Of a DNA stretch of 64,000 bases, positions 1 through 64,000 are shown one piece after another. The notes beneath the pieces were generated by a model. That model did no database searches. It was not told where the DNA came from and saw only the letters and a list, made by a program, of their open reading frames with translations. How positions within the stretch are numbered: position 1 is the stretch's first letter; the number at the start of each line of letters is the position of its first letter. Source of the DNA: an uncultured bacterium (GTDB taxonomy: Bacteria > Poribacteria > WGA-4E > WGA-3G); assembly GCA_964523645.1 (NCBI GenBank), contig CAZGAW010000002.1, positions 30,253 to 94,252 on the forward strand, read 5' to 3'. A program made the translations under genes and the position numbers.

Positions 1-13
1 CTACCCGAATATT

Positions 14-38
14 ACTGACAACCGACAACTGACAACTA
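14..38. repeat. heptad-arm repeat, right arm only (ACTGACA ACCGACA ACTGACA ACTA); left arm would lie off-window
   Basis: Three 7-nt units with conserved CYGA core ending in CTA, identical in design to arms at 14200-14243 and 28591-28628. Confidence 0.7.
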
Positions 39-70
39 TTATAACACTTTTGAAAAATATTGCAAAGGTT

Positions 71-99
71 TTGCACCAATTCTTGAGGTATGGTATAAT
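71..99 (+). promoter_or_regulatory. sigma70-type promoter (TTGCAC-17 nt-TGG TATAAT)
   Basis: -35 TTGCAC at 71-76, 17-nt spacer, extended -10 TGgTATAAT at 91-99; would give a ~165-nt leader before ATG 273. Confidence 0.6.
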
Positions 100-240
100 T
101 ACGAAAGTTCCAAAGGTCCGAAGCGTCCTAAAGCTAGGCAAGTTTGCAAGTGTATCTAAAGTTTCAAAATACCTCTTTCAACTTCCCAACTTTACAGATT
201 TTAGAACACTTTACAACTTTCTAAACGTTATCTCACCAAT

Positions 241-272
241 TCACCTGAACGAACCGCAAGGTATCATAAAAA
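241..272 (+). promoter_or_regulatory. conserved leader motif TCACCTGAACGAACCGCAAGG-N12 directly before ATG
   Basis: Near-identical to 17677-17707; related copies at 16531-16569, 37098-23, 59691-724 and 33402-35(-). Confidence 0.7.
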
Positions 273-869
273 ATGGCACGGCAGCTCAGAATGGTACGCA
301 CTAATTTAGAAAATTTACCGGAATTAGAACTTCCGCCAGGCTACGGCATGCGAACCTATCGCGAAGGTGATGAGGCACACTGGGCACGTATTATCAGCGA
401 CTCATTCGGTGGTAGGGAACGCACCGCGCAAGACACGAGGAATGAGATTACCAGCAGAGATGTATTTCTGCCTGATGGATTCTACTTCGCAACACATCAG
501 GATATTCCTGTTGGAACTGCCTGTGCATGGCGGCAATCTGTAGATGAAAAGGATGTCGGATATGTACACATGGTAGGTGTTGTTGCTGAGCACACCGGAC
601 ACAAACTTGGCAAATGGGTGTCCCTCGCTGTTCTTACCTACTTCCGCGACAACGGATTCAAATGCTCAATGCTGGATACCGATGATTTCCGTGTTCCTGC
701 TGTCAAAACTTACCTGAATTTAGGATTTATACCCGTTTACGTTGAAGAGGGTCAATCAAAGCGGTGGCGGGATATTTTTGAGAAGTTGGGGCTACCCGCT
801 ATGTCCGAAGAAATTGCGAACGTTAGAAAAATACTCCCTAAAGAACTATGGGCGAAAGTCTCAAGTTAA
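273..869 (+). CDS. GNAT-family N-acetyltransferase (paralog 1)
   Basis: 198-aa ORF; C-terminal half VGYVHMVGVVAEHTGHKLGKWV...YLNLGFIPV looks like a GNAT acetyl-CoA-binding core; tandem paralog follows. Confidence 0.65.
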   Translation: MARQLRMVRTNLENLPELELPPGYGMRTYREGDEAHWARIISDSFGGRERTAQDTRNEITSRDVFLPDGFYFATHQDIPVGTACAWRQSVDEKDVGYVHMVGVVAEHTGHKLGKWVSLAVLTYFRDNGFKCSMLDTDDFRVPAVKTYLNLGFIPVYVEEGQSKRWRDIFEKLGLPAMSEEIANVRKILPKELWAKVSS

Positions 870-876
870 GAAACGA

Positions 877-1410
877 ATGGAAGATCAACTCAAAATGGCG
901 CGCCACAGTTTGGAAAATCTGCCGACACTCCAATGTCCTGACGGGTATCATATCCGAACCTATCGGCAAGGAGATGAAATATACTGGGCGCGAATAATGG
1001 ATAGAACCTTTGTAGACAACGGAAGAACTGCCGAAGACACCTACGCTAATGTTATTAACCAACCCAATTTTGATCCAGACGGCTTCTGTTTCGCTATCCA
1101 CAATGATGTCCCTATCGGCACGGCGTGTGCTTGGAATAAATGTCTTCGCGGCAAACCTATTGGTTATATTGACATGCTCGCTGTGCTTCCAGAGCACACA
1201 GGACATAAACTCGGCAAATGGTTAACAGTGTTCCTCCTCCACTATTTCAAAGCACAACGTGTGGTGTATGTCATGTTAGACACAGACGATTTTCGACTCC
1301 CCGCAATCAAAAATTATCTCAACCTCGGGTTTGTTCCCGTTTATGCGGGTGAAAGTCACCTGCGACGTTGGCGAAGTATCTTTGAAAAGTTAGGACTTTT
1401 CAAAAAATGA
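877..1410 (+). CDS. GNAT-family N-acetyltransferase (paralog 2)
   Basis: MEDQLKMARHSLENLP aligns with MARQLRMVRTNLENLP of the upstream gene; same EHTGHKLGKW and YLNLGF motifs; start trimmed from ORF-track 742 (overlaps upstream gene) to ATG 877. Confidence 0.65.
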   Translation: MEDQLKMARHSLENLPTLQCPDGYHIRTYRQGDEIYWARIMDRTFVDNGRTAEDTYANVINQPNFDPDGFCFAIHNDVPIGTACAWNKCLRGKPIGYIDMLAVLPEHTGHKLGKWLTVFLLHYFKAQRVVYVMLDTDDFRLPAIKNYLNLGFVPVYAGESHLRRWRSIFEKLGLFKK

Positions 1411-3128
1411 GAGTGCTTCTCGCCGTGAGAAACTGTTTTCGTTTATCGAATAACTTCGTTATATCCGCAATTCTCATCGGCGGCTTCAGTTTCCGACTCA
1501 TCGGCATAACCGTTGGCTTGCCTGATGCTCCCGACCCACGTGAAGTGCTAATCGCACAAGATGTGCTAAATCTCATCCACTTCACAGCACCCCCTGAAAT
1601 CTACAATTGGCCCGGAACAGCATGGTTTTACGTCATTGCTGCGGTGGGCAAATTGCTATCCCTCGTAGGTCTGCCTCTCACGGAAACTCGCGTAATTTTA
1701 TTGGCACGCTGTATCAATACGCTGTTGTCTACAGCGACCCTCTGGTTCACCTATCGCATCGGGGTTCACGGCTACAATAGGCGTGTCGGTCAACTCGCAG
1801 CCGGATTGCTCGCTGTTGCGATGCTACATGCCACCAACGAATCACGTTTTGCACTTGTGGACATTCCCGCAACCTTCTGTGTGACACTGTTTCTTTGGCT
1901 TGTGGCGCGTACGCGTTCTTCTTCAGTTTCTCCTACCTTCCAAACTGCGATATGGCTCGGTGTCATTGCGGGAATCGGTTTCGCCGTCAAATTTACAACC
2001 GTCTTTGCCGGTTTTTCTGTGTTGGTTTTCATTAGAAGTGAGGGTTTTTATAAAAAATTAGCAACAATTATAGGTATTTCTGCATTAACCTTTTCGTTCC
2101 TCTGTCCTTATTGGTTCATTGATCTGGTTTCACCCGAATGGAATCTCTTCTTTGAGGATTTCTGGTATGAAGCAACCCATTATCACCGCGGGCATTTCGG
2201 TCTCATCACTACGGCAGAATCTGGATTATTCCATCGGTTTATCTATTTGTGGACGCTCCTTAAGTGGGGGATGGGCTTGCCACTCGCACTCCTTGTTAGC
2301 TTGGGGGTCTTGTGTGCGCTCGCATCGCTTAAAGCGGTCAGCCGTCAGCAAAAAGGGTTCGTTAAACGGAAACCTCTTGACCGAAAGCCGATAGTTTCCG
2401 ATAATCAACAATTAGAAATACTCCTGCTCGCTTTTGTTGTGCCCTATCTACTCTTTATCGGGGTACACAAGGTTAAGTTTGTGCGTCATCTATTGATACT
2501 CTATCCAGCATTCACGCTGCTTGCCGCTGCCGCACTCACACGTATGCCAAACATTGTGGAGGCACTTCTACAGTCAAGACATTTCACTAAAAAGGTGCCA
2601 CCGAGAGGACTGAGTACATTTCCGGAATGGTTTGGTATAATTTTGGGGAGTGTTGTAGTGCTTTACTCGTTAGTTTACACGCTTGCCTTTGCTTCTATCC
2701 TATTCTCGCAGCCGACGAAGATTGCAGCATCCGATTGGGTAACCGCGCACATTCCTCAGGAAGAATCTATTGCTGTTGCGCCAGAGATCCTATTCAACTG
2801 GCTTCTCCCTGAATTAGACTTCGTAGGAACAGATGAAAAGGTGAAATGGGTGCTTATCCTTGTGCCGGACTATGAAGTGTTCAGAAAATACCAAGAATCT
2901 CCGCAACGGTATCAAGATGAGGATTGGTACCCTCTCAGCGAGATTGAGTTCGAGGAAACGCTCACATTTTACACGCGAGTTTTAAGGGAAGGAAGTCCGT
3001 ATGAATTGCAAAAGACCTTCCGCCGCATACCGAAGTTCTTAGGTATCCAGATCTCCGATGACGGCGCGCCGTTTCCGATGCGAGCCCTTGCACATCCGGA
3101 ACTCCGCATCTACCGGTACCTCAATTGA
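1407..3128 (+). CDS. polytopic membrane protein, GT-C/GT39 (ArnT/PMT)-like glycosyltransferase candidate
   Basis: 573 aa, many hydrophobic helices, ATGA start/stop overlap with the upstream GNAT gene; family assignment by overall layout only. Confidence 0.45.
   Translation: MRVLLAVRNCFRLSNNFVISAILIGGFSFRLIGITVGLPDAPDPREVLIAQDVLNLIHFTAPPEIYNWPGTAWFYVIAAVGKLLSLVGLPLTETRVILLARCINTLLSTATLWFTYRIGVHGYNRRVGQLAAGLLAVAMLHATNESRFALVDIPATFCVTLFLWLVARTRSSSVSPTFQTAIWLGVIAGIGFAVKFTTVFAGFSVLVFIRSEGFYKKLATIIGISALTFSFLCPYWFIDLVSPEWNLFFEDFWYEATHYHRGHFGLITTAESGLFHRFIYLWTLLKWGMGLPLALLVSLGVLCALASLKAVSRQQKGFVKRKPLDRKPIVSDNQQLEILLLAFVVPYLLFIGVHKVKFVRHLLILYPAFTLLAAAALTRMPNIVEALLQSRHFTKKVPPRGLSTFPEWFGIILGSVVVLYSLVYTLAFASILFSQPTKIAASDWVTAHIPQEESIAVAPEILFNWLLPELDFVGTDEKVKWVLILVPDYEVFRKYQESPQRYQDEDWYPLSEIEFEETLTFYTRVLREGSPYELQKTFRRIPKFLGIQISDDGAPFPMRALAHPELRIYRYLN
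2334..2414. repeat. heptad-armed palindromic element inside CDS, in frame (81 bp)
   Basis: GCGGTCAGCCGTCAGCAAAAAGGG-loop-GAAACCTCTT-GACCGAAAGCCGATAG...; encodes KAVSRQQKGFVKRKPLDRKPIVSDNQQ in a loop of the membrane protein. Confidence 0.65.
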
Positions 3129-3172
3129 GGAATGCAGTAAAGTGTACAAGATATAGGATATCGCGTAGCTAT

Positions 3173-3823
3173 TTACATCAGTGGAGACTTGAAGTGATTC
3201 TTCTGAATAGGCACAATCGTTGAGAGGATTTGATGAAGCACTGCCGCTGGAATCGCATCAGCATCAATGATCCGGATTAAGTCTTGCGGATAGTAATCAA
3301 TCAGCGGCTCGGTTTCCCGTTTGTAAACGTCCCACCGGTAGCGAACGACCACTTCTTCGGCATCGTCGATTCGGTGTTCTTTGAGTGACCGTCCCCGGAT
3401 ACGTTTAAACATAACTTCTCGGTCTTCACAGACCATGTAGATGACCTTAAAAAGCTTTATATAAGGTGCTATCAAGCCTGCTTGTGTAATGTTCCGTGGA
3501 ATACCATCGAGGATGAGCAGATCGCTTTCTGGCGCGTAAACTCCGTCACGAACTTTTGCCGCCATGTAGTCTTGCCAGATATTGACGGTAATATGGTCTG
3601 GGACTAACTTACCGATGCTTGCGTATTCTTGGAAAATCTGTCCGCATTTGGAATTGATGTCAAGTTCGCGGAACATATCCCCACTGGAGACATGGAAAAT
3701 GCCGGGGATTTGGGCAAGCATTTTCCCTTGTGTTCCCTTACCTACACCAGGGGGACCAACAAGCATCACTGCCTGATAACACGCTCCATCCGCCTCGTAT
3801 AGAGGGCTCTTATCCGTTGTCAT
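3173..3823 (-). CDS. adk: adenylate kinase family protein
   Basis: P-loop GPPGVGKGTQ, SSGDMFRE and LILDGIPRNITQA match classic Adk signatures. Confidence 0.7.
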   Translation of the reverse strand: MTTDKSPLYEADGACYQAVMLVGPPGVGKGTQGKMLAQIPGIFHVSSGDMFRELDINSKCGQIFQEYASIGKLVPDHITVNIWQDYMAAKVRDGVYAPESDLLILDGIPRNITQAGLIAPYIKLFKVIYMVCEDREVMFKRIRGRSLKEHRIDDAEEVVVRYRWDVYKRETEPLIDYYPQDLIRIIDADAIPAAVLHQILSTIVPIQKNHFKSPLM

Positions 3824-3910
3824 GTCTATTTTTGTCCTCTGCCGCCTTTATACCTCTTCGTTGAGATGGCGTATCTTGCAAAAAAGTTTTAAATACTCCT
3901 ATAATAAGCC

Positions 3911-4963
3911 TTACGTGCCAAGAAGGTGTTCAAGAATGTAGAAATCCAAACCTTCATAGTCACGGGCTGCGATAAATTCCTGTTCGACTTTTTTATCAAA
4001 CGTTCGGACCTTCTCAAGTAGGTTAAGAAAGGTTCTGCGACTGCTCAATAAGTGCTTTGTTGAGATGTCGCGTGGTTGGGTTCGCATTACTTTCACATCT
4101 AATCCAATGAATTCGCCGTTTCGACCGTATCCGTTTTCTTCGAGTACCCGCACCTGATTAAACGCACGCCGCAAATTAACGGAACCGAACGCTTTGTCTT
4201 GGTCGAATTTTAACCCATTCTGATCGTTAAGATGTACACTCCAAAGTTTCTTATGGTAAAGGGCATATCCCATTTCGTCGGAGGGTTCTAAACCTGCAAG
4301 AATCGCATGCGCACTTTCGATCAAACCACCGACACGTTCGGGAACATCGCTGGCATAAGCTAATCCGATAGCGTGCCCGATGGTAGGAATATAAGCAATG
4401 TCCATCGGCTCATTCGGTTTCGGTTCTATTAAGATTCGGATTTCCGGATCGTATTCGAGCAGTGCGTTAATTGCTTCCAAAATCTGACCGACTGCACCCG
4501 CTGCGTCTTTCGTTTCCCGAATGTAGGTGCCTTCACGAGCAAGCCATAACACGAGGTTTTTACACCCGATCTCATTGGCAATATCTACACACCGTTTTGA
4601 ACGTTCTACGGCATACTGTCTCTCTTTTGGAGAATTAGAAGTGTAAGCCCCATCAATCGTCTGTGGAGATTCCCACAATCGCGGTGCCACGACTTCCGCA
4701 GTCAAACCGTGGTCGTCGAGTTGTTTTTTGACAGTTTTTGTCCGATCTATGAGTTGGGCATGTGTTTTCTCGTCAATATCCGGCACAATATCATCGTCAT
4801 GAAATTGAATTCCAACGAAACCGAGATCACGATAAATTCCAACTTTTTCATCAAAACTGAACGCTTCCCGAACAGGGGGACCAAAAGGGTCTGTTCCTTC
4901 GTGTATGTTCCATGGCCCGAAAGAGAAACAATATTCTGTTGTTCCTTTAAAGGGTTCGCTCAT
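3911..4963 (-). CDS. xylose isomerase-like (class I XylA-type) TIM-barrel sugar isomerase
   Basis: FSFGPWN..GTDPFG, QFHDDD and EPKPNEP motifs as in actinobacterial-type xylose isomerases; 350 aa is shorter than typical XylA. Confidence 0.6.
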   Translation of the reverse strand: MSEPFKGTTEYCFSFGPWNIHEGTDPFGPPVREAFSFDEKVGIYRDLGFVGIQFHDDDIVPDIDEKTHAQLIDRTKTVKKQLDDHGLTAEVVAPRLWESPQTIDGAYTSNSPKERQYAVERSKRCVDIANEIGCKNLVLWLAREGTYIRETKDAAGAVGQILEAINALLEYDPEIRILIEPKPNEPMDIAYIPTIGHAIGLAYASDVPERVGGLIESAHAILAGLEPSDEMGYALYHKKLWSVHLNDQNGLKFDQDKAFGSVNLRRAFNQVRVLEENGYGRNGEFIGLDVKVMRTQPRDISTKHLLSSRRTFLNLLEKVRTFDKKVEQEFIAARDYEGLDFYILEHLLGT

Positions 4964-5188
4964 CTTCTTCTCCTGTACGCAACGTTTTTTCTTTCACTTT
5001 GTTACAAAAATTATCTTTGATCGCTTTGTTTTGAAAACGCTACGATAATGATAAAGGATACGAAAAACTGCTTGACTTTTCTAATAAGTATAAAGTATTA
5101 TTTAAAATGTGTCAAGCAATTCTGTAATCACGGTTTTCAAACCGATATTTCTATGTCATATATCCATTAAATAAGGAACCTTCCCGGA

Positions 5189-8100
5189 ATGTTACCCGTA
5201 TCACGCGCAATTTTTCCTTATTCATATTTATGTTATTTTTTTCTCCTCACGCTGAACCTGCCTGTCCAGCCTATAAACGCAGCCGATCACGAAGGCGTAG
5301 CAAATCCGCCGCTTCCAACGGCTAACGACTCAGGCAGCGAAACGCAAACATTAATATTCGGGACAACCTCAACAGAAACCTTCAGTTTTGAAGATGTTTA
5401 TCGCATAGAACTCAGTTTAAATGTATCGGGAAATATTGAAATCATTGCTACAGAGGATAATGCCATCGCCGTCACGCTTGAAAAACAGGCACAGGCTACA
5501 AACACAGAACAAGATGACCTGGTTCGCGATTATCTTGATAACATTACCTTGAGAGGAACGCGAAGTGATAACACACTCCAGTTAACGATACGACTGCCGG
5601 GAAATTCTCCTCAAACCGAACCAAACCCACTTTCTAATATAGGCGAATCACAAGCGATACGCTCTGATGGACTTCAACTGAAATGTACAATTAAAACCCC
5701 AGCGGATGTCGCTGTTAAACTCCAGGCAAAAGTTGGAGATATACACCTTCAGCGTATCCGAGGGAAGATAGAAGCTTCGACAGGGACAGGAAACGTCCAT
5801 TTAAGTGAAACCTTAGGCAACTATAACATCAGTGTAACCCAGGGCAACATTGACGGGAAAATTTTGCTGACCCACGGACAAAACAAGTTGGAAACCCAAA
5901 ATGGCGCAATTGGATTGGTAATACTTGACCGTGTTGCAGCACCCATGGATATAACCGCTCAAGGGGGCAGCATCCGTTTACGACTTCCTGAGAATTATGC
6001 TGCGGATGTTGAATTTGAGAGTGAGAAACAGCAAATCGTTATTAATTTGCCCGTACAACTGGACGAGGAAACCGGATTAACCCTTATTAACGACGGGGGT
6101 CCACTGTTCCGGTTGAAAGCCACCGACGCGATTTCTCTACTACCGAGTTCACCAGGCGGCGAAAACACACCCATAGATGCTGAAGCGGATCCATTCATAG
6201 ATGCCGTTCAACCTGTCCCACAAATAGCAGCCCACCCCACTATTGATGGCGATTTATCTGAAATCGCTTGGCAATCAGCCGCGCGACTCTCCCCGTTCCA
6301 AAATCCAGATGGTACTGATGTGCCAAACAATCCAACTGAAACTTTTTTAATGTGGGATGCCGAGAATTTTTATGTCGGTGTAAAAGCCTATCTGTCTGAT
6401 TCATATCTTCCGTATATCTCACAAACGCAGCAGGATTCACCAATTTGGGAGGACGAATGTATCGAAATCCTAATTGATTCTAATCCGGAAACTGATACCT
6501 ATTATCATCTTGTCATCAATCCAATTAACGCGTATTTTGACCAGCAGGTGAATACATCTGGCGAGCCCAATTTTCGGTTTGCACCTCATGATGTCCAACG
6601 GACTTTAAGCCAGAAAACAATGCAAACGGCGTTCAAAGCGGATAGCGCGTGGAACTCAGAGGCGAAAGTTGCCAGCCAAATTAACAGCACTTTTTGGAGT
6701 CTTGAAGTTTCACTTCCGCGTAAAATGTTAGAATCCGTTTCAAAAGTGGATTCGCAGCCGACATCCCCTTTTGAAAACAAGTGGCTTTTTAATATCCACC
6801 GTAAGATGCACAGTAGCAATATGAAGAGCCTTATACCTGCTACGTCCAGAGAATATAGTTACTGGCTGCCAATTTACGATAACGAGCATCCGTGGTGGCC
6901 GCATTCGCCACAAGAGTATACGGGACCGCTTTCAAAACGCAATGGACCCGCAATGGGTGTCTTAGAATTCATAGCGACCCCGCCTACCGCTGAAGATTTT
7001 GCATCCGAAACAAAATTTCAGGTTGCTGCTATTGAAATTAAAGGGAACACCACGATTCCAACAGAGGTCATCCAACAGTCACTTCCCATCCAACCTGGGG
7101 ATATTATCACAAGTCCGCAGCTTTCTTGGTTGATCGCGGAATTGGGGGAACAGGACCGGTTCCAAGACGTGCGTTTGGAAACTAAGCAGGTCAGTATTGA
7201 CAGTGAAGAAACCATTAACAGTCAGCAATCAGAAATCAGTAACCAGCAGGCAGGTGTGAATGCATCGGAAACCTCTGTACCGATGGCTGAAAACCGACAA
7301 TTGAAAGCCATTCCAAGTGTCAGTTTGCATATCCGAGTTACAGAAACCCTTGTGCTTTTTGTCGAGCAAATCGAGATCAAAGGAAATAGGAGTTTCCCTG
7401 CGCAATTCATTAAAGAGTGGTTTCAGTTAGAATCCGGCTATCTCGCTGTTGCAGTTGTTATACTAAAACAACAATTAATTGCTGATTTTTATTCAAATCG
7501 CGGATATGAATTCGCCACGGTTACGTATCAATCTACCGACAATGTACTTGAATTTAACGTCAACGAGGGAACATTGCACGAAATTCGTTTCACTGGTAAC
7601 ACGCAAATCTCGCGGGCGGAACTGTTGTCAGCACTTGACTTAAAGACTGAAGATAACGATGAAAAACAAGGTTCACAAACTTCGGATATCTACCATCATG
7701 CGCTTGGTCAATCGAAAATAAACCGTATGCGCAAAGAGCTCAGCGAAAACAGCGAACATTTCAGATCAATACGGGATTGGCGTGTTCAGCGCGAAGGTGG
7801 AAAAAACATCATGATTGTTGAAATTGAAGAACGTCCATTAGTGAGACCGGGGGGGTTCCCAATTCTTCAATTCAATCGTGTTCACGGGTTAATGCTTGGC
7901 GCGGGGGGAAGACTCTCGACGCATCTCACGGGTAAGGAACAGGTTTTCGGTTCAATAAGCCGTGGATTTTCGAGCAAAATATGGAACTATCACGCCGGTA
8001 TAGAAAAAGGGGTCCTTAAACGGCAGCCCCTCAGGTTCGGAGGTAGTTTCTATAAACTCACCGATATTAGCTCCAGCGTCTATTTGGGGCCTACTGAGGT

Positions 8101-8968
8101 TAATCTGAGTGCTGCTTATTACGGTTTCGCACTTCAGGATTATTACGAGCGTCAGGGCTCGCGCGGATGGATAACGTATGCACCATCAGAATCGACCTAT
8201 CTTAAAATGGAATTCACAGGCGAGAGACACGGTAACCTTTCCAAATCGACGGATTGGAGTTACTTAAACCGAAATCGACTCAAGCGCGGGAATTCGCGGA
8301 TTAACCGTGGACACTTGAGAAGCCTTTCTCTCGTTTATGCCTTTGATACACGAGACCACAAATCCGCTATCACACGGCATTTTCATACCTTGTTTCGTGC
8401 AAATGAACGGACCCGACGCGGGTGGCGCGGTCAATTTGTAATTGAGATGGCAGGACAGGACTTTGGCGGGGACTACACCTTTAGTCGTTTTGGATTTGAA
8501 TTGGCACGCTACACACCTTTGTCGAATCTACATCACTTAAACGTTCGGATTGGCGGCGATTTTTCTGATGCACCCCTACCCAGACAACGCCTCCTGCATC
8601 TTGGCGGTGCTAATAACCTGCGTGGTTACAATTTTAACGCCTTCGCTGGGGATAACAGGCTTCTGATTAACCTTGAGTATCGACTCATCAAAGAGATAAT
8701 TCCGAGCGATCAAGATGCTGTAATCGGGTGGACGCTCAGTTGTTTCTTGGATGCGGGTAATGTGTGGTGGCATGATGATATAACTTCTGATCTTGAGAAC
8801 TTTATAACGCAGATCAAAACGTCAATCGGGGTCGGAGGCTCTGTTTTTGTAGACCCATTCGGGAACTCTGCCCCCTGGAGCCTTGGGGTTGAAGTGGCAG
8901 AACCCCTTAACGCATCTTTTTCCTTACGAAATCCGAGCATCATTCTGCGCTTGGATCGTATGTTTTAA
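5189..8968 (+). CDS. large outer-membrane fusion protein: signal peptide, DUF4097/toastrack-like, CBM9-like, POTRA repeats, Omp85 (D15) beta-barrel
   Basis: 1259 aa. GDIHLQRIRGKIEASTGTGNVHL-type beta-solenoid repeats; IDGDLSEIAWQSA...WDAENFYVGV (CBM9-like); IEIKGNTTIP and IEIKGNRSFP (POTRA); aromatic-rich C-terminal barrel ending in F. Confidence 0.6.
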   Translation: MLPVSRAIFPYSYLCYFFLLTLNLPVQPINAADHEGVANPPLPTANDSGSETQTLIFGTTSTETFSFEDVYRIELSLNVSGNIEIIATEDNAIAVTLEKQAQATNTEQDDLVRDYLDNITLRGTRSDNTLQLTIRLPGNSPQTEPNPLSNIGESQAIRSDGLQLKCTIKTPADVAVKLQAKVGDIHLQRIRGKIEASTGTGNVHLSETLGNYNISVTQGNIDGKILLTHGQNKLETQNGAIGLVILDRVAAPMDITAQGGSIRLRLPENYAADVEFESEKQQIVINLPVQLDEETGLTLINDGGPLFRLKATDAISLLPSSPGGENTPIDAEADPFIDAVQPVPQIAAHPTIDGDLSEIAWQSAARLSPFQNPDGTDVPNNPTETFLMWDAENFYVGVKAYLSDSYLPYISQTQQDSPIWEDECIEILIDSNPETDTYYHLVINPINAYFDQQVNTSGEPNFRFAPHDVQRTLSQKTMQTAFKADSAWNSEAKVASQINSTFWSLEVSLPRKMLESVSKVDSQPTSPFENKWLFNIHRKMHSSNMKSLIPATSREYSYWLPIYDNEHPWWPHSPQEYTGPLSKRNGPAMGVLEFIATPPTAEDFASETKFQVAAIEIKGNTTIPTEVIQQSLPIQPGDIITSPQLSWLIAELGEQDRFQDVRLETKQVSIDSEETINSQQSEISNQQAGVNASETSVPMAENRQLKAIPSVSLHIRVTETLVLFVEQIEIKGNRSFPAQFIKEWFQLESGYLAVAVVILKQQLIADFYSNRGYEFATVTYQSTDNVLEFNVNEGTLHEIRFTGNTQISRAELLSALDLKTEDNDEKQGSQTSDIYHHALGQSKINRMRKELSENSEHFRSIRDWRVQREGGKNIMIVEIEERPLVRPGGFPILQFNRVHGLMLGAGGRLSTHLTGKEQVFGSISRGFSSKIWNYHAGIEKGVLKRQPLRFGGSFYKLTDISSSVYLGPTEVNLSAAYYGFALQDYYERQGSRGWITYAPSESTYLKMEFTGERHGNLSKSTDWSYLNRNRLKRGNSRINRGHLRSLSLVYAFDTRDHKSAITRHFHTLFRANERTRRGWRGQFVIEMAGQDFGGDYTFSRFGFELARYTPLSNLHHLNVRIGGDFSDAPLPRQRLLHLGGANNLRGYNFNAFAGDNRLLINLEYRLIKEIIPSDQDAVIGWTLSCFLDAGNVWWHDDITSDLENFITQIKTSIGVGGSVFVDPFGNSAPWSLGVEVAEPLNASFSLRNPSIILRLDRMF
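7219..7310. repeat. heptad-armed palindromic element inside CDS, in frame
   Basis: CAGTCAG CAATCAG AAATCAG TAACCAG CAGGCAGGTGTG-loop-GAAACCTCTG-...GCTGAAA ACCGACA ATTGAAA GCCA; almost the same inner core as the intergenic copy at 20740-20780; encodes NSQQSEISNQQAGVNASETSVPMAENRQLKA in an inter-POTRA linker. Confidence 0.65.
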
Positions 8969-8970
8969 GG

Positions 8971-9095
8971 GCTGTCAGCAACCTGGGCGTTCGCTTCACT
9001 CACTTTCGGCGGTCAGTCGGGTGTAGCGATTACGTCTCGCGGACATACCATGAAAATCTCTTTGCTGAAAGCCGACAACTGACTGCTGATGGCTA
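8971..9095. repeat. heptad-armed palindromic element (intergenic)
   Basis: Left GCTGTCAGCAACC / CGGTCAGTCGGGTG, right GCTGAAA GCCGACA ACTGACT GCTGATG GCTA; ends 7 nt before ATG 9103. Confidence 0.7.
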
Positions 9096-9102
9096 TTAAA
9101 AT

Positions 9103-10215
9103 ATGAAAACAACACCACTTTATCCCATGCATGAACAACTCGGTGCAGTATTCGCAAAAAAGCATTCGGATTGGAATATCGCTACTGAATTCACCGATCC
9201 TGTGTCCGAACACCATGCCGTCAGAAACGATGTCGGTATTGCTGATGTGTCCTATCGAGGTAGGTATCGATTGACGGGTGAAGATCGAGCGAAATTTCTA
9301 CACCGTATCATCTCCAATGATGTTGAAGGTCTTTCGGCTGGACAGGGCACTTACGCCATGCTGTTAACACACCGCGGTAAAATCATAGCCGATTTGAATA
9401 TCTCTGTCCTTGAAGATGTAATCAGTATTGATGCCGCCCCTGAAACCACAGAGAGCCTCTTCAACGAATTGGATAAATACATTATTGCTGACGATGTTGA
9501 ACTCTCTGAGGTAACCGCTGAAACTGGAGCGATTGCTGTTCACGGTTCAAAAGCAGCAGACCTCGTTCAAACTGCCCTAGGGATAGACGCACTTGCTGCA
9601 CTGCCAGAGCGACATAACTGCTTGCGTGAAGCAGACGCGCTTTTTGAACATGCTGTTGTCTGTGTAAGAACAGATAGCACTGGCGAAACAGGTTATACGC
9701 TTTACACTGCTGCTGAGGCACTCATACCGCTCTGGGAAATATTAATGACTGAAGGGTCGCGCTTTAACGTTCAGCCAATCGGTTGGAAGGCACTTGAGTC
9801 GCTCCGCATTGAAGCAGGTGTGCCGAGATACGGGACAGAATTGACCGATGCTGTTATCCCGCTTGAAGCTGAGTTGGAACACGCTATCGACTTTGAGAAG
9901 GGCTGTTATATTGGACAAGAAATTGTGGCACGCATGAAGTATCGAGGTCACCCAAATCGCCTCTTGCGCGGTATTGAAATTAAATCGGATTTAACGGCAC
10001 AAGACTGTCATACGTTTTACGCGGGTGCCAAGGTTTTCAACGGCGACAAAGAGGTGGGTTGGCTTACGAGTGCTACCTTTGCTCCGACCCTCGAAAAACC
10101 GATTGCGCTTGGTTATGTTCGGATGGCAGTTACTGAAGCAGGCAGTCGTGTCCAAATTGAAACCTCAGACGGACGTATTGATGGTACGGTCGTACTGCTG
10201 CCCTTTTCAACTTAA
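9103..10215 (+). CDS. ygfZ: folate-binding YgfZ/CAF17-type protein (GcvT aminomethyltransferase fold)
   Basis: GcvT-like N-terminal region plus KGCYIGQE, the signature motif of the YgfZ family. Confidence 0.65.
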   Translation: MKTTPLYPMHEQLGAVFAKKHSDWNIATEFTDPVSEHHAVRNDVGIADVSYRGRYRLTGEDRAKFLHRIISNDVEGLSAGQGTYAMLLTHRGKIIADLNISVLEDVISIDAAPETTESLFNELDKYIIADDVELSEVTAETGAIAVHGSKAADLVQTALGIDALAALPERHNCLREADALFEHAVVCVRTDSTGETGYTLYTAAEALIPLWEILMTEGSRFNVQPIGWKALESLRIEAGVPRYGTELTDAVIPLEAELEHAIDFEKGCYIGQEIVARMKYRGHPNRLLRGIEIKSDLTAQDCHTFYAGAKVFNGDKEVGWLTSATFAPTLEKPIALGYVRMAVTEAGSRVQIETSDGRIDGTVVLLPFST

Positions 10216-10285
10216 CTCGCAGGGCTCCGACTTCCGCCGCTGGCGAGGTCTCATGCCGTTTAAATAAATATTTCGGTAATTCTTT

Positions 10286-10334
10286 AACTGAAAACTGAAA
10301 ACTGAAAACTGAAAACTATCACAACTGACAACCA
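10286..10334. repeat. heptad tandem repeat, right-arm type (AACTGAA x4 then ACAACTGACAACCA)
   Basis: Perfect 7-nt periodicity: CTGAAAA CTGAAAA CTGAAAA CTGAAAA CTATCAC AACTGACAACCA. Confidence 0.8.
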
Positions 10335-10357
10335 TATTAGGAGGTAAATTTAAACCC

Positions 10358-11266
10358 ATGATATACAGCAAATTCTATTTTCGTATATCCCTTTTACTCT
10401 TCCTCCCTGTACTTTTAGGTGGGTGCGGTCTCGCGAAGCTATCGAGAATTCAGGGGGAAGGCGACCTGACTGTCGTAGAAGCCACCCTTGAAGGGAATAT
10501 CGGTACGCTTGAACGGCTATCTAAGATTGGGAATAAGAATCTCATTGTTAAGACGGCTCGCGCCTACTCATCTTATGCCGGCTTTATTGAAGATAAAATG
10601 GAAGAGGCTGAAATAGCAGGCGACTATGAGACTGCAGACAAGATGCGTGCACAGGCAATTGCGCTCTATACCCGTTCTGAGGGATACGCGCTCAAGGCTT
10701 TAGCGAAGTCCGATAAAACCTTCAATGAAGCAAGAACTGTTGATCTCGAGGCGTTTCAAAAAGCACTTCAGAAGCTGAAAAAGCAGGATGTCGAACCTCT
10801 GTTTTGGACGGCTTATTCGATTGCACGCGGCATTAGCCTCCAGAAGGACGATCCGATGCAGGTCATTGACCTGGCTCGGGTTGAGTTGATGATGGGGCGC
10901 GTGCTTGAATTGGATGAAACCTTTTACTTCGGCAGCGCGCATCTGTTTTATGCCGTCTATTACGGTGACCGGGCCCCGACAATCGGGGGAGACCCGGAGA
11001 AGGCAAAGGAACATATCGCACATGTAGATAGAATTAATGACGGCAAATTCTTGATGAGCAAACTCTATCTCGCTCGCTACTACGCCTACCCTAAACAGGA
11101 CCTGAAACTTTACAAACAATCGTTGCAAGAAGTTCTTGACGCACCATCGGACATTTATCCTGGAGAAGAAGCCGCAACTTCGTTAGCAAAATCAAGATCC
11201 AAACGCTGGCTCGATCAGGCGGATGTCCTTTTTGACCCAGAATTGGAAGAAGGAGGTACCGAATAA
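10358..11266 (+). CDS. TRAP transporter TatT-component-like TPR lipoprotein
   Basis: Lipobox LLGGC, all-helical, ...YYGDRAPTIGGDPEKAKEHIAH... resembles the TatT family; immediately upstream of and coupled to (ATAATG) a DctP-type binding protein. Confidence 0.5.
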   Translation: MIYSKFYFRISLLLFLPVLLGGCGLAKLSRIQGEGDLTVVEATLEGNIGTLERLSKIGNKNLIVKTARAYSSYAGFIEDKMEEAEIAGDYETADKMRAQAIALYTRSEGYALKALAKSDKTFNEARTVDLEAFQKALQKLKKQDVEPLFWTAYSIARGISLQKDDPMQVIDLARVELMMGRVLELDETFYFGSAHLFYAVYYGDRAPTIGGDPEKAKEHIAHVDRINDGKFLMSKLYLARYYAYPKQDLKLYKQSLQEVLDAPSDIYPGEEAATSLAKSRSKRWLDQADVLFDPELEEGGTE

Positions 11267-12309
11267 TGAGAAAAAAGAAAACAGACTATAAAACGCACGC
11301 TGCTAAATTAGCAGGCGTGTTTCTATTGATTTTAGGGATGCTCTGCCTACCCATCCCGCACCTTGAGGCCGAATCTATTAAGTTCGCCACACTCGCGCCA
11401 AAAGGTTCTACGTGGATGAATAACTTTGAAGCGATGGGCAAAGAAATTCGCACCAAAACCGATAGTGAACTCCGACTCCGTATCTATCCGAATGGTGTCC
11501 AAGGCGATGAACTTGATGTCATCCGCAAGATGCGCGCTGGGTTAATCCACGCAGGAGCTATGACTGCCACGGGGCTCGGCGAGATACAAGAAGAGGTTTT
11601 GATTTTTCAACTGCCTCGAATGTTCAGAACCTACGAAGAACTTGACTATGTACGCGACTATCTCCGCGGAGATCTTGACAAAGCCTTTATGGATGCCGGG
11701 TACGTCCTACTCGGTATGGGAGACATCGGCTTTTATTATCTCTTCAGCAATCAACCCATACGCACTATTGCCGACCTTCAGTCCCCAAATGTCAAGATGT
11801 GGGCGCGTACGAGCGACAGAATTGCGCTTGAATTTTACAAAAATGCCGAGATTGGAACTGTACCGAGAGAGGTCACGCAGGTGCTGTCTTCCCTGTATTC
11901 GGGGCATCTTAACACCTTAGCCGCATCGCCGTATGTCACTGTCGCACTGCAATGGCACGATAGGTTCAAGTACATGACGAACCTTCCCGTGAATGTGGGT
12001 GTCGGTGCCACAGTTATTACAAAGGAGAAGTTTGACGAACTCTCCCCGGACCAACAGAAGGTTTTGCGTGAAGTCGCGGACGCATATCAGGGCGATTTAA
12101 TTCAGAACATTCGCACGGATAATGAAAGGGCACTTGAGGCACTCCAAAAGAAGGCGGGCATTGAAGTGGTTGAATTCGAGGATGATTCCCTGAAAGCGTG
12201 GGATGCCATTGCTGCGGAAACGCATAAAGCCCTCGTCGGTGAGATTTACTCACAAGAATTTCTTGACAAAATCAACGCCCTCTTGGAAGAGTACCGAAAG
12301 AAAAATTAG
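11266..12309 (+). CDS. TRAP transporter substrate-binding protein (DctP family)
   Basis: IKFATLAPKGSTWMNNFEAMGKEIRTKTDSELRLRIYPNGVQGDE matches the DctP N-terminal pattern (xKFAhxxPxGSxW...YPxGxLG). Confidence 0.7.
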   Translation: MRKKKTDYKTHAAKLAGVFLLILGMLCLPIPHLEAESIKFATLAPKGSTWMNNFEAMGKEIRTKTDSELRLRIYPNGVQGDELDVIRKMRAGLIHAGAMTATGLGEIQEEVLIFQLPRMFRTYEELDYVRDYLRGDLDKAFMDAGYVLLGMGDIGFYYLFSNQPIRTIADLQSPNVKMWARTSDRIALEFYKNAEIGTVPREVTQVLSSLYSGHLNTLAASPYVTVALQWHDRFKYMTNLPVNVGVGATVITKEKFDELSPDQQKVLREVADAYQGDLIQNIRTDNERALEALQKKAGIEVVEFEDDSLKAWDAIAAETHKALVGEIYSQEFLDKINALLEEYRKKN

Positions 12310-12342
12310 GCACTGACGCAATCTTTCAATAACTTTTTTAGT

Positions 12343-12379
12343 GATAGGCGCGCTTTAACAGCGCACCTATCAAATTTTT
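12343..12379 (+). terminator. rho-independent terminator after the TRAP binding-protein gene
   Basis: GATAGGCGCGC-TTTAACA-GCGCACCTATC followed by AAATTTTT. Confidence 0.65.
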
Positions 12380-12578
12380 GGAACGTGAATTCCATAAAGG
12401 GTGTTTAGCTTAAACTGTATGAAGTTTAAGAATCTAATTCGGTAATGCTGCAGATACCCTCATAAGTGTCAATTTTAAAAAAATTCTATCGTAGGTTGGG
12501 TAGAACGGATAATAATAGAAGATTATCGCTTCAAGAACAATGCATCGGCTGCCCAAGCACCTACCATCGCAAAGATAT

Positions 12579-12651
12579 AGAGTGAAACCCAACAATCTCG
12601 CTGACGTTACCGAACATCTGGGCATAAAAAGTTGGGTTTCGCTCTGTTTTT
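12579..12651 (+). other. long hairpin (15-bp stem, 37-nt loop) followed by a T-tract
   Basis: AGAGTGAAACCCAAC ... GTTGGGTTTCGCTCT then GTTTTT; lies in a ~1-kb gene-free stretch. Confidence 0.5.
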
Positions 12652-13091
12652 AGTGTGATACACAAGCTATAGCGTTGAGAGGCTCTTATGTTATCAGCAT
12701 TACTTTTCTCGGTTCCGCTCTACCTGGCGGAAACACCCAAGCAAAAACACCTACAATGAAAATCGCCCGTTATGGAGCGTTTAGAACCCTTTTACTGCCC
12801 GCATCGGCGCACAACCTACACACTCAATTGACACTTATGGTGCGGTTTCCCAACCACACCGGGCATCGGTGAAAATTACCCGATTAAATTCTTAATCTTC
12901 ATCTGGCATGAAGAAGTCTTTATCTGTAAAGATACCTTCTTGCTCCAGCGGAGCAATATGTCTATAGAAAAGACGGGGAACCTTCTTGCAAGCCGAAGAA
13001 AGTGCTATGTGTCAAGTCAAACAATGCGGCATTAGAAAATGATGAACAGATGTGTATCAAAACCTTTACACAGCCTATAACATCCAAAATG

Positions 13092-13121
13092 TTGTCAAAA
13101 CGCTAAACGATGTGATATAAT
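13092..13121 (+). promoter_or_regulatory. sigma70-type promoter (TTGTCA-18 nt-TGa TATAAT)
   Basis: Seen directly. A second candidate (TTGCTA-18-TATTAT) is at 13283-13312, just before the SD GAGGAGGG. Confidence 0.45.
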
Positions 13122-13339
13122 GCTGTAAAGAAAGGGAACCTGGAAAGTGTGTGGCACTCGCCTGACGACGATTACATACGAAAACAACTTCTCAAACCTA
13201 CGATTTCTATCAACATTGCGTAAGTCCTAAATATCCTAAAAAGCGGAAAACTAAATCGCCCTACCTTAAACGTAAATTTCATTTGCTATTTTCTTGGGGG
13301 GTGTGGTATTATATCCGTTTGAGGAGGGCTTCAAAACTC

Positions 13340-14098
13340 GTGGCATCTATTAATGACATCGCAAACGAATTTATCCGGGAAGAGATTGAAGAGTTCCTGG
13401 AGCAACCTGATGAGATAGCACGTACCATTGACATGTTCGCACAAGCGACACCTGCTATGCAAAACATCGCTGCTGCACTTATCGATGGTGATCATCACAC
13501 TGTGGACGAATTGACGGAAACCGCTCTGGCGGAAGGCACAGAAGCGTTAGAGATTATGGATGACGGACTCATCGCTGGGATGGGGATCGTCGGCATCAAG
13601 TTTCGGGAAAACTTCATCTTTGTGCCAGAGGTCCTGGCGTGTGCCCGGGCAATGAAAGCAGGTATGGCACACATCGAACCGATTCTCTCAGATTCAGGTA
13701 TCGAACCGATCGGTGTAGTGATTATGGGAACCGTCAAGGGCGACCTACACGATATTGGTAAGAATTTATGCATCATGATGTTGCGTGGGGCGGGTTTCGT
13801 CGTACACGATTTAGGTGTTGATACCTCTGAGGATGATTTCATTGAAGCCGTTGAGGAATATGAAGCACCCATTTTGGGAATGTCAGCACTCCTAACGACA
13901 ACAATGCCGAACATGGGAAAGACAATTGACGCTTTTATTGACGAAGACTTACGGGAAGAGGTCAAGATTATGGTAGGCGGTGCACCTGTTACACAAACGT
14001 TTGCCGATGATATGGGTGCCGATGGATACGGCAAAGATGCACTGGCATGCGTTGCACTCGCTAAGCAATTCCTTGAGGCACCGGACGAAGACTGGTAG
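13340..14098 (+). CDS. corrinoid (cobalamin-binding) methyltransferase protein, MtbC/MetH-B12-domain type
   Basis: B12-binding DxHxxG motif GDLHDIGKN, SALLTTT, MVGGAPV, preceded by a helical cap domain. Start set to GTG 13340, 11 nt after SD GAGGAGGG; the ORF-track start is TTG 13283. Confidence 0.8.
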   Translation: MASINDIANEFIREEIEEFLEQPDEIARTIDMFAQATPAMQNIAAALIDGDHHTVDELTETALAEGTEALEIMDDGLIAGMGIVGIKFRENFIFVPEVLACARAMKAGMAHIEPILSDSGIEPIGVVIMGTVKGDLHDIGKNLCIMMLRGAGFVVHDLGVDTSEDDFIEAVEEYEAPILGMSALLTTTMPNMGKTIDAFIDEDLREEVKIMVGGAPVTQTFADDMGADGYGKDALACVALAKQFLEAPDEDW

Positions 14099-14105
14099 GT
14101 AACGG

Positions 14106-14243
14106 CTATCAGTTGTCAGTCGTCAGTTGTCAGTTAAGAGGTTTCTTTGTTACGGCTTATTACACCTTGGCGTACTCCAAGCAAAAATAAATTGTTACCG
14201 AAAGTCTTTTAACTGATAACCGATAACTGATAACTGATAACTA
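14106..14243. repeat. heptad-armed palindromic element (complete, intergenic)
   Basis: Left CTATCAGTTGTCAGTCGTCAGTTGTCAGTTAAGAGGTTTC, right GAAAGTCTTTTAACTGATAACCGATAACTGATAACTGATAACTA; arms are imperfect reverse complements; ends 8 nt before ATG 14252. Confidence 0.85.
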
Positions 14244-14251
14244 ATACAAAT

Positions 14252-16147
14252 ATGAAGAAAATAGATAAGGCGGAATACGAGAAACGACTCAATAAAATTA
14301 CACAGATTTTTGAAGACTTGGTTGTTCATGCCGATGAACAAGCGACGTACCGATGTCCCTACAAAAATCGCTTTGACCACTGCACGGCGAAGTTCGGCTG
14401 TCGAAACCAGCGAAAAATTGATGAAGGGACAGGGCTTCTTTGTGTTGGCGACGATAAGTTAGATTATCGTAACGCCTGGGAGACGGATGCCCCTGACCAA
14501 TCAGCAGAAACACACAGCACCGGCACAATTACATCTGACGGAAAAGTATATCAACTTACCCCTGGCAAAACCATTTTTGACTACGCAGACGATTTAACCG
14601 TCCAAGTTCCTACCTCCTGTTTCCGAACCGGACAGTGCCACGAATGTATCGTTGAAATTAAACAGGGTATGGACAGCCTCCGCCCCCCAAATGAAGCGGA
14701 AGCCTTTCTACGGGATAACTATCGACTTGCCTGCCAAGCCGTTGTTCTTGATATTGACAAGGACATCGAATTCACACCCCTTCGACGCGCGCCAAGAATC
14801 TTGACGCATGCCGTCACGACGAATGACCCGACGGCAGCACTAAACCCGCGCGTTACCCATCGCGATGGCGTTGTTCATTACAAAGACGAACCTATTGATC
14901 GCTACCGGGGACACCTCTACGGACTTGCCTTGGATATCGGAACGACAACAGTCGTGGCAAATCTGGTTGATTTAGAGAACGGGAAAACGGTTTCTGTCAG
15001 CTCCTTTGAAAACCCGCAGCGTTTTGGCGGTAGCGATATTATGAATCGTATCTCCTACGACGGTGAATTTCAAGGTGAACTGCGCCGCTCACTTATTGCC
15101 GCACTCAACAGCGAAATTATGGAGATGTGTGAACGCCACAACTTCGTCCGCCAGGAGATTTATGAAGTTGTTGTTGCTGGTAACACGACAATGCGCGATA
15201 TTTTCTTCAGACAGGATGTCCAGAGCATCGGGCAGAAACCGTATAAATCTCTGATTGAACACGAGTATCGGGACGGAGTCCGTTCAACCACTTCACTTAT
15301 TGAAAAGACGCGTCGGTTGGGTATTCGAGCGAACCCGAAGGCGATGGTCTATAGCTTACCGCTAATTGCCAGCCACGTCGGTGCAGATGTTGCCGCGGAT
15401 TTAGTTTCCATTGACCTTCCCGCCCAGGATGAGATTGTTATGTTAGTCGATGTGGGGACGAACACGGAAGTGGTGGTCGGAAATGCGAAGCGGATGGTCG
15501 CTGCGTCATGTCCTGCGGGTCCTGCCTTTGAAGGTGGCGGTATTGAATACGGAATGCCCGCTTACCCAGGCGCTATTGAATCTATGAAGTGGAATGACGG
15601 TCAATTCAATTATGAGACGATTGATGGAGAGACACCGCACGGTTTATGCGGTTCTGGGTTGATTTCACTTCTCGCCGAACTTCGCCGAAATGATCAGATG
15701 AGTCCGAAAGGCGTTTTTGCGGACAGAAAGCAACGTGTTATGTCCCTTTTGCCGGAACACGGTATTACCTTCTCGCGCGAGGATGCAAGCAATTTGGCGC
15801 AAGCAAAAGCAGCAAACTATTGTGGACAATATATTGTTCTCCGACACTTTGGCTGCGCCCCGGAAGAAATTAAGACGCTCTTTTTAGCGGGCGGTTTTGC
15901 CAACTATGTTAACCTACAAGATGCTATTGAAATTGGATTCCTTGCACCCGTTCCAGAAGCAAATGTCGTTAAAATCGGTAACGCTGCAGTAGCAGGTGCG
16001 ATGGCAGTCCTGCTTTCTGAAAAGAAGCGCGCCGATATTGAAGCATTTGTCAGCAATATTGAGCATATTGAGTTGGAGACGACACCCGATTTCTTTGAGG
16101 TGTTCGTGGAAGGTTGTCAATTCAAACCGATGCCCGTAACGTTTTAA
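14252..16147 (+). CDS. RACo/RamA-like reductive activase of corrinoid proteins (2Fe-2S ferredoxin domain + ASKHA ATPase, DUF4445-type)
   Basis: CFRTGQCHECIVEI...LACQ ferredoxin-like Cys pattern; ASKHA phosphate motifs DIGTTTVVANL and VDVGTNTEVV; 631 aa. Confidence 0.7.
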   Translation: MKKIDKAEYEKRLNKITQIFEDLVVHADEQATYRCPYKNRFDHCTAKFGCRNQRKIDEGTGLLCVGDDKLDYRNAWETDAPDQSAETHSTGTITSDGKVYQLTPGKTIFDYADDLTVQVPTSCFRTGQCHECIVEIKQGMDSLRPPNEAEAFLRDNYRLACQAVVLDIDKDIEFTPLRRAPRILTHAVTTNDPTAALNPRVTHRDGVVHYKDEPIDRYRGHLYGLALDIGTTTVVANLVDLENGKTVSVSSFENPQRFGGSDIMNRISYDGEFQGELRRSLIAALNSEIMEMCERHNFVRQEIYEVVVAGNTTMRDIFFRQDVQSIGQKPYKSLIEHEYRDGVRSTTSLIEKTRRLGIRANPKAMVYSLPLIASHVGADVAADLVSIDLPAQDEIVMLVDVGTNTEVVVGNAKRMVAASCPAGPAFEGGGIEYGMPAYPGAIESMKWNDGQFNYETIDGETPHGLCGSGLISLLAELRRNDQMSPKGVFADRKQRVMSLLPEHGITFSREDASNLAQAKAANYCGQYIVLRHFGCAPEEIKTLFLAGGFANYVNLQDAIEIGFLAPVPEANVVKIGNAAVAGAMAVLLSEKKRADIEAFVSNIEHIELETTPDFFEVFVEGCQFKPMPVTF

Positions 16148-16181
16148 GGAAAGCAAAAGTCTGAACTATGATTTGGAGATT

Positions 16182-16416
16182 TATAGGATTAGGACTTACG
16201 CAGCCTGCTCATTTGAGCATCTGACTTTATGGTTTGTGTCTCTTTGTAGCACAAACTTTCCAGTTTGTGTCTCTGTGTAGCACAAACCTTATAGTTTTTG
16301 GCTCTTTGTAGCACAAACTTTCCAGTTTGTGTCAGAAGAACGTGTGTTTTTGCGAGAGTTCCCATCTCACAGGACGGGCTACCGAAACTACAATTGCGTA
16401 AGTCCTGAGGATTATA
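16182..16416. mobile_element. MITE-like element bounded by ~21-bp inverted repeats (TATAGGATTAGGACTTACGCA / TGCGTAAGTCCTGAGGATTATA)
   Basis: Terminal inverted repeats seen directly; the interior carries the 31-bp tandem hairpin array; no ORF. Confidence 0.55.
16232..16334 (+). repeat. 3.3 tandem copies of a 31-bp unit, each containing hairpin GTTTGTG-N11-CACAAAC
   Basis: Copies at 16232-62, 16263-93, 16294-324 and a partial copy at 16325-34; units are contiguous with no spacers. Confidence 0.85.
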
Positions 16417-16494
16417 GGTTTTCAGGATAATCCTAAGCGCATAGCCCATAATGAAATTATGCCTTAAATGGCATAATTTGTCTTTGCTTTACAT

Positions 16495-17565
16495 TTGGAG
16501 GGCGGATATACGGAAAGGGATGTCAATCCACAAACCGAACTGACCGATCCGCAAGGTAAAATTAAAAACTTTCAAGAACGCTTGAGATCTGATGAACCAA
16601 TTTTATACGATGGCGGGTTCGGTTCGCAGTTGTTCGCACGGGATATAGAACTCGCGAACAGCGCACTCGCCAATAATTTGCATCCCACGGCTGTTGTTGA
16701 CATTCATTCGGATTATATCAAGGCAGGTGCTGAGGCGATCGGGACAAATACGTTCGTCGCATCCCCGCTTCATCTTGAGATGGCGGGACAAAATGTATCC
16801 GATGCGAAACGGCTTATACGACTCGCCGTTCAACACGCGAAAACGGCTGTCGCACAGAGTGGAAAAGATGTTTATATTGCCGGTTCCGTGGGACCCTCCC
16901 CCGGCGCGATTGAAGCCGACAGCGGCGATACCACTTTCGGAATCCCAAATGCGGATGCCAGAGAAGCGCATAAATTAGTTATCCATACCCTCGCGGAAGA
17001 AGGCGCGGATTTCCTCTGCCTTGAGACGATGTTCTCTGCAAAAGAAGCAGCGATGGCTGTAGATGTCGCGCGTGAGACAGGAATCCCTATTGCAGTGAAC
17101 CTGACTTACAAATGGACGAAAGAACGGCGGACCGGCAATATCGTCTATCGGACAGACTGGGGAAATTCTCCCGCAGATTTACTCGATATTCTCATAAACA
17201 ACGAATTTTCGGAAGGAGACTCACTATTGGAGGCTGTTAGTATCCTTGGCGTGAACTGCGGGGCTGAATCCAGACGTGATGAACATACCGGAATGCCTTA
17301 CGCGATTGCTGGAACCCAGCAGGTCCACGCAGCACTCACTGAAGTAGGCGTTGATGGTAAGCGGATGATGGCATATCCTAACGCTGGCATGCCGAAACTT
17401 GATGAAAACCATAATACCGTCTATACGCAGACCCCAACAGAGATGGCAAGCCACGTTCCCGCCCTCCTTGAGGCAGGTGCTTATTTAATAGGTGGCTGTT
17501 GCGGGACAACCCCGACACATATTAAAGCCTTCCGTGAGGCAATCACATCGTATCGTTCGACATAG
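16495..17565 (+). CDS. homocysteine S-methyltransferase-domain protein (stand-alone MetH Hcy-binding module type)
   Basis: GGFGSQL, GTNTF, GSVGP, LGVNCG and GGCCGTTPTHI (Zn-Cys context) as in the PF02574-type domain. The start is uncertain: the leader motif lies inside the ORF-track N-terminus, and TTG 16582 is an alternative. Confidence 0.7.
   Translation: MEGGYTERDVNPQTELTDPQGKIKNFQERLRSDEPILYDGGFGSQLFARDIELANSALANNLHPTAVVDIHSDYIKAGAEAIGTNTFVASPLHLEMAGQNVSDAKRLIRLAVQHAKTAVAQSGKDVYIAGSVGPSPGAIEADSGDTTFGIPNADAREAHKLVIHTLAEEGADFLCLETMFSAKEAAMAVDVARETGIPIAVNLTYKWTKERRTGNIVYRTDWGNSPADLLDILINNEFSEGDSLLEAVSILGVNCGAESRRDEHTGMPYAIAGTQQVHAALTEVGVDGKRMMAYPNAGMPKLDENHNTVYTQTPTEMASHVPALLEAGAYLIGGCCGTTPTHIKAFREAITSYRST
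16506..16569 (+). promoter_or_regulatory. extended leader motif copy (ATATACGGAAAG...CCGAACTGACCGATCCGCAAGGTAAAATTAAAAAC)
   Basis: Aligns with 17647-17707 over about 60 nt, but here no ATG follows. Confidence 0.55.
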
Positions 17566-17646
17566 ACATAATTGCTGGAGTGAGGAGAACGATGCGTAAG
17601 TCCTACGTTGAAAGGGCGCGTAGCTTGGAATGTAATGGAAATCGAG

Positions 17647-17707
17647 TATACGGAACGAAACTTTCAAGCACCAACCCACCTGAACGAACCGCAAGGAAAA
17701 GTAAAAA
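17647..17707 (+). promoter_or_regulatory. extended leader motif (TATACGGAACG...CACCTGAACGAACCGCAAGGAAAAGTAAAAA) directly before ATG
   Basis: The last 31 nt are nearly identical to 241-272. Confidence 0.7.
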
Positions 17708-18262
17708 ATGGAGACAGTAACACTTACCTATAAAAGACCTCCTGATCGAGTTAACCACTTTCAGCAGCAATTACTTTATCTCGACGAGGATGTTATTGTT
17801 ACATCTCAACGGGTGAAACCGTCTTCACCTATCGTTCAGAACGGTCAGACGGTTTTGGCGGATAACTTCGCCGCTGTCTGGTTCGTATTCACAGGGCTTT
17901 GGTACGATGTCGGCAAAGTTTATAATCTGAAAAACGAGTGGACTGGCTATTACTGTGATATTATGAAGCCGGTCAAACGAAACATAGATGTCAACCGGAA
18001 ACTCAACCGTTTTGAAATAACCGACCTGTTCCTGGATCTTTGGATAAATCCAGATGGCACCTATGAAATTCAGGATGAGGACGAATTTGAAGATGCAGTT
18101 CAGGATGGTGCCATTGATGCCGCGTTGGGAAAAAAAGCATTGGAGGTCCTAAAGGCATTAATTGTTGAAGTTGAGTCGGGAGACGTGGAACATCGTTTGC
18201 AAGAGGTAATGCGTAGCGCAGAATTTCCAGATTTGCAGGATTATATAGAAAGGTTACCTTAG
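17708..18262 (+). CDS. DUF402-domain protein (FomD/nucleoside-diphosphatase-like fold)
   Basis: 184 aa; W..YYCDI..P pattern typical of DUF402. Confidence 0.5.
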   Translation: METVTLTYKRPPDRVNHFQQQLLYLDEDVIVTSQRVKPSSPIVQNGQTVLADNFAAVWFVFTGLWYDVGKVYNLKNEWTGYYCDIMKPVKRNIDVNRKLNRFEITDLFLDLWINPDGTYEIQDEDEFEDAVQDGAIDAALGKKALEVLKALIVEVESGDVEHRLQEVMRSAEFPDLQDYIERLP

Positions 18263-18285
18263 GAATTAAGAGGAGGGATGAAGAT

Positions 18286-19500
18286 ATGGCAAGATTAGCA
18301 ATAAACGGCGGCGAACCTGTCCGAACTAATTCTTACCCGACCTGGCCCACGCAGGATCCTACCGATATTGAAGCGTTTGAAAGTATTTACAAAAGTGGAC
18401 AATGGGGGGTTGGTGGACCGAAAGTTCCAGAATTTGCGCAACAATTCGCCGATTTCCAAGGTGCAAAGTATGGTGTTTGCGTCAATAGCGGCACCTCGGC
18501 ACTCTATATCGCTCTAAAAGCGGCGGGTGTTTGCCCGGGCGATGAAGTTATCACCACACCCTATACATTCCAAGCAACAGTCGTCGCCATTCTAATGACG
18601 CACGCTGTGCCGGTCTTTGTGGATACTGCACCGGATAGTTTCCTGTTGGATCCCTCTAAGGTCGAAGCCGCGATAACGGAAAAAACGAAGGTGATTTTAC
18701 CCGTTCATATCGCCGGATATCCAGCGGATCTGGATGCACTCGTTGACATTGCGAATCAGCATAACCTTAAGGTTGTTGAGGATTGTGCGCAGGCACACGG
18801 CGCGGAATGGCGCGGGCGCGGTGTCGGCAGCTGGGGACATTTCGGGTGCTTCAGTTTCCAGTCATCCAAAAATCTTTGTGCCGGTGAAGGTGGCATCGTC
18901 CTCATAAACGATCGAGAACTCTACGAACGTGCCTATGCGCTCCATAACTGTGGTCGCACTCTACCAGATGCCGAGTTCGGAGACGTAGAGCCTTTTGGTG
19001 GAAACTTCCGAATGACGGAATGGCAAGCTGGGTTACTTCTCTCCCGGTTAACCCGACTTGAAGCTGAAACCAACTATCGGCATAAGAACATGCGGTGGTT
19101 AGATGGTTGGCTCGGCGAGATTCCGGGCATTAAAGTTACACCGCTTGATCCGCGCGCCACGCGTGGCGGATGCCACGGCTATAAGGCAATCTTTGATTCT
19201 GAGGAGTTTGAAGGTATCTCACGCGAGACGTTTCTCCGTGCAATGCGCGCCGAAGGGATACCGATGGGATATTGGTATACCACCCCTATGTATCAGGCAG
19301 ACTTTCTCGCCTCTAATCTTTTAGGTCAGGGCCTCAATTATGATGATGTGCATTGCCCTGAAACTGAGAAACTATGTCAAACAGGTCTCTCCTTAAGTCA
19401 AAATGTATTGATGGCGAGTGAAAAGGATATAGAGGATATTGTCAAGGCAGCGATTAAAATTCGCCGGAATGTCGCTGAGCTAAAGCCGGAAACCTCTTAG
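18286..19500 (+). CDS. DegT/DnrJ/EryC1/StrS-family PLP-dependent sugar aminotransferase
   Basis: VNSGTSALYIAL, EDCAQAHGA and SFQSSKNL (PLP lysine context). Confidence 0.8.
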   Translation: MARLAINGGEPVRTNSYPTWPTQDPTDIEAFESIYKSGQWGVGGPKVPEFAQQFADFQGAKYGVCVNSGTSALYIALKAAGVCPGDEVITTPYTFQATVVAILMTHAVPVFVDTAPDSFLLDPSKVEAAITEKTKVILPVHIAGYPADLDALVDIANQHNLKVVEDCAQAHGAEWRGRGVGSWGHFGCFSFQSSKNLCAGEGGIVLINDRELYERAYALHNCGRTLPDAEFGDVEPFGGNFRMTEWQAGLLLSRLTRLEAETNYRHKNMRWLDGWLGEIPGIKVTPLDPRATRGGCHGYKAIFDSEEFEGISRETFLRAMRAEGIPMGYWYTTPMYQADFLASNLLGQGLNYDDVHCPETEKLCQTGLSLSQNVLMASEKDIEDIVKAAIKIRRNVAELKPETS

Positions 19501-19628
19501 TAAGATAGTTAGCAGTTGCCAATTTGCCTCACAGTAAGAGATACAAGCGGCGTGTCTTTGCTTGGGGCATCCTCATTTCTTCGGATTTCTTCAAGGCTAT
19601 TCAAACCTTCCTTTAACCGACAACGCTT

Positions 19629-19768
19629 TATAGTAAATCCCACAATTAACTTATACACCAACGGGAAGGCGAGGTTACCAGGGGAAACACCCCAGCAAAA
19701 ACACCTCGCCAGCGACGGAAGGGGGCTTGTGTTTATAGCGTATGCACTTATTTTTAGGATTTACTATA
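19629..19768. mobile_element. MITE-like element with perfect 12-bp TIRs TATAGTAAATCC / GGATTTACTATA (copy 1)
   Basis: The interior aligns, in reverse orientation, with the interior of 23915-24032, including hairpin GGCGAGGT...ACCTCGCC and CAGCGACGGA. Confidence 0.75.
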
Positions 19769-19823
19769 ACTGAAAACTGAAAAGATTTTTTCTAAAAAAA
19801 GTCCGACTGACTGCTGAAAACTA
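19768..19823. repeat. heptad repeats (AACTGAAAACTGAAAAG ... CCGACTGACTGCTGAAAACTA)
   Basis: 7-nt CYGANNN periodicity, abutting the MITE right end. Confidence 0.6.
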
Positions 19824-19826
19824 TTC

Positions 19827-19861
19827 TACTATCCTTTTGGTCTGAAGCGAGTCTATATAGA
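19827..19861 (+). repeat. ~36-bp direct repeat, copy 1 (TACTATCCTTTTGGTCTGAAGCGAGTCTATATAGA)
   Basis: About 80 percent identical to 20041-20075; both end in the palindrome CTATATAG. Confidence 0.7.
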
Positions 19862-20040
19862 CAACCCGACAGACAGATTTTTAACGTTTAACTCTGAGCT
19901 GCTGTGCCCGTTTACTTTACAGTGAGAATGCACTATTCCAATTGTTAAAAGCTTTTCATCATCCAGAAACGTTTGGACTTAACCGAAAACCACCCTGAAA
20001 CATAGTGGAACGGTGCCCAGATTTAATAGTTAAAAAATTT

Positions 20041-20075
20041 TACTATCCTTTTCAGTCTTAAGGGACTCTATATAG
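20041..20075 (+). repeat. ~36-bp direct repeat, copy 2 (TACTATCCTTTTCAGTCTTAAGGGACTCTATATAG)
   Basis: See 19827-19861; lies 55 nt upstream of ATG 20129. Confidence 0.7.
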
Positions 20076-20128
20076 GCAAATCCATAAGCGCAAGCCGCTG
20101 TAGGCTTGCCGGACAATAGGAGAAAATA

Positions 20129-20713
20129 ATGTCTAACGAACGTGAAAACCAGAAGGAAAATCGTCGGCAAAAGGAAATCCGCCAAATTCTTCGGCTATTG
20201 GAAATGACTGCACGCCTCATAGAAAGTTCAGCGATTACAGACCAATTTTCAGGCAGTGAAGAGCGATGTGCTCGTCAATTTAACAACGCACTTGAACTCC
20301 TGACCGATCTCGGTGCGGTGCCTGAGAATCTGTTTGAACCTTTAGAGGATGATAATGCCTCTTTTGGCGATATTTGCTTTGCCTGTCACCAGGCCGCTGC
20401 CTATGTTAAAGAAAGCTGCACTGATGATTTTGTTGACTTTACGCAAATCAAGAAAACGATTGGCGATGAGTTGAAAGATGTCAGCGAGGTTGTCCGACAA
20501 TCGATGCCCACCTTCCTGAAAGATGTATGGGGCGGACAAACACAAGAAGTGGATATTGATATTGCTGAGACTGTTGAGGTCACCTCAGACGACGAGGAGG
20601 ACACCACATCTGTCGAGCAGCGTATTGCCAAACTTGAAGGGCAAATGGAGACCGTTGTGGAAATCCTCCAAGAGATCCGGACACAACAGGTTGAACAGAA
20701 CAAAGAAGTATAG
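20129..20713 (+). CDS. hypothetical acidic coiled-coil protein
   Basis: 194-aa ORF with SD AGGAG 8 nt upstream; no recognisable motif. Confidence 0.5.
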   Translation: MSNERENQKENRRQKEIRQILRLLEMTARLIESSAITDQFSGSEERCARQFNNALELLTDLGAVPENLFEPLEDDNASFGDICFACHQAAAYVKESCTDDFVDFTQIKKTIGDELKDVSEVVRQSMPTFLKDVWGGQTQEVDIDIAETVEVTSDDEEDTTSVEQRIAKLEGQMETVVEILQEIRTQQVEQNKEV

Positions 20714-20720
20714 AATAGGA

Positions 20721-20815
20721 GTCAGCCATCAGCAGTCAGCAGTCAGCAAGAGGGTGTAATTACATCAGAAAACCTCTTAACTAACAGCCGATTGCTGATA
20801 CCCTGATAGCCACTG
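20721..20815. repeat. heptad-armed palindromic element (complete, intergenic)
   Basis: GTCAGCCATCAGCAGTCAGCAGTCAGCAAGAGGGTG-loop-AAAACCTCTTAACTAACAGCCGATTGCTGATACCCTGATAGCCACTG; ends 2 nt before ATG 20818. Confidence 0.8.
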
Positions 20816-20817
20816 TA

Positions 20818-21897
20818 ATGAAAGTATTTATCGCGTTAGTTGTCTTTTTTTTATTCTCACTTCTATTCTATGGTATTGGCTGCCAATTTACATCTCTAAC
20901 GGCGGAGGAACCCGTTTTGGAAACAATTAAAAAAACATACGATGTCAAGAGTGGCGGGACTTTAAGCGTTTCGTCGGAGTTCGGTGCAATTGAAATCCGA
21001 ACCGCTGAACAGGATAAGGTTGAGGTTGTTGTCACGAAACAATCAAAGTCGAAACTGGTTAAGGCATCTCAAGAAATGCTCGCAGATTTTGAACTGGCGT
21101 TTGAACACAATGATTCCGATGTACGTATTGACGGGAGTTTCAAGCACGGTCGGGAGCATTGGCGGAAGCATTTGAATCGCCTGAAAGTTCAGTTTCTGAT
21201 AACAGTACCACAACGTTACAACCTTGACTTGGACACCTCAAGCGGTAGCATTTCTGTGGCAGACCTTGGGGGTACTGTGCGTGCAAAGACTTCAGGCGGC
21301 AGTTTGCGGCTTGGGAAGATTACGGGCACCGTGTGGGGACATACATCCGGTGGAAACATTGATCTCACATCGTGTGGCAATTCGGTGGATCTCAAAACGT
21401 CTGGTGGGAATGTTGAAGTCGTTGATGTCGCGGGTGATGTAAAGGCACAAACTTCTGGAGGTAACCTCCGTTTTGGGGCGATTGAGGGTTCTATTTGGGG
21501 CAAAACTTCAGGCGGCAGCATCAAGGTTGCGAGTTGTAGCGGCGGTGCAGATGTTCGGACCTCAGGCGGTAGTATCAGACTCCAGAACGTTGGCGGGAGT
21601 GTAAACGCGAAAACTTCGGGAGGTTCCATCTATGCCGCTATGACAACACAACCGCAGCGTGAATGTAACTTGCGCACATCGGGCGGTGGGATCACCGTTG
21701 CGCTTATTCCAGATATCGCTGTTGATGTAGAAGCAAAAACAAGTGGCGGACATGTCTCCACGGATTTTGCGGTGGAATCGGTTATTCAAGGAAAGGTTCC
21801 CCAAAATAGGTTGGAAGGTAGCATAAACGGCGGCGGTCCCTTGCTGAAATTGCGCACCTCTGGAGGGAACATTCATTTGCAGAAGAAGGAAGATTAA
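20818..21897 (+). CDS. DUF4097 'toastrack' beta-solenoid protein (putative adhesin family)
   Basis: More than 10 repeats of the type TSGGSI/TSGGNI-x-L/V; N-terminal TM/signal. Confidence 0.7.
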   Translation: MKVFIALVVFFLFSLLFYGIGCQFTSLTAEEPVLETIKKTYDVKSGGTLSVSSEFGAIEIRTAEQDKVEVVVTKQSKSKLVKASQEMLADFELAFEHNDSDVRIDGSFKHGREHWRKHLNRLKVQFLITVPQRYNLDLDTSSGSISVADLGGTVRAKTSGGSLRLGKITGTVWGHTSGGNIDLTSCGNSVDLKTSGGNVEVVDVAGDVKAQTSGGNLRFGAIEGSIWGKTSGGSIKVASCSGGADVRTSGGSIRLQNVGGSVNAKTSGGSIYAAMTTQPQRECNLRTSGGGITVALIPDIAVDVEAKTSGGHVSTDFAVESVIQGKVPQNRLEGSINGGGPLLKLRTSGGNIHLQKKED

Positions 21898-21928
21898 GAG
21901 CATTTCGGGACGCGAAGTTGTGTTTAGC

Positions 21929-21974
21929 AGGACAAGAGAGTTATATGATACGCACAACCGATAACTGATAACCA
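21929..21974. repeat. partial heptad element (CAAGAGAG ... ACAACCGATAACTGATAACCA)
   Basis: Right-arm heptads plus an AAGAG-like core; no clear left arm. Confidence 0.5.
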
Positions 21975-21976
21975 TT

Positions 21977-23899
21977 CTACCAATGTTTAAAGGAATACAT
22001 CCGCTGTCCGAGAAGCAGCCCTAAAATTGCCCATATACTTCCCATCACAAATTCGCCGAGCATTGTACCGAAAAAGAACGGCAGTGTTCGGCGATACGCG
22101 CCGATCCCGCCGTGACGAATCAATATAGACTTTATCACCCAAGCGAGAAACACAGGAAACCAGAGCCGACCGAAATTCCAATTACCAGCGAGTGGATAGG
22201 CAAGTGGGTGAAGCTGCCACCAAATGAACCGCAAACGCATAAAGAGCGTGGCAAGCGTGAGAGAAATACCGAAACCGAAAAATCCGACGTGTCTCCAATC
22301 TGTATCACTTGGAAGCGTTAGCCACCGTTGCAAATCACTGAATGCCTCCTGCCCACGCCATGTCCCCAAACTGCCGTGCAGATAACCTGCGTGTAGAAAC
22401 GCGATGAACCCCATAACTAACCCGATAACCGTCGCGCCCCACATCACCCAAAGGAGCTGACGGGTATTGATTGCGCCCTTATCGGCGAGTTTGAACCCTT
22501 CTAATTGATTCGGCATCGGTTGCGAACGGTAGTTGCGAGTAAATCCATAGAGGAAAGCGAACCCTGTCAGCGTCGGAGCACCAATCTTTCGGGATCCGAA
22601 GAGTGAGGTCAGAAAAATGCCAGGACCGGCTCGGTAGAAATCCTGTGTCGGTGTTCCGAGTTCCGCTCGCATCCGAGTGAACGCCAAAACAAGAATGAAG
22701 TGGATACTGAAAAATCCCAAGACACCCCACCACGACATACCCGCCTTGAGACAAAACCCGAATACAATCGCGATACTGACCAATAGCCCAAACACGGCAG
22801 TGCGATACCCTATCGGTTCGCTTCTTGGGTCAAGATTAGTTTTCAATCCTAAGATGTTCCGCACCACCTGCCATAAATGCTTGTGTGTTATCCAGAGTGC
22901 AAAGAAACAAAGCCCGAAATATGCGCCAAGCGATTGCATATCAATATGTGGATAACCGGGCGTCTGATTCAATCCCGTCATCGCGCCGAAGACAAGCTGC
23001 GCCTTCCAAAAGAGATAGAACAACCAGCAAGAGAGCGACAGATCCAGTGGCATTAAGAAACCGATACCGATGGCGTAAGGATTCAGATGAATAGGCGTTG
23101 AACCGATAGCATTGAGCGGCTTCTCCGTGAATAACAGTCCAATATCGTGACGGATGGGGATACTCGGTACATAAGGATAAAGAAAACTGATACCGTTGAG
23201 CAGATCAATCCCACATCCAACGGCGAACCCTATCCAGAGGAGCCGATTTCGGTAGAAACTTGGACCTTTCGTCATTTCAAAGGGAAGTAAGATGATGGGG
23301 TAGCTTAGTTTTTCGTGTTCGATCCACTGTTTGCGGAGGATGACACTCAGCATCATCATGGAGAACGCGAGTGCTGAGAAGAAAAGCAGCCATGCCAACA
23401 CGGGGGTCAGCCATGCCTGGATATGCTCCATTTCAAATAGGTTTGAGGTGCCTTCATAGTAACCGGTTAAAGCACGTCGATCTGTTACGGCGATCCAGTC
23501 AGGAATGTATCGGAAAAATAGAGATTGCCATTCATTCTCCGGTGTAGCAAACCACGTGGCGTGGCCCAGGACACACATTGTCGCTTGCAATAAGTCGTGT
23601 CCGCAGACGACGCATGCCAGCGTCACCATGAGATACACCGTCAGCATTTCGGCTTGTGTAAGCTGCCATTTCGGAAGATAACGCGTTAAAAATAGGTTGA
23701 GAAGTGCAATGAGAAAGAGCGTGAAGACGGCGTTGAAGAAAATCGCCATCGTGGTAGGATATTGCGTTGTCCACACTGTTTCCGTTTGTACGACAAGGTA
23801 GATATTGAGCGGCAGCGATAGCAGCCCTAATAGTATGGCTCGCCAAGTAATGTTCTCAACGGAGGCACGCGAAGGTATGTCCATGTCTTTTATTTTCAA
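21977..23899 (-). CDS. large polytopic membrane protein, function unknown
   Basis: 640 aa, at least 12 hydrophobic segments, W/F-rich; no motif recognised. Confidence 0.6.
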   Translation of the reverse strand: MKIKDMDIPSRASVENITWRAILLGLLSLPLNIYLVVQTETVWTTQYPTTMAIFFNAVFTLFLIALLNLFLTRYLPKWQLTQAEMLTVYLMVTLACVVCGHDLLQATMCVLGHATWFATPENEWQSLFFRYIPDWIAVTDRRALTGYYEGTSNLFEMEHIQAWLTPVLAWLLFFSALAFSMMMLSVILRKQWIEHEKLSYPIILLPFEMTKGPSFYRNRLLWIGFAVGCGIDLLNGISFLYPYVPSIPIRHDIGLLFTEKPLNAIGSTPIHLNPYAIGIGFLMPLDLSLSCWLFYLFWKAQLVFGAMTGLNQTPGYPHIDMQSLGAYFGLCFFALWITHKHLWQVVRNILGLKTNLDPRSEPIGYRTAVFGLLVSIAIVFGFCLKAGMSWWGVLGFFSIHFILVLAFTRMRAELGTPTQDFYRAGPGIFLTSLFGSRKIGAPTLTGFAFLYGFTRNYRSQPMPNQLEGFKLADKGAINTRQLLWVMWGATVIGLVMGFIAFLHAGYLHGSLGTWRGQEAFSDLQRWLTLPSDTDWRHVGFFGFGISLTLATLFMRLRFIWWQLHPLAYPLAGNWNFGRLWFPVFLAWVIKSILIRHGGIGAYRRTLPFFFGTMLGEFVMGSIWAILGLLLGQRMYSFKHW

Positions 23900-23914
23900 C
23901 GTGTAACGGAATTT

Positions 23915-24032
23915 TATAGTAAAGCCTGAAAATAAGTGAACACGCTATAAAACGCAAATACCTTTCCTCCGCTGGCGAGGTTTCTAACCTCGCCCATCTG
24001 TTGGTGTCCAAATAATTATGGGCTTTACTATA
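23915..24032. mobile_element. MITE-like element with perfect 12-bp TIRs TATAGTAAAGCC / GGCTTTACTATA (copy 2)
   Basis: Homologous to 19629-19768 in inverted orientation, with a shorter central hairpin GGCGAGGTTTCTAACCTCGCC. Confidence 0.75.
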
Positions 24033-24046
24033 ATGGCGTTTATATC

Positions 24047-26038
24047 TCAGAAGGTATGCTCAATCCCCCAAAAAATCATCTGTTTGAACGATGGATCCGA
24101 GGGTGCATCGAGTGGAAAAGCGAATTCAACCCGAAATATGCCAGCATTGCTAACTTTGGCAAATCCACCTCGTAGTCCGAATCCAACGCTCCGTTTGGGT
24201 TCGGCAAAGTTAAATGTGTGTTGCCCATTCCAGATGTAACCGATGTCAGTAAAGGCAATGCCACTTAAGATGAGACCGAGGTTGACAGAGCGTTTGATAA
24301 ACGGCTTCACAATGAATGTAGCAACGGCTTCAATTCCATCATCAAGCTTCCTGAAGAGCGTTCCACCGAAAACTGTTCGACTTTCAAGGCGTAGTACCAT
24401 CATTTTTTCACCGTTAAATTGCCGGTAGTTGTAACCCCGCAACCCATTGAAAGCACCAAGGATGACTTGGCTTTCACCCCGCCATCCGAACAGCATTTCT
24501 GTCTTAAATTCCGCTACGAACGTTTGATGAAAATCGAAAAAGCCGTTCTTACGAAATCCTTTGTCAACTGTATAGATGTCCCCTGTATTGAATACATCTG
24601 TGTAATACCATGAAGTCCGCGCCTGAATCATAGAACGCTCAATTCGGGTTGTAAGATATGTCCCGATGTCTATAAGCATTGTGCCTAATATGTGGTTTCC
24701 GCCTGTCCACCCCGATCTACCAATAAGGTTTGCATAAGTTTCTGCCCTGTCTGAACCGAATAAAGAGGAGGCTTGTCCTAATGAGAAAGCGTATTCAGAC
24801 CCGACAAAAAAGTCTTCTTCACGCCCTATTCTCCTGATGAACCGAGTTTTGTGGTAGGTGACGCGTTTCCGACCCATAGTGACACCGACCAGTTTAATGT
24901 CACGGTTTGATGGTTCCGCCATAGAAGCATGAGGTTTCTCGATTAACACGTAATTTGAGCGGCGTGAGCTTGCCCAAAGTCCAACGTAATTTTGCCGTTT
25001 CCGGTCCCCAAAATACCGTCGGATTCTCCCAGACGCGCCTTGAAGGTTCACCTCAAATCTATCTGTTGCGACTAACCCATGCGTGTGCGACTCCGTTTCA
25101 TACCATGCAAAATCGCCTGTTGCTTCTGAGAAGCTAAACCGCGCGCTCCAACGGCTCTTCAACGTGTATTGCGGACGTTCCAGCACAACCGCCCATGAAT
25201 CTCCTTCACGTTTTTGGATATAGGCACCATCAAAGTTCCAATGTGAACTGAAAACACGCGGCATTCTATACTTCCATGTGAGTAGACTCTTGGTCTTTTC
25301 TCCAATTTCGCTAATCCGTTGATAGCGAAGTTCGGTGTCATGACCAGAACCGAATACATTGGATTCCCGTATCCCTAAAAGAAATACCCCGCCTTGACTG
25401 TTCAATGCCGGATCGAAGGACGGAAGAGGCGGAGACCAGAGTTCTGTGATGTTGACTTGAATCGTAACCGAGTTTGAATTGGCATTCCAAAGCGTCTCAA
25501 TTCGAGCGGCTCCAATGTAAGTCTTATCTCGAAGTATTTGTTCGCTTTCTTCTTTATCTGCTTCTACATAAACATCCCCCACCTCAAATAGGAGTTCACG
25601 GAGAATTACGTCTTCTTTCGTTTTTTCGTTACCTGATAAAGTAATGTCCCCAACAAGACCTTCGTCAATCTCAATGCCGAGATAAATACCATCTCTGAAT
25701 TTTTTCACGGAGAGTTGTTCTTCATCCACACGCGCATAACGGTAGCCGTTTTCCTGATAGAAACGTGTAATCGCTTCAAAGTCTGCCTTCAGGATCGTTT
25801 CCTCGTAAATACTCCACACATCTGTCCGCATCAGCGCACGGATTTGCTGTTCAGAAAATGATTGGTTTCCCTTGATTACGACACTGCGGACAATATTCGC
25901 TTCATCTTCTATAGGGGTTATTCTGTGCTGCGCGGTATTTCCCGTTTCGGATGAAATCTCAACTTGTATACCGATACTCAGTAGAATAATTATGCAAAAA
26001 GTCCGAAACGAGTGCCAGACATACTGAAAATCTGTCAT
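24047..26038 (-). CDS. Omp85/BamA-family outer-membrane protein (POTRA + surface-antigen barrel)
   Basis: VVIKGNQSFSEQQIRALM and TLSGNEKTKEDVILREL (POTRA); C-terminal barrel ending ...WGIEHTF; start overlaps the upstream stop (TAATG). Confidence 0.7.
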   Translation of the reverse strand: MTDFQYVWHSFRTFCIIILLSIGIQVEISSETGNTAQHRITPIEDEANIVRSVVIKGNQSFSEQQIRALMRTDVWSIYEETILKADFEAITRFYQENGYRYARVDEEQLSVKKFRDGIYLGIEIDEGLVGDITLSGNEKTKEDVILRELLFEVGDVYVEADKEESEQILRDKTYIGAARIETLWNANSNSVTIQVNITELWSPPLPSFDPALNSQGGVFLLGIRESNVFGSGHDTELRYQRISEIGEKTKSLLTWKYRMPRVFSSHWNFDGAYIQKREGDSWAVVLERPQYTLKSRWSARFSFSEATGDFAWYETESHTHGLVATDRFEVNLQGASGRIRRYFGDRKRQNYVGLWASSRRSNYVLIEKPHASMAEPSNRDIKLVGVTMGRKRVTYHKTRFIRRIGREEDFFVGSEYAFSLGQASSLFGSDRAETYANLIGRSGWTGGNHILGTMLIDIGTYLTTRIERSMIQARTSWYYTDVFNTGDIYTVDKGFRKNGFFDFHQTFVAEFKTEMLFGWRGESQVILGAFNGLRGYNYRQFNGEKMMVLRLESRTVFGGTLFRKLDDGIEAVATFIVKPFIKRSVNLGLILSGIAFTDIGYIWNGQHTFNFAEPKRSVGFGLRGGFAKVSNAGIFRVEFAFPLDAPSDPSFKQMIFWGIEHTF

Positions 26039-28464
26039 TATACTTCACCTACAGTCAGCGCACCTTCGCGGTTTGATAGAAAACTTTCGAGAAGCATAAG
26101 ACAGACGACTAAAACGAGCAATTCACCCCAAATTTCCCTGCCGTGTCGCTTGACGTTGTAGGTATCGACTGCTGCCGCGTTTCCCTCGATTTCCGGATCT
26201 GCTGCTGTCTGTGCCCCGATGCGTGCCGCTGCCTGTGCCAGCGAAATTTCTGTTAAGTCGGCTTCCGTAGTGTCAACATTAACCGCAAAAAAGTCTCGTT
26301 GCGTTCTATCTTGCGTCTGTACCTCGATCTGATAGATACCGGGACGTTCTGTGCCTTGAAATCGCAGTGTGCCATCTTCAGCGATTGGTACGACTGTGGA
26401 ATGGCTCTTGGCTTTCGGTTCGCGGTTCTCGGTTCTTGGAACTTGTGGCGGTTGCGCGCTACCTTCTGCCGGCTGTTGACTGTTGACTGGCATTAGATGA
26501 ATAGCGGCCTTCCCGCCAGCACTGCGAGGATAATGCGCCGTATAGGTATCACCGATATGTCCACCCCATGTTAAGAAATTCTTGCTGGATACCGTCGCGT
26601 AAAGCACGCTCTGTTGGAGCATCGGAAGGAAATACGGATTAACAAGCAGATCGTTTGTATAATGGCTGTCAGAAAGCATCGGTTGTCGATTGTCAGTTAA
26701 TCGGTTTTCTGGTGTAGGGGCAATCCCTTGTGGTTGCCCGTTTGGGGCAGGCACAAGACCTGCCCCTACAAACCGACCGCTGACCCCTGATTGCTGACGG
26801 CTGACCGCCATTAAGCCACAGTTATAAAGCAGGACGGTACCTGTGCCTTGACTTCGTTCAACGAGAAAAGGTGTGTCGTCCCCGAAACGGGCAATTACAT
26901 TAGATTCTGACACAGGCTGTAATGCCATACCGTTATAAAACTGCGGGGCGTACTGCATAGAAAACCCTTCACTTGGAAAGATATCAAAGATAGGATGTAT
27001 TTCCTGGTACGCTTGCACTCGTTGTGGAGGTGTCCATGTCAGTGTGCTACCAAGTTGTGCAGGCAACCAAACATTACTGAACCCATTGTAGCTTGTTGCC
27101 TCGGTACGGCTGCTCACGAAAACAATGATACTTTTACCTTGTCGGATGAATTCTTGCAGTTGCGCATTAATCTGGCGCGACATTGTCAACACATCCGCGA
27201 GGATAATGACATCATAGTCCTCCAACGGGAAGGTTTCAAAATCAACAGGTGTGCATTGCGTCGGCAGAATCATTACATTGGCTGTCGGCAATCGGCTATC
27301 AGCAATCAGTTGATCGCTGTAGCGGTTGCTATCCTTTTCACCGGTTTCCACAAGACTCTCTTGCTGACGGCTGACGGCTGACGGGTGACCGCTATGTCTA
27401 TGTGGATTTAACGCTAATGTGAGATATTCCGTTTGTTCGCCTACACAGAGTACGCGGACTTCCCCGAGGGCATCCAAAGCAAAATAACGCTGGTTGTCGA
27501 TATTAAGGCGGTCATCCGTTAGTGTGAAGTGACCGATATGCGTACCGGGCGTAGAAAAGTTGTATGTTAAAGCGGTGTTCAGCGATTGGTTCGCTGCCGC
27601 GGAAAAACTCATGGTTTTTTGTTTCTCGCCTCCAATAAACAGTGTAAGTATATTTTGATCCAAAGGTGCTACTGAATGATTCACAGTCGTCACGTTCAAT
27701 TGGAATGGTAAATCTACGCCTATTAGTTGATTTGAAGGACGAATTTCTTTAATACTTATATTATGTGCGTCACCTTCGGCAACCGGAATCAGAGAGATAC
27801 GGGCACCAGAGCGGTTTGGGAGTCTACCCCAATTCTTCCATCCGTTTCGGGCGAAGTCTGAAATCAAATATATTTCCTTGTGTAGGGGCGCGGTTACCTC
27901 GCCCTTACGTTCAGTGAGAATTTCGTGGGCGAGTTCTAGGCTGGATTGGACATTCGTCGTACGGTAAGAAGTTTCTGTGTCGTTGATTGCTGTGATAACG
28001 CTCTCAAGGTCCGGTGTGAGTTGCCGAAAGATAGGTTTCGGGATGTCTGACATTAATATAAGCGCAGCACTATCGCCGTGCCGCAAGGTATCAATGATGT
28101 CGGTTGCCAAAGTTTTCGCTTTCTCGAATCTGATACCATTAATGTCTTGATACGCCATGCTATAAGAATTATCTAAGACAATAACCACATCTGTCTTCGC
28201 TCGCACGGAGGCAACAGGCAGTCCGAGCGTCAAAAACGGACGTGCCAAGGCGAGTGCAATGAGTGCAATAATCGCCATCCGTAAGAGCAAAATGAGAAGT
28301 TGACGGAGTTGGAAGCGACGGGCATTCTCTCGGTGTGCTGCCGTGAGAAATATCAGGCTGCTAAAGTCGATTGTCACAACACGACGACGGTTCCAGAGGT
28401 GGATGACCAGGGGGATACCAGCGGCAAGAAGTCCAAAGAGAAAAAGCGGGTTGAGAAATGCCAT
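26038..28464 (-). CDS. BatA-N (aerotolerance N-terminal double-TM) + VWA-domain protein, 808 aa
   Basis: MAFLNPLFLFGLLAAGIPLVIHLWNRRR is the classic BatA_N/TIGR02226-type start; VVIVLDNSYSM looks like a VWA MIDAS start; C-terminal TM. Confidence 0.7.
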   Translation of the reverse strand: MAFLNPLFLFGLLAAGIPLVIHLWNRRRVVTIDFSSLIFLTAAHRENARRFQLRQLLILLLRMAIIALIALALARPFLTLGLPVASVRAKTDVVIVLDNSYSMAYQDINGIRFEKAKTLATDIIDTLRHGDSAALILMSDIPKPIFRQLTPDLESVITAINDTETSYRTTNVQSSLELAHEILTERKGEVTAPLHKEIYLISDFARNGWKNWGRLPNRSGARISLIPVAEGDAHNISIKEIRPSNQLIGVDLPFQLNVTTVNHSVAPLDQNILTLFIGGEKQKTMSFSAAANQSLNTALTYNFSTPGTHIGHFTLTDDRLNIDNQRYFALDALGEVRVLCVGEQTEYLTLALNPHRHSGHPSAVSRQQESLVETGEKDSNRYSDQLIADSRLPTANVMILPTQCTPVDFETFPLEDYDVIILADVLTMSRQINAQLQEFIRQGKSIIVFVSSRTEATSYNGFSNVWLPAQLGSTLTWTPPQRVQAYQEIHPIFDIFPSEGFSMQYAPQFYNGMALQPVSESNVIARFGDDTPFLVERSQGTGTVLLYNCGLMAVSRQQSGVSGRFVGAGLVPAPNGQPQGIAPTPENRLTDNRQPMLSDSHYTNDLLVNPYFLPMLQQSVLYATVSSKNFLTWGGHIGDTYTAHYPRSAGGKAAIHLMPVNSQQPAEGSAQPPQVPRTENREPKAKSHSTVVPIAEDGTLRFQGTERPGIYQIEVQTQDRTQRDFFAVNVDTTEADLTEISLAQAAARIGAQTAADPEIEGNAAAVDTYNVKRHGREIWGELLVLVVCLMLLESFLSNREGALTVGEV
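26664..26810. repeat. heptad-armed palindromic element inside CDS, in frame (147 bp)
   Basis: GGCTGTCAGAAAGCATCGGTTGTCGATTGTCAGTTAATCGG - hairpin GGGGCAGG..CCTGCCCC - CCGCTGACCCCTGATTGCTGACGGCTGACCGCC; encodes AVSRQQSGVSGRFVGAGLVPAPNGQPQGIAPTPENRLTDNRQPMLSDS. Confidence 0.7.
27281..27394. repeat. heptad-armed palindromic element inside CDS, in frame (114 bp)
   Basis: GGCTGTCGGCAATCGGCTATCAGCAATCAGTTGATCGC ... CCACAAGACTCTCTTGCTGACGGCTGACGGCTGACGGGTGACCGCTA; encodes HPSAVSRQQESLVETGEKDSNRYSDQLIADSRLPTA. Confidence 0.7.
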
Positions 28465-28467
28465 TTT

Positions 28468-28628
28468 AGTTATCAGGTGTCAGTCGTCAGTCATCAGTTT
28501 TTAGAGTCGTCAGTTAAGAGGGTTTTTTAACAATCTTATCTTCGTTGGGCATCAGTCTCTATTTAGAACGATGAGTGTTACCAAACCTCTCTTGTGACTG
28601 ATAACTGATAACCGATAACTGACAACTA
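28468..28628. repeat. heptad-armed palindromic element (complete, intergenic)
   Basis: AGTTATCAGGTGTCAGTCGTCAGTCATCAG...GTCGTCAGTTAAGAGGGTTTTTT - 60 nt - AAACCTCTCTTGTGACTGATAACTGATAACCGATAACTGACAACTA. The terminal CTA is the TAG stop of the upstream (minus) gene; the other end is 3 nt from start 28464. Confidence 0.85.
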
Positions 28629-30146
28629 ATAGATCGTAATTTCAAGTTGATTGAGGGTATGTAAAACACCTTCTGCGAATTCCATAAGATTGTCCGACTC
28701 CAGAATGCTACCGCCGAGTTGAATGTGGTTCGCATCAGCAATGAGCTGATCCAACGTTGGATCCATCTGTACCCATTTACCGACATAGACTTCGGGCCAG
28801 AAATGGTAATAGAAGGCATCCTTTGCAAATACAACACCCGAGCAAATCCGTGCTGGGATTCCGGCAGCACGTGCCAGCGCGATAAATAGTACTGTATGTT
28901 CCGTGCAATCGCCAGAGAGTGACTGTAGTACTGTTAATGACGAAGCAAAACCTCCACTCATTTTTTTATCGTTAATCGATGTGTAAACCCAACGACATAA
29001 TTTTTCCGCGGCACGCCACGAATTAACTTCGTCCTCCAAAATTTCCGCAGCCTTTGCCTGAATATCGGGATGATTGGCTTGAATATATGCACTTGCAGCA
29101 AGGAATTCACCTTCTGGACTCTGGATGGGTAGAGCGAGGCAATCTTCCGCTACAATGAGTGGAACCTGAATGGAAAGTTTACCAGCGTGTGCAGTGTTTA
29201 CCTCGAGTTTCTGCCGACGGGTAGACATAACAACTTCGGCGATGTTCCCTGTTGGGAGTTTCACTTCTGCCTCAAGGTGTTTTGCTGTTGGAATCGGATG
29301 TTTACCTGAAGGCAGGATACGAGTTTTTAAGACAACATCAACTTCTTCGATACCACCAAGCGCAGTCTCCTTATCCGTCTTCGTAGTTACCATGGAAAGC
29401 CCCATTAAAGGCACTTCTGTCCGATAGTTTACACCCTCTCGGTCAATCCACAGTTTCGCCGTAATGCCATTCATTATGTCAATTGTCTGTCTTAAAACAT
29501 AAACCTGCTTTTCCTCCGACTGATACCTTAAGGTTTCCTCTCCTAAAATCTCGATTTCCGTTTGCGCAGGTTTCAGCAGGTCAAAAATGAACATGTGAAA
29601 GGTACGTTTATCGCCTACTTTAAGTGCCTTCTGGGTTAGCAATGATGCTACACCTGTGTATTCAGAAATGGTATCTGGTGGTACCGAGATTTCTGATTCG
29701 GTGATTTCACCGTTGAGTGCTGTTTTAACGTGGGCAATTCCATCTACAATCTGTCCCTCAATCTGTTTTAATCCAGATTCATTAGAGGTCGAAAGAAAGT
29801 AGCGAGGCGTTAAGTCGGAACCTATATATTCAACGCGAGTAATTTCAACGGTTATGTCGGTCCCAAGTGCCTTAAAATTCATCACGATATCGGTTTTGTT
29901 CCGAGCGACCTGTTCCCCTTGATACTCGGTTTCTTCAGTAGATGTGTGCATGTAACCGATCTTGGTGTTCATCAAGGTGAGATTATACCAGTGTTCTTGC
30001 GGATGATTTAGCATGTTTTGGAATGTGCTTTGTTCTTCGTCTGCAGCGTCCGCTGACGTAGCGGCTTGCAGGCAGAGCATCGCTGCTATGCAGGCAAACG
30101 CAAAGCGGCGCAGATGATAAAACTTCAAAAATTTTGATAATATCAT
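28626..30146 (-). CDS. transglutaminase-like (Cys-His-Asp) domain protein, secreted
   Basis: GDCTEHTVLFIALARAAGIPAR, YYHFWPEVY and MDPT give the C/H/D triad context of the transglutaminase-core superfamily; signal peptide present. Confidence 0.7.
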   Translation of the reverse strand: MILSKFLKFYHLRRFAFACIAAMLCLQAATSADAADEEQSTFQNMLNHPQEHWYNLTLMNTKIGYMHTSTEETEYQGEQVARNKTDIVMNFKALGTDITVEITRVEYIGSDLTPRYFLSTSNESGLKQIEGQIVDGIAHVKTALNGEITESEISVPPDTISEYTGVASLLTQKALKVGDKRTFHMFIFDLLKPAQTEIEILGEETLRYQSEEKQVYVLRQTIDIMNGITAKLWIDREGVNYRTEVPLMGLSMVTTKTDKETALGGIEEVDVVLKTRILPSGKHPIPTAKHLEAEVKLPTGNIAEVVMSTRRQKLEVNTAHAGKLSIQVPLIVAEDCLALPIQSPEGEFLAASAYIQANHPDIQAKAAEILEDEVNSWRAAEKLCRWVYTSINDKKMSGGFASSLTVLQSLSGDCTEHTVLFIALARAAGIPARICSGVVFAKDAFYYHFWPEVYVGKWVQMDPTLDQLIADANHIQLGGSILESDNLMEFAEGVLHTLNQLEITIY

Positions 30147-30234
30147 GATAGATCGTGGTTCCTCATGAACACAGACCGAACAACACAGCTACCATCTGCC
30201 ATGGGGTTTCTAAGTAGTGTCCTATATAGTATTA

Positions 30235-30263
30235 ATTATACTTGATGGGGGTGCCTATGTCAA
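30235..30263 (-). promoter_or_regulatory. consensus sigma70 promoter (TTGACA-17 nt-TATAAT) for the 30146-24047 operon
   Basis: The reverse complement reads cTTGACAtaggcacccccatcaagTATAATtaat, about 80 nt upstream of ATG 30146. Confidence 0.7.
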
Positions 30264-30415
30264 GTCTACTGCGAAAGCAGCAGATATGCAGCTCTCTTAT
30301 AAGAGAAATCTCTGGATTTAGATATACTTCCTTTGCGCCTGATCTCTTGATCGCGACTTAAAAAAATGGTAGAAAACTGGAAGGCTTTGGAAAGCGGGAT
30401 AGCCTTTCGATTGTC

Positions 30416-30991
30416 TTATACGCGGGTTGCCATGGCAACCGTATGGGTATGGCGCTGTTTGACCTTCTGATAATTCTCAAATATCGTCAGAAAGTTACGC
30501 TTGATGAACTGCCGAAGTCCGGAAATGGTAACGACATAGAGGCATCCATTCGGTTTGAGATACCGTTTAGCATCTGACAGAAAGATTTGTAAGAGTTCTT
30601 TGCCGACGTTGGCAGGTAGGTTAGAGGCGATTAAATCGAATTGGATATCGGGCAGATGGCTAAAACCGTTGCTTAGGAGAACATGACAATTCTGGAGCTG
30701 ATTCTGTTTAACGTTTTTACGGGCGTAGTCAACAGCTACGAAATCCTTGTCCACCATATAGACGGTTGCTGTTTGTGTACATTTGGCGAGTGTGGTACCG
30801 ATAGCACCATATCCACATCCGAGATCAAGGCAGACATCGTTCTCTCGGATATCCAGATGTTCAATCAACAAGCGTGTTCCTGCGTCAATCGCTTTTGGCG
30901 AGAAAAGCCCCCATGTTGCAGAAAAGGCAAGGGACATACCGCGCAATTCCGCCCGGAAGTCAACTTCTCGTGGAAAGGAATCTACTGCCAT
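30416..30991 (-). CDS. class I SAM-dependent methyltransferase (MTS/RsmC-like small domain)
   Basis: VCLDLGCGYGAIG (motif I) and LIASNLPANVG (NPPxx-like motif IV). Confidence 0.7.
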   Translation of the reverse strand: MAVDSFPREVDFRAELRGMSLAFSATWGLFSPKAIDAGTRLLIEHLDIRENDVCLDLGCGYGAIGTTLAKCTQTATVYMVDKDFVAVDYARKNVKQNQLQNCHVLLSNGFSHLPDIQFDLIASNLPANVGKELLQIFLSDAKRYLKPNGCLYVVTISGLRQFIKRNFLTIFENYQKVKQRHTHTVAMATRV

Positions 30992-31944
30992 TTTATTAGG
31001 ACTCCAAGGGCATCCCCCGGAGAATTCCAGAGAAGATCGAACGCATCTTTTGCTTCTGTATAGTGGAAGCGATGGGTAATCATCTCAGACGCGCGAATCT
31101 CGCCATTTTGTATCTTTTGCAAAGCGCGTGTCGCAATTTGTGAACGCGGTTCGTCTGTTAAAATACCAGCGACGAGACGTTTACTCATCATTTTTGAGGA
31201 ATGTAAAGGTAAAGGTGCTTGCTGGTAGAGAGCGATAAGTTGAATAATACCAAACCGACAGGTCATATCTTGTGCCTGCTCGAACGATTTGATCCCAGCA
31301 TATCCACCGACGCAATCAATCACCAGATCTGCGCCCTTGCCACCGGTGAGACCCAAAACTGCTTCCACCGGGTCTACGTCCTCAGCATTTATGACTGCAT
31401 CGGCACCAAGTTGTGCCGACAATTCACACCGAAGCGGCAATGCATCCACAGTTATAATTCGTTCCGGATTGTAGCCTCGCAGTACCTGCATCATCAGACT
31501 TCCGACCAAACCTTGTCCCAAAATGACAACGGTATCTCCTGCTTTCACACCGGATGAGTCTGACCAAGCGACGGCACTGGTTGCAAGCGGCAGAAAAGTT
31601 CCCTCTTCAAAACTGACCCCCTCAAGGAGCGGTACGATACGTCCCTCAGTTGCATTCGGTTCAGCAACGGTATATTCCTCATGCGGGGCAACAACCATGA
31701 CACGCTCACCAACCTGATAATCTCTTATCTCTGCCCCAACTGCATCCACGGTCCCTGTAAGGGAGTACCCCATGATTGACGGCGAGACCGCCTCTTCTCG
31801 AATGTAGCGTCGAAAGAGTTCGGAACCTCGGCTAATTAACGTTGTATCCGTCTGTACCCGAACCTGTTGGGCGTTGACCTCTGGTATCGGCACCTCTTCC
31901 AGTTGGATGTTCCCGAAACCTTCCGGTTTGGTTACTCGTAACAT
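30982..31944 (-). CDS. MDR-superfamily zinc-type alcohol dehydrogenase-like oxidoreductase
   Basis: GAEIRDYQVGERVMV and the Rossmann motif ILGQGLVGSL. Confidence 0.7.
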   Translation of the reverse strand: MLRVTKPEGFGNIQLEEVPIPEVNAQQVRVQTDTTLISRGSELFRRYIREEAVSPSIMGYSLTGTVDAVGAEIRDYQVGERVMVVAPHEEYTVAEPNATEGRIVPLLEGVSFEEGTFLPLATSAVAWSDSSGVKAGDTVVILGQGLVGSLMMQVLRGYNPERIITVDALPLRCELSAQLGADAVINAEDVDPVEAVLGLTGGKGADLVIDCVGGYAGIKSFEQAQDMTCRFGIIQLIALYQQAPLPLHSSKMMSKRLVAGILTDEPRSQIATRALQKIQNGEIRASEMITHRFHYTEAKDAFDLLWNSPGDALGVLIKWQ

Positions 31945-31993
31945 GTTTTTCCTCCCCTTGATTAACAGTGAGGTCGGATTTTTTCAAAAAATT

Positions 31994-32075
31994 CTGTCAG
32001 TTATCAGGCACAAGAGATATAAGGAGCATCAAAACCTCTTGTAACTGACGACTCATAACCGACAACTGGCGACTA
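31994..32075. repeat. heptad-armed palindromic element (intergenic)
   Basis: CTGTCAGTTATCAGGCACAAGAGAT-loop-AAAACCTCTTGTAACTGACGACTCATAACCGACAACTGGCGACTA. Confidence 0.8.
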
Positions 32076-32086
32076 TTTTGTTGTGT

Positions 32087-33484
32087 CTACTGCTGCAAAC
32101 GTCTGGCTAAATCCTCTCGAGTGACAGGTTTGTCAAAAGACATAAGGTAGATGTGGAAAGTATCGCTCCTGTCGGAAACGAACGCGATGTGTCGTCCATC
32201 AGGTGAAAAAGCAGGTTGAATAGATCTGCCGATGTCGCTGGTTATACGCCGTTCATTTTTACCGTCTGCATCAATGAGATAAATCTCCCAATCACCGTCT
32301 CTTGCTGAAACGTACGCAATCGTTTGTCCGTCAGGCGACACCGTAGGGTTGTAACAATCGTAGCGATTTGGATTGAAATGTTTCTCGTTTTGTGCGTCAA
32401 TGTCTATCGTATAGAGTTGGTTGACCTCATTTCGAGAGGAGACAAATACAATGCGCTTTCCGTCTGGGAAGAATGCGGGACTTCCGTCATCAGTTTCGTT
32501 AAAGGTGATACGTTTCGGTTCAACGTCTTCTGGCGTGAGCTGCGCCAGATCAAGTCCTGCCAAGTTGAGGAGATATAATTCCAGGTTTCCATCTACATTA
32601 GATTCGTAAACAACCTGATTGCCAGCGGGGGATGCACGCGGTACGCGGGCACCAAAACTGACTGGCAAAACGGCTCGCGTCGTTTTGCTGTGGATATGTG
32701 TCACGTTGAATCCTGCGTAAATTGGGGTGGAGCCACTGCTCTGGATGACGACTTTAACTTCACGGGATGACTTCGGTTCACTGCTGTAAAACAGGTAGTT
32801 TGGGGTCGTAAGGAATGCTGGCGAACTGTCGTTAAAATCTGTTGTGAAAGTGACACGACGCTGGATACGCCCGTTAAGATCCATTAAATAGATTTCGCCG
32901 TTGTCGAGTCGAAACGAGGCAAAGGCAATTTGCGTGCCATCTGGTGAGAAAGTCGGTGAATAGTTATCCGAGTCGCCACGGGTCAGCTGCTTTGTGTGGT
33001 AACTGTCTCCCACGAGTTCGATAATTTTGCGCAAGACTTCAGGATCCAGCGTGCTGCGCTGAACGAGTCGGAGTACGCGAAACGCGGAATTTCTGTCTCC
33101 GAATCTCAGATAAGTACGCGCCAATTCGAGTCGTGCTGCGACCCGTTCTTCCGGTTGTGCGGCATAAAGTTGTGAAGCCTTTTGCAACTCCATAACTGCA
33201 TCGTTGTAACGCCCTACATCATTATAGGCTTGGCCGAGTAACATCCGGGCCTTCGGCTCTTCAGGTGCCATTTCAATGAAAGCCTCGAGTTCTTCAACTG
33301 CGGCTTGTGGCGTTCCAGCGTTCAACAGTTCTTCACTCTTTTTCAGAACTGCCATATTATCTTCACATCCAATTATTAGGACAACGAGAAGGATGCTACA
33401 TATTTTAATGATTCCTTGCGGTTTGGTCAGGTAGGTTGATATTTTCACGTTCTTTCCCGTAGAGTCACCTGCGTGTTTTTGCAA
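32087..33484 (-). CDS. TPR + TolB-like PD40 beta-propeller lipoprotein
   Basis: FSPDGTQIAFAS, VSPDGQTIAYVS and FSPDGRHIAFVS PD40 repeats; lipobox LIIGC. The likely true start is GTG 33448 (MKISTYLTKPQGIIKICSILLVVLIIGC). Confidence 0.75.
   Translation of the reverse strand: MQKHAGDSTGKNVKISTYLTKPQGIIKICSILLVVLIIGCEDNMAVLKKSEELLNAGTPQAAVEELEAFIEMAPEEPKARMLLGQAYNDVGRYNDAVMELQKASQLYAAQPEERVAARLELARTYLRFGDRNSAFRVLRLVQRSTLDPEVLRKIIELVGDSYHTKQLTRGDSDNYSPTFSPDGTQIAFASFRLDNGEIYLMDLNGRIQRRVTFTTDFNDSSPAFLTTPNYLFYSSEPKSSREVKVVIQSSGSTPIYAGFNVTHIHSKTTRAVLPVSFGARVPRASPAGNQVVYESNVDGNLELYLLNLAGLDLAQLTPEDVEPKRITFNETDDGSPAFFPDGKRIVFVSSRNEVNQLYTIDIDAQNEKHFNPNRYDCYNPTVSPDGQTIAYVSARDGDWEIYLIDADGKNERRITSDIGRSIQPAFSPDGRHIAFVSDRSDTFHIYLMSFDKPVTREDLARRLQQ
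33402..33435 (-). promoter_or_regulatory. leader motif copy (CCTACCTGACCAAACCGCAAGGAATCATTAAAAT) lying inside the predicted signal-peptide coding region
   Basis: Same CCGCAAGG-N-TTAAAA design; the ATG at the expected position is out of frame and followed by TAG. Confidence 0.5.
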
Positions 33485-33647
33485 ACGCTGAAATCCAACG
33501 CGAAGAAAGTATTTCTGCGTATTGTTGCAGGCTCCGTTTTGGTATCACTCAAAGTACACTCCTGTCATCAAGAGTCGAGAATCGGAGTGTTTTTGATAGG
33601 GGTATTTGCTTGGGTGTTTCCTCGTATTTCTTCCCTCTTACAGAAAA

Positions 33648-34109
33648 TTAATTATAAGTGCTTCGGTTTCTGCGTCTGCCTCTCAATCCATCGCCAACTG
33701 CGTAAAACCAACATAGAATGCCTTGTACGGACGCACTAATTTTCAGTTTCCAAGAAGGTCGGTACATCAATTTTTCGCCGTCATCAAACGTCCAGATGTG
33801 AATTGAATAAGGCTCCTGGGCTTCTGAGTTCTCGGTCTTGTCTGTTGAAGTGTTTCCTTCCGCTGTAGGTTTAAACCGCGTTAAATCACGCCATTCTGTT
33901 ACAGGCAATGAATTGAGGTAAAAAAGCCCAACGGCAGAAGCAAAAACAACGAAAACAACGATTGCTTTTGGAAATTGTCCTAAGTAGAGTTGACCCAGTC
34001 CTGGAAGAATTGCGGACAGTACCATCGCAACGAAAGAACGGTTGGCAGACTTACCTTCTGCGCCTCCAGCATTACTGGAGGCGGTGGGCGTGTTTGTGGG
34101 CTCTACCAT
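33648..34109 (-). CDS. hypothetical small membrane protein
   Basis: 153-aa ORF; LSAILPGLGQLYLGQFPKAIVVFVVFA hydrophobic hairpin. Confidence 0.4.
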   Translation of the reverse strand: MVEPTNTPTASSNAGGAEGKSANRSFVAMVLSAILPGLGQLYLGQFPKAIVVFVVFASAVGLFYLNSLPVTEWRDLTRFKPTAEGNTSTDKTENSEAQEPYSIHIWTFDDGEKLMYRPSWKLKISASVQGILCWFYAVGDGLRGRRRNRSTYN

Positions 34110-34112
34110 TGA

Positions 34113-34481
34113 TTAAGATTCTCCTTGTGCGACAAGATAGACACCGATACAGATGATCAGGGCACCTATTATGCGAATCTTGGGGATAGATTCCTTGAAG
34201 AACATCCACGAAAATAGAATTGACAGGACATATCCGGAACTTAACATCGGATACGCAATACTCAGTTTGACACGCGATAAGATAATCAGCCAAACAAGCG
34301 TTGTAAAACCGTATATCGCGATCCCACTGAGAATATAAGGGTTCAGAAATGCCTGTGTCAATTTATCCAACGCGTCCCGTAAGCTATTGATACGACCAAT
34401 CGTATTCATACCGTGCTTAAACAGGATCTGTCCTATCACCGTCAGTAAAACGTTGAAGAATAGGAGTAAAAAATCTTTCAT
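34113..34481 (-). CDS. EamA/SMR-like 4-TM small transporter (ArnE-like)
   Basis: 122 aa, four hydrophobic helices, FKHG...ILSRVKLSIAYP pattern of EamA half-domains. Confidence 0.55.
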   Translation of the reverse strand: MKDFLLLFFNVLLTVIGQILFKHGMNTIGRINSLRDALDKLTQAFLNPYILSGIAIYGFTTLVWLIILSRVKLSIAYPMLSSGYVLSILFSWMFFKESIPKIRIIGALIICIGVYLVAQGES

Positions 34482-34527
34482 GCCTTTATTATATCACATC
34501 TTGATTCTTTTTACAATTTTTAGATGA

Positions 34528-36762
34528 CTATAGATTATAGAGAAACGTTACCTTAACAACAATAACCCGATTCTCCAATTGTAACGCACGACGAGGGGTC
34601 GTCCCAATGAGAGCATCACCCCAAGCCTCGTTATATGCAACGAAAAAATGACTTTTCGGACTATATTCCCATCCGAATAGAAGGCTAAGCAGATAACTCT
34701 GATGGATTTCGGTAGAAAGTGGACGTTCCCGGTTTGCCTGTGCAAACATTCGGAGAAACGATTCTCGCGTAAATAAGTAGGTCGCACGCAACGAACTAAC
34801 GAAAAACCTGCCATCAATTGCACCTTCCAAATCAAGACTCTGGGCGTAACTGCTGTCTAATTCTATGGAAAAGTTGCTCTGTGGACGTAAAGTCGATTGG
34901 AGCGTGATACCCCGTTGTCTGCCGGCTTGTTGTCGTGCAAAATTAAAATAGTCTGCGAAATCCATAGCGATACCGATAGCAATCGGATATGTGGCGTTGG
35001 TATCAAACTCAACCCCGTATCTGTTTGCCGTAAATACTTCAGTGAGTTCAACTTCCCGACTTCGAGTATAGTAGGCATTAATATCATCTAAGAGGATTTC
35101 CCTGAAATCCATTCCAAGGTCCGCCCCGACACTCCACCTGAGCAAATCTTCATCAAATTTAGGCGAAAGAGACAGTTCTGGGTTCTGTAACCCCCACTCC
35201 GTAAAATACAATGGTGTGTAAAGGCTTTGCGAAAGCCGGGTGGTTATACTGGAGAAAAATTGATGATTGCCCCAATGTGGGGAATAAGAGCCTCGCATAT
35301 AGACGCGCTGCCAGCCGCGATTCCGTTCTTTCCGTAGAAACCCTGTTTGGTTAATCTCAAAGTGGGGCGCGACCCGTTCAAATCCGATACCACTACTCCA
35401 GAGATAATTGCGCTGTGCGAAGTCAACAGTATACGCGGCGTTGTCGCTATCCTCGCCGGGATGAAAACTACCAGCGTATTGTCCGGTGAGATGATAGGTT
35501 TTACCCAAAGCGAGGTTCATATCAATACCACCCACTCGACTGTGTTCCCAATGATCACTGCCGGGCTGTTCCTTATTCACGAATAGGATTCCGACGTTCG
35601 AGCGTTTGAGGATGTCGCGTTTAACACGGATTGCAGAAAACCATGCTTCCTCCTTATCGGATGGCGTGCTATCAGAGAACCTGAATTCGCCTGTTTGGTT
35701 TCCCAAAACCCCGATAGAATAGTCACCAACTTTCCCCGTGAATTTACTGCCCCAAAGGATATTGCCACGGCTCCCGATACGACGGCTGAACATTAGATCG
35801 TATGGCGTTTCAAAGAAACTGTTGCCTTCAACAAAAAATGGACGTTTTTCTGGAAAACGCGTCGGGAATCGGGTCAGATTAATCTCTAACTGATCTGCTT
35901 CGACTTGTGCGAAGTCGGGATTGACAGTGACGTTCGCCTTTAAGGCACTCGTGAGGCTGTATTGCACATCCAACCCTGTTCCGAGTTGCCGCGTTAAATT
36001 AGAATCGGCGGCACGCATGCCGCCCCCTAAAAAATAAGGGGTGATTTCAAAATTCTTTCCCGTCTTAATCCCTTGGATACCTATAATATGCCCTAAATCG
36101 GACATCCGCGTGACGACACCCGCTTGGGTCAACTGTTTCCAGACTGTAACCTCACTTTTTCGGCGGTTTACTCGCTCAATGTCGAACCCCCAAATCTGTG
36201 TTGGCTTATCAGTGAACCGGAAGTTTGAAAACGGGATTTTGAACTCGGCACTCCACCCCAATTCATCAATATTGCTTTCAACCCACCAGATGCCTTTCCA
36301 GTTGCTGTCGCGTTGGGTGTCCTCATACCGATAATTATCACTCTGGACACCTGCTGGATTTGTGGCGAATTTATAGCCTGTACGGTGATCGTGGTGTGGA
36401 TCAATGAAGAAGGAGATGACATCCGAGGCATAGAGGTCCCCGCGTCGCGTCATCCGATTGATAATTTTGTTCGGTTCAGCGTCGTAACATCGGAATGCGA
36501 CATAGATGTTATGCACATCGTAAGCGATGCGGAATTCTGTGTCGTCAGTTGCTGGGTTCCCGCGTGACGGTTCGAGTTGAATAAAGCCGCTACGCGGTTC
36601 TGCCTGCTGCCATACCGCATCGTCCAACACGCCATCAATTTTTGGCGGTTCGCCTACAATTCGGTACGCTTCAATGACATGTTCACCCACACCTTCTGGG
36701 TGCGCAAAAAGGTATAGTGGATAGGCAATGAATAGCAGTAGTGCAGCTATAAATTTTAGCAT
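34528..36762 (-). CDS. CBM9-like + DUF5916-type outer-membrane protein
   Basis: IDGVLDDAVWQQAEPRSGFIQLEPSRGNPATDDTEFRIAYDVHNIYVAFRCYD N-terminal pattern; long beta-rich C-terminus ending in an aromatic-rich strand. Confidence 0.6.
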   Translation of the reverse strand: MLKFIAALLLFIAYPLYLFAHPEGVGEHVIEAYRIVGEPPKIDGVLDDAVWQQAEPRSGFIQLEPSRGNPATDDTEFRIAYDVHNIYVAFRCYDAEPNKIINRMTRRGDLYASDVISFFIDPHHDHRTGYKFATNPAGVQSDNYRYEDTQRDSNWKGIWWVESNIDELGWSAEFKIPFSNFRFTDKPTQIWGFDIERVNRRKSEVTVWKQLTQAGVVTRMSDLGHIIGIQGIKTGKNFEITPYFLGGGMRAADSNLTRQLGTGLDVQYSLTSALKANVTVNPDFAQVEADQLEINLTRFPTRFPEKRPFFVEGNSFFETPYDLMFSRRIGSRGNILWGSKFTGKVGDYSIGVLGNQTGEFRFSDSTPSDKEEAWFSAIRVKRDILKRSNVGILFVNKEQPGSDHWEHSRVGGIDMNLALGKTYHLTGQYAGSFHPGEDSDNAAYTVDFAQRNYLWSSGIGFERVAPHFEINQTGFLRKERNRGWQRVYMRGSYSPHWGNHQFFSSITTRLSQSLYTPLYFTEWGLQNPELSLSPKFDEDLLRWSVGADLGMDFREILLDDINAYYTRSREVELTEVFTANRYGVEFDTNATYPIAIGIAMDFADYFNFARQQAGRQRGITLQSTLRPQSNFSIELDSSYAQSLDLEGAIDGRFFVSSLRATYLFTRESFLRMFAQANRERPLSTEIHQSYLLSLLFGWEYSPKSHFFVAYNEAWGDALIGTTPRRALQLENRVIVVKVTFLYNL

Positions 36763-36814
36763 GCGTCAATTATAGTGGAAGTGTGCTGTGTTGTCAAATT
36801 TACTATTTTCTTTC

Positions 36815-36868
36815 CAGAGGGGTTTCAAACTCCTTATACTGACCGCCGACCGCTGATTGCTGACTGCC
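36815..36868. repeat. partial heptad element (CAGAGGGGTTTCAAACTCCT... ACTGACCGCCGACCGCTGATTGCTGACTGCC)
   Basis: Core hairpin plus 4-5 right-arm heptads. Confidence 0.6.
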
Positions 36869-37097
36869 GTTTTGTCGCTTTTCCTTGAAAAAATCGTTGA
36901 ATTCCTTTAAAATTCTTGAAATGTGGTTAGAGCAATGTGCCTATTTCTTTTTGGGTATAGCGGAATTCGAGAAAGGCACGTGAACCCCGAAGTCCACTTA
37001 AAGTTGTCCAAAGATTAGTCTTCATCGCATAACGCGCGTAACTCGTAACGAAATGGAGAGCGGATTCGAGAAAGGCGCGTGAAGCACAAACTCACGT

Positions 37098-37123
37098 CAT
37101 TTAACCGCAAGGAATAATTAAAA
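37098..37123 (+). promoter_or_regulatory. leader motif copy (TCATTTAACCGCAAGGAATAATTAAAA) directly before ATG
   Basis: CCGCAAGG-N12-ATG spacing as at 273 and 17708. A 25-bp direct repeat GCGGA(A)TTCGAGAAAGGC(A/G)CGTGAA occurs at 36960 and 37060 upstream. Confidence 0.6.
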
Positions 37124-37915
37124 ATGGTTGAACTTACACGGGAAGACATTGAATTTTTCAAAAATGAAGGGTATTTGGTGAAGCGAAACGTCCTGGACCC
37201 GGCATTGATGGAACGGGCACGGGCAAGACTCTGGGATGGTGCACCTGAAGGGCGTAAACGTGAGGACCCTGACACTTGGATAGGCCCCTTCACCCCTGAA
37301 GAGGAAAACATTGACAAAAACAACAACCGGCGCGGGTTCCGGTGGAACTTCCGTGAACCGGGTGGCGAAGATTGGATGGTTCAACTGCTCGCGACCGATC
37401 CAAACGTCTGGCGGATGGCTGAACAGTTTTTAGGTGAGGGAAATTTGGTGCAACCCGACCGTGTGCGTGGCATCTATTGCACGCTACCTTACGGCGATGT
37501 CCCGAAGAAATCGATCGGGTGTCACGTGGATGCGCATCCGTTTCATCTCGGTGCTGTCGGGTATATTGATGATGTGCCACCGGAAGGTGGCGGATTTACC
37601 GTTTGGCCAGGAAGCCATAAAACCTTCTATTACGATTACAATTCCCAATACAAGAACGAGCCGACACCGCAATACGAGATTGATCGTGAACGTCTCAGCA
37701 GAGAGTCAGGTGTTGAATGCTACGGGAACGCAGGGGATGTTGTCTTCTGGCACCATCGCATCGGTCATGCCGCCGGACATAACTATTCGCGACAGATCCG
37801 GCAGGCAGTTCTGTACGACTTCCGAAAGACGGAATTGGAGCAAACGCAGGAAGAGCCACCGAACGAGGATATGTGGCGAGATTGGCCCGGCATCAAGGCG
37901 TTGGAAAATTTTTAA
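37124..37915 (+). CDS. phytanoyl-CoA dioxygenase (PhyH)-family Fe(II)/2-oxoglutarate oxygenase
   Basis: LTREDIEFFKNEGYLV start, HVDAHP (HxD), distal HHRIGHAAGHN. Confidence 0.7.
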   Translation: MVELTREDIEFFKNEGYLVKRNVLDPALMERARARLWDGAPEGRKREDPDTWIGPFTPEEENIDKNNNRRGFRWNFREPGGEDWMVQLLATDPNVWRMAEQFLGEGNLVQPDRVRGIYCTLPYGDVPKKSIGCHVDAHPFHLGAVGYIDDVPPEGGGFTVWPGSHKTFYYDYNSQYKNEPTPQYEIDRERLSRESGVECYGNAGDVVFWHHRIGHAAGHNYSRQIRQAVLYDFRKTELEQTQEEPPNEDMWRDWPGIKALENF

Positions 37916-38078
37916 ATATACCTTGCGGGAGAACAACGCGGATTAGAACTTTGACGCACCTTGTTCTCAAGTCGCCTGCGCCGGTGTTGGAGGAAAAGGT
38001 CTGGCCCCAGCGTGTATTCAAAAACTTGAGTTCTTCCGAACTGTCTTTGGGGTTGATTGGTTGGGTCATAAGCGGAGC

Positions 38079-38098
38079 TGGCGTGGCGGTGGCCCTAA
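38079..38098 (+). repeat. 20-nt direct repeat, copy 1 (TGGCGTGGCGGTGGCCCTAA)
   Basis: 19/20 identical to 39895-39914. Confidence 0.8.
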
Positions 38099-38263
38099 TT
38101 AGAAATGAAGCCTAACAGTTGATTAGAATTGAGAACAGGGCGAGTGTCGTGAGGGAGAGGAGTATAGCGAACCGAAATAGCGTTGCCTTTTCCATTGACA
38201 AAACTTATCTTAACTTTGCGAAATTGTGGCCCAAATAAGCGTATGCACTACAGTTTTCATGTT

Positions 38264-38299
38264 AAAAAAAAAGGCGGCCCCACGTGAATAAAACCGCCT
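38264..38299 (-). terminator. rho-independent terminator of the 331-aa gene
   Basis: The minus strand reads AGGCGG-loop-CCGCCT followed by T9 (A-run 38264-38272 on the plus strand), 17 nt after the stop. Confidence 0.65.
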
Positions 38300-38315
38300 A
38301 TAAAAATAGTCTGGT

Positions 38316-39311
38316 TCAAGATTTAGGCAATCTGTTCCCCGTATTTTGTCTTAAAAGTTCATCTCTCACCTCTGCAATACGCTGTTTTAGCTCTTTTTCT
38401 ATGCTCATTCTTAACCATAGAAAATCATCTGAAGGAATTGCGTTCTTGAGTATTTTAGAACTGGCTTCTTCTGGGGGGAGTTTGAGATAATCAGGATCCT
38501 GACAACAATAGATAGCAATGGCATTTATACCATCTTTCACATGCCCCAGTGAATTCTCCTTAAAAAATCCAAGTTGACATATCCAGCGGACTGCACTACC
38601 ATAACTCATGTTCATGAGATGGCCAGATACACCGTAGTCATAAAACTCACATATCTCCCCCATAAAATTGTTCACAGTGTCCATCAAAGTTCTTAAATCA
38701 GAAACCATAAAAGAGTTAGAGTCGCCATATTCATATTTGTCATCAAGATGGGCGACCTTAGAATCGACATAATTCCAGAGATTTTTCATTGACTCTGCCG
38801 CCTTTATATGAGACTCAAGACGTTCTAAAAAGAGTGTAAACTCTTCGGTGTCTGCTTTGATGCTCGTATGCAAGTTACATATTTGGGTTTTTATCCTTTT
38901 CATAGAAATGGCTTTTCCAACCCCTGAAGATTTATCTGTTGTTAATTTCCGTAAGTTCACGAGTAAGGAATCGAAAGTTGATAATGTTAGATGTATCCAC
39001 AGAGGGGGATTCAGATCACGGAGGTCTTTATGATACTTAATTAAATCTTCTTCGGCGGCATGATAAGTTAAGTCAGACGGTTTTACATCCGCAAAGGCTA
39101 AGTATAGCCCGCGCTGATAATGCGCTATGAGAAATAGTTCCTTAAATTTCTTATACGATGAACTAAAGTCGCTTGCAAATTTCTGAATCTGCTTATCAAT
39201 GCTGTCAACCTTTTGGGGAGTTGCCTTTTGGCGAACGTCTTCATATTTAGCAATTATGTTCGCTTCAAGTTGTTCAAAATCTTCTGATTCCATATTTATG
39301 TCAAGTCTCAT
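38316..39311 (-). CDS. hypothetical all-helical protein, 331 aa, no recognisable family
   Basis: Long ORF in an A+T-rich segment, SD GGAAGG upstream, own terminator; no catalytic motif recognised by eye. Confidence 0.55.
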   Translation of the reverse strand: MRLDINMESEDFEQLEANIIAKYEDVRQKATPQKVDSIDKQIQKFASDFSSSYKKFKELFLIAHYQRGLYLAFADVKPSDLTYHAAEEDLIKYHKDLRDLNPPLWIHLTLSTFDSLLVNLRKLTTDKSSGVGKAISMKRIKTQICNLHTSIKADTEEFTLFLERLESHIKAAESMKNLWNYVDSKVAHLDDKYEYGDSNSFMVSDLRTLMDTVNNFMGEICEFYDYGVSGHLMNMSYGSAVRWICQLGFFKENSLGHVKDGINAIAIYCCQDPDYLKLPPEEASSKILKNAIPSDDFLWLRMSIEKELKQRIAEVRDELLRQNTGNRLPKS

Positions 39312-39340
39312 TAGGGTTTACCTTCCTTTGTTCTTGTAAT

Positions 39341-39368
39341 AGAGCGGTCCCACGCGAATAGAACCGCC
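39341..39368. repeat. second copy of the 38272-38299 hairpin (GAGCGGTCCCACGCGAATAGAACCGCCC)
   Basis: About 22/28 identical to AGGCGGCCCCACGTGAATAAAACCGCCT; the two copies bracket the 331-aa gene. Confidence 0.6.
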
Positions 39369-39894
39369 CTTTTCTATTTTCAGAGGGATCTCTACTTCAA
39401 AATCACCCTCACTGTTTTTCCAAGGCACCCCACGTCGTGCTGAGTTTTCGGCGGAGTATAGAAGGGGCCGATGGGGCAGATGTCTCGGGTTCGGGGAACA
39501 ACCAATCGCTTCACCGATTGAAAATCTGAAAAGGTTGGTAGCAACCCCAACGTGTAGACTTTCACCCCTGTTCCGAAGTATTACGCGCGCTACCGATACA
39601 TATTTAGAGTGGTGTCGCACTTCGCACTTACACCCGCACTACCGGGTCGGTTAGGACTCTGCTAGGGTGTGGCAGAGGTAGTGATTCCTAACCAAGTGCT
39701 TGATTACTATTAAGCCACACTTTCGGGGGAATGTCAAGTTTTTTTCAACAACACCCTACGCGCGTCCTTTCGCTTGTCGACGGCGCACACCGGGGCTGTT
39801 AGGGGCGGGCTGTCTTTATCGGTGCAGGTGTGGCTTTATTCACAAGCGTGCGGTGAAGTCTCAGATGGCATGTGTTGTGTGTCAACATAGCGAA

Positions 39895-39914
39895 ATGGCG
39901 TGGCGGTGGTCCTA
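39895..39914 (+). repeat. 20-nt direct repeat, copy 2 (TGGCGTGGCGGTGGTCCTAA)
   Basis: See 38079-38098. Confidence 0.8.
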
Positions 39915-40124
39915 AGTCTGATGACTTGCCTCATTTTTGACTTTTGTGTTATACTTTTCATTAACTTGGCGGATAGGAGTTTCACCTTGGCACCCCTCGT
40001 GTCGAGTCCTATCCAATCTCGTGAAACAGGTTGCATGCCAAATCGCCAAGGGAAGCCTAATTTGACATACTACTAACGGATAACTAATTATTGATCTGGC
40101 ACTTCACTCTATAGGAGAATTATC

Positions 40125-40982
40125 ATGAAAGAACCCCAATTTACTCAGCATCCAACGGAAATATTTGGTTATCCTTTTACTAACAAAAGCTCATACGCAC
40201 AAGAGGCGAGGGAAGAACAGTTCTGTCCCTTCTTAAAGGGTGAATGTAAAAAACCCCGAAAAAGTGAACCTGAAGTTAAAATTGGAACTTGCACACTTGG
40301 TTACAAAGGTAGTTTTCTCGAAAAGGTAACGCCTATTATTGTATGCCCTCATCGTTTTGAAGTAGCAGGTGTCTACAATACGATTCAGAAATTATATTTT
40401 GGCAATTTACCAGATGACTATCAGATAAGATGGGCATCTGAGGTATCTTGTGGAGGGGCAGGAAGTATTGATTTTGTCGCTGCCAAAATAAAAGGAGAGG
40501 AAATAGAGGATTTTCTATGTGTTGAAGTTCAAACGGCCGGGACCACTGGAACGCCTTGGGATGCAGTTACAGACTTTAAACAGACCGGAGGCTTTCAGGA
40601 GGAAAGCTATAACTATGGAATCAATTGGGCGAATCAGTTTATCAAAACAATGATGCAGCAGGTCTACAAAAAAGGGATGGTAATTACGAGTTGGGGCAAG
40701 AAAATTGTGTTTGTTATTCAAGATGTCGCACTCGCCTATATTCAGTCTACTACTGATACCCAGGATTTACATGAGGCAAGAGATAGTGATGCTATCCATT
40801 TTTGTACATTTCGGATGGTATGGGATGAAAATTCAAAGGCTTGGCAGCTGAAATTTGACCAGCAAGTGAGCACAGATATAGAAGGCATTCGGAAAATCTT
40901 AGGCGGGGCTCATGAAGATGAATTCCCCACCATCAGTGAGTTTGAAAATAATATCAATAGGCGATTAAATTTCCAAAGCTAA
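40125..40982 (+). CDS. type II restriction endonuclease, NotI-family-like
   Basis: N-terminal EIFGYPF...CPFLKGECKK...GTCTL...IIVCPHRF reproduces the Cys4 metal-site pattern and spacing of the NotI family; convergent with and overlapping a DNA methyltransferase. Confidence 0.6.
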   Translation: MKEPQFTQHPTEIFGYPFTNKSSYAQEAREEQFCPFLKGECKKPRKSEPEVKIGTCTLGYKGSFLEKVTPIIVCPHRFEVAGVYNTIQKLYFGNLPDDYQIRWASEVSCGGAGSIDFVAAKIKGEEIEDFLCVEVQTAGTTGTPWDAVTDFKQTGGFQEESYNYGINWANQFIKTMMQQVYKKGMVITSWGKKIVFVIQDVALAYIQSTTDTQDLHEARDSDAIHFCTFRMVWDENSKAWQLKFDQQVSTDIEGIRKILGGAHEDEFPTISEFENNINRRLNFQS

Positions 40983-42113
40983 TTGATCGAGATTTAACCG
41001 ATTTCTGGCAATTTCCGCATATTCTTCGCTTAACTCAATTCCAAGTCCCTGTCTATTAAGTTCATTCGCAGCCACTAACGTACTTCCTGTACCCATAAAG
41101 GGATCAAGGATAACGCTCCCAATTCTACTGGTCGCTTTAATCGGTAGCTCCAGTAGCTTTGTCGGAAAAACAGCGTAATGAACATCTTTTCTCCATTCAT
41201 CCTCTGGAACGATATTCCAAATATCACTCGGTAAATGTCCTTTAGCGGTGCTTGCCGTAATATAAAAACCTTTTGTCTTTAATTCCTTGGCACGTCCACT
41301 GACCTCCAAATTATCACTATGAAAGGTCCGTTGCTCACCTCTAATCGTCATTCTAAAATCAACTAACTCACCTTCTCTCATTCTTTCTAACGTCTCGTCA
41401 AGGGCTCTGATCGCCGCTGTGCGTTCTTGTTCATCTAATTCCTTAGACTCAAGAATCTGTCTACGGTATTTTTTCCCGCTGACGCCCGTGGCAGAAATAA
41501 CCTCTTTGCCATTTATTGATGGAAGTTTTTTCGGTTTAATCCTGACCCTGTCAGTATCGTAATAGTATCTCTTATTCTTAACAAAGTGAAATACATGTTC
41601 ATGGACATCTCTGAGTCTATCTTTCGCACTTTGCGTTCCTCTAATTTGATGCCATATCACATCATTCCTGAGAATCCATCCATCCTCCTGCATTGCGAGC
41701 GCAACCCGCCAAGGCATCCCCATCAGATTTTTGTTATGATATTTATCTCCTAAATTTAACCATACGGACCCATCCGGTTTTAATATTCTCTTTACCTGAA
41801 GGAAAATTCCAGCAAGTCTTTTCACATATTCTTCAGGTGTTTTTTCCTCACCAATCATCACATCAGTATCGTTTCCATTTGTGTGATATTTTCTCATTTG
41901 CCAGTACGGAGGTGAGGTAATGACGCAACCAATGCTCTCATCAGGGATTTCAGCCAAAATATCTTCACAATTCCCTATCAATACCCCATTTTTCTGATTT
42001 TCACTGAGGACCTTAGAAATTATCTGTTGATTTGTCATATTAATATTTCCTTCTGATTTTGGTAAGTTAGAATCTAATCCAACGTACTGTTTATCACTAA
42101 CACAATTGGTCAA
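40965..42113 (-). CDS. DNA methyltransferase, beta-class N4-cytosine/N6-adenine (N6_N4_Mtase type)
   Basis: Catalytic motif IV ITSPPYW near the N-terminus and AdoMet motif I ILDPFMGTGST near the C-terminus (beta-group order). Confidence 0.85.
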   Translation of the reverse strand: MTNCVSDKQYVGLDSNLPKSEGNINMTNQQIISKVLSENQKNGVLIGNCEDILAEIPDESIGCVITSPPYWQMRKYHTNGNDTDVMIGEEKTPEEYVKRLAGIFLQVKRILKPDGSVWLNLGDKYHNKNLMGMPWRVALAMQEDGWILRNDVIWHQIRGTQSAKDRLRDVHEHVFHFVKNKRYYYDTDRVRIKPKKLPSINGKEVISATGVSGKKYRRQILESKELDEQERTAAIRALDETLERMREGELVDFRMTIRGEQRTFHSDNLEVSGRAKELKTKGFYITASTAKGHLPSDIWNIVPEDEWRKDVHYAVFPTKLLELPIKATSRIGSVILDPFMGTGSTLVAANELNRQGLGIELSEEYAEIARNRLNLDQLALEI

Positions 42114-42221
42114 AATGTAGATTCCAGGATTTTCAGAGGGTTACCTCGTTATAGAATAGATGCCTCGTCCTACTGGAATAGGCGGTGGAGTGTTCCAGCA
42201 CCCCACCAACGAGGTCATACT

Positions 42222-42251
42222 ATTATACCATAAATCTAAAAGGATTCTCAA
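42222..42251 (-). promoter_or_regulatory. sigma70-type promoter (TTGAGA-18 nt-TGg TATAAT) for the methyltransferase
   Basis: The reverse complement reads TTGAGAatccttttagatttatggTATAAT, about 105 nt upstream of ATG 42113. Confidence 0.5.
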
Positions 42252-42420
42252 GAAAAATCAATGCCCATCTGAGGCATCCAGCGGGCTAGCGGTGTACCTG
42301 CTGCGTCGCGGGCTGCACGAATGTCGATCCCATTTTCTCGTGGTTCGTTTTCGTCAAAATGTTCCAGTCTTACCCATTGGATTTTGAGATCATGTCAGCA
42401 GTATGTTCAAGTTCTTCCGA

Positions 42421-42708
42421 TTAAACTTCAATGACCGATACTCCCTTCTCTGTGATTCTCCAGTGACCTCCGATAAAGCCATAAACATACTTATCAGCTT
42501 CAAGAAGGTCAAGAATGCCAGGAATCAAACGATTTTTTCCGTATAGGTGCCGCGGTATGTCAAGCTGTTCGCAGATTTCTTTCTGGGTCAAGGTTTCTCT
42601 ATGCTCACCTGTAGAATCTAAAGGTTGTTGATATAACACCAATAGCACTGCCCGCTTGAGTATTTCTAACCCGTAAGCGGCAAACTCGTTTCGTGTGTTG
42701 TTATTCAT
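42421..42708 (-). CDS. small winged-helix-like DNA-binding protein candidate
   Basis: 95 aa; LTQKEICEQLDIP...GILDLLEADKYV resembles a wHTH; located between the HNH-like and MTase genes. Confidence 0.4.
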   Translation of the reverse strand: MNNNTRNEFAAYGLEILKRAVLLVLYQQPLDSTGEHRETLTQKEICEQLDIPRHLYGKNRLIPGILDLLEADKYVYGFIGGHWRITEKGVSVIEV

Positions 42709-42911
42709 AAATCCACTTTTCCCCTTCCCCCGATATGCCGAGGTTCTTCTGACCTGAGCATTCCCCCCTAAAAAGAGCAGGGTGAGGATTGAAGAGCCAA
42801 TCCGACCTATCTGGGTGTTATGTGCGAGTCGTAAGCCAGTTCTCGACCGTCTTTATGAGTTCTGACATATTTCTTAAGTATCTTGTCATCGCAGATTTTT
42901 TGTTCAGAATA

Positions 42912-43406
42912 TCATTTGCCATATCTATCATATAAAACCTTTGCCTTCTGATAATCAATAAGGCAACTACCATGAGGAATAGCCGTTACAAACTGTCGGA
43001 TCTCTGCAGGAGAGAAAGACCAGTTAGAAGGAAGGTTTAACTTCCTTTTAGCAAGTCCATCTGCCGAGTTGCAGTCTCCACAAATAACAGTCTCTAAAAA
43101 ACGATCCAATGTTGAATGATCATGATGCCTTGTAAGAGAAGCAATCCATCCCCAGAAAACTTTACCTCCTGGCTTTCGTTTCGTCCAGCGTAGGATCTCA
43201 CGTTTATTTCTACCACATCCAGGACAAAACCAAGATTCAGGGGTTTCCTTCCAAAGGATCGGGCAATGTCCTCCATCATAGTTTTGGTATTCACTGTCTG
43301 TGGGAATACGCTGATGTTTCATCAAGAGGTCCTTCGGTGGAAAATCAGTCAGCAGTATTGAGCACCTTGAGCAACTCGTTGGAAGAATGGCGGGGGCGTT
43401 AGACAT
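42912..43406 (-). CDS. HNH / endonuclease VII-like zinc-finger nuclease candidate
   Basis: FCPGCGR ... LTRHHDHS ... ICGDCNSADG gives the CxxC...HxDH...CxxCN pattern of the T4 EndoVII/HNH superfamily. Confidence 0.5.
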   Translation of the reverse strand: MSNAPAILPTSCSRCSILLTDFPPKDLLMKHQRIPTDSEYQNYDGGHCPILWKETPESWFCPGCGRNKREILRWTKRKPGGKVFWGWIASLTRHHDHSTLDRFLETVICGDCNSADGLAKRKLNLPSNWSFSPAEIRQFVTAIPHGSCLIDYQKAKVLYDRYGK

Positions 43407-43430
43407 CCAAAAAAAACTGTTGGACCCACC

Positions 43431-43637
43431 TTAGCTGAAAAGCGATGCTTCATTTCGGCATTGCAGCAAGGGCATTCCGTGCGAGATATTTGTGAAATCC
43501 TCGGTGTCAACCGGGGCAGTTTCTATTATCAACCCAAAGAAGATCCGTCCGAAGCGGTTCTGCTCGCTGAAATAGAGAAACTTTCGGGACTGTACTGCCA
43601 TCGGTTTTTTAGACCACTGTCTAAACCAAGATTGTGA
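43431..43637 (+). pseudogene. IS3-family transposase OrfB 5' fragment
   Basis: Translation ...GHSVRDICEILGVNRGSFYYQPKEDPSEAVLLAEIEKLSG resembles the HTH_21 / N-terminus of IS3 OrfB; no start, truncated, and no DDE domain follows. Confidence 0.5.
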
Positions 43638-43668
43638 GACAATACAATCTACTTGAAAGGAGCATCCG

Positions 43669-43860
43669 ATGGCGAAACGCAAACGAAGAAACTTCACCCC
43701 CCAGTTTAAAGCGGAGGTTGTTCTGGAGGCTCTCCGCGGTGAAAGTTCGCAAGCAGAGCTGTGTCCTCAACATAACCTCAGCGATGAACAACTCTCGAAG
43801 TGGAAGCAGCAAGTCGTTGAAAATATGACATCTGTGTTTGTCTCATGTAGGTCGGTGTAG
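43669..43860 (+). pseudogene. IS3-family OrfA (HTH_Tnp_1) fragment
   Basis: MAKRKRRNFTPQFKAEVVLEALRGESSQAELCPQHNLSDEQLSKWKQQVVE is the canonical IS3/IS911 OrfA N-terminus; it is truncated and sits after, not before, the OrfB fragment. Confidence 0.65.
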
Positions 43861-43869
43861 AATGCAGCT

Positions 43870-44691
43870 TTATCTCAAACCCAATTCCTTCAATGTGCTT
43901 GCCATCATATCATGAGCAATCTGTGCCTTCTCCATCCGCATGTGTGGGAACGTTTCCACGGATATATACTTATCGTAACCGACTTTCCCTAAACTCTCCG
44001 CAAAGGTTCGGAAATCCAGTTCATCTCCGTCTTCACCCGGAATCAAAAAAGTACTATACGGATACATGCCTGTCACGCCTTTTACATGGCAGTGCGTCGT
44101 GAGCGGTCCCAATTTTTCGGTAACTTCGGCGATGTCTTCACCGATATGATAGAAATTGGTGATGTCGTTGAGGGACCTCAGCGCGTCAGAACCGACGTGT
44201 TCAATCAGAAGCGTAACTTTGGAAGAGGCATCGATTGTCGTCGCTTCGTGATTGTGGATGTTCATTGTAATGCCGAGTTCTTCAGCGCGTTGACAGATCG
44301 GTTTCAGCACGTTAACGAGGAGTCGCCATGCGAAGGCATCACCGTTCTCGCCACCGTATCCAGTGAGGAAGTTAACACCACCTGCCCCAAGTGCAACGGC
44401 TACATCTTGCAGCAGCGCGTAATGGTCAACTGCGCGCTGTTGATCCTCCACCGCCAATTGGTATAGACCGCCGCCAGTAAACGGATTAATAACAGAGACT
44501 TTTAATCCGCTGTCAGCTACCATCGTTTTAACTTCCTTAAGCAAGCCGTCGGTGACTTCACCGGAGGGGATATGCGCTTCGGGACCGCACATCATCTCGA
44601 TTGCATCGTAGCCAGCATCGGCGAGAATCGTAATAACTTCTTGTAGGGGAATGTCTTTCATCCCGCCTGCGTGATAAGAGATACCAATCAC
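43870..44691 (-). CDS. sugar phosphate isomerase/epimerase (xylose-isomerase-like TIM barrel)
   Basis: 273 aa; AGYDAIE, NIHNHE..T and VKG..H pattern of the AP_endonuc_2 family. Confidence 0.7.
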   Translation of the reverse strand: MIGISYHAGGMKDIPLQEVITILADAGYDAIEMMCGPEAHIPSGEVTDGLLKEVKTMVADSGLKVSVINPFTGGGLYQLAVEDQQRAVDHYALLQDVAVALGAGGVNFLTGYGGENGDAFAWRLLVNVLKPICQRAEELGITMNIHNHEATTIDASSKVTLLIEHVGSDALRSLNDITNFYHIGEDIAEVTEKLGPLTTHCHVKGVTGMYPYSTFLIPGEDGDELDFRTFAESLGKVGYDKYISVETFPHMRMEKAQIAHDMMASTLKELGLR

Positions 44692-45216
44692 TGTTATTCC
44701 TCCTTTACTTGTTCACTTTTTGTTCTTCCCGTTATATCCCAGATATGTACAATCCCGTTAACGTGGCCACTGGCGAGCGTAATACTATCAGGATGTGTGT
44801 ATTCTTGAGCATATTTCTTAGGTTAATACGAGGCATCCGTTAGCAATATGAATATGGCTTTATCCGCAATGTAGAGTAGGAGCACATCAAATGCCGCGCA
44901 GATCAACACAATTAACACGAAAATCCATTTCTTCCGTTTCAAAGTCTGTCCGGGCAGTCTGTCGCTCCTGCACCATCGAATACGTTCGCGGACGGATCGT
45001 CTCAGCCTCATTGCTTTCTCCTTTCAAGGACAGCGTGGACACTTTGTTACCCTTATAGAGACTTCTCCGATTAAAAAGATAGGAGAAAGCAACTTTAGCA
45101 GCAGGAAAATAAAAACGCTGAATCCGTTTGTAGGTGCAGCGATTATATTTCACCGCCTACCTTCAAAAGAATTTGAACGTTAGGTTCATTCAGATTCAAC
45201 TTGTTTTCCGGTGGAT

Positions 45217-46110
45217 TCATCGTTCCCTGACAAAGAGCGAACCTTCCTGCGTCGCGCATATAAGTTTTTCGCCATCTGCTGAAAATGTTAATTCTCGGAT
45301 GGGACTCTCTTGGACTGGGAACATGGATACTGGCTTACCATCACTTACATCCCATAACTGAATGTAGTTATCTCTCCCGCCGCTTACAAGTAGCTCTCCA
45401 TCGGTAGAGAATGCCAAGGCGTTGACTGAATCAGTATGCCCCCTGAATATCGTGAGTAAATGCTTGCTTTCCAAATTCCACAATTTCACAAGTGTGTCCG
45501 AACCGCCGCTCACCAGCGTCTCACTTTCAGGTGAAAATGCCAAAGCCAAAACAAGTCCATCATGTGCCGAGAAAGTAGACAGCAGCCCGCCCGTTTCAAC
45601 TTCCCACAAACGAATCTTACCGTCCGCACTTCCACTGGCGAGTGTTGTTCCATCCGGTGAAAATGCCAAACTTCTAATGCGCCCTGGGGCTTCCGTAGAA
45701 GAAGCGAGCAACCGTTCCGTGCGCGGATCCCATCCGGGGAGTGGAACGCCATCGGGTGAAGATGATGCTAACGCGTTCACCAGATTAGAATCCCCGGCAA
45801 GTGTTAGCACTTCGCGCGCCGTGGCGGTATCCCAGAGTCGGAGCGTGTTATCTTCACTTCCACTGGCAAGCAGCGAATTGTCTGGCGCGAATGCCAATGC
45901 CCGCATGTGTTCGGTATAACCTGAGAGCATCGCAAATTGCGCGCCACTCTCTGTGTCGTATATCCAGATACGTCCATCACCCCCCGCGGCGAGCCGTGTG
46001 CCATCTGGCGAGAAAGTGATAGCCATTACTTGCTTTTTATCGAACCTCGTTTTGAGTCCCGGAGGTAACTCAGATGGGATACTGTTCTGAAACAGTTCTA
46101 TTTTTTCCAT
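45217..46110 (-). CDS. WD40-repeat protein
   Basis: Repeats ending LASGSEDNTLRLWD, LASGSADGKIRLWE, LVSGGSDTLVKLWN and LVSGGRDNYIQLWD. Confidence 0.85.
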   Translation of the reverse strand: MEKIELFQNSIPSELPPGLKTRFDKKQVMAITFSPDGTRLAAGGDGRIWIYDTESGAQFAMLSGYTEHMRALAFAPDNSLLASGSEDNTLRLWDTATAREVLTLAGDSNLVNALASSSPDGVPLPGWDPRTERLLASSTEAPGRIRSLAFSPDGTTLASGSADGKIRLWEVETGGLLSTFSAHDGLVLALAFSPESETLVSGGSDTLVKLWNLESKHLLTIFRGHTDSVNALAFSTDGELLVSGGRDNYIQLWDVSDGKPVSMFPVQESPIRELTFSADGEKLICATQEGSLFVRER

Positions 46111-46223
46111 TTTTTAACTATTGCTCCTGGGCTAAAGAAATCCCAAGCAAAAACCCCTCCATTTCGTTTCGGGCAGATTTCTGGTTCAGTCTACTGAATT
46201 GGAGCCGTTTGCGGTTTCCAGTA

Positions 46224-47291
46224 TTAAAGTGAAGAATTCCAATCCAAAACGACGCCTGTGTATATATTCGGTTCATTGAGGAGACCGTCATAAGCCTGTT
46301 TAATCTGATCGGGTTTGAGACGATGCGAAATTAGAGGTTCAACGTGCAATTTTCCGCGTGCCATCCAATCAAAGATCGTCTGCTGTTTGCTCCATTGCGA
46401 AGTGCGATTCCCGATGTCCGGGTACATCGGCACACACCACTCCAATGCCCCACGGATTGTAATCCATCGCAGATGCGTTTCGGAAAGCAGGTCGGTCAGG
46501 TTGCCTTGAACTTCGACGCGCGGTGAACCGAGAATAATCAGTTGTCCGTGGTTAGCGGTAGCACGGAGTGCTTGCATAACGACACCGCTGTGTCCGACGG
46601 CATCGACGGTGATATTACCGAGTTCACCGCCCGTAATTTCCTCAACCTCTGCTTGCGCCTCGTCAGCAGTACCGCCGACGGTATGATTAATTCCACACCG
46701 CTGTGCGAGTTTTCGCCGCGCTGCTACCGGATCTACACCGATCACGCGGCATCCATGAATTTGAAACATCTGTGATGCCAGATTGCCAACAAGCCCTAAC
46801 CCGAAAACAACAACCCAAGGATTCGTACCGATTTCTCCAACGACAATCGCGGTCATCGCAACACCTGCCATTCGCGATGCCGCAACGACAGCAGGATCCA
46901 CGGTTTCTCTAACAGGAGCGACCAGCCGATCTTGTGAGTATCGGATTGTCGAGGCGTGCCGTCCGTATGTGAAAACCCGATCGCCGGGTGCTGCACGGTT
47001 AACACCCGCACCCACTTCTCGCACAATGCCGACGTTCGCGTAACCAGAACGCCACGGATATTCGCACCATGCCCCCTTTTGGAACACTTTTGGCTCTCTC
47101 CCGGTATAATTTGCGAGTTCTGTGCCACTACTGATAAAAGTATATTCTGTGTCTATCAGTAATTCATTGGAAGCGAGTACCGGCGCGTCTATATCCGCAG
47201 TCTGCAGCTCGACTTGGTTCTGACCCGTTACAACAACCTCTCTTATTTTGATACTCCCACGCCTAAAGTCGTGGGATTCTTGTTTCTTCAT
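46224..47291 (-). CDS. MDR-superfamily dehydrogenase with an N-terminus apparently supplied by the adjacent IS end
   Basis: VFGLGLVGNLASQ Rossmann motif and GDRVF; ATG 47291 has SD GGAGG 6 nt upstream; ORF-track start is 47330. Confidence 0.65.
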   Translation of the reverse strand: MKKQESHDFRRGSIKIREVVVTGQNQVELQTADIDAPVLASNELLIDTEYTFISSGTELANYTGREPKVFQKGAWCEYPWRSGYANVGIVREVGAGVNRAAPGDRVFTYGRHASTIRYSQDRLVAPVRETVDPAVVAASRMAGVAMTAIVVGEIGTNPWVVVFGLGLVGNLASQMFQIHGCRVIGVDPVAARRKLAQRCGINHTVGGTADEAQAEVEEITGGELGNITVDAVGHSGVVMQALRATANHGQLIILGSPRVEVQGNLTDLLSETHLRWITIRGALEWCVPMYPDIGNRTSQWSKQQTIFDWMARGKLHVEPLISHRLKPDQIKQAYDGLLNEPNIYTGVVLDWNSSL

Positions 47292-47335
47292 TCGTAGCCT
47301 CCCTGTGGAGGTCTTACACAAACTCCACAAGCGTT

Positions 47336-48427
47336 TTACTTCTCCGTGTAGCCCACGGCGAGGTTCTTTAGATTTATCGCAGCGTTTTGGTCTCTGTCTA
47401 TAGACTTATAGCAGAAATCACAATTGAATTGACGCTCTGATAAGGATAGTTCGTCTTTTACATATCCACAACTGCTACACGTTTTACTGGACGCAAAGAA
47501 TTGTGGGGATTCTATAACAGGTATTCCAAGCACTTCTGCTTTGGATTTGAGTTTAGAGAGAAAACCGCCTAATGCTGAATCTGATAGGGCTTTGGCAAGT
47601 TTTCTATTTTTGAGCATATTGGTAATCATAAGCGTTTCTATTCCGATCACACTTGCCATGTTGACTATTTCTGTAGTCGCTTGCTGGTGTGCGTCCTCAC
47701 GGATACAAGCAATGCGATAATGTAGTTTTGCCACTCTTTCTTTTTGCTTATACCAGTTATTAGATAGAAATTTCTTACGACTTAACTTGCGTTGCTCACG
47801 GGCAAGTTTTCTCTCAAAGCGTTTGAGTGGTCTTGGATTATCATAGTGTTTACCGTTATCAAGGGTGGCAAGTGAGTTGATACCTACGTCTATGCCGATA
47901 ATAGGGAGTCCGCGTGTATCACGGGGAGTGTTTGGTGTTCCTGTGTCAACAGTTATAGAGACAAACCACCTCTGTGCCATCTTGGATAGGGTAACACGGA
48001 TAATCTTACCTTCAAAACGCAACTCTTGAAACATTTTGACCCAACCGATTTTGGGCAACTTGATACGCTTTCCGTCTATTCTTACTGCCTGTTCGTCTGT
48101 GGTATAAGATAGTTTGTGTCCACGTTTCTTATACTTTGGAAACCCGCTGATTTTATTTGACCAACGGCTTATACTGTTCGCTAATGCCTTAATAGCATAT
48201 AAGCCCGCACGCTGGTCTTGTGCTTTTGCCCACTCATATTCCTTTTTCTGTTTATTCCAACGATTATTTAAATCAACTTCGGAACGGAATTCGTTAGACT
48301 CTAACCCACTTTTAAAATCAGAGAGTCCATTATTATAGGCAAAGCGAGCATAACCGCATTGACTATGAAACCAGTGCTCTTGAACGCTATTTGGGCGTAA
48401 CGCTATTTTGTGAGACTTGTGTGCCAT
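47336..48427 (-). CDS. tnpB: TnpB (IS605 OrfB-family RNA-guided nuclease)
   Basis: IGIDVGINS (RuvC-I), zinc finger CSSCG...CDFCY, DRDQNAAINL (RuvC-III); N-terminal HKIALRPN...FHSQCGYARFAYN is typical of OrfB_IS605. Confidence 0.85.
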   Translation of the reverse strand: MAHKSHKIALRPNSVQEHWFHSQCGYARFAYNNGLSDFKSGLESNEFRSEVDLNNRWNKQKKEYEWAKAQDQRAGLYAIKALANSISRWSNKISGFPKYKKRGHKLSYTTDEQAVRIDGKRIKLPKIGWVKMFQELRFEGKIIRVTLSKMAQRWFVSITVDTGTPNTPRDTRGLPIIGIDVGINSLATLDNGKHYDNPRPLKRFERKLAREQRKLSRKKFLSNNWYKQKERVAKLHYRIACIREDAHQQATTEIVNMASVIGIETLMITNMLKNRKLAKALSDSALGGFLSKLKSKAEVLGIPVIESPQFFASSKTCSSCGYVKDELSLSERQFNCDFCYKSIDRDQNAAINLKNLAVGYTEK

Positions 48428-48519
48428 TTTGGGTATTACCTATTCTGTGAAGTTTCCTATTCCCTCTGCTAAAGGCGTGGCGGGTATTAGCAGTACCCAC
48501 CACTGAATAGGTAACATAA

Positions 48520-48547
48520 TTATACCACAAAATGCACCTAAAGTCAA
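48520..48547 (-). promoter_or_regulatory. sigma70 promoter inside the IS left end (TTGACT-16 nt-TGg TATAAT) driving tnpB
   Basis: The reverse complement reads TTGACTtaggtgcattttgtggTATAAT, about 90 nt upstream of ATG 48427. Confidence 0.6.
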
Positions 48548-48624
48548 ACTTTTTTTCGGTGTCGGTAGACTCCCAACTGGGTTGGACCCACAGCTAAAGC
48601 AGTGGGATTGTTAGACAATGCCCT

Positions 48625-48954
48625 TCATGGTGAATCTTTTTCTTCTAATTCTTTTAATTCTTCCTGCTTAATCTTATGAATCAGTGCTTGCATCCGTTTG
48701 TATCTGAAAAGCCCAACGAAGAAAGTCGCAATGCCGAGTAAAATGAAGATGATACCGATTATCTCAACGATATACGAACTAAAGATCTCTTTGAGATGCA
48801 CAAAGGATAAGCCTGCAACGAACAGCGTTAGCGCCGTACGAATGTAGGCAAGGAAAGTCCGCTCATTCGCGAGGATAGTTCGGTCTGCAGCGAGATGATC
48901 CCGCAAAATAAGTTGGTCTTCCAGTCCTTTGTAAGGCGTTGGTTTATCTGACAT
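48625..48954 (-). CDS. DUF202 (YidH-like) membrane protein
   Basis: LRDHLAADRTILANERTFLAYIRTAL is the DUF202 signature; two further TM helices. Confidence 0.6.
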   Translation of the reverse strand: MSDKPTPYKGLEDQLILRDHLAADRTILANERTFLAYIRTALTLFVAGLSFVHLKEIFSSYIVEIIGIIFILLGIATFFVGLFRYKRMQALIHKIKQEELKELEEKDSP

Positions 48955-48974
48955 TCACTTGTTCCCTTCTTCAC

Positions 48975-49304
48975 TCAAAAGAGATTCAAAATAATAACAC
49001 CGGCAAGCCATCCATAAAAAGTTCGCATGCACCGTAGCCTTTTCGCGGCTCGCTGATATTCCACCGTGTAATACGCCGGATTTTGGAAGTAGAACGTCAG
49101 TCGTTTCGGCGTGGACAAGTCAATTTTAGGCGTTAAAGCCATCATAACAACGGTGCTTAAACCGAGAAGCACAATATTGAATATGGGCAGGATACTGAGC
49201 ACCGCGCCAAATACTGTCCAACGCCACTTAGAAACACTACGGGATGCGTCAACCCGTGCCATGCAGATCAGCAATGCGGATGGTGTTTTTGTTCCTGAAA
49301 CCAT
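48975..49304 (-). CDS. hypothetical small membrane protein
   Basis: ORF with two hydrophobic segments between the PhyH and DUF202 genes; no other support. Confidence 0.3.
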   Translation of the reverse strand: MVSGTKTPSALLICMARVDASRSVSKWRWTVFGAVLSILPIFNIVLLGLSTVVMMALTPKIDLSTPKRLTFYFQNPAYYTVEYQRAAKRLRCMRTFYGWLAGVIILNLF

Positions 49305-49385
49305 GCATGATGTCCGAATTGAAACGCGAGGCTTCCCTGCGCCGCTCTTTTATCGTGTAGAAAGACTTTCTGCGCGCGACACGCG

Positions 49386-50129
49386 TTAGTCCTCATAACG
49401 TAGGTTTTTGCCGTTATCGGGACCGCTTTGATGCCAAACCCAGACGTTACGGAAATATGCCTGTTTTTCTGGGGGTAACCCTTCAATGATGTGCTTGGGC
49501 ACTGATGGCTTATGAAATTGACACCCGACGAAATTGTAGCAATTGAAGATGGCGATCCGCGGTCGATCCGGGTTTTGCCACGCAACCCCGGAATGGCAGA
49601 GGTTTTCCGTGAAGATAACGACGGAACCTGGCGGGCAGCTATAGGTTTCAAACAACGGTGAATCTGTCTGGCGATGCGCTTCAGGAATTTGGAAGTTTGC
49701 TTTATGGCTTCCCGGCAAGAATAACGTGCCACCTTCACCCGCTTCGACTTCGTTGAGTTCAAAGACAACCCGCGTCAAGGCGGAGTATATCTTTCCTCCA
49801 TGACACTGATAATTGAAATTAGGATTCACATTTCGCACGCCACCATGAGGCGGCGGACCGCCATCTCCAACAGTGCGGTAGGTGAACCAGCTGGATTCCA
49901 TTCGAATTTCTCCAAGAATCTCACGGAGAATGTCAATTACGACTGGATGATCAATTAAAGATGATGCCGTCCCACCTGGAAACCGTCGTTCATGTGGCGG
50001 TAAAGCTTCAGGATCCGTTCGGATGGTCTCAATTTGCGCTTTCAGTGCCTCGATTTCCGAAGACTTTAAAACTTCAGGTATTAACAGGTAGCCCTTGAGA
50101 TCAAAGATGAATTTCTGTTCTTCCGTCAT
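49386..50129 (-). CDS. phytanoyl-CoA dioxygenase (PhyH)-family oxygenase
   Basis: FDLKGYLLIPEVL start, H..D-type PPHGG.. region, distal LPGSHK and CHSG. Confidence 0.65.
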   Translation of the reverse strand: MTEEQKFIFDLKGYLLIPEVLKSSEIEALKAQIETIRTDPEALPPHERRFPGGTASSLIDHPVVIDILREILGEIRMESSWFTYRTVGDGGPPPHGGVRNVNPNFNYQCHGGKIYSALTRVVFELNEVEAGEGGTLFLPGSHKANFQIPEAHRQTDSPLFETYSCPPGSVVIFTENLCHSGVAWQNPDRPRIAIFNCYNFVGCQFHKPSVPKHIIEGLPPEKQAYFRNVWVWHQSGPDNGKNLRYED

Positions 50130-50356
50130 AGCAATCCCCTCTAACGACTAACACTTCTATTTATGTTAACGATTATAGCAAATTTTAAGTTTTATTCAAA
50201 ACGATTTTTTAATAGAGAGGCACCGTAATCGACCACAAATCTGGTAGGGGCGGTTGCCTAACCGCACTAAGCACGGTCGTCAGTAAGAGAACAGTCTCCT
50301 TGTCCAAAAATCGGCAACCCATAGTTGAGATGCCCCGAAAAATTGATAACCTATTC

Positions 50357-50386
50357 TTGACACCAGCCTATACTGTATGCTATATT
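50357..50386 (+). promoter_or_regulatory. sigma70-type promoter (TTGACA-18 nt-TATATT)
   Basis: Seen directly; about 110 nt upstream of ATG 50503. Confidence 0.45.
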
Positions 50387-50502
50387 AAAAACATGCCACA
50401 AATAGTATGTTTCACCATGAATCTCAGACCGAAAAATACTATAAGAGGCATCGACATACCGTTAAATGTATTTATATATAAAGGAATGGAGTAACCAATT
50501 TA

Positions 50503-51093
50503 ATGGATTTCAAACAAGCGTTAGATAGCAAAATCGCAGATTATAACTTACTTAATCACCCGTTTTACCAAGCGTGGAGTGCTGGCGAGCTGCCTGTCAA
50601 GGCTCTACGCGCCTATGCGCGCGAGTATGGTGCTTTTATTGCTACGATACCCGACGGCTGGGAGGCACTCAACGAGGCTGAAATAGCGGAAGAAGAAACC
50701 GAACATATCGACTTATGGGCGGACTTCGCTGCTGGACTTGACACCGCCGTTGCCGAAGCACAAATTCCACAAGTGAAAGCACTAATGGAAACGGCACATG
50801 AACTCTTTTCCGAGCCGACGACTGCAGCCGGTGCGCTCTATGCGTTTGAGGCGCAGCAACCGGCAACTGCGCAATCGAAACTCACAGGTTTGAAGGCGTT
50901 CTATCAACTTCCACAATCGGTAGAGCCGTATTTTGAAACGCATTCACATAACGAGCATGAAGCGGAGAAACTACTTGCGCACATCGGCACGTTGCCATCG
51001 GATTCACACGCCACTGTCGTGCAGGCTTGTGAACAGATGAGCACGGCTTTGTGGGATGCTCTTACGGGAATTCACGATGCCGAATGCACATGA
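50503..51093 (+). CDS. heme-oxygenase-like di-iron fold protein (TenA/PqqC/CADD family)
   Basis: LLNHPFYQAWSAGELPVKALRAYAREYGAFI is the characteristic N-terminus of PqqC/CADD-like proteins; E..H pairs (EETEHID, HNEHEAE). Confidence 0.6.
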   Translation: MDFKQALDSKIADYNLLNHPFYQAWSAGELPVKALRAYAREYGAFIATIPDGWEALNEAEIAEEETEHIDLWADFAAGLDTAVAEAQIPQVKALMETAHELFSEPTTAAGALYAFEAQQPATAQSKLTGLKAFYQLPQSVEPYFETHSHNEHEAEKLLAHIGTLPSDSHATVVQACEQMSTALWDALTGIHDAECT

Positions 51094-51460
51094 TACAGTA
51101 AAAGCGTATTTTGACGCACTTGTTGTTGGAGATGCTGAAACCCTCATTGCAATGATGCTCCCTGCCGCTCACTACGTCAAGATCGGTACCGACGCTGACG
51201 AAGTTGTTGAAGGGAGCACAGAGATCGCGGCGTATTACCGAAACCACGTCGCGAGCACAGAGGATTTCAGCATTGAATTCATCAACCTTGATGTGCAGGA
51301 ACGGGACAATGTTGCCTGGTTCTACACGCGTCAGGTCTGGCGACTCAAATGGCAAGGCACGCCAGAGGAATTCGTGATGCGGATGACGGGGGTTTTGGAA
51401 AAGGTTGACGAGTTGTGGAAGTTTGCACAGATCCACGCCTCAATCGGTGTAAAATCGTAG
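51077..51460 (+). CDS. SnoaL/NTF2-like small protein
   Basis: VKAYFDALVVGDAETLIAMM start typical of SnoaL-like domains; start trimmed to ATG 51077 (17-nt overlap with the upstream gene). Confidence 0.5.
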   Translation: MPNAHDTVKAYFDALVVGDAETLIAMMLPAAHYVKIGTDADEVVEGSTEIAAYYRNHVASTEDFSIEFINLDVQERDNVAWFYTRQVWRLKWQGTPEEFVMRMTGVLEKVDELWKFAQIHASIGVKS

Positions 51461-51505
51461 GCACATATTGATGTCCCGTAGAAATTGACGTTTGGAGTAC
51501 AAATT

Positions 51506-51772
51506 ATGATTGCCCTTTCTAAAGAAATTCAACAAGCGATCCAGGATTCTCAGGAAACCCCTGTGCGGTTGGTGGATCCAGAAACGAATGTAGAATATGT
51601 TGTGTTACCTGCTGAAACGTTTGAACGGATGCGAAAAGGCGTATACTACGATGACGGTCCAATAACGGAAGAGGAACAGACGGTGTTGCTAATTGAATTT
51701 GGACAACGCGCGGGTTGGGATGACCCCGAGATGGATGTTTACAATGATCTCGCTCCAGGGGAGAAATCATGA
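51506..51772 (+). CDS. type II antitoxin candidate (partner of MazF-like toxin)
   Basis: 88-aa acidic protein; ATGA overlap with the downstream PemK/MazF gene. Confidence 0.55.
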   Translation: MIALSKEIQQAIQDSQETPVRLVDPETNVEYVVLPAETFERMRKGVYYDDGPITEEEQTVLLIEFGQRAGWDDPEMDVYNDLAPGEKS

Positions 51773-52128
51773 ATGTCCGACGAGGCGAGATAGTTATTGT
51801 GAATTACCCGTACAGTGACCAAATTGGACGCAAGGTGCGTCCAGCCCTTGTCGTACAAGCTGACGCATGGAACGAGCGGCTTGATAACACAATTCTTGCT
51901 AGTATCACGAGTAGCCCTAACCAAAGAATCGGAGATGCAACGCAATATTTTATTGATATTACTACGACGAATGGGCACCGAACAGGGCTGCGCCTTAATT
52001 CCGTGGTTCAATGTAAAAACCTAATTACTTTCGATCAAAGCCGAATTCAGAGTGTAATCGGCAGTCTCTCTGATGCCGCCATGCTAGAAATAGACGCTTG
52101 CTTGAAAGCTGCATTGGGTATTCCGTAA
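51769..52128 (+). CDS. PemK/MazF-family endoribonuclease toxin
   Basis: RRGEIVIVNYPYSDQIGRKVRPALVVQ is the canonical MazF/PemK N-terminus. Confidence 0.75.
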   Translation: MNVRRGEIVIVNYPYSDQIGRKVRPALVVQADAWNERLDNTILASITSSPNQRIGDATQYFIDITTTNGHRTGLRLNSVVQCKNLITFDQSRIQSVIGSLSDAAMLEIDACLKAALGIP

Positions 52129-52146
52129 GCATGTGATCAACTTCTA

Positions 52147-52881
52147 ATGGAGAAACGCTTGCAAATTTCAACGATCTCTTTTGATGGCGACATGACTTTG
52201 TGGGATTTCATGAAGGTTATGCATCATTCGCTCAAGCACACGTTAGCGGAGCTGCAAAAACAGGTGCCGACACCGCGCGTTTTAGAGCTGACTGTCGACG
52301 AGATGGTTGCAATTCGGAATCAATTTGCGGAAGAGGTAAAGGGAAAAATCTGGAATCTGGAGGAAATCAGGCTGGGCGCGTTTGAGCGAACCCTTGAACA
52401 TGTCGGATGCCCGGATAAAGAACTCGCTGCCCGTCTAAATGCAATATATCGAAAGCACCGTTTTGAAGATGTAGAATTATACCCGGATGTTATCCCAACT
52501 TTTGATATTCTGGCACCGCATTTCAAGTTGGGGCTGCTCTCAAACGGGAACACCTACCCAGAACGCTGTGGACTTGAAGGGTATTTCGCCTTTGTTGTTT
52601 TTTCCCAAGATGTGCAGATTGAGAAACCGCATCCAAAAATCTTTGAAATTGCTGCCAAGCAGGCGGGTTGTGAACTCGCACAGATGCTCCATGTAGGGGA
52701 TTCGCTCGAAACCGATATTGCAGGCGCACGAAACGCCGGCGTGAGTTCCATTTGGCTCAACCGAGAAGGCGTACCAAACGACACAGAAATGCAACCCGAC
52801 TACGAGGTGGCTTCATTGACTGAAATCCCTGAAATTTTAGGGTGGAGATTTACTGCGGAATCGTTCCCACTCCATGAATGA
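52147..52881 (+). CDS. HAD-superfamily hydrolase
   Basis: Motif I FDGDMTLWD, motif II LLSNG, motif III/IV K...HVGDSLETDIAGARNAG. Confidence 0.8.
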   Translation: MEKRLQISTISFDGDMTLWDFMKVMHHSLKHTLAELQKQVPTPRVLELTVDEMVAIRNQFAEEVKGKIWNLEEIRLGAFERTLEHVGCPDKELAARLNAIYRKHRFEDVELYPDVIPTFDILAPHFKLGLLSNGNTYPERCGLEGYFAFVVFSQDVQIEKPHPKIFEIAAKQAGCELAQMLHVGDSLETDIAGARNAGVSSIWLNREGVPNDTEMQPDYEVASLTEIPEILGWRFTAESFPLHE

Positions 52882-53140
52882 TCGTCTTCCTCCCTTTCAC
52901 ATTAACACCCATAATCCGTTATCGACATCAAGGGTATGGGATATTCATTCGAGACAGCGTTTCTTATCTTTTTACTGATAACTAACCTACGAAGTATAGG
53001 TACACAGAAAAGGTTGTCGTTTATTCTCTCCGGCATAAACAATCCCTTGAATCGCCTGAATCCGTGATTCTATCAATTGATTTGTTTTCGCAAATCCCAC
53101 AACGACTTATTGCGCAGCAAAATAACCGCTGCGTGGCCCC

Positions 53141-53347
53141 TTATCGAAACTGTTGGTTCTGCGTGTATGCATTCGGGAGCGTCACAAACACACCCCCCGT
53201 CTGCAAGGCGACCTGTTGTTGAAAGGCGTCGGCGGCACCGATGACACTGACGACGACAGGGAGTTCTTTGAGTAGCACGATAGTGCCTGCTATTAGAGGT
53301 TTATTGGAATAGGGTGCCATGTTCCCCCTGTTACGGCTGCGAGCCAT
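53141..53347 (-). pseudogene. remnant of a second VWA domain C-terminus
   Basis: LPVVVSVIGAADAFQQQVALQTGGVFVTLP aligns with HALVSVVGTYDDFQQEVATKTGGIWVPIP at the C-terminus of the 591-aa paralog (60965-62740); it is out of frame with the upstream VWA gene. Confidence 0.5.
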
Positions 53348-54486
53348 TTATGCTTAGGTTGATCAATACCCAGTACATTGACAGACACTTTGTTTTTTCG
53401 ACAGCGATTGATGGCATCATCTACGGTAAATCCGTGTAGACTCGTGAAGTCTTCATCTGTAACGACGATCAGATGTTTGATCGCATTGCTGCGGAACCGC
53501 AGTTTCATCATAGTTTCATTGATGGCATCTAATGCGTGTTCATCACCACCGAGTTCTATCCCATAGAGTGCCGTTTGTATTTTTGATAAATCCTGCGTCA
53601 GTTGGAAAACCCGGATACGATTGCGATTTTCTTCATTCGTTGAGAAATGTGTCAGACCGAGTTGATAGTCAATCTCCGATGCTTTGTAGGTATCAACCAT
53701 CTGCCCAAGATGTTCAGCGACGGCGTTGATATTATCGCCCATACTCCCAGAGGCATCGACAACGAAGACGACATCGAGAGGCAACCCTCCACTCGAGGCA
53801 ATAATATCCTCGGTCAGTTCACCGATGACGCTGCTAAAGGTGGATCCTTCGCCGCTATCTGCGGTGCCACCGCCAGTCCCCTGCCCTGTGGGTGTTTCTG
53901 CGATACCCGTACCCGGCTTCTTCCCCGCACCTGTTTCCTCAGTTGGTTTACTGATGCCTGCACTCGGTCTCTTACGGGGGTTTTTCACACCGCTGAGACG
54001 CCGCCGGGTATAACTCTCAACGTTGTCGGTCGCCACCGAACGCCTCGCAGATAACACCGCTTCGGGCGTCGTCGGTAAATCGGCATCCGTGGATAACAAC
54101 GTCGGATCGGCATCTATAGGCTTCGGGGAAGCAGGTGGAATCTCAACGGCTTTCGGCACGTTGACAGGGAGCTTCGCAATATCCAATGACGTGTCCGGCT
54201 CGATAACCTTTACCTGTTTCTTTAAAGGAAGCTTTTCGCGGATGGGGGTCGGTGTGGTTTCCTCAGTGACGATGGGCTCTTGGATAACCTGTTTTTTGAC
54301 GATCGGCTCTCGCGGTAACTCTGAAAACAACTCGACCTGGATCTCATCTTCATCTTCTTGCATCTCAGATCTTATAACGATGAAAGAAAGCACAACGATC
54401 AGGATGACATGCGCAATGACAGAAATCCGAAGGGCATACATCCGATACTGTTGACGGAACGTCTTGCGGAGAACCCAGCCATTCAT
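53293..54486 (-). CDS. membrane-anchored VWA-domain protein (paralog of 60965-62740)
   Basis: N-terminal TM, Pro-rich linker, MIDAS DVVFVVDASGSMGDN; alignable along its length with VWA1 of the 591-aa protein. Confidence 0.7.
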   Translation of the reverse strand: MNGWVLRKTFRQQYRMYALRISVIAHVILIVVLSFIVIRSEMQEDEDEIQVELFSELPREPIVKKQVIQEPIVTEETTPTPIREKLPLKKQVKVIEPDTSLDIAKLPVNVPKAVEIPPASPKPIDADPTLLSTDADLPTTPEAVLSARRSVATDNVESYTRRRLSGVKNPRKRPSAGISKPTEETGAGKKPGTGIAETPTGQGTGGGTADSGEGSTFSSVIGELTEDIIASSGGLPLDVVFVVDASGSMGDNINAVAEHLGQMVDTYKASEIDYQLGLTHFSTNEENRNRIRVFQLTQDLSKIQTALYGIELGGDEHALDAINETMMKLRFRSNAIKHLIVVTDEDFTSLHGFTVDDAINRCRKNKVSVNVLGIDQPKHKWLAAVTGGTWHPIPINL

Positions 54487-54502
54487 AGCACGACTCCTTT
54501 TT

Positions 54503-55651
54503 CTACTTGATAGAGAGATAAACAGATGTTGTCGCTAATGCCGTTTGAGACCTATTTAACACTTGGATTTTCAGCGATACCCTTCGCCCCCGGACTTTTT
54601 TATCCGCAACGATCGGGATCCGCAGTGTTTCAAACCCCTGTGGGGCAATATTCAAGGGTCTCTCGGGTGCTTGAAAACGCAAGCCATCTATGGTTTGCGG
54701 CAGTAGTACGACGCTGAGATCCTTCGCCGCACCCCCGGAATTTGAAATTGTTACCTTTAACCGCACATGTTCACCGGGATCGATATACCCATTATTGTTT
54801 GCCGGATCTTCCAAAGTCGTGTCAATCCAAAGCGCGGGAGGACGTTTTTGTGGCAAGATACCTCTCAACAAACCCAATTGGGACGCGATGAAAACACCGA
54901 CGACCAAAACTGCCAACGGCAGCAAGACCTTTATCAGTTTCTTCTGGATTCGCTGTTGCCTTTCTCTTTTCGCGAGAAAGGTTATCGCACTTTTCAGGTC
55001 GCGGGCAGGTTGGTATTGTGGCGTGATACGCAACACCTCATCCGCTTGACTTTCGGCATCAGTGAGGGCACCCGTTTCCATGTAGGTCTGTGCGAGATGG
55101 TAATGCGCGAGGGCATTCTCGGGCGATGCCTTTAGGACCTTTTTGAAGGCAGCCGTAGCTTGAGGATATTGCTTATTCCCCAGAAAAACACGTCCGCGTT
55201 CCATCTCTTTGTCAGGGTCAATCTCAGTATCATCCGCAGGCGGTTTGGGTTTTTTCTTTGCGTCGATGTCGCCAGCGGGTTGAACAGATACGTCCGCAGA
55301 TGCCCGCACAAGCGGCTCAGCCGTAGGCGGATGTTCCTTCTCTTTTGCACCAATTTGCACAGCCGGGGCAACAGATAGACCCGCAGGTGGTGAAACACGA
55401 GGCTCGATGGTTTGTAAAAAGGAGAGCACCGGCAGGTAGTTTGCGTCTATCTTCAGGGCTTCTCTGGCAGCATTTCGGGCATCTTGTAACCGATGCTCAC
55501 CGAAGTAGGCAAGCGCAAGCCCATGGTAGGCATCAATAAAAGTAGAATCCTCTCGCAGAACCGCCTGAAAATGCGTGATCGCTTCAGCATACGCTTCGGC
55601 ATTCAGATAGGCAATGCCGAGTCTGTAGTGGCCATCTCTAATCTCGTTCAT
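54503..55651 (-). CDS. TPR-repeat protein with an internal TM segment
   Basis: LGIAYLNAEAYAEAITHFQAVL and AHYHLAQTYMETGALTDAE TPR units; LLPLAVLVVGVFIASQLGLL TM. Confidence 0.65.
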   Translation of the reverse strand: MNEIRDGHYRLGIAYLNAEAYAEAITHFQAVLREDSTFIDAYHGLALAYFGEHRLQDARNAAREALKIDANYLPVLSFLQTIEPRVSPPAGLSVAPAVQIGAKEKEHPPTAEPLVRASADVSVQPAGDIDAKKKPKPPADDTEIDPDKEMERGRVFLGNKQYPQATAAFKKVLKASPENALAHYHLAQTYMETGALTDAESQADEVLRITPQYQPARDLKSAITFLAKRERQQRIQKKLIKVLLPLAVLVVGVFIASQLGLLRGILPQKRPPALWIDTTLEDPANNNGYIDPGEHVRLKVTISNSGGAAKDLSVVLLPQTIDGLRFQAPERPLNIAPQGFETLRIPIVADKKVRGRRVSLKIQVLNRSQTALATTSVYLSIK

Positions 55652-55680
55652 ATCAACTTTTGATTTGCCAGCGTTTGATT

Positions 55681-56397
55681 TTATGGATTATTTGGAAGAC
55701 TGATTCGCCCCTGTGGGGTGATATAGGTTCGCATCTGTCGTCTTTTCAAGATAGTAAACAACCGCTTTTCGTAAGTTGAGAGTTCATCCATAGGGTAGTC
55801 TACCTCGTGGAGCTGTCTAAAAAAGTTTTGATCGACGTATGTCCAGACCCCATCCCATCGTAAAACCTTGCCTGCCTCCTCTTTAGGGGTCTTATCGAGA
55901 ATTTTAAGAAGTCCCTGCGAACGCTGATACCGCGCCGAGCTTTGGGTCACATGAGATATATAGCCGTTGATATACACAAGCGTATGGTAATCCGCCCAAA
56001 CCATGCCGCCAGAGATCATATCGATTGGCTCTCCCAACGTTTCAGCAACATGATTGAAAATCTCCATGGCATTTTTGACGGGTCTATCTGTGAGATAGCC
56101 CGCGACGCGGAGTCGGTCGTTTTCAAAACAGTAAACGAGCTTGACAGGCATATCCGAAATGCGTTCATTATAGACAAGTGTGTTCTCTTTTCGGAAGTCT
56201 AAACGGGTGCCCTGTTTCTGTTCACTGAGCTGTACCATTGCCTGTGAGTAGCCCCACCGGGTTTTGCGAAAATGGTAATCCCCCTCCTCTGACAGAGTGT
56301 GTCGTATTTTTTCTAAGTTCGCACACCCGAACGCGAGAAGAATTGCCCCCCATCCGATGATGTGTTTGAATCTGCGAAGCCCGTTATATGCTGGCAT
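55681..56397 (-). CDS. hypothetical lipoprotein
   Basis: 238-aa ORF with lipobox ILLAFGC. Confidence 0.5.
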   Translation of the reverse strand: MPAYNGLRRFKHIIGWGAILLAFGCANLEKIRHTLSEEGDYHFRKTRWGYSQAMVQLSEQKQGTRLDFRKENTLVYNERISDMPVKLVYCFENDRLRVAGYLTDRPVKNAMEIFNHVAETLGEPIDMISGGMVWADYHTLVYINGYISHVTQSSARYQRSQGLLKILDKTPKEEAGKVLRWDGVWTYVDQNFFRQLHEVDYPMDELSTYEKRLFTILKRRQMRTYITPQGRISLPNNP

Positions 56398-56953
56398 TTA
56401 TACACCTCCTCTCTATTTAAAAGCCCCGTCTCTTGCTATATAAGAATAGAGACCTATCCTCACTATATTTTTTCACGCAATAAGTAGTTTTGGGATTGGT
56501 TAAATTATATAACATTCCTTAATCAGTAGTTAGGTTTTATTTATCAAGGGTTAATCAATTCCATTCTGCATCGGTGAGTCGCCAACCTATTCTAACTTTG
56601 CCTGACTCACTCCACAAAGACTCAACCCGACACTCATCTTGCAATTTGTTAAGAAGTTTTCTATGCGACCGCCCAAAGGGGGCACCGGACGACGGGGCAT
56701 ATCTCCTATAGGTCCCCATTTCTTTGCCTATGTCGGCACCACTACAGATCTCCAAATTGAATGGAAAGTATTCCCCGGACCTTGGCGGTTTGATATTTCC
56801 ACAATAGCGGTGAGCATTTCTTCATCCACGATATTGTCTTCATACGCCGGCAATCTGTATGTGCCGTTCTTCTTTGACTCAGATAATCCAGAATCAAGTC
56901 CGTACACAGCACCAATTGATGCTGAAAAAATGTTTATTTGAGCGGATGCCCCC

Positions 56954-57382
56954 TTAATTCGTTGTCATTGGGTAGGCGACACCTATTTCAATGGCGACAT
57001 TGTATAAATCTGCGTCTAACGTTGCTAATGACAGTTCAAGACGCGACGCTAGTTCCAGATAACTGGCATCATAAGTTGTCAGCCCATGTTTCTCTGCTAA
57101 CTCACAAACCCTTTTCATTGTACTTCCTTGTGTTGCAGCAGCAGTATCAACTGTAACGGGCAACATCGTTATCACGTCAAGATACCGCTGCAAAACATCC
57201 CTATTTATACGCTTTCGTCGGTAAGCCATGAGCAGTGCATTACTGATTTCCTGATAAAATAACGAAGGAACAACTGCCACAGTTCTGCCGTGCTGTAAGT
57301 CTTCAAGAAGCAACTGTGCTTGTATTTCAACTTCATCAGGGAGAAGACCCGCTATTAGAACTGAACAGTCAACCACTATCAT
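56954..57382 (-). CDS. vapC: PIN-domain VapC toxin
   Basis: MIVVDCSVL (first acidic residue) and TYDASYLELA motifs; ATG 57382 overlaps the antitoxin stop (TGATG); ORF-track start is 57403. Confidence 0.75.
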   Translation of the reverse strand: MIVVDCSVLIAGLLPDEVEIQAQLLLEDLQHGRTVAVVPSLFYQEISNALLMAYRRKRINRDVLQRYLDVITMLPVTVDTAAATQGSTMKRVCELAEKHGLTTYDASYLELASRLELSLATLDADLYNVAIEIGVAYPMTTN

Positions 57383-57621
57383 CAGCGGCCTTGGTTTTTC
57401 CAATCTGTTACCTCACGTACCGTGCCGATAGGAAATTTTGTGCGTAGTGCAATTAATTGACGGTAAGCGTCATTTGCTTCATCCGGTGCTATATCATGAG
57501 GTGGCATCATTACCGCTACCACTTTGCCTCTGTTCGTTATAGAAAAACGTTCTCCGTCCTCAACACGCTTGAGAAGTTTTGAAAAATGCGTCTTTGCTTC
57601 ATGAACACCTATCTCAGTCAT
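57382..57621 (-). CDS. Phd/YefM-family antitoxin
   Basis: HEAKTHFSKLLKRVEDGERFSITNRGKVVAVMMP is the canonical prevent-host-death N-terminus. Confidence 0.7.
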   Translation of the reverse strand: MTEIGVHEAKTHFSKLLKRVEDGERFSITNRGKVVAVMMPPHDIAPDEANDAYRQLIALRTKFPIGTVREVTDWKNQGR

Positions 57622-57855
57622 TCGATTGATCTCCTTATTATATTGAACTAAGGTTATTATACTGAATTACCTTATTTTTTTCAAATTTTATCCCTTATGG
57701 ACTGGCACGAATTCAGGATGAAATAGATTTTAAGAAAAATACCTGTTCTGTTGTCGGTTCAATCGACGTAAGTTGCGATTCAGGCTGTGTTATCGGGGAT
57801 CAACTTTTTTAAAATTACCTTGCCTAAAACTGTTCCTTCATGCTATCATGTAAAC

Positions 57856-58755
57856 ATGGAGAGCACGAACGGCGTTACAAAAAAAAACATCCTAAATATC
57901 ACAAAGCCGAGAGAATCTCGAACAGCACTCGTAGAAAGCAATACACCAGATGCCTTTCAGAAACTCTGTCGAGAGTATTGGACGTGGCACTTCGACGAAT
58001 CACTGTCGGATGCCGCCCGGTTACTATTAAGCACAGAACTGGGTTGGGAGGCGATGCCCCAACTCACAACACCGCCCGTTGGTGAAGTCATCTCCCCACT
58101 CGGTTACGCGCTTGCACATGAAGATAAAGATATCCGCGATGCTGCACTACAGGTATTGGATGCAAACGTTCATATTCCTGCAGGCGTTGCTCATATCGGT
58201 GAAGAATGCGAACCGCTGGAGATGGATGAATTTAAGCTTGGCGTTTATCCTGTAACCAATGCCCAGTACCAGCGATTCGTTCAGGATACTGGGCACGCAC
58301 CACCTCAGGATTGGACAGAGGGTATCTATCCAGCAAACAGAGGCGATCATCCTGTTGTTTGGGTTACGTGCGAAGATGGAGAGGCGTATGCGCGTTATAT
58401 CGGTGGAAGGCTACCAACATTTCCAGAATGGCAATACGCTGCACGCGGTGTTGATGACAGACTTTTTCCGTGGGGATATGAAGTTGATAGACCGCGATGT
58501 AATACTGCGGAACTCGGTGCGGGGGCGACAACTCCGGTCGTTAGTTTCAGAGATGGCGTAAGTCCGTTCGGCTGCTACGACATGGTCGGCAACGTCTGGG
58601 AATGGACAGACACACCTTATGACGATGCAGGGAATTTCCGTGTGGCATGTGGAGGCGCATGGTATTACAACCACGACTATAGCACCTGCACCAGTTACGA
58701 TTTTTTTAGCAATGGGTATGCAGAGTTTGTAATTGGATTCCGTGTCGCGTGGTGA
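57856..58755 (+). CDS. formylglycine-generating enzyme (FGE-sulfatase/SUMF1) family protein
   Basis: YPVTNAQYQRFV, HPVVWVTCEDGEAYARYIGGRLPTFPEWQYAARG and DMVGNVWEWT motifs; start trimmed to ATG 57856. Confidence 0.8.
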   Translation: MESTNGVTKKNILNITKPRESRTALVESNTPDAFQKLCREYWTWHFDESLSDAARLLLSTELGWEAMPQLTTPPVGEVISPLGYALAHEDKDIRDAALQVLDANVHIPAGVAHIGEECEPLEMDEFKLGVYPVTNAQYQRFVQDTGHAPPQDWTEGIYPANRGDHPVVWVTCEDGEAYARYIGGRLPTFPEWQYAARGVDDRLFPWGYEVDRPRCNTAELGAGATTPVVSFRDGVSPFGCYDMVGNVWEWTDTPYDDAGNFRVACGGAWYYNHDYSTCTSYDFFSNGYAEFVIGFRVAW

Positions 58756-58799
58756 TATTATACAATCACACTCGAATTTGCGCCGATGGGGAAAGAGCA

Positions 58800-59345
58800 A
58801 TGAGAAATAAAAAAAACGATCCAGAACGTGCCTTAGCACCTGAAAAATCCTCGGTATCCTCAGATGGGTTGCAAAAGGAACTCATCCAGCGGGGGCGCGT
58901 CGATATTCACACACATCAGACCGCTGCGAAGCACTTGAAACAAGGAGCGGATGCCCTAAACGTTCGAGACTACGCGAAAGCAATTGAAGAATTTCAGCAG
59001 GTAATTCAACATAATCGTGAATCGGCTGAGGCACACTTTCATCTCGGTTTGGCACATTTTATGTTGGAAGACTATGAAAGGGCGATAGACGCATACAAAA
59101 TGGCGATAGCCTGCGAACCGAGCGAAGCGACGGCATACCTCAATCTCGCAGCAACCTATCGCATGCTCAAACGTTACGACGAGGCTGTTGATGTTTACAC
59201 GCGTGCCATCCGTTTTATACCGAGTCACCCTGAGTTGCATTCTGAACTTGGGGCAGTCTATACGTTTCAAGGTAAGCGACGTGAAGCAGTCGGTGCTTAT
59301 AAAACAGCGTTGCGCCTTAAATTGCAACTTACCTCGGACAGATAA
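58800..59345 (+). CDS. TPR-repeat protein
   Basis: AHFHLGLAHFMLEDYERAIDAYKMAI, AYLNLAATYRMLKRYDEAV...; start trimmed to ATG 58800. Confidence 0.65.
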   Translation: MRNKKNDPERALAPEKSSVSSDGLQKELIQRGRVDIHTHQTAAKHLKQGADALNVRDYAKAIEEFQQVIQHNRESAEAHFHLGLAHFMLEDYERAIDAYKMAIACEPSEATAYLNLAATYRMLKRYDEAVDVYTRAIRFIPSHPELHSELGAVYTFQGKRREAVGAYKTALRLKLQLTSDR

Positions 59346-59400
59346 CGGACTGCGTAGGGAATCTTGAGCTGTGGAGTGTTGACCACACAGGAGGAATGTC

Positions 59401-59679
59401 ATGTCAGACCAAGAATTTCGCGAACGAATTTTGTCGGCGTTGAATGACTTAAAGGATCAGATCAAAACCACTGAAAATCGCACAGAAAAGCGTTTTGATT
59501 CCATAGAAAACCGATTGGATTCTATTGATCAGCGTGTAGGATCGCTTGAGAGAGACGTTGGATGGATTAAAGGAAAATTGGAAGGTAGACAGGAGACAGG
59601 CACACGGTGGGTAAGTTTCATTGCAGTGGGAACAGCGATTGTCTCTGCGGTTATTGCCTTAATCGCTCTTGTGACGTGA
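59401..59679 (+). CDS. small coiled-coil protein with a C-terminal TM anchor
   Basis: 92 aa; repeated RFDSIENRLDSIDQRVGSLERDV heptads, then VSFIAVGTAIVSAVIALIALV. Confidence 0.5.
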   Translation: MSDQEFRERILSALNDLKDQIKTTENRTEKRFDSIENRLDSIDQRVGSLERDVGWIKGKLEGRQETGTRWVSFIAVGTAIVSAVIALIALVT

Positions 59680-59690
59680 ACGTTCAAATT

Positions 59691-59724
59691 TACGCCTAAA
59701 CGAACCGCAAGGAACATTAAAAAA
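59691..59724 (+). promoter_or_regulatory. leader motif copy (TACGCCTAAACGAACCGCAAGGAACATTAAAAAA) directly before ATG of the ECF sigma gene
   Basis: Same AACGAACCGCAAGG-N12/13-ATG design. Confidence 0.65.
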
Positions 59725-60327
59725 ATGTTTGTTTCAGATGAAGATTTGATGGTCAAATGTAGTAAAGGGGATATGAGTGCCTTCGAGTTGTTGGTGCGGC
59801 GCTATCAGAACCCTTTGATTAACTACATTCACCGCGCTATTGACGATTATCAGCGCGCCGAAGACCTCTCCCAAGAGACGTTCCTCCGGGTCTTCAAGAG
59901 TGCAAATCGTTACGAACCAAAGGCATCGTTCAAAAGTTGGCTCTATACAATCGCCACCAATTTATGTCGAAATGAGATCCGGAACCGTACGCGTCGCAAT
60001 ACCTGTTTTCTGGAAGATTTGGTTGAAGAGGGCGAGGATGTTTACCATGCCGACATCATGCGGGATACCCGCTACCTACCAGATTTGCTCGTTGAAAAAA
60101 AAGAACAGAGACAGATTATCCGGAAAGCACTCGCACAATTACCAGAAAATCAACGCGTGGCCCTAACGCTCGTCACCTATCAGGACTTACGGTATGAAGA
60201 TGTAGCGAAAGTTCTTGGATGCTCGGTAGGTGCTGTAAAGGCATTGATTCATCGTGCTCGGCAGAAAATGAGAAAACTGCTCACCAAAGCAGGCATAGGA
60301 GAGGAGAGTCTCAATGCGAAAATATAA
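59725..60327 (+). CDS. ECF (sigma-70 group IV) RNA polymerase sigma factor
   Basis: Region 2 AEDLSQETFLRVF and region 4 LPENQRVALTLVTYQDLRYEDVAKVLGCSVGAVKALIHRARQKM. Confidence 0.85.
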   Translation: MFVSDEDLMVKCSKGDMSAFELLVRRYQNPLINYIHRAIDDYQRAEDLSQETFLRVFKSANRYEPKASFKSWLYTIATNLCRNEIRNRTRRNTCFLEDLVEEGEDVYHADIMRDTRYLPDLLVEKKEQRQIIRKALAQLPENQRVALTLVTYQDLRYEDVAKVLGCSVGAVKALIHRARQKMRKLLTKAGIGEESLNAKI

Positions 60328-60946
60328 ACAGACTGGATTTCGACATGTGCTCAACTCGGAATGTGAAACACAATTTGCGAGTCCAGATGAACTTTCAGCG
60401 TACATTGATAAAGAATTGCCAGCATGGAAACGCCATCTCATCCGCCGGCATCTCAGGAAATGTGCGACTTGTGCGGGGCACATTCAACAGTTAAAACAAA
60501 CAGACCACTTCCTGCGCCAAAGCGATGGGGTTGAAGTCTCTGATGGCTTTTTAAACGATGTAATGATGCGCGTATCGGAAGCAACGAAACACCAGCAACA
60601 ACAGGATTCGCTTTGGGTACGTGCCATGCAATTCATTGGAACATCGCTTGGATGGGCGCGGCACGGTTCAGTACTGACTGACAAGCTTCGGTACAGTATT
60701 CGGACCCGCAGTCCGGTTTATATCTTTGTACTGACCTTCGCTGTTTTTACGATGGTGGGGGCGACGCTTTACCAATCCTCGAGTGATAGATTTGGACAAT
60801 CACGACACACACTGAAGAATTCACAAGAACTCGATGGTGAAAGATTAATTTCCTTTGAGGTTATTCAACACGAGCCACCGAAACGCTTACTTACAACCTA
60901 CCTGAGTCAGCCATCAGCCGTCAGTCGTCAGCCGTCATCAAGATAG
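60314..60946 (+). CDS. anti-sigma factor (zf-HC2) with TM segment
   Basis: HLRKCATCAGH (Hx3Cx2C), overlap with the sigma gene, central TM VYIFVLTFAVFTMVGATL; the last ~14 codons are read from a heptad repeat. Confidence 0.6.
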   Translation: MRKYKQTGFRHVLNSECETQFASPDELSAYIDKELPAWKRHLIRRHLRKCATCAGHIQQLKQTDHFLRQSDGVEVSDGFLNDVMMRVSEATKHQQQQDSLWVRAMQFIGTSLGWARHGSVLTDKLRYSIRTRSPVYIFVLTFAVFTMVGATLYQSSSDRFGQSRHTLKNSQELDGERLISFEVIQHEPPKRLLTTYLSQPSAVSRQPSSR

Positions 60947-60955
60947 CCGATAGCG
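60904..60955. repeat. heptad repeat (left-arm type) forming the 3' end of the anti-sigma ORF
   Basis: GAGTCAG CCATCAG CCGTCAG TCGTCAG CCGTCAT CAAGATAGCCGATAGCG; translated as LSQPSAVSRQPSSR-stop. Confidence 0.7.
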
Positions 60956-60964
60956 AACAAAAAT

Positions 60965-62740
60965 ATGAAGTCTGCAACTCGTAGCGCGTTATTCATTTCA
61001 CTAATGCTCCACCTCTTTTTTTTCATCACGACGTTTTACTTCGTGATGCAGAACCAACCGATCGCGTCCGAGAAGGCGAATTTGGCGGCGGAACTCATTG
61101 CAGTCGAAAACACTTCCCGACCGAAGTCTCCGCTGAAAAAGGTTTCGCCGCGCTTTCTCGCCGCCGAACGCGAGTCCATAGAGCCTCATGTCAGTACTGG
61201 GGAGGCACTCCCCTCTCTCGCAGCCCCTATTGCGGTGAATACTGAAACGTCACGTCCTGCTTTAGGGCGCAGTTTGCAAGCTGAAGTTGAAGCCGAAAAC
61301 CCATCGCCCGCTTTAGACCTGTCAAGAGAAAACTGGGGAGAGGTCAGCACTGCAACCCGCACACTTCAGGATGTTGAGGAAAATTTATCGAAAACGGAAG
61401 CCGCGAGTCCAGCAGGCGATACGACTTTCGGGGCAAAACGTCCTGGTCCGCCGAGGGTTCGGCGCGCCCCAGAGATTTCAACCCTTAAAATAGTAGAAGA
61501 AGAGGAGATAGGATTGTCCGTAGCGCAGCTAGCAGAAATTAATGAAAAGCGGAAAACATTGCCGCATGTCCCGTTTTCGAGGATTATGAAGACGCTCGCA
61601 CAAGAGATTGTCGAAACAAGTGACGGCGGTCCAATTGATGTGGTTTTTGTCATTGACGCCAGCGGTAGTATGGGGGATAATATCAAATCCGTTATAGAAC
61701 ACTTGAGCGAGATGGTGGATGTATATAAAGCCTCTAAAATAAATTACGCACTCGGTGTGACAGAGTTTTGGGCGCGTCAAAAACAGAACGTCATCAAAGT
61801 CGTCCAGTTGACCAAGAGTTTTACCCAGTACAAACGTACCCTCCAAGCGATTTATCCGCATCAGGACGAAAACGCCTTGGATGCCGTCGTTCAGACCGTC
61901 AAAGAACTCCGATTCCGCCCTACATCCAAAAGACATTTCATTCTTGTTACCGATGAACCTTTCACAAGCCGAGACGGATTAGAGGTGGAAGATGCCATCG
62001 CATACTGCCGAGAATTCGGCATCTATGTGAATGTGCTTGGACTTCCTTTCGGTGAACACCAAAGACTTGCTGCTGAAACCGGTGGCAAATGGCATCTCAT
62101 TCCTGAAGCACCACGACCACAAACGGCACAACGTTCCAACAAGCCGATGCATCCGAGAACCAGAGCCGTTTCATTACGCCAAGCGAAATGGGCAGACGTT
62201 ACAAAAGTCGGAGAGGCCGCGCTAAAATTCGGGAGCAACATCCCCGTCGATATTGTTCTATTCGTTGACAGCAGCAAGAGCATGGACGATAAACTTCCAC
62301 ATTTCTTGAAGCAGCTTGATATCCTTGTTCGTGATTGGGATAACGCCTTTGTAGACTATCAAATAGGTGTAGTGCGTTTCAGGTCCCGAGCGTCTGTAAA
62401 CATGATAAACGTTTACAATCCACCGCAAACGCTTGAACAGATCCGGAAAATCGTTGCGCTGCCATGCCAAGACAATGAAATGTTATTGGATGCCGTAGCG
62501 GAGGGGCTACGGCGGTTAAAACTTCGTTCAAATGCGCGCCCGTATTTCATTCTGGTTACAGATGAACCCGCGGACGGTGAATACTCACCCCTCGCGATTA
62601 TCCAAATGTTACAACAAGAACATGCCCTCGTCAGTGTCGTCGGTACCTATGACGACTTTCAGCAGGAAGTCGCGACCAAAACTGGCGGCATCTGGGTACC
62701 TATCCCAGAGGGACATACAACAAATAATTCTTATTGGTAA
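60965..62740 (+). CDS. membrane-anchored protein with two VWA domains
   Basis: N-terminal TM; MIDAS-like DVVFVIDASGSMGDN and DIVLFVDSSKSMDDK. Confidence 0.7.
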   Translation: MKSATRSALFISLMLHLFFFITTFYFVMQNQPIASEKANLAAELIAVENTSRPKSPLKKVSPRFLAAERESIEPHVSTGEALPSLAAPIAVNTETSRPALGRSLQAEVEAENPSPALDLSRENWGEVSTATRTLQDVEENLSKTEAASPAGDTTFGAKRPGPPRVRRAPEISTLKIVEEEEIGLSVAQLAEINEKRKTLPHVPFSRIMKTLAQEIVETSDGGPIDVVFVIDASGSMGDNIKSVIEHLSEMVDVYKASKINYALGVTEFWARQKQNVIKVVQLTKSFTQYKRTLQAIYPHQDENALDAVVQTVKELRFRPTSKRHFILVTDEPFTSRDGLEVEDAIAYCREFGIYVNVLGLPFGEHQRLAAETGGKWHLIPEAPRPQTAQRSNKPMHPRTRAVSLRQAKWADVTKVGEAALKFGSNIPVDIVLFVDSSKSMDDKLPHFLKQLDILVRDWDNAFVDYQIGVVRFRSRASVNMINVYNPPQTLEQIRKIVALPCQDNEMLLDAVAEGLRRLKLRSNARPYFILVTDEPADGEYSPLAIIQMLQQEHALVSVVGTYDDFQQEVATKTGGIWVPIPEGHTTNNSYW

Positions 62741-62750
62741 AGGATCAAGA

Positions 62751-63353
62751 TTGAAGATTGCAGTCCTCGTTTCAGGAAGCGGCACCAACCTACAAACCCT
62801 GATTGAGCAACTACATCAAGACGAAACAAGTGGTATTGAGATCGCAGTCGTCCTCAGTGATCGGCGTAAGGCTTACGCGCTTACACGCGCGAAACGTGCA
62901 AGTATACCGACGCGCGTTGTCAGAACCCAAGATTTTGAAACCCGTCTCGATTTTGACGCAGAAATTTCAAAACTCGTCGAGCACTACGGTGTTGAATTAA
63001 TCGTCCTTGCGGGCTTCATGAAGTTGTTTCAACCTCCCTTCGTCCAGAAATACCGGAACCGGATTATCAACGTCCATCCTACGCTTTTACCGGCGTTTCC
63101 CGGCACTCATCCTGTTGCGGATACATTGGCATACGGTGTGAAAATCGCGGGTGTCACTGTGCATTTCGTTGATGAGGATGTAGATACAGGTCCCATCATT
63201 GCGCAGTCGGCTGTTCCCGTTTTGGATACGGACGACGAAGAAAGTTTACACGACCGAATTCAGGTTGAAGAGCATAAACTCTATCCCGAAGTTATTAAAT
63301 GGTACGCCCAAGGTAGATTAAAAATTGAGGGACGAAAGGTAATAATACAGTAA
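62751..63353 (+). CDS. purN: phosphoribosylglycinamide formyltransferase
   Basis: KIAVLVSGSGTNLQ, INVHPTLLPAFPG, VTVHFVDEDVDTGPIIAQ and VEEHKLYP match PurN throughout. Start set to TTG 62751 after AAAGGA; ORF-track start 62532 overlaps the upstream gene. Confidence 0.85.
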   Translation: MKIAVLVSGSGTNLQTLIEQLHQDETSGIEIAVVLSDRRKAYALTRAKRASIPTRVVRTQDFETRLDFDAEISKLVEHYGVELIVLAGFMKLFQPPFVQKYRNRIINVHPTLLPAFPGTHPVADTLAYGVKIAGVTVHFVDEDVDTGPIIAQSAVPVLDTDDEESLHDRIQVEEHKLYPEVIKWYAQGRLKIEGRKVIIQ

Positions 63354-63454
63354 TCATCGGCAGTCAGTCATCAGTAGAACGTGTAGTGGTTCCGAATCTT
63401 CTATCTACCATAACGTTACTGGGCTGACCGCTGAAAGCCGATTGCTGAAAGCCA
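63353..63454. repeat. heptad-armed palindromic element (intergenic)
   Basis: ATCATCGGCAGTCAGTCATCAGTA - 40 nt - TTACTGGGCTGACCGCTGAAAGCCGATTGCTGAAAGCCA; ends 7 nt before ATG 63462. Confidence 0.75.
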
Positions 63455-63461
63455 TAAAAAA

Positions 63462-64000
63462 ATGTTAGCAATTTCAACAATGTGGAACGCCTTGAAACAG
63501 CAAGACGGTGCTGCCCTGTTCGATGAGCTCAAAAACCTCGGTTTTGAAACGCTCGAACTCAGTAGACATCTCACACCCGATCAGGTAGAGCAACTCAAGC
63601 CGTATCTCCGCGAAAACCCGCCGTGTTCGATCCACAACTTTTGCCCTATCCTCCCCGGAACGTCGCAAGCAACGGCAGAACAGGACAAGATTTTGCTTTC
63701 GAGCCTCAATGCGGATGAACGGAAGGAGGCTGTCCGTCGTACCATCCAAACAATGGAACTTGCTGTTGAATTGGAAGTGCCGATCGTAGTCGTCCACCTC
63801 GGTGAAGTCGATACCTACGACAGATCCTATTTGATGCGAGACCTATACGATTATGGTGAGCGCGAATTTGAAGCCTTCGATCAAAAAGTGACCGAAGCCA
63901 CTGAATGGCGGAAGCGTAAAGAGACAAAACATCAAGACGCAGTGTTACGGAGTCTTGATGAACTCAACGAGTGTGCGCTGAAAATGGAACTCTGTATCGC
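63462..64000 (+). CDS. xylose-isomerase-like TIM-barrel protein (partial, runs off window)
   Basis: Open frame from ATG 63462 to the window end (absent from the ORF track because it has no stop): MLAISTMWNALKQQDGAALFDELKNLGFETLELS...VPIVVVHLGE, typical of the AP_endonuc_2 family. Confidence 0.55.
   Translation, partial: MLAISTMWNALKQQDGAALFDELKNLGFETLELSRHLTPDQVEQLKPYLRENPPCSIHNFCPILPGTSQATAEQDKILLSSLNADERKEAVRRTIQTMELAVELEVPIVVVHLGEVDTYDRSYLMRDLYDYGEREFEAFDQKVTEATEWRKRKETKHQDAVLRSLDELNECALKMELCI

Follow-up and report, generated by a model that had tools for sequence, protein, structure and literature searches.

The 64,000-nucleotide stretch of DNA analysed here (the window) carries a genuine dispersed family of heptad-armed, hairpin-forming elements, as a preliminary description of the same DNA had proposed and as enrichment, folding and phylum-wide occurrence support. 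These elements are probably small, non-coding palindromic repeats of the REP/BIME or MITE type that are mobile, co-transcribed and able to fold into a long hairpin. The window belongs to the genome of a poribacterial sponge symbiont, sharing 81-84% synteny with a Candidatus Poribacteria chromosome, and its gene content had correctly been called non-cyanobacterial. We could not find a description in the literature of the composite of TAACTGA-class arms, AAGAGGTTTCTGAT core and CTATT ends, nor of any repeat of this kind in Poribacteria.

A full copy reads AATAG-(nnnTCRG)2-5-TTAAAGAGGTTTCTGAT core hairpin-(CYGAnnn)2-5-CTATT. The family comprises this consensus, a short-form and a long-form size class, and extra modules. 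The core motif, T(T/A)AAAGAGGTTTCTGAT..CTCTT, spans 33-40 nt, or ~80 nt in a nested-palindrome version. CTGATAA (equivalent to TAACTGA) is the commonest arm unit, and arm length changes by insertion or deletion of whole heptads. Left and right arrays combine solely as outward-facing palindromes: among array neighbours no more than 300 nt apart in 683 kb, 40 pairs were left-right and none right-left, with 7 right-right and 3 left-left. The boundaries, TAG and CTA, are sharp. The ends read CTATT, CCATT, CTAAT or CCAAT (107 of 174 start with CTA or CCA), and the CTA ending noted earlier in the window holds family-wide as CYA(T/A)T. Read inward, the arms are open to translation; read outward, they contain stops in two or three frames. 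The element lacks coding capacity. Copies are old and diverged (70-80% identity) and do not reflect recent bursts.

Table 1. Copies of the element family in the window. Relatives are denoted by L numbers.
Position	Element	Location	Basis	Details
1-38	right arm; the window start truncates the element			ACTGACA ACCGACA ACTGACA ACTA
2335-2394	short form	in frame in ORF 1407-3128	profile match, E=2.5e-14	encodes ..AVSRQQKGFVKRKPLDRKPIV..
7219-7300	short form	in frame in ORF 5189-8968	profile search	in-frame unit CCGA, not CTGA; left arm kept in L122, whose interior is 39 nt longer, in frame
8971-9095	degenerate complete element	between stop 8968 and ATG 9103	profile search	left units 9003-9016, right arm 9065-9092, then CTA; different insert in L122
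10286-10334	right-type array only, + strand	end 7 nt before SD AGGAGG of gene at 10358		AACTGAA x4, then ..ACTGACAACCA
14106-14243	complete long form	between stop 14098 and ATG 14252		4 left units, AAGAGGTTT..GTTAC..TTGG..CCAA..GTTAC..core, 4 right units, CTA
19768-19823	right-type units around small hairpin module			CTGAAAAG-ATTTTTTC-TAA-AAAAAGT; end CTA
20719-20815	complete short form	between stop 20713 and ATG 20818	fold and profile search	kept in L122, loop replaced
21929-21974	core remnant and right arm	convergent gene junction		core CAAGAGAG; element absent in L122 and L121
26773-26807	five-unit array	in ORF 26038-28464 (minus strand)		translatable orientation (..AVSRQQSGVSG..)
27282-27384	complete element	in frame in ORF 26038-28464 (minus strand)	profile search	also in L050, loop +21 nt
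28468-28628	complete long form	between stop 28626 and ATG 28464 of two minus-strand genes		terminal CTA doubles as stop codon of upstream gene
31994-32075	short form	between two minus-strand genes	profile search	in L050, another palindrome built on the same AAGAG..CTCTT core
36815-36868	core hairpin and four right units			core CAGAGGGGTTTCAAACTCCTT
60904-60960	left arm, compact core, right remnant	before ATG 60965		ORF 60314-60946 reads through left arm (..SQPSAVSRQPSSR, then stop)
63353-63454	complete, core-degenerate element	after stop 63353		end CCA

Arrays are strongly enriched in the window. CYGAnnn x3 (CYGANNNCYGANNNCYGA) gave 30 matches versus 0.13 +/- 0.39 in shuffled sequence, and 17 arrays of at least three units were found where 0.06 were expected. 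The preliminary description had assigned one architecture to 11 sites. Period-7 CYGAnnn / nnnTCRG arrays are indeed present at all of them, but the full left arm-core-right arm order occurs at only six (8971, 14106, 20721, 28468, 31994 and 63353); the other five (14-38, 10286, 19768, 21929 and 36815) are partial. Five copies lie beyond that list (2335-2394, 7219-7300, 26773-26807, 27282-27384 and 60904-60960), four of them inside long ORFs. The elements had also been said to fill most long intergenic spacers, which is true of 1-37 kb (arrays in 11 of 17 spacers of at least 60 nt) but not of 37-64 kb (1 of 15). There, none of the 14 such spacers in 37-57.8 kb is occupied, and the sole occupied one is 62741-63473. 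A density far above that of typical REP or MITE families was an overstatement: the element-rich part of the window has one per 4-6 kb, which ranks with the highest densities known for REP, Correia or SMAG families, and other poribacterial loci are sparser. An assembly artefact is ruled out, since the 14106-14243 element is identical inside three independent Logan contigs and the family recurs in 40 poribacterial assemblies, including closed chromosomes. The motif is confined neither to this contig nor to read-poor junctions; the family is genome- and phylum-wide.

Poribacteria account for 82 of the 117 loci carrying the search pattern, from 40 assemblies. An element profile built without the window sequence matched 8 window sites and produced 171 matches in 619 kb of poribacterial loci. 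In 264 kb of non-poribacterial loci that carry the search pattern (similar heptads in other phyla) it had no match, and in 851 kb of RACo-homologue loci its sole match was L122. Judged by these sequence comparisons, the family is specific to the poribacterial lineage.

Folding distinguishes the elements from shuffled sequence. Predicted energies were -57.5 kcal/mol for 14096-14254 (z -7.7 versus shuffles), -55.1 kcal/mol for 28462-28631 on the minus strand (z -6.4) and -32.5 kcal/mol for 20711-20820 (z -3.65). Across elements, real arms gave -33.2 kcal/mol and shuffled arms -23.6 kcal/mol (p=1e-27), which bears out the proposal that the arms form hairpins. The arms had been described as imperfect reverse complements; they pair better than shuffled controls, but are no more complementary to their own partner than to the arms of other elements. 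The long hairpin thus belongs to the family as a whole and is not an element-specific palindrome. Covariation was absent: RNAalifold gave no consensus for short cores, and the long-form covariation term was +0.69. Sense and antisense strands fold equally well.

Of 87 elements, 43 lie between co-directional genes, or 43 of the 50 classified on both sides; only 4 of these 50 sit at convergent junctions. Most insertions are in the short spacer between the stop codon of one gene and the RBS of the next, in genes that run the same way. One arm ends 0-7 nt from the stop codon, the other 5-26 nt from the start codon. Orientation relative to transcription is random (20:20), and some copies lie in frame inside ORFs. 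An enzyme encoded elsewhere may move, or may have moved, the elements as a unit, possibly with TA as target; they would be co-transcribed with their flanking genes. As RNA or single-stranded DNA, each would fold into a single long hairpin (mean -33 kcal/mol), and the base of this hairpin would juxtapose the upstream stop codon and the downstream RBS. Elements placed in this way could be tolerated in operons and may act as putative intercistronic structures, with possible effects on mRNA stability, processing or translational coupling.

Comparison with relatives supports dispersal. Four species (L005, L058, L073 and L109) share a ~185-nt composite at 85-94% identity, in flanks that do not align and beside unrelated ORFs, indicating that it disperses as a unit. 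Syntenic relatives had been suggested as a place to look for empty sites, and these were found: site 14106-14243 is empty in L121, L126 and L127. In more distant relatives the orthologous spacers are empty and 20-25 nt long, and relatives at 81% and 69% identity carry no arrays at all. Where copies are retained, they can exceed neutral conservation. Element 28468-28628 and its L050 counterpart are ~96% identical apart from one extra heptad, versus 62% at 4-fold degenerate sites; the element shared by L049 and L060 is 84.5-85.4% identical when heptad gaps are scored as mismatches, and higher when they are not, versus 73%; and the arms of element 20719 are ~85-90% identical versus 60%. Such conservation was seen in four alignable orthologous pairs; seven other pairs are replaced or unalignable. 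These alignments suggest purifying selection on retained copies. The window-L050 case could possibly reflect a local recombination tract, because the conserved block runs ~45 nt past the element.

Several observations count against mobility. Neither a transposase nor an autonomous copy carrying matching ends turned up; the only arm-bounded stretch, 2.4 kb in L047, contains proteasome genes, and the window holds only a TnpB, without arrays nearby. A target-site duplication would be indistinguishable from the TAG/CTA termini, and among the at most six blocks sampled per genome, no genome showed two near-identical copies. Finally, the spacer at the 'empty' L019/L101 site resembles a decayed arm, which leaves room for growth or decay of arrays in situ.

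Known heptamer repeats share parts of this design, and the earlier view that no described family resembles it was too strong. The arm unit belongs to the TAACTGA heptamer class, reported as intergenic direct repeats in marine Beggiatoaceae, some cyanobacteria and Bacteroidetes (MacGregor 2015, PMC4679880); Poribacteria are not among the reported hosts. In that class, the forward direction points at start codons and stops in all frames close it to translation, and the reverse orientation is translatable and occurs in ORFs (PMC4679880). Both groups have the same heptamer in 2-6 tandem copies, often mixed with related heptamers and mostly intergenic, with 7-nt indel steps, forward orientation toward a nearby start and reverse orientation in ORFs. 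However, only one of 170 Beggiatoaceae-type sets is an inverted repeat, the rest being direct (PMC4679880), whereas poribacterial arrays are outward-facing inverted arms around a conserved core hairpin with CTATT ends. Poribacterial units are also more heterogeneous (CYGAnnn), and an SD often follows the arm. Inverted heptamer pairs are known from Xanthomonas, whose intergenic GGGAATC arrays have a mean of ~4 units and include 70-75 cases per genome of two convergent arrays, potential stem-loops (Rehm et al. 2015, PMC4692102). Like the poribacterial elements, these pairs lie mostly between co-oriented genes, near the upstream ORF, and vary between related species. Their heptamer is different and G-rich (a candidate G-quadruplex), their host is in another phylum, and no conserved core hairpin or fixed termini have been reported (PMC4692102).

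The proteobacterial REP/BIME/REPIN sequences are likewise high-copy imperfect palindromes in transcribed spacers, with mosaic modules and inverted doublets that form long hairpins, often within ~15 nt of an upstream stop codon. Liang, Rudd and Deutscher reportedly found in 2015 that an E. coli REP near a stop codon affects translation and mRNA stability. Unlike REP, poribacterial elements lack the GTAG/CGTC tag (PMC3733652), have tandem-heptad arms instead of a single 20-40-nt REP, and have so far yielded no RAYT gene. Bacterial MITEs with co-transcription or in-frame insertion (Correia/CREE, ERIC and Rickettsia palindromic elements) resemble them in size (60-190 nt), terminal inverted repeats, lack of coding capacity, presence or absence among relatives, insertion beside or in frame in genes, mRNA hairpins and a possible TA target. 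The poribacterial inverted repeats differ in having variable heptad numbers, copies are old, target duplication is not demonstrable, and there is no known parent insertion sequence. The suggested resemblance to the STRRs of heterocystous cyanobacteria is supported, as both are intergenic high-copy tandem heptamers with ACTG/CAGT. STRR units (CCCCAGT, TTGGTCA and CAACAGT) nevertheless differ and form direct arrays, in contrast to core-centred palindromes, and the present host is not a cyanobacterium.

The heptad arrays themselves could be the functional part: on the mRNA they would bind an RNA-binding protein or ribosome component that recognises the heptamer, of the S1, Csp or CsrA-like kind suggested for TAACTGA repeats, and that regulates translation of the gene downstream. 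The complementary arm would mask the site until the upstream ORF is translated. We regard this as unlikely. The same heptamer lies directly upstream of start codons in Beggiatoaceae, outward arms here end 5-26 nt before start codons, and the stop codon 0-7 nt from the opposite arm means that a terminating ribosome would open the hairpin base. Several genes have no SD after the arm, several are preceded by a related leader motif (CTGAACGAACCGCAAGGAAAA..ATG), and some copies are conserved above neutral. Yet a normal AAGGAG SD follows many elements, and arrays point equally often towards stop and start codons and also occur at convergent junctions and in ORFs. Start- and stop-proximal arms do not differ in composition, strand asymmetry is absent, unrelated inserts often replace orthologous sites, and no candidate binding protein has emerged. 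Less probable again is an origin in place, in which polymerase slippage expands proto-heptads and template switching copies an arm across a pre-existing hairpin, so that the 'family' is convergent rather than mobile. Whole-heptad indels fit such a process, as do CTGA-type arrays in several unrelated phyla and the over-representation of heptamer repeats in many bacteria, possibly for polymerase reasons (PMC4692102). The L083 right arm also aligns with non-repeat sequence in L019 and L101, and the ancestral sequence at 21929 (..GATAAGAACCATT) resembles an array end. An origin in place cannot account for the sharing, by unrelated loci and species, of a conserved 14-nt core, the ~80-nt nested-palindrome core, auxiliary modules and fixed CTATT ends, nor for the ~185-nt composite within unrelated flanks, and it does not explain the strict left-right arrangement.

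Bidirectional transcription terminators or insulators lacking a U-tract are improbable: the hairpins are strong, symmetric and just 3' of stop codons, and a palindrome yields the same RNA from both directions, but there is no T-run and a scan predicted no intrinsic terminator at the elements. Most (43/50) lie between co-directional genes, 5-26 nt from the next start and without a predicted promoter; only 4 elements are at convergent junctions, and some copies lie within ORFs. It is highly implausible that the elements are integron attC-type recombination sites between gene cassettes, even though these imperfect 60-160-nt palindromes directly follow the stop codons of genes with the same orientation. 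The attC core sites are GTTRRRY and RYYYAAC, and the inner junctions GTTAAGA and TCTTAAC are each one base off. These two core-like motifs stand in reverse order relative to attC, the window contains no integrase, some copies lie in ORFs, and the flanking genes are housekeeping genes whose synteny is conserved in relatives without elements.

The period-7 arrays at the sites listed in the preliminary description of the window are genuine when read from the sequence; at 14106-14243, for example, the array runs TATCAGTTGTCAGTCGTCAGTTGTCAGTTAAGAGGTTT ... AACTGATAACCGATAACTGATAACTGATAACTA. Pattern CYGANNNCYGANNNCYGA has 30 matches in the window versus 0.13 ± 0.39 in dinucleotide-preserving shuffles, and 17 arrays of at least three units are present where 0.06 are expected. 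Three independent Logan assemblies also contain an identical copy of element 14106-14243, each in its interior. An assembly artefact or chance is ruled out by the shuffle enrichment, the independent assemblies and the wide occurrence in Poribacteria. The 11 sites had been credited with one shared architecture, which six of them display in full as left arm, core and right arm; the rest are truncated or one-armed. Five further copies were found at 2335-2394, 7219-7300, 26773-26807, 27282-27384 and 60904-60960, four of them within long ORFs. That most long spacers are occupied is true of the first 37 kb (11 of 17 spacers of at least 60 nt) but not of 37-64 kb, where 1 of 15 is occupied, namely the last (62741-63473). 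The stretch 37000-62700, ∼25 kb, contains 14 such spacers and heptad elements in none. Besides the genes tabulated below it encodes a WD40 protein, its GC content falls to 0.42 at 40-44 kb, and it is probably an accessory region that was acquired more recently.

The anatomy of the element was derived from 683 kb of poribacterial sequence (the window plus 82 comparison loci), which holds 188 arrays of at least three units. The commonest units are CTGATAA (85), CTGACAA (61), CTGACTG (57), CTGACGG (43) and CTGAAAA (38). Neighbouring arrays no more than 300 nt apart are arranged left-then-right in 40 cases and right-then-left in none, and 92 left-core-right elements could be extracted. The spacer between the arms comes in two main lengths: 33-40 nt in the short form, which is built around AAGAGGTTTCTGAT ... 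CTCTT, and ∼77-80 nt in the long form, which has nested palindromes AAGAGGTTT..GTAACAAT..TTGGAATATTCCAA..ATTGTTAC..AAACCTCTT, represented in the window at 14106 and 28468. The core is asymmetric, with about half of the elements matching the 14-mer at 11 or more of its 14 positions on one side and only three doing so on both. Beyond the last unit stands CYA(T/A)T, most often CTATT, CCATT, CTAAT or CCAAT; 107 of 174 ends begin CTA or CCA, and positions further out are unconstrained. Additional modules recur, among them a small hairpin (CTGAAAG-GTTTTC-GCA-GAAAAC-CTTTCAG) and TTGCCTCACAGTGAGAGTT, and the family is therefore a mosaic reminiscent of BIMEs. The whole element spans 60-190 nt between terminal inverted repeats (AATAG+heptads ... 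heptads+CTATT) and has no coding capacity.

One genome per bacterial or archaeal species was scanned for AAACCTCT followed, after 0-8 nt, by three CYGAnnn units. This yielded at least 117 stretches; among the matches listed, 82 came from 40 assemblies of Candidatus Poribacteria, including many closed chromosomes. Because one of these loci, L050 (OZ242029.1), shares synteny and 81-84% identity with window 26.9-35.0 kb, the window is itself poribacterial. The earlier remark that the gene content is not cyanobacterial was right, and the poribacterial matches and this synteny rule out a cyanobacterial origin. A profile HMM built from 30 short-form elements, with the window copies left out, matched eight window sites (best E = 2.5e-14) and gave 171 matches in poribacterial loci. 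It gave none in 264 kb of non-poribacterial loci, all of which contain the search pattern and often CTGA-type arrays, so that the same composite is rejected for other phyla even though CTGA-type arrays are present there. On 851 kb of loci around RACo homologues, the profile matched only the close relative L122. The repeat family is real, lineage-specific and abundant. Carriage by viruses was likewise rejected, since 12 of 13 IMG/VR pattern matches are conserved coding sequence. The one contig with a true element, the viral-classed L209 (IMGVR_UViG_3300035549_000006), carries core, right arm, CCA, SD and ATG at 423-500 (profile E=1e-9) and is a poribacterial (pro)phage or else a host contig that was misclassified.

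Heptamer repeat arrays are abundant in several bacterial phyla and have been known as STRR since about 1990 and as TAACTGA repeats since 2015. STRR are the heptamers CCCCAGT, TTGGTCA and CAACAGT of heterocystous cyanobacteria; the poribacterial units are CYGAnnn in a different host and do not belong among them. Integron attC sites, defined by core sites in the order RYYYAAC ... GTTRRRY together with mobile cassettes and an integrase, are also disfavoured: the core-like motifs here are in reversed order and each one base off, and the flanking genes are syntenic housekeeping genes. Escherichia coli REPs reportedly influence upstream translation and mRNA stability (the work of Liang, Rudd and Deutscher in 2015), and the poribacterial elements resemble them in lying a few nucleotides from stop codons. 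Closest in behaviour are REP/BIME/REPIN sequences and MITEs (Correia, ERIC and Rickettsia palindromic elements). The poribacterial elements share with REPs and REPINs the extragenic, high-copy, imperfect palindromes in inverted doublets that form a hairpin, and with MITEs the terminal inverted repeats, the want of coding capacity and a length within 50-500 bp. The GTAG/CGTC tag of REP palindromes (PMC3733652) is absent, however, as the ends are CYA(T/A)T and the fourth-position C needed for CTAC (= GTAG) occurs in 15%.

In sequence, the arm unit is the TAACTGA heptamer itself, and the arms fit the definition of that class, at least two direct copies in tandem that related heptamers at times interrupt. 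TAACTGA repeats form 2-6 tandem intergenic copies facing start codons in Beggiatoaceae, cyanobacteria and five Bacteroidetes, are closed by stops in every frame when read forward and translatable in reverse, and change length in 7-nt steps (MacGregor 2015, PMC4679880). Those arrays stand alone, with one inverted repeat among 170 sets and no core element described (PMC4679880), whereas the poribacterial arrays are paired. An architectural precedent with a different unit is found in Xanthomonas, where GGGAATC heptamer arrays form convergent inverted pairs between co-oriented genes, 70-75 cases per genome (PMC4692102). Full-text searches returned no literature on such repeats in Poribacteria. Long CTGA/TCAG-type arrays, some as inverted sets, also occur in MAGs of Desulfobacterales, Thermodesulfobacteriota, Bacteroidales, Alphaproteobacteria, Acidobacteria and one unclassified bacterium, a host range broader than that of the 2015 survey. 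In one of these loci (L014) the interior between arrays is 460 nt, and in another (L048) six left units are followed by AAAAGAGGTTTAT, three right units and CTATT.

The strongest evidence for mobility is a ∼185-nt composite (TAG|TTATCAG x4, core, CTGAAAACTGAAAG, the small hairpin, more units, CTA) that is 85-94% identical in L005, L058, L073 and L109, loci from four different species-level genomes. Similarity sets in exactly at TAG|, the flanks cannot be aligned, and the ORFs on either side in the four contexts share no protein similarity at E<=1e-5. As expected of a MITE, the same element thus lies in four unrelated contexts, and empty sites exist in relatives. Comparison of site 14106 with L121 gives TGG-TA-[G..C]-TA-ATACA, compatible with duplication of TA but indistinguishable from the TAG/CTA termini. 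Candidate clean empty sites for a target duplication in close poribacterial relatives proved to be decayed or rearranged, and the sites compared gave no unambiguous duplication; nor did a small sample contain a near-identical pair inside one genome. No transposase with matching ends was found in the sequence examined, and no autonomous parent with the same ends in ∼0.7 Mb of poribacterial sequence, where the only long arm-bounded stretch (L047) encloses proteasome genes and was discarded. The window TnpB was rejected as a partner because arrays are absent nearby and a Y1 transposase, the RAYT type of enzyme whose gene REP repeats flank, is absent, none being present among 30 window ORFs (20 searched against Pfam-A, 10 against NCBIfam).

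A metagenome search with the neighbouring RACo protein returned 80 loci, among which arrays occur only in the closest relative (L122/L157, 91% amino-acid identity) and were not found in the syntenic 81% relative (L121) or the 69% marine relatives. At site 14106, L121, L126 and L127 have a spacer of 20-25 nt and L122 has a different insert of ∼110 nt, while the half-element at 21929 is missing from both L122 and L121. Where orthologous copies can be aligned, their conservation exceeds that of 4-fold degenerate sites in the flanking genes: ∼96%, leaving one extra heptad aside, versus 62% for 28468-28628 and L050, 84.5-85.4% with heptad gaps counted, and more without them, versus 73% for L049 and L060, 98-99% versus 94% for L004 and L069, and ∼85-90% versus 60% for the arms of 20719 and L122. 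Arm length changes by whole heptads in all cases. Seven other orthologous pairs are replaced or unalignable, one replacement being a palindrome with the same AAGAG..CTCTT core and non-heptad arms. A second type of repeat-armed palindrome, with AAGAG..CTCTT at the core position and TAAAGT/ACTTTAG-type arm units of period ∼9-11 nt, is tabulated below. In L122, two of the spacers that carry heptad elements in the window are filled by an unrelated insert of ∼110 nt (5555-5674 and 9838-9998) that ends in CCTGACCGAAyCGyAAGGAAAATTAGAAAAT just before the start codon; the second is bracketed by a ∼16-nt direct repeat (AAGAAAATTAGAAAAT).

Both ends of the 87 non-nested elements adjoin gene boundaries. 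Most have a stop codon 0-7 nt beyond one arm (in 13 the terminal TAG is the stop codon itself), and a start codon, often preceded by AAGGAG, typically follows 5-26 nt beyond the other; start codons are faced by 66 arm ends and stop codons by 63. The SD in arm-to-start spacers is variable, absent in some and AAGGAG in others. Co-directional genes flank 43 elements, with four at convergent and three at divergent junctions. Read outward, arms contain stops in three frames in 70 of 123 cases and in two or more in 105; read inward, 116 of 123 are stop-free. Intragenic copies keep the frame and encode AVSRQQ-like stretches, CCGA replaces CTGA wherever TGA would be in frame, and length differences between species are multiples of 3 nt. 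Directly upstream of several start codons stands a conserved leader, CACCTGAACGAACCGCAAGGAAAAnTAAAAAATG, that holds the SD, begins with a canonical heptad (CTGAnCG) and is possibly an ‘RBS cassette’ derived from an arm.

Whole elements fold with a mean of -33.2 kcal/mol versus -23.6 with shuffled arms (t = -16, p = 1e-27), and exchanging the right arm for that of another element gives -34.2. Element-specific complementarity is thereby rejected, as variable positions agree in 46.6% of own-arm comparisons versus 44.7 ± 1.8% with permuted partners. Cores alone have a mean z of -1.9, with 45% below -2. RNAalifold found no consensus structure for short cores and 22 pairs without net covariation for the long form, so neither this nor the arm comparison gave covariation support for selection on pairing. 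Window elements 14106, 28468 and 20719 reach -57.5 (z -7.7), -55.1 (z -6.4) and -32.5 kcal/mol (z -3.65). The hairpin is genuine, yet it belongs to the family consensus. A strand-specific RNA signature relative to transcription is ruled out by the 20:20 split of the strong core side between upstream and downstream, equal sense and antisense folding (-32.97 vs -32.93 kcal/mol) and equal composition of start-proximal and stop-proximal arms. Rfam covariance models gave no match at gathering scores or at E<=1, which rules out a known RNA family; tRNA and tmRNA candidates were not found, and no sigma-70 promoter or intrinsic terminator was predicted in the elements.

The best explanation, and a probable one, is a REP/BIME- or MITE-like mobile palindrome assembled from TAACTGA-class heptamers. 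Such an element would insert into stop-to-RBS spacers through a putative mobilising enzyme, would presumably be co-transcribed with its neighbours, and would fold into a long hairpin that, at its base, places the upstream stop codon next to the downstream RBS. The arms would evolve by slippage, some copies may be retained under constraint, and the elements may have a regulatory effect. The elements might instead go beyond tolerated selfish DNA and be a host-selected ‘operon junction’ device, in which the hairpin loops out the insert and delivers the terminating ribosome to the next RBS, the outward arms stop translation in every frame, and a putative factor shared with Beggiatoaceae, cyanobacteria and Bacteroidetes reads TAACTGA-class heptamers in single-stranded nucleic acid. 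We regard this as unlikely; if true, it would supply a function for the decades-old STRR and TAACTGA repeats.

The unrelated and uncultured Poribacteria become a fourth phylum with heptamer arrays, one in which the TAACTGA heptamer is built into an element that has clear boundaries and a conserved core. At least 40 species-level genomes, many of which are closed, contain the family, and it offers comparative leverage that earlier single-genome descriptions lacked, in the form of empty sites, unrelated contexts and orthologues conserved above neutral. This leverage allows mobility to be told from in-situ growth, selection to be tested and a mobilising or binding protein to be sought. As the elements fill operon spacers and extend or interrupt ORFs in frame, they will have consequences for how genes are called, operons predicted and short reads assembled in sponge-symbiont genomes.

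Coordinates of associated features in the window and in comparison loci
Feature	Sequence	Positions	Remark
Conserved leader CACCTGAACGAACCGCAAGGAAAAnTAAAAAATG	window	223-276, 17658-17711, 37074-37127, 59674-59727	weaker at 16518-16571
Conserved leader CACCTGAACGAACCGCAAGGAAAAnTAAAAAATG	L122	5640-5680, 9960-9998	
AbiU2	window	38316-39311	within 37000-62700
NotI-like endonuclease	window	40125-40982	within 37000-62700
N6/N4 methylase	window	40965-42113	restriction-modification pair with NotI-like endonuclease
TnpB	window	47336-48427	within 37000-62700
TAAAGT/ACTTTAG-armed palindrome	L050	2933-3103	orthologous to window 31950-32099
TAAAGT/ACTTTAG-armed palindrome	L087	3573-3663	
Long CTGA/TCAG-type arrays	L014	3760-4510	
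Long CTGA/TCAG-type arrays	L029	4184-4320	
Long CTGA/TCAG-type arrays	L055	184-476	
Long CTGA/TCAG-type arrays	L066	6649-6754	
Long CTGA/TCAG-type arrays	L048	1574-1700	
Long CTGA/TCAG-type arrays	L051	7599-7931	
Direct repeat ACTATCCTTTTSRTCTKAAGSGASTCTATATAGRCAA, ∼40 nt	window	19826-19865, 20050-20090	
Direct repeat ACTATCCTTTTSRTCTKAAGSGASTCTATATAGRCAA, ∼40 nt	L122	17040-17085, 17195-17240	

Other repeats share the window. At 16232-16333, the 31-nt unit GTTTGTGTCTCTTTGTAGCACAAACTTTCCA, each copy a small hairpin (GTTTGTG..CACAAAC), stands in 3.3 tandem copies; all three Logan contigs across it end at 16261, within the repeat, and the same spacer in L122 holds an unrelated insert of 1.5 kb. 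Two copies of ACTATCCTTTTSRTCTKAAGSGASTCTATATAGRCAA lie upstream of the gene at 20129, and their L122 counterparts lie on either side of a clean short-form heptad element; the sequence could be promoter-like or another repeat family. Finally, the 24-mer GGAAACACCCAAGCAAAAACACCT occurs in three long spacers (12729-12752, 19683-19706 and 46135-46158), two of which are unusually long (12310-13282 and 19501-20128).

Follow-up and report, generated by a model that had tools for sequence, protein, structure and literature searches.

A polar, start-codon-associated repeat family in Poribacteria and its possible role as a portable translation-initiation cassette

A recurrent motif in the window

The window (the whole stretch of DNA analysed here, 64 kb in length) carries a short motif, made up of the octamer CCGCAAGG and an A/T-rich tail, ahead of genes with no functional relation to one another, such as those for GNAT, DUF402, PhyH and ECF sigma proteins. 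There are seven copies in the window, which is far above chance, and four of them end flush with an ATG. When up to three mismatches are allowed, the 19-mer ACCTGAACGAACCGCAAGG has five matches in the window against 0.01 expected, and the initial annotation was therefore right that the motif recurs before unrelated genes. The 19-mer matches are:

243-261, plus strand
16538-16556, plus strand
17678-17696, plus strand
33432-33414, minus strand
59694-59712, plus strand

The octamer core itself is found nine times in the window against 1.9 expected. Flanking similarity is common to seven of the nine cores (254+, 16549+, 17689+, 33421-, 37105+, 37928- and 59705+). The other two, at 28081+ and 63012-, look like chance matches, because they lie inside ORFs, have no common flank and were picked up by neither the element profile nor the BLAST screens. 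At the flush copies in the window, the distance from AAGG to the ATG is 11-13 nt. Two further similarities reported initially are borne out: positions 241-275 match 17676-17710 in 30 of 35 letters, and 16506-16569 aligns with 17647-17707 over approximately 60 nt.

The extents of seven copies were set by a profile search with the complete element, which includes a hairpin, P1, in its 5' part; the list also gives an eighth, variant copy (WD40):

224-272, plus strand: GNAT copy, 5'-truncated (profile positions 43-91), with the ATG flush at 273
16441-16569, plus strand: homocysteine S-methyltransferase (HcyMT) copy, profile extent 16496-16567, with the 5' half of P1 upstream at about 16441-16461
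17618-17707, plus strand: DUF402 copy, full length, type I, with the DUF402 ATG flush at 17708
33531-33403, minus strand: lipoprotein copy, comprising the 5' arm of P1 (about 33531-33512), a P1-loop insertion and the remainder at 33472-33403
37036-37123, plus strand: PhyH copy, full length, type II, CCGCAAGG at 37105-37112, with the PhyH ATG flush at 37124
37992-37909, minus strand: near-full-length orphan copy with no ORF downstream
46185-46111, minus strand: WD40 variant copy, flush with the ATG of the WD40-repeat gene 45217-46110
59673-59724, plus strand: ECF sigma copy, profile extent 59673-59723, 5'-truncated (profile positions 43-91), CCGCAAGG at 59705-59712, with the ATG flush at 59725

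The GNAT copy consists of a CA-rich spacer, CCGCAAGG at 254-261 and the tail TATCATAAAAA. In the HcyMT copy, a terminator-like hairpin is nested in the P1 loop at about 16462-16494, CCGCAAGG lies at 16549-16556, and the tail overlaps the start of the gene. The HcyMT and DUF402 genes are 142 nt apart, and the DUF402 copy, with CCGCAAGG at 17689-17696 and a partly eroded P1 (GCTT...AATC), lies between them. In the lipoprotein copy CCGCAAGG is at 33421-33414, and the ATG flush with the tail is in another reading frame (ATG TAG). The WD40 variant, overlooked in the initial annotation, keeps the loop and the 3' half of P1 (GAAACGAAATGGAGGGG) and has a nested mini-repeat (GGAGGGGTTTTTGCTTGGG) and an AGGAG-type tail (CCCAGGAGCAATAGTTAAAAA). 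The tail of the orphan copy, noted initially as antisense just after the PhyH stop (37906-37929), overlaps the 3' end of PhyH in antisense and belongs to an almost complete element, not to a 24-nt fragment.

An interspersed repeat family of Poribacteria

Of what is the motif a part? Comparison of the copies identifies it as the 3' terminal module of an interspersed intergenic repeat family of approximately 90-110 nt. The same comparison shows that the repeat is polar and modular. On the sense strand, a (G)TAG head is followed by the P1 hairpin, a variable middle that defines subtypes, a CA-rich stretch, the invariant octamer CCGCAAGG, the tail and the start codon. The tail has the consensus W-A-W-A-W-T-W-AAAA and directly follows the octamer; variant tails have AGGAG in place of CAAGG. 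A larger, modular, high-copy repeat had not been foreseen in the main reading of the initial annotation.

The family appears to be specific to Poribacteria. When the tail pattern was scanned in one genome per species, 56 of the 120 loci returned were from Poribacteria. A profile of the element built from 36 copies gave approximately 116 unique matches in Poribacteria DNA, with E values down to 1e-22, but no match better than E = 1e-3 in 461 kb of loci from outside the group. At the gathering scores of Rfam 15, neither the window nor a set of 18 Poribacteria loci (140 kb with many copies) had any match, and a 1.6-kb stretch with three copies gave only chance-level matches to Rfam (E above 3).

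How are the copies placed with respect to genes? An ORF of at least 80 codons starts at -3 to +3 of the tail end in 61 of 116 copies (53%), and this flush start is an ATG in all but one of the 61. Among copies not selected on the tail, 23 of 47 are flush, compared with 3.4% on the opposite strand and 7.4% at random positions. About a quarter of the copies (27/116) have no start codon within 30 nt. In many Poribacteria genomes the copies, single or head-to-tail, are always on the strand of the downstream gene, and back-to-back pairs are only occasional (L131, L119). The element thus behaves as the portable leader first proposed, with about half of its copies ending at a start codon. It had also been envisaged that the motif might be the end of a larger repeat without bias toward start codons; the larger repeat exists, but the bias is very strong.

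The P1 hairpin and RNA structure

P1 is a 21-nt hairpin that makes up a fifth of the element and, in most copies, follows a (G)TA. It has a triloop, G(A/T)A or AAC, and a stem of 4-6 Watson-Crick pairs with mismatches. In the alignment 83% of its cells are paired, compared with 67% in shuffles, and none of 500 shuffles reaches that value. Compensatory changes are found in all eight pairs, with a score of 0.52 against at most 0.16 in slid controls, and the covariation is on the sense strand, U-G wobbles included.

The covariation check thus supports the hairpin but no further conserved helix. RNAalifold support is confined to P1 and a trivial 2-bp CC/GG pairing, and the mean folding z-score is about -0.3 on both strands, so that the folding energy equals that of shuffles. 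No conserved alternative pairings were found in the element, nor any Watson-Crick association between the bases flanking CC[GCAA]GG. The tail and start codon are predicted to be unpaired, with a mean pairing probability of 0.07-0.3 over -11 to +1. Because there is no conserved fold beyond P1 and the tail is predicted to be unpaired, a riboswitch-like RNA is unlikely. The earlier argument against a metabolite riboswitch, drawn from the unrelated genes, is reinforced by the absence of an Rfam match and of a multi-helix fold. The other possibility raised then, a shared cis-regulatory RNA, finds no support in structure, given that P1 alone covaries.

A trans-acting RNA-binding protein or small RNA might read CCGCAAGG, P1 or both, co-regulate all genes with the element and define a post-transcriptional regulon. 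The absolute conservation of the 8-mer, which initiation by a Shine-Dalgarno (SD) sequence does not need, and the covarying sense-strand hairpin with its U-G wobbles are consistent with this idea, as is the retention of the element at the same genes in several species. In the alignment, (A)NGGA-like motifs (ACGGA, AAGGA) recur in type I copies, but ACGGA is absent from type II copies. We consider a regulon very unlikely, because the genes are unrelated and the gene set differs among close relatives, the only conserved structure is P1, and no candidate factor was identified.

Gain, loss and possible mobility of the element

Orthologous loci in related genomes differ by gain, loss, subtype replacement and 5' truncation of the element. 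The DUF402 site carries different subtypes in different genomes, and the element is missing from a lipoprotein ortholog locus that is 94% identical (L252). In L131, an element separates two genes whose counterparts in the window overlap. The ortholog of the PhyH copy in L254 has no 5' module (37036-37076 in the window), and the PhyH ortholog there also lacks beside it a stretch of approximately 6 kb that has the orphan copy (37992-37909) at its edge. At the junctions of gain and loss, host sequence has been replaced or deleted without duplications. The host genes at element sites are syntenic core genes on both strands, and elements are kept at the same genes across genomes with 77-92% protein identity; the octamer is invariant in these copies, while the rest of the element diverges.

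Might the repeat simply be selfish, a mobile or recombinogenic sequence that does nothing for the host? If so, an insertion preference, for example for A-rich runs before ATG, would account for its place at start codons, and CCGCAAGG and the tail would be conserved because the mobilisation machinery recognises them. Much about the family fits this idea: the high copy number (7-8 in the 64-kb window), the subfamilies, nested insertions and tandem arrays, the orphan copies, and the 5'-truncated copies, which form discrete classes that all keep the 3' end. Presence or absence among close relatives with loss of flanking host sequence points the same way. P1, moreover, is reminiscent of the hairpins of REP sequences with their GTAG head, and triloops of the GNA type are known for their stability in single-stranded DNA. 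However, neither terminal inverted repeats nor target-site duplications were found for the repeat. Nor was a mobilising enzyme found in what is a weak test, a tblastn search of approximately 600 kb of Poribacteria DNA for a RAYT/Y1 transposase with IS608 TnpA and Escherichia coli RAYT as queries, which gave nothing below E = 0.7. Persistence at the same genes with an invariant octamer points to selection at the level of the host, and genes that have lost their former native upstream signals would depend on the element. A purely selfish element is therefore unlikely in our view.

Among known repeats, the REP/BIME sequences of Enterobacteria and Pseudomonas (REPINs being mobilised by RAYT) are similarly short, high-copy and extragenic, with a possibly comparable GTAG-like head before a hairpin, a modular or mosaic build, tandem arrays and co-transcription with flanking genes, which is presumed here. 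REPs, however, are devoid of translation signals. Most of them are found 3' of a gene or where two convergent genes meet, they occur in either orientation, and inverted doublets are frequent. The Poribacteria element is strictly polar, with a conserved triloop and internal mismatches in P1 and an octamer and A/T tail at the start codon, and its copies are single or head-to-tail and co-oriented with the gene. The Correia elements of Neisseria (CREE/NEMIS) are also intergenic (approximately 100-150 nt, hundreds of copies), with signals at their ends that alter the expression of the adjacent gene, and are co-transcribed; both properties are presumed for the Poribacteria element. They differ in having 26-bp terminal inverted repeats, a duplicated TA target, both orientations, promoter elements and RNase III sites. 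The Poribacteria element has no inverted ends and abuts the start codon; its ends, (G)TAGCC... and ...ATTAAAAA, are not inverted repeats and its junctions show no duplications, which sets it apart from MITEs in general.

The ERIC/IRU repeats of Enterobacteria and Yersinia are likewise intergenic (approximately 127 nt) and transcribed, a property presumed for the Poribacteria element; the influence of ERIC repeats on adjacent genes, in expression and in stability, depends on their orientation. By contrast, they form a long imperfect palindrome, occur in both orientations and are not placed at start codons. Integron attC sites, such as the Vibrio cholerae repeats, are species-specific sequences of approximately 60-130 nt that separate unrelated genes of like orientation and stand immediately before the next start codon. 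Unlike the Poribacteria element, they have RYYYAAC/GTTRRRY core sites and bottom-strand hairpins and lie at the cassette 3' end in arrays near an integrase. The Poribacteria repeat has a CYGYAAC-type 5' end and mostly ATTAAAA at its 3' end, which are not complementary, and it accompanies syntenic core genes of either strand.

Signals for transcription or translation

Which signal does the 3' module carry? The hexamer that follows AAGG and ends 5-6 nt before the ATG (TAAAAT, AATAAT, TATAAT or AAAATT) could be a promoter -10 box. RNA polymerase would then begin at the A of the ATG or beside it, the mRNAs would have little or no leader, and the repeat would be a portable outward-facing promoter. 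Among 44 copies that were chosen without regard to the tail, 43 have A2, 40 have A4 and all have T6, while A and T alternate at positions 1, 3 and 5; this agrees with the information profile of a -10 element. The hexamer-N5/6-ATG geometry is the same as in two textbook promoters of the window, which imply leaderless genes:

36797-36760, minus strand: TTGACA-N17-TATAAT-N6-ATG
34516-34479, minus strand: TTGTAA-N17-TATAAT-N6-ATG

Genes elsewhere also show a small peak of the same geometry, the near-exclusive use of ATG at flush starts is what leaderless translation needs, and a consensus scan marked 240-267 as promoter-like. However, most copies have only 2-3 of the 6 bases of TTGACA in the -35 region, about as many as unrelated sequence would be expected to have. 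There is no TG of an extended -10, and the total reaches at least 9 of 12 in just 9 of 118 copies. In 64% of copies the hexamer begins with A, and the invariant CCGCAAGG at -20 to -13 has no known role in sigma-70 promoters. As the main rival to a role in translation, the promoter seems to us rather unlikely.

The HcyMT and lipoprotein copies bear on the same question. In HcyMT, an in-frame ATT (16561-16563) sits where the element-free ortholog in L129 has its ATG, and the same correspondence is seen in five genomes; in L131, there is no canonical start between the upstream stop and the conserved N-terminus. In the lipoprotein copy, an in-frame ATT (33409-33407) precedes the lipoprotein signal peptide KICSILLVVLIIGC. 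We propose the tail ATT as the putative start codon of both genes. In both copies the ATT overlaps the hexamer, and a transcript begun downstream of a -10 box at this place could not encode the conserved N-terminus. These copies had been described as divergent and without a usable ATG; with an in-frame ATT at the expected N-terminus, they are not dead remnants. The doubt cast on the ORF starts at 16495 and 33484 was justified. AAGG is only 4 nt from the proposed ATT starts, too close for an SD. The ORF at 50-304 (84 aa, TTG start) is present and reads through the leader, and it is plausibly spurious, as had been suggested.

A proposed portable translation-initiation cassette

The alternative to a promoter is that the repeat is a portable 5' UTR and translation-initiation cassette for unrelated genes, a reading that we favour and that has, in our estimation, about an even chance of being correct. 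AAGG lies 12 nt before the ATG in 33 of 46 copies and 11 nt before it in 8. Among other genes, 48% have an SD of the GGAG type, the spacing of which peaks at 6-7 and 10 nt, and the AAGG(A) of 41 of the 46 copies falls within this native distribution. The use of GGAGG by other genes leads us to infer a canonical anti-SD in the 16S rRNA 3' end. The closest likeness is to the leader of phage T7 gene 10 (epsilon enhancer), where an AAGG(AG) SD and an unstructured A/U-rich spacer work before any coding sequence, and where AAGG is 10 nt before the AUG (compared with 11-12 nt here). The T7 leader differs in being a single phage locus, with no genomic repeat family, upstream hairpin module or invariant CCGC. 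Against the cassette stand the short SD of just 4-5 nt at the long end of the spacing range, the invariant CCGC, which an SD and spacer do not explain, and the fixed A2 and T6 of the tail with varying positions 1, 3 and 5, for which they do not account either and which resemble a -10 hexamer; the quarter of copies that lack a nearby start codon also speak against it.

According to the cassette model, the element would be transcribed within the mRNA, and its last 30 nt or so would form a portable translation-initiation region. AAGG(A) would pair with the 16S rRNA 3' end as a weak SD 11-12 nt before the AUG; this position corresponds to a GGAG spacing of 9-10 nt, inside the natural range of the organism. 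The A/U-rich spacer, predicted to be unpaired, would keep the start codon accessible, and P1 may be a hairpin that marks the 5' boundary or has a stabilising role. Recombination or some transposition step is the probable source of new copies, and microhomology in the A-run may allow slippage at the junction, giving 21-nt tail duplications and the apparent 8-nt deletions that put ATT in the place of ATG. Copies whose tail falls at a suitable distance from a start codon would be kept, and the others would decay.

Copies of the element in the window

The octamer CCGCAAGG occurs nine times in the window (G+C content 46.5%), against 1.9 expected, and the 19-mer ACCTGAACGAACCGCAAGG, allowing three or fewer mismatches, occurs five times against 0.01 expected. 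Seven of the nine octamers are followed by a similar A/T-rich tail and resemble one another for as much as ~70 nt upstream, and the same seven window copies are recovered by a profile hidden Markov model built from 36 copies (alignment A2). The remaining octamers, at 28081+ and 63012-, are probably chance matches, since they lie within ORFs, have no common flank and were unmatched in the profile and BLAST screens. In front of four genes the tail is flush with an ATG, ending directly at the start codon. The initial annotation had reported a recurrent leader motif before unrelated genes; the excess of both motifs and the four flush ATGs confirm it.

Element copies and flush ATG codons in the window
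273: flush ATG of the GNAT gene
16441-16569 (+): copy at the homocysteine S-methyltransferase (HcyMT) gene
17618-17707: type I copy, flush with the DUF402 ATG at 17708
33531-33403 (-): copy at the lipoprotein gene
37036-37123: type II copy, flush with the PhyH ATG at 37124
37992-37909 (-): orphan copy
46185-46111 (-): variant copy preceding a WD40 gene, overlooked in the initial annotation
59725: flush ATG of the ECF sigma factor gene

A repeat family of the Poribacteria

How widely is the element distributed? A scan of one genome per species with the pattern CCGCAAGGNANNNTNAAAA returned at least 120 loci. Among the matches listed, 54 loci are titled as Poribacteria MAGs or chromosomes and two more come from one MAG of near-identical sequence; in these listed Poribacteria loci there are often several matches per 8 kb, and the match invariably terminates a longer conserved unit. 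At the other 64 loci among the matches listed, the match does not terminate such a unit. In ~600 kb of Poribacteria DNA the 36-copy profile identifies ~116 unique copies, with E-values down to 1e-22, while 461 kb of non-Poribacteria loci gave no match better than E = 1e-3. The closest relatives of the window proteins are likewise from Poribacteria. A metagenome scan with ACCGAACCGCAAGG returned chiefly unrelated soil contigs and only five usable Poribacteria loci.

No matching family was found in Rfam 15 for the window, for 18 of the loci or, at a permissive E-value, for a small region. No description of the element was found in the searchable literature, nor anything relevant on repeats or RNA motifs in Poribacteria, and Poribacteria are unmentioned in the paper text of Weinberg 2017.

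Anatomy and predicted fold

The sense strand of the element is that of the downstream gene, and seven modules can be recognised along it.

Modules of the element, 5' to 3'
(i) head, (G)TAG or TAA
(ii) hairpin P1, e.g., GCCCGTAAC-GAA-GTGGAGGGC or GCCTGCAAC-AAC-GGCGCAGGC
(iii) GG, then the subtype-specific ATATACGGAAAGG, ATTTAAGAAAGG or CTCGAACAC
(iv) ACGTnAA
(v) CA-rich stretch ending in ...CCTGACCGAA, ...GTTTCT or ...CTTAT
(vi) invariant octamer CCGCAAGG
(vii) tail, W-A-W-A-W-T-W-AAAA

The P1 hairpin is well supported by both pairing and covariation. Its positions pair in 83% of cells, compared with 67% in shuffled alignments (0 of 500 shuffles scored as high), compensatory changes are seen in all eight of its pairs, and its covariation score of 0.52 exceeds the maximum of 0.16 obtained with slid partners. 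The pair closing the triloop alternates between C-G and T-A.

Outside P1, no consistent fold is predicted for the element. RNAalifold adds only trivial CC/GG pairing around GCAA, and in folding energy 72 full copies do not differ from shuffled sequences (z = -0.3 on both strands). The earlier suggestion of a shared cis-regulatory RNA therefore finds no support. A leader of the regulon type, bound by a trans-acting factor, is a further alternative, and one that we consider improbable. Several specific pairings were rejected. The CC[GCAA]GG mini-hairpin cannot be extended, its flanking bases being non-complementary (A/A in 56 copies, A/T in 19, T/T in 16 and T/A in 9); long-range GCGG/CCGC pairing and pairing of the P1 3' arm with CCnCCTG were inconsistent among copies when checked by eye, and neither was predicted by RNAalifold.

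The element is modular. Partial copies start in discrete classes, at profile positions ~20, 29, 42 and 52-62, and all of them keep the 3' end. A 41-nt 5' module is present in the PhyH copy of the window and missing from the orthologous locus L254, and at several loci the final 21 nt of the element are duplicated in tandem.

Position relative to genes

Of 116 copies, 61 have an ORF of 80 or more codons whose start lies no more than 3 nt from the end of the tail, and 60 of these ORFs open with an ATG. Among copies ascertained otherwise than by the tail pattern the figure is 23 of 47; the controls gave 3.4% (other end, other strand) and 7.4% (random positions). In a further 17 copies the start lies 4-30 nt downstream, some of these genes having a GGAG of their own (e.g., at L021 and L097), and in 10 copies a second element comes next. 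No start is found within 30 nt for 27 copies, including the orphan at 37992-37909. The upstream neighbour is chiefly co-directional, at about the frequency expected for any bacterial gene. To our knowledge, strict polarity combined with flush fusion to the start codon in about half of the copies has not been described for a bacterial interspersed repeat.

Probable ATT start codons

At two genes the start codon is probably a non-canonical ATT (AUU), judging from comparison with orthologs and from reading frames: HcyMT (16561-16563+) and the lipoprotein gene (33409-33407-). The HcyMT gene at L129, which is free of the element, begins ATG AAA AAC TTT; where the element is present, an ATT in the tail stands in frame before the conserved K(N/I/K)F(Q/R)ERL, exactly at the position of the L129 ATG. 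At L131, none of the codons ATG, GTG and TTG occurs in HcyMT from the upstream stop as far as the conserved N-terminus, and the next canonical start would cut away conserved residues. In the lipoprotein gene the flush ATG was left out of frame (ATG TAG) by the element replacement, and an in-frame ATT AAA precedes a good lipoprotein signal peptide with the predicted N-terminus (M)KICSILLVVLIIG. In both genes, small deletions at the A-rich element junction seem to have taken away the ATG. Gene callers either extend these ORFs through the element or truncate them. If ATT is the start in these cases, the element must be transcribed from upstream, with initiation inside the tail.

Gain, loss and exchange at orthologous loci

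Six more genomes have the RACo-HcyMT-DUF402-aminotransferase cluster in synteny. At DUF402, the window, L126, L129 and L130 carry a type I element flush with ATGGA, its middle considerably diverged and CCGCAAGG unaltered, and a type II element occupies the identical position in L127 and L131. L128 has no element there, and a restriction-modification pair is inserted instead. This pair (L128 1021-2473), a BglII-type restriction endonuclease and an N6/N4 methyltransferase, lies between HcyMT and DUF402 and displaces the element. At HcyMT the element is found in the window, L126, L127, L130 and L131 and is absent from L129. The TPR/PD40 lipoprotein gene (32087-33409, -) carries it in the window, where the ancestral intergenic region and roughly a dozen codons have given way to it; the element is absent from the 94%-identical ortholog L252 and from L253. 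In L131 an element separates the BatA/VWA and POTRA genes; in the window and in L130 these two genes share an ATGA overlap. Elements therefore appear, disappear and are swapped over the time it takes species to diverge. As read from the sequences, their junctions are imprecise and not transposase-like.

From 37916 to ~43800 the window holds ~6 kb, including a HEPN/AbiU2-like gene (38316-39311, -), that are absent beside the L254 PhyH ortholog. This stretch looks like a variable island, possibly related to defence, with the orphan element at its edge.

How might the element act?

The best available reading, which we favour and which is partly supported, is that of a portable 5' UTR or translation-initiation cassette, as the initial annotation had proposed. 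The element would be transcribed within the mRNA, and its tail would serve as the translation-initiation region of the downstream gene. This reading is favoured because of the Shine-Dalgarno spacing, the AGGAG variants, the predicted unpaired tail and the probable ATT starts. A canonical GGAG-type Shine-Dalgarno sequence precedes about half of the other genes; its distance to the ATG peaks at 6-7 nt and, secondarily, at 10 nt. In the element, AAGG stands 12 nt before the ATG in 33 of 46 copies and 11 nt before it in 8 of 46, equivalent to 9-10 nt for a GGAG. In two variant tails CAAGG is replaced by AGGAG, and structure prediction leaves both tail and start codon unpaired. What the cassette model leaves unexplained is the invariance of CCGC and the profile of the tail.

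The tail profile is the starting point of the main rival, in which the tail is the -10 box of a promoter making leaderless mRNAs. In 44 unbiased copies, tail positions A2, A4 and T6 are kept in 43, 40 and 44 copies, respectively, while positions 1, 3 and 5 vary; this profile and the hexamer-N5/6-ATG geometry fit such a box. Two near-perfect sigma-70 promoters of exactly that geometry exist in the window, and since they end 6 nt before the ATG, leaderless mRNAs are implied:

36797-36760 (-): TTGACA-N17-TATAAT-N6-ATG, DUF5916/CBM9 gene
34516-34479 (-): TTGTAA-N17-TATAAT-N6-ATG, EamA-like gene

A similar case was observed in L090 and L112. The promoter is kept as the main rival because of this fit, yet we regard it as rather unlikely: the -35 region is at chance level, an extended -10 is absent, and the hexamer and the proposed start codon share bases in the ATT genes.

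A more elaborate proposal, quite improbable in our estimate, is a self-propagating start-codon cassette, copied specifically onto gene 5' ends by an RNA or recombination route, with CCGCAAGG read by a dedicated factor and AUU initiation permitted. A substantial minority of genes (7-8 copies in the window) would thereby acquire a common leader, comparable to a spliced leader but encoded in DNA. Mimicry of a ribosome component by the octamer is conceivable under this proposal. CCGCAAGG and its flank appear identical to the tetraloop segment of 16S rRNA helix 27 (GGGGAGUACGG|CCGCAAGGUUAAAACUCAAAUGA), and the element (e.g., window 16507-16569) presumably resembles nt 885-915 of E. coli 16S rRNA (GGGGAGTACGG|CCGCAAGGTTAAAACTCAAATGA), with the middle module lying between TACGG and CCGCAAGG. 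The 16S-like sequence may be a coincidence.

Relation to known elements and other small repeats

In its working the element would be closest to REP/BIME, ERIC and Correia elements, transcribed intergenic repeats that influence their neighbours, and its 3' end would function like a portable phage-type leader. It belongs to none of these: it has no inverted termini, target duplications, inverted doublets, attC core sites or Rfam match. No Y1 transposase or RAYT was found near elements in ~600 kb of Poribacteria DNA, which is a weak test; the gene within the element-rich cluster of L119 is an oxidoreductase-like ORF. A purely selfish repeat is distinctly unlikely. Integron attC sites, DNA-uptake sequences, CsrA sites and RNase E sites, judged from the sequence, were rejected as primary explanations on polarity, absent core sites or lack of conservation across subtypes.

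Smaller repeats were also observed. Tandem arrays of 7-nt units (ACTGACA, AACTGAA, TAACTGA or AGTCAGC; 3-5 copies) immediately precede many genes. Often an A-rich stretch and the ATG follow at once, and some arrays lie upstream of the large element; the arrays likewise occur in L127, L129, L055 and L111. A 31-nt palindromic unit, GTTTGTGTCTCTTTGTAGCACAAACTTTCCA, is REP-like in sequence, with GTAG beside a putative 7-bp stem; its array lies inside a ~313-nt stretch (16175-16492) missing from the orthologous intergenic region of L126 and L130. The mini-repeat GGAGGGGTTTTTGCTTGGGTGTTTC (~25 nt, either orientation) is solitary in intergenic DNA or nested in the P1 loop or the element middle, and is also found in L007, L033 and L049.

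Small repeats in the window
14-37, 10286-10317, 14109-14135, 14210-14246, 20720-20748, 28597-28631, 60906-60937: 7-nt arrays
16232-16333: GTTTGTGTCTCTTTGTAGCACAAACTTTCCA, 3.3 copies
12729-12754, 19680-19708, 33589-33621, 46142-46160: GGAGGGGTTTTTGCTTGGGTGTTTC

Implications

The surprising points are the positional precision of the element and its conservation across the phylum. If the interpretation is correct, a single repeat family, present in the window at 7-8 copies per 64 kb, would supply the translation start region of a substantial minority of the genes in a sponge-associated, uncultivated phylum, and would be an unusual bacterial interspersed repeat, polar and functionally fused to start codons. 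It would also explain a systematic misannotation of gene starts in Poribacteria, with ORFs extended through the element, N-termini cut at the next TTG and ATT starts missed. The element would provide a compact natural portable leader for expression work, as well as a marker with which to trace recent rearrangements in Poribacteria genomes.

Follow-up and report, generated by a model that had tools for sequence, protein, structure and literature searches.

Why does a gene for a membrane glycosyltransferase carry 81 nt of heptad-repeat DNA in frame, and how did that DNA reach its present site? The question arises in a stretch of 64,000 nt from an uncultured member of the Poribacteria, called the window below, in which a first-pass annotation had marked positions 2334–2414 as an in-frame heptad element and traced it to inserted DNA shared with other genes. 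Our explanation, to which we give a probability of about 0.72 as a whole, is that the segment is a decaying copy of a Poribacteria repeat lying in a loop of the glycosyltransferase, translated with it, and turned over by host recombination and replication.

Host Gene and the In-Frame Element

The host gene was identified from its ORF, a Pfam match, the names of its orthologues and synteny. It matches PF13231 PMT_2 with 29.7 bits (cut-off 26.1), the orthologues are named glycosyltransferase family 39 at NCBI, and the gene order GNAT–GNAT–GT–adk is conserved around them. The annotated sequence of the element and its position in the frame of this ORF both proved accurate. The features of the locus are the following.

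1407–3128 (+): host gene, a 573-aa polytopic membrane glycosyltransferase (PMT_2/GT39-like, GT-C type; GT below)
2334–2414 (+): in-frame repeat element, 81 nt or 27 codons, encoding AVSRQQKGFVKRKPLDRKPIVSDNQQL between two hydrophobic stretches
2334–2349 (+): left arm, two heptads plus, GCGGTCA GCCGTCA GC, read as AVSRQ(Q)
2350–2378 (+): core AAAAAGGGTTCGTTAAACGGAAACCTCTT, a degenerate copy of a 29-nt hairpin core, read as (Q)KGFVKRKPL
2379–2407 (+): right arm, GACCGAA AGCCGAT AGTTTCCGAT AATCA, made of CCGA-type heptads and a single 10-nt unit
2377–2405 (+): sigma-70-like match TTGACC–17 nt–GATAAT (10/12) at the core/right-arm junction
2408–2414 (+): last 7 nt, outside the element proper by site alignment; the copy at locus L013 of another genome ends ...GATAGCC(A)

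The GT copy possesses at least two TCAG heptads, an AAGRGG...CCTCTT inner boundary and a right arm of CYGA heptads, arranged in the order GCGGTCA GCCGTCA GC / AAAAAGGG...AAACCTCTT / GACCGAA AGCCGAT.... The annotation had assigned it the arm/AAGRGG/CCTCTT core of a repeat family, and this assignment is borne out by alignment with 28 other copies (hairpin core consensus AAGAGGGTTyyyGTTAAaCgAAAACCTCTT), the inner stem of the GT copy being degenerate (AAAAGGG in place of AAGAGGG). Its predicted fold (ΔG −13.6 kcal/mol, z +0.2) compares with z of −3.7 to −9.5 for intact intergenic copies; we read the lost arm-to-arm hairpin as decay under coding constraint and not as exclusion from the family. The last seven nucleotides are ACAATTA in the window, AATACGCA in relatives and TGTATCA in empty alleles, and probably represent diverged host codons.

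The reading frame is intact on either side of the element and the residues downstream of it are conserved; since the frame stays open and the C-terminal half is conserved, we infer that the insert is translated. The reading, which includes the peptides GFVKRKPLDR and KPIVSDNQQLEILLLAFVVPYLLFIGVHK, gives a hydrophilic loop of 27 residues with a net charge of +5, a charge that suggests, by the positive-inside rule, a cytoplasmic location. An AlphaFold2 model (54 orthologues) placed the insert in a coil (318–331) between two predicted helices; with a mean pLDDT of 47 and a pTM of 0.42, this model is too poor to use.

A Dispersed Repeat of Poribacteria

A sequence model, R1, was built from 26 short-core copies from other genomes, the window and GT-gene copies being left out. 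Its best match in the whole window is the GT copy (2333–2396, plus strand; 52.8 bits, E 1.8e-15, model positions 4–72 of 73), the minus strand scoring far lower (25.4 bits). The element also matches, at ~88% over 74 nt, the L013 copy, which lies upstream of pth at an unrelated locus in another genome, and the right arm of one GT orthologue (L003) agrees with that copy at 27 positions out of 27. Close, core-A-like matches were found at the unrelated loci L013, L041, L046 and L123, and further short-core copies in other genomes include L097. The annotation's central suggestion, that the recurring peptide reflects a shared inserted DNA element, stands on the score of the leave-out model and the L013 match, and sequence comparison supports identification of the segment as a copy of a dispersed DNA element.

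Elements of this family are 60–165 nt long and consist of two opposed heptad arrays with ends of variable length. Short-core copies are intergenic in 26 of 31 cases. More than 118 genome loci show the junction pattern. Roughly three quarters of these belong to Poribacteria, and the matches outside this phylum, among them single hits in Pedosphaera and in a marine metagenome-assembled genome, are about as many as the ~35 expected by chance (a hand estimate). Judging from these sequence matches, the repeat is scattered through genomes, lies mainly between genes and is largely restricted to Poribacteria; we found no published description of heptad-built composite palindromes in this phylum.

Could the loop instead have grown in place, by slippage of a chance heptad-like seed and with no import of DNA? 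The ancestral loop DNA does contain GTCGG and GGTTTCC, which resemble the arm unit, heptad number does vary among orthologues (by three units in the tails of an anti-sigma protein discussed below), and the two arms of one copy are no more complementary than arms taken from different copies (13.6 against 13.8 of 24 positions matching; permutation p = 0.77). However, the 29-nt core and a 27-nt stretch of the right arm, including its odd 10-nt unit, are common to unrelated loci in other genomes, which slippage cannot bring about; R1, moreover, matches it through arm, core and arm. At the sequence level local origin of the GT copy is largely refuted, and we regard it as very improbable.

Other Copies in the Window

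The annotation had placed the AVSRQQ peptide in three other proteins of the window. Three further occurrences do exist, but in two other proteins: AVSRQQ at 26791–26808(−) and SAVSRQQ at 27370–27381(−), both in an 808-aa BatA/VWA gene, and SAVSRQP at 60914(+), in the tail of a 210-aa zf-HC2 anti-sigma gene. These VSRQ peptides are all encoded by GTCAGCC heptads, and a search of the predicted proteins confirmed that every AVSRQQ-type peptide in a real ORF of the window is heptad-encoded. A six-frame SVSRQP match at 56571, in a short non-genic frame and not heptad-encoded, was discarded as chance. The copies compared with the GT element are as follows.

26775–26808 (−): left arm of the second genic copy, in the BatA/VWA gene, reading AVSRQQSGVSG; its core is a different palindrome
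27280–27393 (−): third genic copy, in the BatA/VWA gene, arms plus an AAGAGAG... core, reading PSAVSRQQESLVETGEKD...
60906–60950 (+): arms-only copy forming the 3′ end of the zf-HC2 anti-sigma gene, 13 codons and the TAG stop
7222–7295 (+): decayed in-frame copy in a 1259-aa Omp85/BamA-like gene, reading NSQQSEISNQQAGVNASETSVPMAENRQLKA (R1 29 bits, E 4.9e-8, model positions 2–72)
20720–20815 (+): intact intergenic short-core copy filling a two-gene spacer, the best in-window comparator (fold z −3.7; R1 44 bits)
14106–14246 (+): intact intergenic copy whose long core is flanked by (GTCAGTT)n and (TAACTGA)n arms (ΔG −55 kcal/mol, z −9.5)
28468–28631 (+): intergenic copy between two minus-strand genes (fold z −5.1)

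The BatA copy at 26808–26791(−) opens with the 18-mer GCGGTCAGCCGTCAGCAA of the GT left arm; the two cores differ, and arms without a core exist both in the anti-sigma tail and in the GT orthologue L002. The heptad arm by itself yields AVSRQQ, to which the core contributes nothing. Empty alleles accompany the filled ones at these sites: the BatA site at 26775–26808 reads GLLARTATYTND in the empty allele L132, BatA site 2 occurs in both states, and the anti-sigma protein ends in TTYLQQK* when empty and in TTYLSQPSAVSGRQSAR* when filled.

Four genes of the window thus carry in-frame copies (GT, BatA/VWA twice, anti-sigma and Omp85), all of them co-oriented with their genes. The intergenic copy at 28468–28631 lies on the plus strand between minus-strand genes, so the orientation of the repeat is not tied to transcription. 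The Omp85 copy had been absent from the first-pass list.

The window is rich in the underlying units. The motif GTCAGCCGTCAGC occurs 16 times with at most two mismatches (4 exact) against 0.9 expected, a count reached in none of 100 shuffles. Tandem Repeats Finder reported 17 period-7 arrays in the 64 kb, with consensus units TAACTGA, AACTGAA, ACTGATA, GTCAGCC and AGTCAGC, and exact (TAACTGA)n arrays at 14210–14246. No Rfam 15 family reached its gathering threshold anywhere in the window, and RNAalifold on a MAFFT alignment of 29 copies returned no consensus structure, because arm registers differ between copies. G:U-wobble asymmetry between strands, sought as a sign of structure acting at the RNA level, was rejected, as sense and antisense fold energies differed without consistent bias.

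Frame and Orientation Limits

Reading frame sets a limit on which copies a gene can harbor. Of 31 copies, 20 have a left arm that is open in all three sense frames and 23 have one that is closed in every antisense frame; for right arms the situation is the opposite. Arms of TCAG heptads lack stops in every frame in this orientation only, and it is the arm unit GTCAGCC, three copies of which read VSRQPSA, that yields AVSRQQ. The right arm of the subfamily to which the GT copy belongs uses CCGA instead of CTGA, which leaves one frame open, and in the GT copy it is stop-free solely in the frame used. Peptides such as AVSRQQ, SAVSGRQSAR and KRKPL...VSDSQY, which recur in Poribacteria proteins, would be translated repeat DNA rather than protein motifs, and differences in loop length between orthologues at such loci would carry no functional signal.

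Turnover of the Loop among Orthologues

A short, 9-residue loop (R-EVGGFPV-S) is present in 57 of 120 orthologues, and homologues at 23–35% identity all have a basic loop of 4–7 residues; the segment is therefore a derived insertion. Repeat-free orthologues do not conserve it, in agreement with the expectation of the annotation, and R1 finds no match at the loop site of the empty allele L001.

Eight loop states, requiring at least 38 changes, are distributed over the tree of the 120 orthologues. Occupancy alone changes at least 15 times, nine of which are forced by well-supported branches. Four kinds of allele occur in the five-member clade containing the window (95% support), namely one with arms only, two with core A, and one each with core B and core D. 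The arms-only allele L002 differs from that of the window by exactly 39 nt, that is, the core plus 1.5 heptads. On either side of type E and type F inserts the ancestral KR...GGF flanks are preserved. By sequence comparison, the loop is a hot spot of repeat gain, loss and swap among close relatives.

The flanking substitutions also show that at least one allele came in from outside with a short tract of recombined DNA. Along the gene, the difference between L001 and L005 is 0–2 nt per 60 nt except in a patch around the loop (~25 nt to the left and ~15 nt to the right), which carries 7 extra substitutions, the left ones synonymous.

Filled and empty alleles were compared at three sites (the GT loop, BatA site 2 and the anti-sigma end); a target-site duplication was found at none of them, and no TTAA-type target was seen. 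Target nucleotides are missing instead of duplicated, in amounts of ~20 nt (the GT loop) and ~9 nt. The GT event is not a clean insertion as judged from the alleles, since ~20 nt of ancestral loop codons are gone with no duplication.

Is the Insert Functional?

A selected function could be imagined in three forms: a tunable cytoplasmic loop, an internal promoter serving the 3′ half of the gene, or an on/off (phase-variation) switch of the glycosyltransferase driven by heptad slippage. Heptads are not multiples of three, so that gain or loss of one unit shifts the frame, as such a switch would do; over half of the orthologues have an insert in this loop; the element contains the 10-of-12 sigma-70-like match; and TAACTGA repeats have been proposed as regulatory sites in the cited account (PMC4679880). 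The left arm, however, has only two heptads, too few for efficient slippage, and all sampled alleles are in frame, though this sample is biased as it was drawn from called proteins. The promoter match rests on mutations specific to the window (GATAAT; relatives have GATAGC) and amounts to consensus resemblance, marking what may be a candidate internal promoter-like site. Nor does the loop sequence look constrained: it exists in eight unrelated states, 4 of its 27 residues differ between the window and a 91%-identical relative, and many lineages and all distant homologues do without the insert. We therefore hold a selected role to be highly improbable. Most probably the insert is passenger DNA, neutral or mildly deleterious, with no sign of a function of its own; its conservation is the opposite of the pattern, kept at the protein level and lost at the DNA level, that would argue against neutrality.

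How the Repeat May Have Moved

A classical non-autonomous transposon of MITE or REPIN type deserves consideration. The arrays would then be terminal inverted repeats, the enzyme would be encoded elsewhere, and the GT copy would be an old, decayed insertion. Inverted-repeat architecture, small size, many dispersed copies with fairly defined ends and a lineage-specific distribution all agree with this proposal, as does the independent presence of different repeat families in the same loop, where the flanks left by types E and F resemble those of clean insertions. Against it stand the lack of target-site duplication at the three sites, the variable arm length and fuzzy ends, and the lack of an element-flanked transposase ORF in ~1 Mb of Poribacteria DNA; exchange of the core with retention of the arms is also awkward for cut-and-paste. 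Later decay after a classical insertion could account for the ~20-nt target loss and the absent duplication, and an autonomous partner or dedicated enzyme (RAYT-like or other) could lie outside the ~1 Mb searched. On balance we consider a transposon of this kind unlikely.

Two related candidates were rejected. Four long 'loops' (463–928 nt) that might have been autonomous versions each proved to be two distinct elements with ordinary small genes between them. Carriage by phages was suggested by three matches in viral contigs, which lack a second arm and are attributable to chance; they lend the transposon proposal no support either.

The history that we prefer, a host-driven one, would run as follows. 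The repeat is a three-part palindrome consisting of a TCAG-heptad left arm, an AAGAGGG...CCCTCTT hairpin core and an inverted right arm of CTGA or CCGA heptads. One copy entered the codons of the basic loop, only a few residues long, that joins two transmembrane helices in the GT-C-type glycosyltransferase, and would be transcribed and translated with the gene as a 27-residue loop. It would be tolerated by virtue of its stop-free left arm, a CCGA right arm with one open frame, and a position outside the conserved helices. Arrival and turnover may have involved heptad slippage, gene conversion among dispersed copies with the arms as shared homology, and homologous recombination between strains. 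The missing duplication and transposase, the ~20 nt of lost target and the arms kept with an absent or different core point to such a route through host recombination and replication, and we infer this to be the mode of movement, cut-and-paste transposition being less likely.

We further speculate, tentatively and with considerable doubt, that the heptad arrays act as portable homology handles, through which cores are exchanged by gene conversion and heptad-like sites are seeded, resulting in transposase-free mobility. A new site, protein loops included, would be seeded wherever a heptad-like unit happens to occur. Heptad-like seeds are present in the target at the GT loop (GTCGG...GGTTTCC) and at the anti-sigma end (TCAGCAG), and there is none at BatA site 2. 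Should this proposal hold, the GT loop would be a natural record of the process, with its eight allele classes, at least 38 changes, and arms kept while the core is absent or of type A, B or D.

Comparison with Known Repeats

By analogy, the Poribacteria repeat resembles both the palindromic elements of Rickettsia, where in-frame palindromic elements are best documented, and the TAACTGA/STRR heptamers, known for decades without an agreed origin or function. What is new is that a heptad unit builds composite palindromes in the sponge-symbiont phylum Poribacteria, and that a single-copy syntenic gene shows, for at least 120 genomes, whether its loop is empty, holds bare arms, or holds arms around one of several cores. 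On the tree one can count how often the repeat was gained, lost, given another core or passed between strains, and population reads can put such counts to the test; a decision on how these repeats move requires evidence of this kind.

Rickettsia palindromic elements (Ogata et al.) are, in the account of a MITE review (PMC10969869), short dispersed palindromes found in frame in unrelated housekeeping genes, where the added peptide segment is tolerated and presence differs between close relatives. The likeness is one of analogy and not of membership, as the phylum differs, heptad architecture is foreign to those elements and the sequence families are probably unrelated. As described there, those elements are a fixed unit of ~150 bp and nearly half lie inside ORFs, whereas the Poribacteria arms are variable-number tandem heptads with modular, exchangeable cores, the copies are mostly intergenic (26/31), and a 7-nt repeat whose reading does not depend on frame supplies most of the peptide.

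TAACTGA direct repeats were described in marine Beggiatoaceae, some Cyanobacteria and Bacteroidetes (MacGregor 2015, PMC4679880), taxa that in this account do not include Poribacteria. The kind of unit is shared, exact (TAACTGA)n arrays being present in the window. According to the same source, the forward orientation stops all frames and the reverse, TCAGTTA, is open (LSVISYQ there, VSRQPSA here), and most copies occupy spacers by start codons, a smaller number lying in ORFs at points that tolerate them. They are reported as simple sets of direct repeats, the BOGUAY genome having a single indirect one (PMC4679880), whereas in Poribacteria two opposed arrays flank a hairpin core to form a composite palindrome, and genic copies use a GC-richer unit (GTCAGCC/GCCGAT).

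REP/BIME sequences and REPINs (PMC3116915) are likewise abundant, short imperfect palindromes, mostly in spacers, with lineage-specific families and mosaics; REPs go together with a RAYT gene and, unlike the Poribacteria repeat, lie outside genes by definition and have no heptad arrays. MITEs share the terminal inverted repeats, small size and lack of coding capacity, and differ in the target-site duplication, which was not found here at the three sites compared.

Among cyanobacterial repeats, Mazel et al. reportedly described STRR heptamers in 1990, and the small dispersed repeats (SDR) of Nostocaceae are said by Elhai et al. in 2008 (Genome Res 18:1484) to be hairpin-forming units of 21–27 nt, often embedded in tandem heptameric repeats. 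These SDR are reportedly nested or mosaic and recently mobile, their enzyme is said not to be known, and an RNA route is said to have been proposed for them; the Poribacteria copies, in a different phylum, show no strand asymmetry pointing to an RNA stage. The likeness, one of description, consists in a very small hairpin unit combined with heptameric repeats, the Poribacteria core measuring ~29 nt.

Host gene and anatomy of the element

The names of close orthologues assign the window to a Candidatus Poribacteria genome. The ORF at 1407–3128(+) encodes a 573-aa polytopic membrane protein whose match to PF13231 PMT_2 exceeds the curated cut-off. Its orthologues are labelled glycosyltransferase (GT) family 39 by NCBI, and the neighbourhood GNAT–GNAT–GT–adenylate kinase is conserved. 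The two GNAT acetyltransferases upstream are tandem paralogues (273–869 and 742–1410); their ~125-nt overlap, seen when the second is read in its longest frame, probably reflects a misplaced start codon, because orthologues call a 175-aa product.

The stretch at 2334–2414 reads in frame as AVSRQQKGFVKRKPLDRKPIVSDNQQL, flanked on both sides by hydrophobic segments. The first-pass annotation described it as an in-frame heptad element, and our analysis confirms both the reading frame and the arm–core–arm anatomy:

2334–2349, +, left arm: GCGGTCA GCCGTCA GC
2350–2378, +, core, 29 nt: AAAAAGGGTTCGTTAAACGGAAACCTCTT
2379–2407, +, right arm: GACCGAA AGCCGAT AGTTTCCGAT AATCA
2408–2414, +, last seven bases: probably diverged host sequence

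The insert replaces a short basic loop and is itself basic (7 K/R vs 2 D/E); the positive-inside rule makes a cytoplasmic location probable. The AlphaFold model of the protein is poor (pLDDT 47). Family-conserved residues downstream of the insert are intact, which makes it very likely that the GT gene works and that its insert is translated.

The region's best sigma-70-like match lies at the core/right-arm junction (2377–2405, +; TTGACC, 17 nt, GATAAT; 10/12). Its −10 part rests on window-specific changes, relatives having GATAGC, and we would regard it as a consensus match only.

A dispersed repeat family of Poribacteria

A single scan of a 596-Gb genome collection for the left-arm/inner-stem junction pattern (36-bit) matched more than 118 loci. 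Poribacteria, a group with a very small share of the collection, account for about three quarters of these; the number of remaining matches is close to the ~35 expected by chance (estimated by hand). The matched loci yielded 31 short-core copies, of which 26 are intergenic. A sequence-only model, R1, was built from 26 of the 31, leaving out the window and GT-gene copies. Its top match in the whole window is 2333–2396(+) (52.8 bits, E 1.8e-15, model positions 4–72 of 73); on the minus strand the score is 25.4 bits. The orthologous locus L003 carries the element in a better-preserved form than the window, and matches a copy lying upstream of pth in a different genome at ~88% over all 74 nt, the right arms being identical (27/27) down to an odd 10-nt unit, GGTTTCCGAT. 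The whole arm–core–arm unit is therefore a dispersed DNA piece. Together with the empty orthologues described below, these matches support the earlier proposal of a shared inserted DNA element.

Intact intergenic copies form long hairpins (z −3.7 to −9.5). Folding the GT copy gives no long hairpin (dG −13.6 kcal/mol, z +0.2), and its right arm has drifted more in the window than in a 91%-identical relative.

Within the window we counted 16 occurrences of the 13-mer GTCAGCCGTCAGC, allowing 2 mismatches, against 0.9 expected, a total that none of 100 shuffles reached; four of the occurrences are exact. Tandem Repeats Finder detects 17 period-7 arrays in the 64 kb, with contexts sharing the plan (RTCAGYN)n–AAGAGG–variable core–CCTCTT–(NNCYGAN)n. 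About half of them fall in the intergenic 15% of the window, several occupying an entire spacer from stop to start. In the intergenic copies at 28468–28631 and 31994–32075, which lie between minus-strand genes, the TCAG arm comes first when the plus strand is read; intergenic orientation is therefore not tied to transcription direction. The 347-nt spacer 16148–16494 contains a 31-nt unit unrelated to the heptad family, GTTTGTGTCTCTTTGTAGCACAAACTTTCCA, repeated head to tail 3.3 times at 16232–16333 with no spacers between.

The single matches outside Poribacteria are not all chance. In three, opposed TCAG/CTGA heptad arrays flank an AAGAGRGTT junction, so same-plan palindromes exist in other phyla, with few copies:

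L022:1480–1640, Nostoc sp. FACHB-152
L030:1400–1500, Pedosphaera metagenome-assembled genome (MAG)
L028:7000–7100, marine MAG

Turnover of the loop among orthologues

Across 120 aligned orthologues (68–100% identity), the segment is absent from 57, which have the short loop K-R-EVGGFPV-S-E instead. The remainder carry inserts of 17–73 residues, most beginning KAVS[RS]Q, KVISSR or KAVGNRQSAVG. All seven distant homologues (23–35% identity) have 4–7 mostly basic loop residues (RRERG, RHKK, KRN and the like), and the short loop is therefore the ancestral state; one 49%-identical homologue has a different insert of ~30 residues at this position. An R1 search of the empty allele L001 gave no match at the loop.

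With the loop masked in building the orthologue tree, at least 38 changes are needed to account for its eight states, and at least 15 for occupancy alone, nine of them forced by well-supported branches. The GT loop is a hot spot. Its DNA was compared at eight orthologous loci.

Loop alleles of the GT gene (L, loci from other genomes)
Empty: L001
Arms only: L002; also L008 (right-arm units only)
Arms + core A: window, L003, L004
Arms + GGAAG/CTTCCAA palindrome (core B): L005
Arms + core C + A-like core: L006
Arms + core D: L007

The class F repeat and cores B and C are likewise dispersed repeats. In alleles of classes E and F, other repeats have been inserted with no damage to the ancestral flanks. 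The clade to which the window belongs (95% support) has one arms-only allele, one with core B, two with core A and one with core D. L002 and the window allele differ by exactly 39 nt, made up of the core and 1.5 heptads and flanked by AGC as a direct repeat. The arms persist and the cores come and go, and the loop preserves an unusually informative record, made by nature, of repeat turnover.

Two other repeats were observed in this loop. A dispersed core-B-type palindrome of GGAAGRR/CTTCCAA 7–8-nt units (L005:1940–2060; also L009, L088, L098 and L121) reads in frame as GTGRREEGKDGDPNLPTFQPSNQ and fills the loop in 29 of the 120 orthologues. The very abundant Poribacteria repeat GTAGGTGCGGTTTsnAACCGCACC (13 copies in ~1 Mb; L003, L006, L007, L056, L066, L083, L090 and others), with the in-frame reading VGAVSNRT, is inserted in the orthologue protein P0102, where the ancestral KRESGGFSV is intact.

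Movement and recombination between strains

Filled and empty alleles compared at three sites show no target-site duplication, and in this the element departs from a MITE; ~20 nt of target are missing at the GT loop and ~9 nt at site 2 of the BatA/VWA gene. Movement by a classical transposase is an improbable reading: no element-flanked transposase was seen in ~1 Mb. Nor were real viral copies found. There is no copy-specific complementarity between arms and no strand asymmetry in folding, and therefore no sign of hairpin selection or an RNA stage.

Between L001, with the empty allele, and L005, with core B, the GT genes diverge by 0–2 nt per 60 nt throughout, except in a patch that extends ~25 nt to the left and ~15 nt to the right of the loop. 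Seven additional substitutions fall in this patch, the left ones synonymous. This is the signature of a short imported tract; part of the patchy tree distribution therefore reflects allele transfer, not fresh insertion.

We favour, with a probability of roughly 0.4–0.5, a joint mode of movement in which heptads would slip, copies would be converted through their shared arms and strains would recombine, because arms are kept while cores are exchanged, the 39-nt difference is AGC-bounded and a recombination tract is present. Heptad-like seeds in the ancestral target agree with two of the sites (GTCGG...GGTTTCC at the GT loop, TCAGCAG where the anti-sigma gene ends) but not with the third, so that they guided entry is a hypothesis. 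The repeat is probably selfish or neutral DNA.

Comparison with known systems

The layout recalls small dispersed repeats of Nostoc, reportedly described by Elhai in 2008 as having a hairpin core within heptads. Our literature search found no paper on such elements in Poribacteria. The building units belong to the class of STRR/TAACTGA heptamers (PMC4679880). Rickettsia palindromic elements likewise lie in frame, are tolerated and vary from one relative to another (PMC10969869).

Frame rules and other genic copies

As three heptads span 21 nt, the same 7-residue peptide is read from a pure array in every frame; a GTCAGCC array translates as VSRQPSA. This frame-independent reading explains the AVSRQQ-type peptide whose recurrence, twice in the 808-aa BatA/VWA gene and in an anti-sigma tail, had been noted at first pass:

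26791–26808, −, AVSRQQ, BatA/VWA gene
27370–27381, −, SAVSRQQ, BatA/VWA gene
Tail of the zf-HC2 anti-sigma gene, SAVSRQP; here an arms-only array (60906–60950, +) has overrun the gene's 3′ end and provides its last 13 codons and stop

All three sense frames of the left arm are open in 20 of 31 copies and all antisense frames closed in 23; right arms show the opposite pattern. The same rule holds for TAACTGA repeats, which according to MacGregor read LITDN-stop in one orientation and LSVISYQ in the other (PMC4679880). A full element therefore fits an ORF only TCAG-first and only without CTGA in its right arm. Right arms of genic copies have CCGA, and every genic copy in the window points the same way as its gene.

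BatA site 2 has an empty allele, GLLARTATYTND. Two more period-7 arrays in this gene, 26415–26436 and 26473–26489 (−), consist of TCGGTTC and CTGTTGA units and, beside the two known elements, bring our count to five heptad arrays. Anti-sigma orthologues without the array end in TTYLQQK*; those with it (L130 and L131 were compared) end in TTYLSQPSAVSGRQSAR* or, seven residues shorter, in TTYLSQPSAR*, the two tails being three heptads apart. A decayed in-frame heptad-armed copy at 7222–7295(+), not listed with this element at first pass and lying within a 1259-aa Omp85/BamA-like gene, reads NSQQSEISNQQAGVNASETSVPMAENRQLKA and scores 29 bits with R1 (E 4.9e-8).
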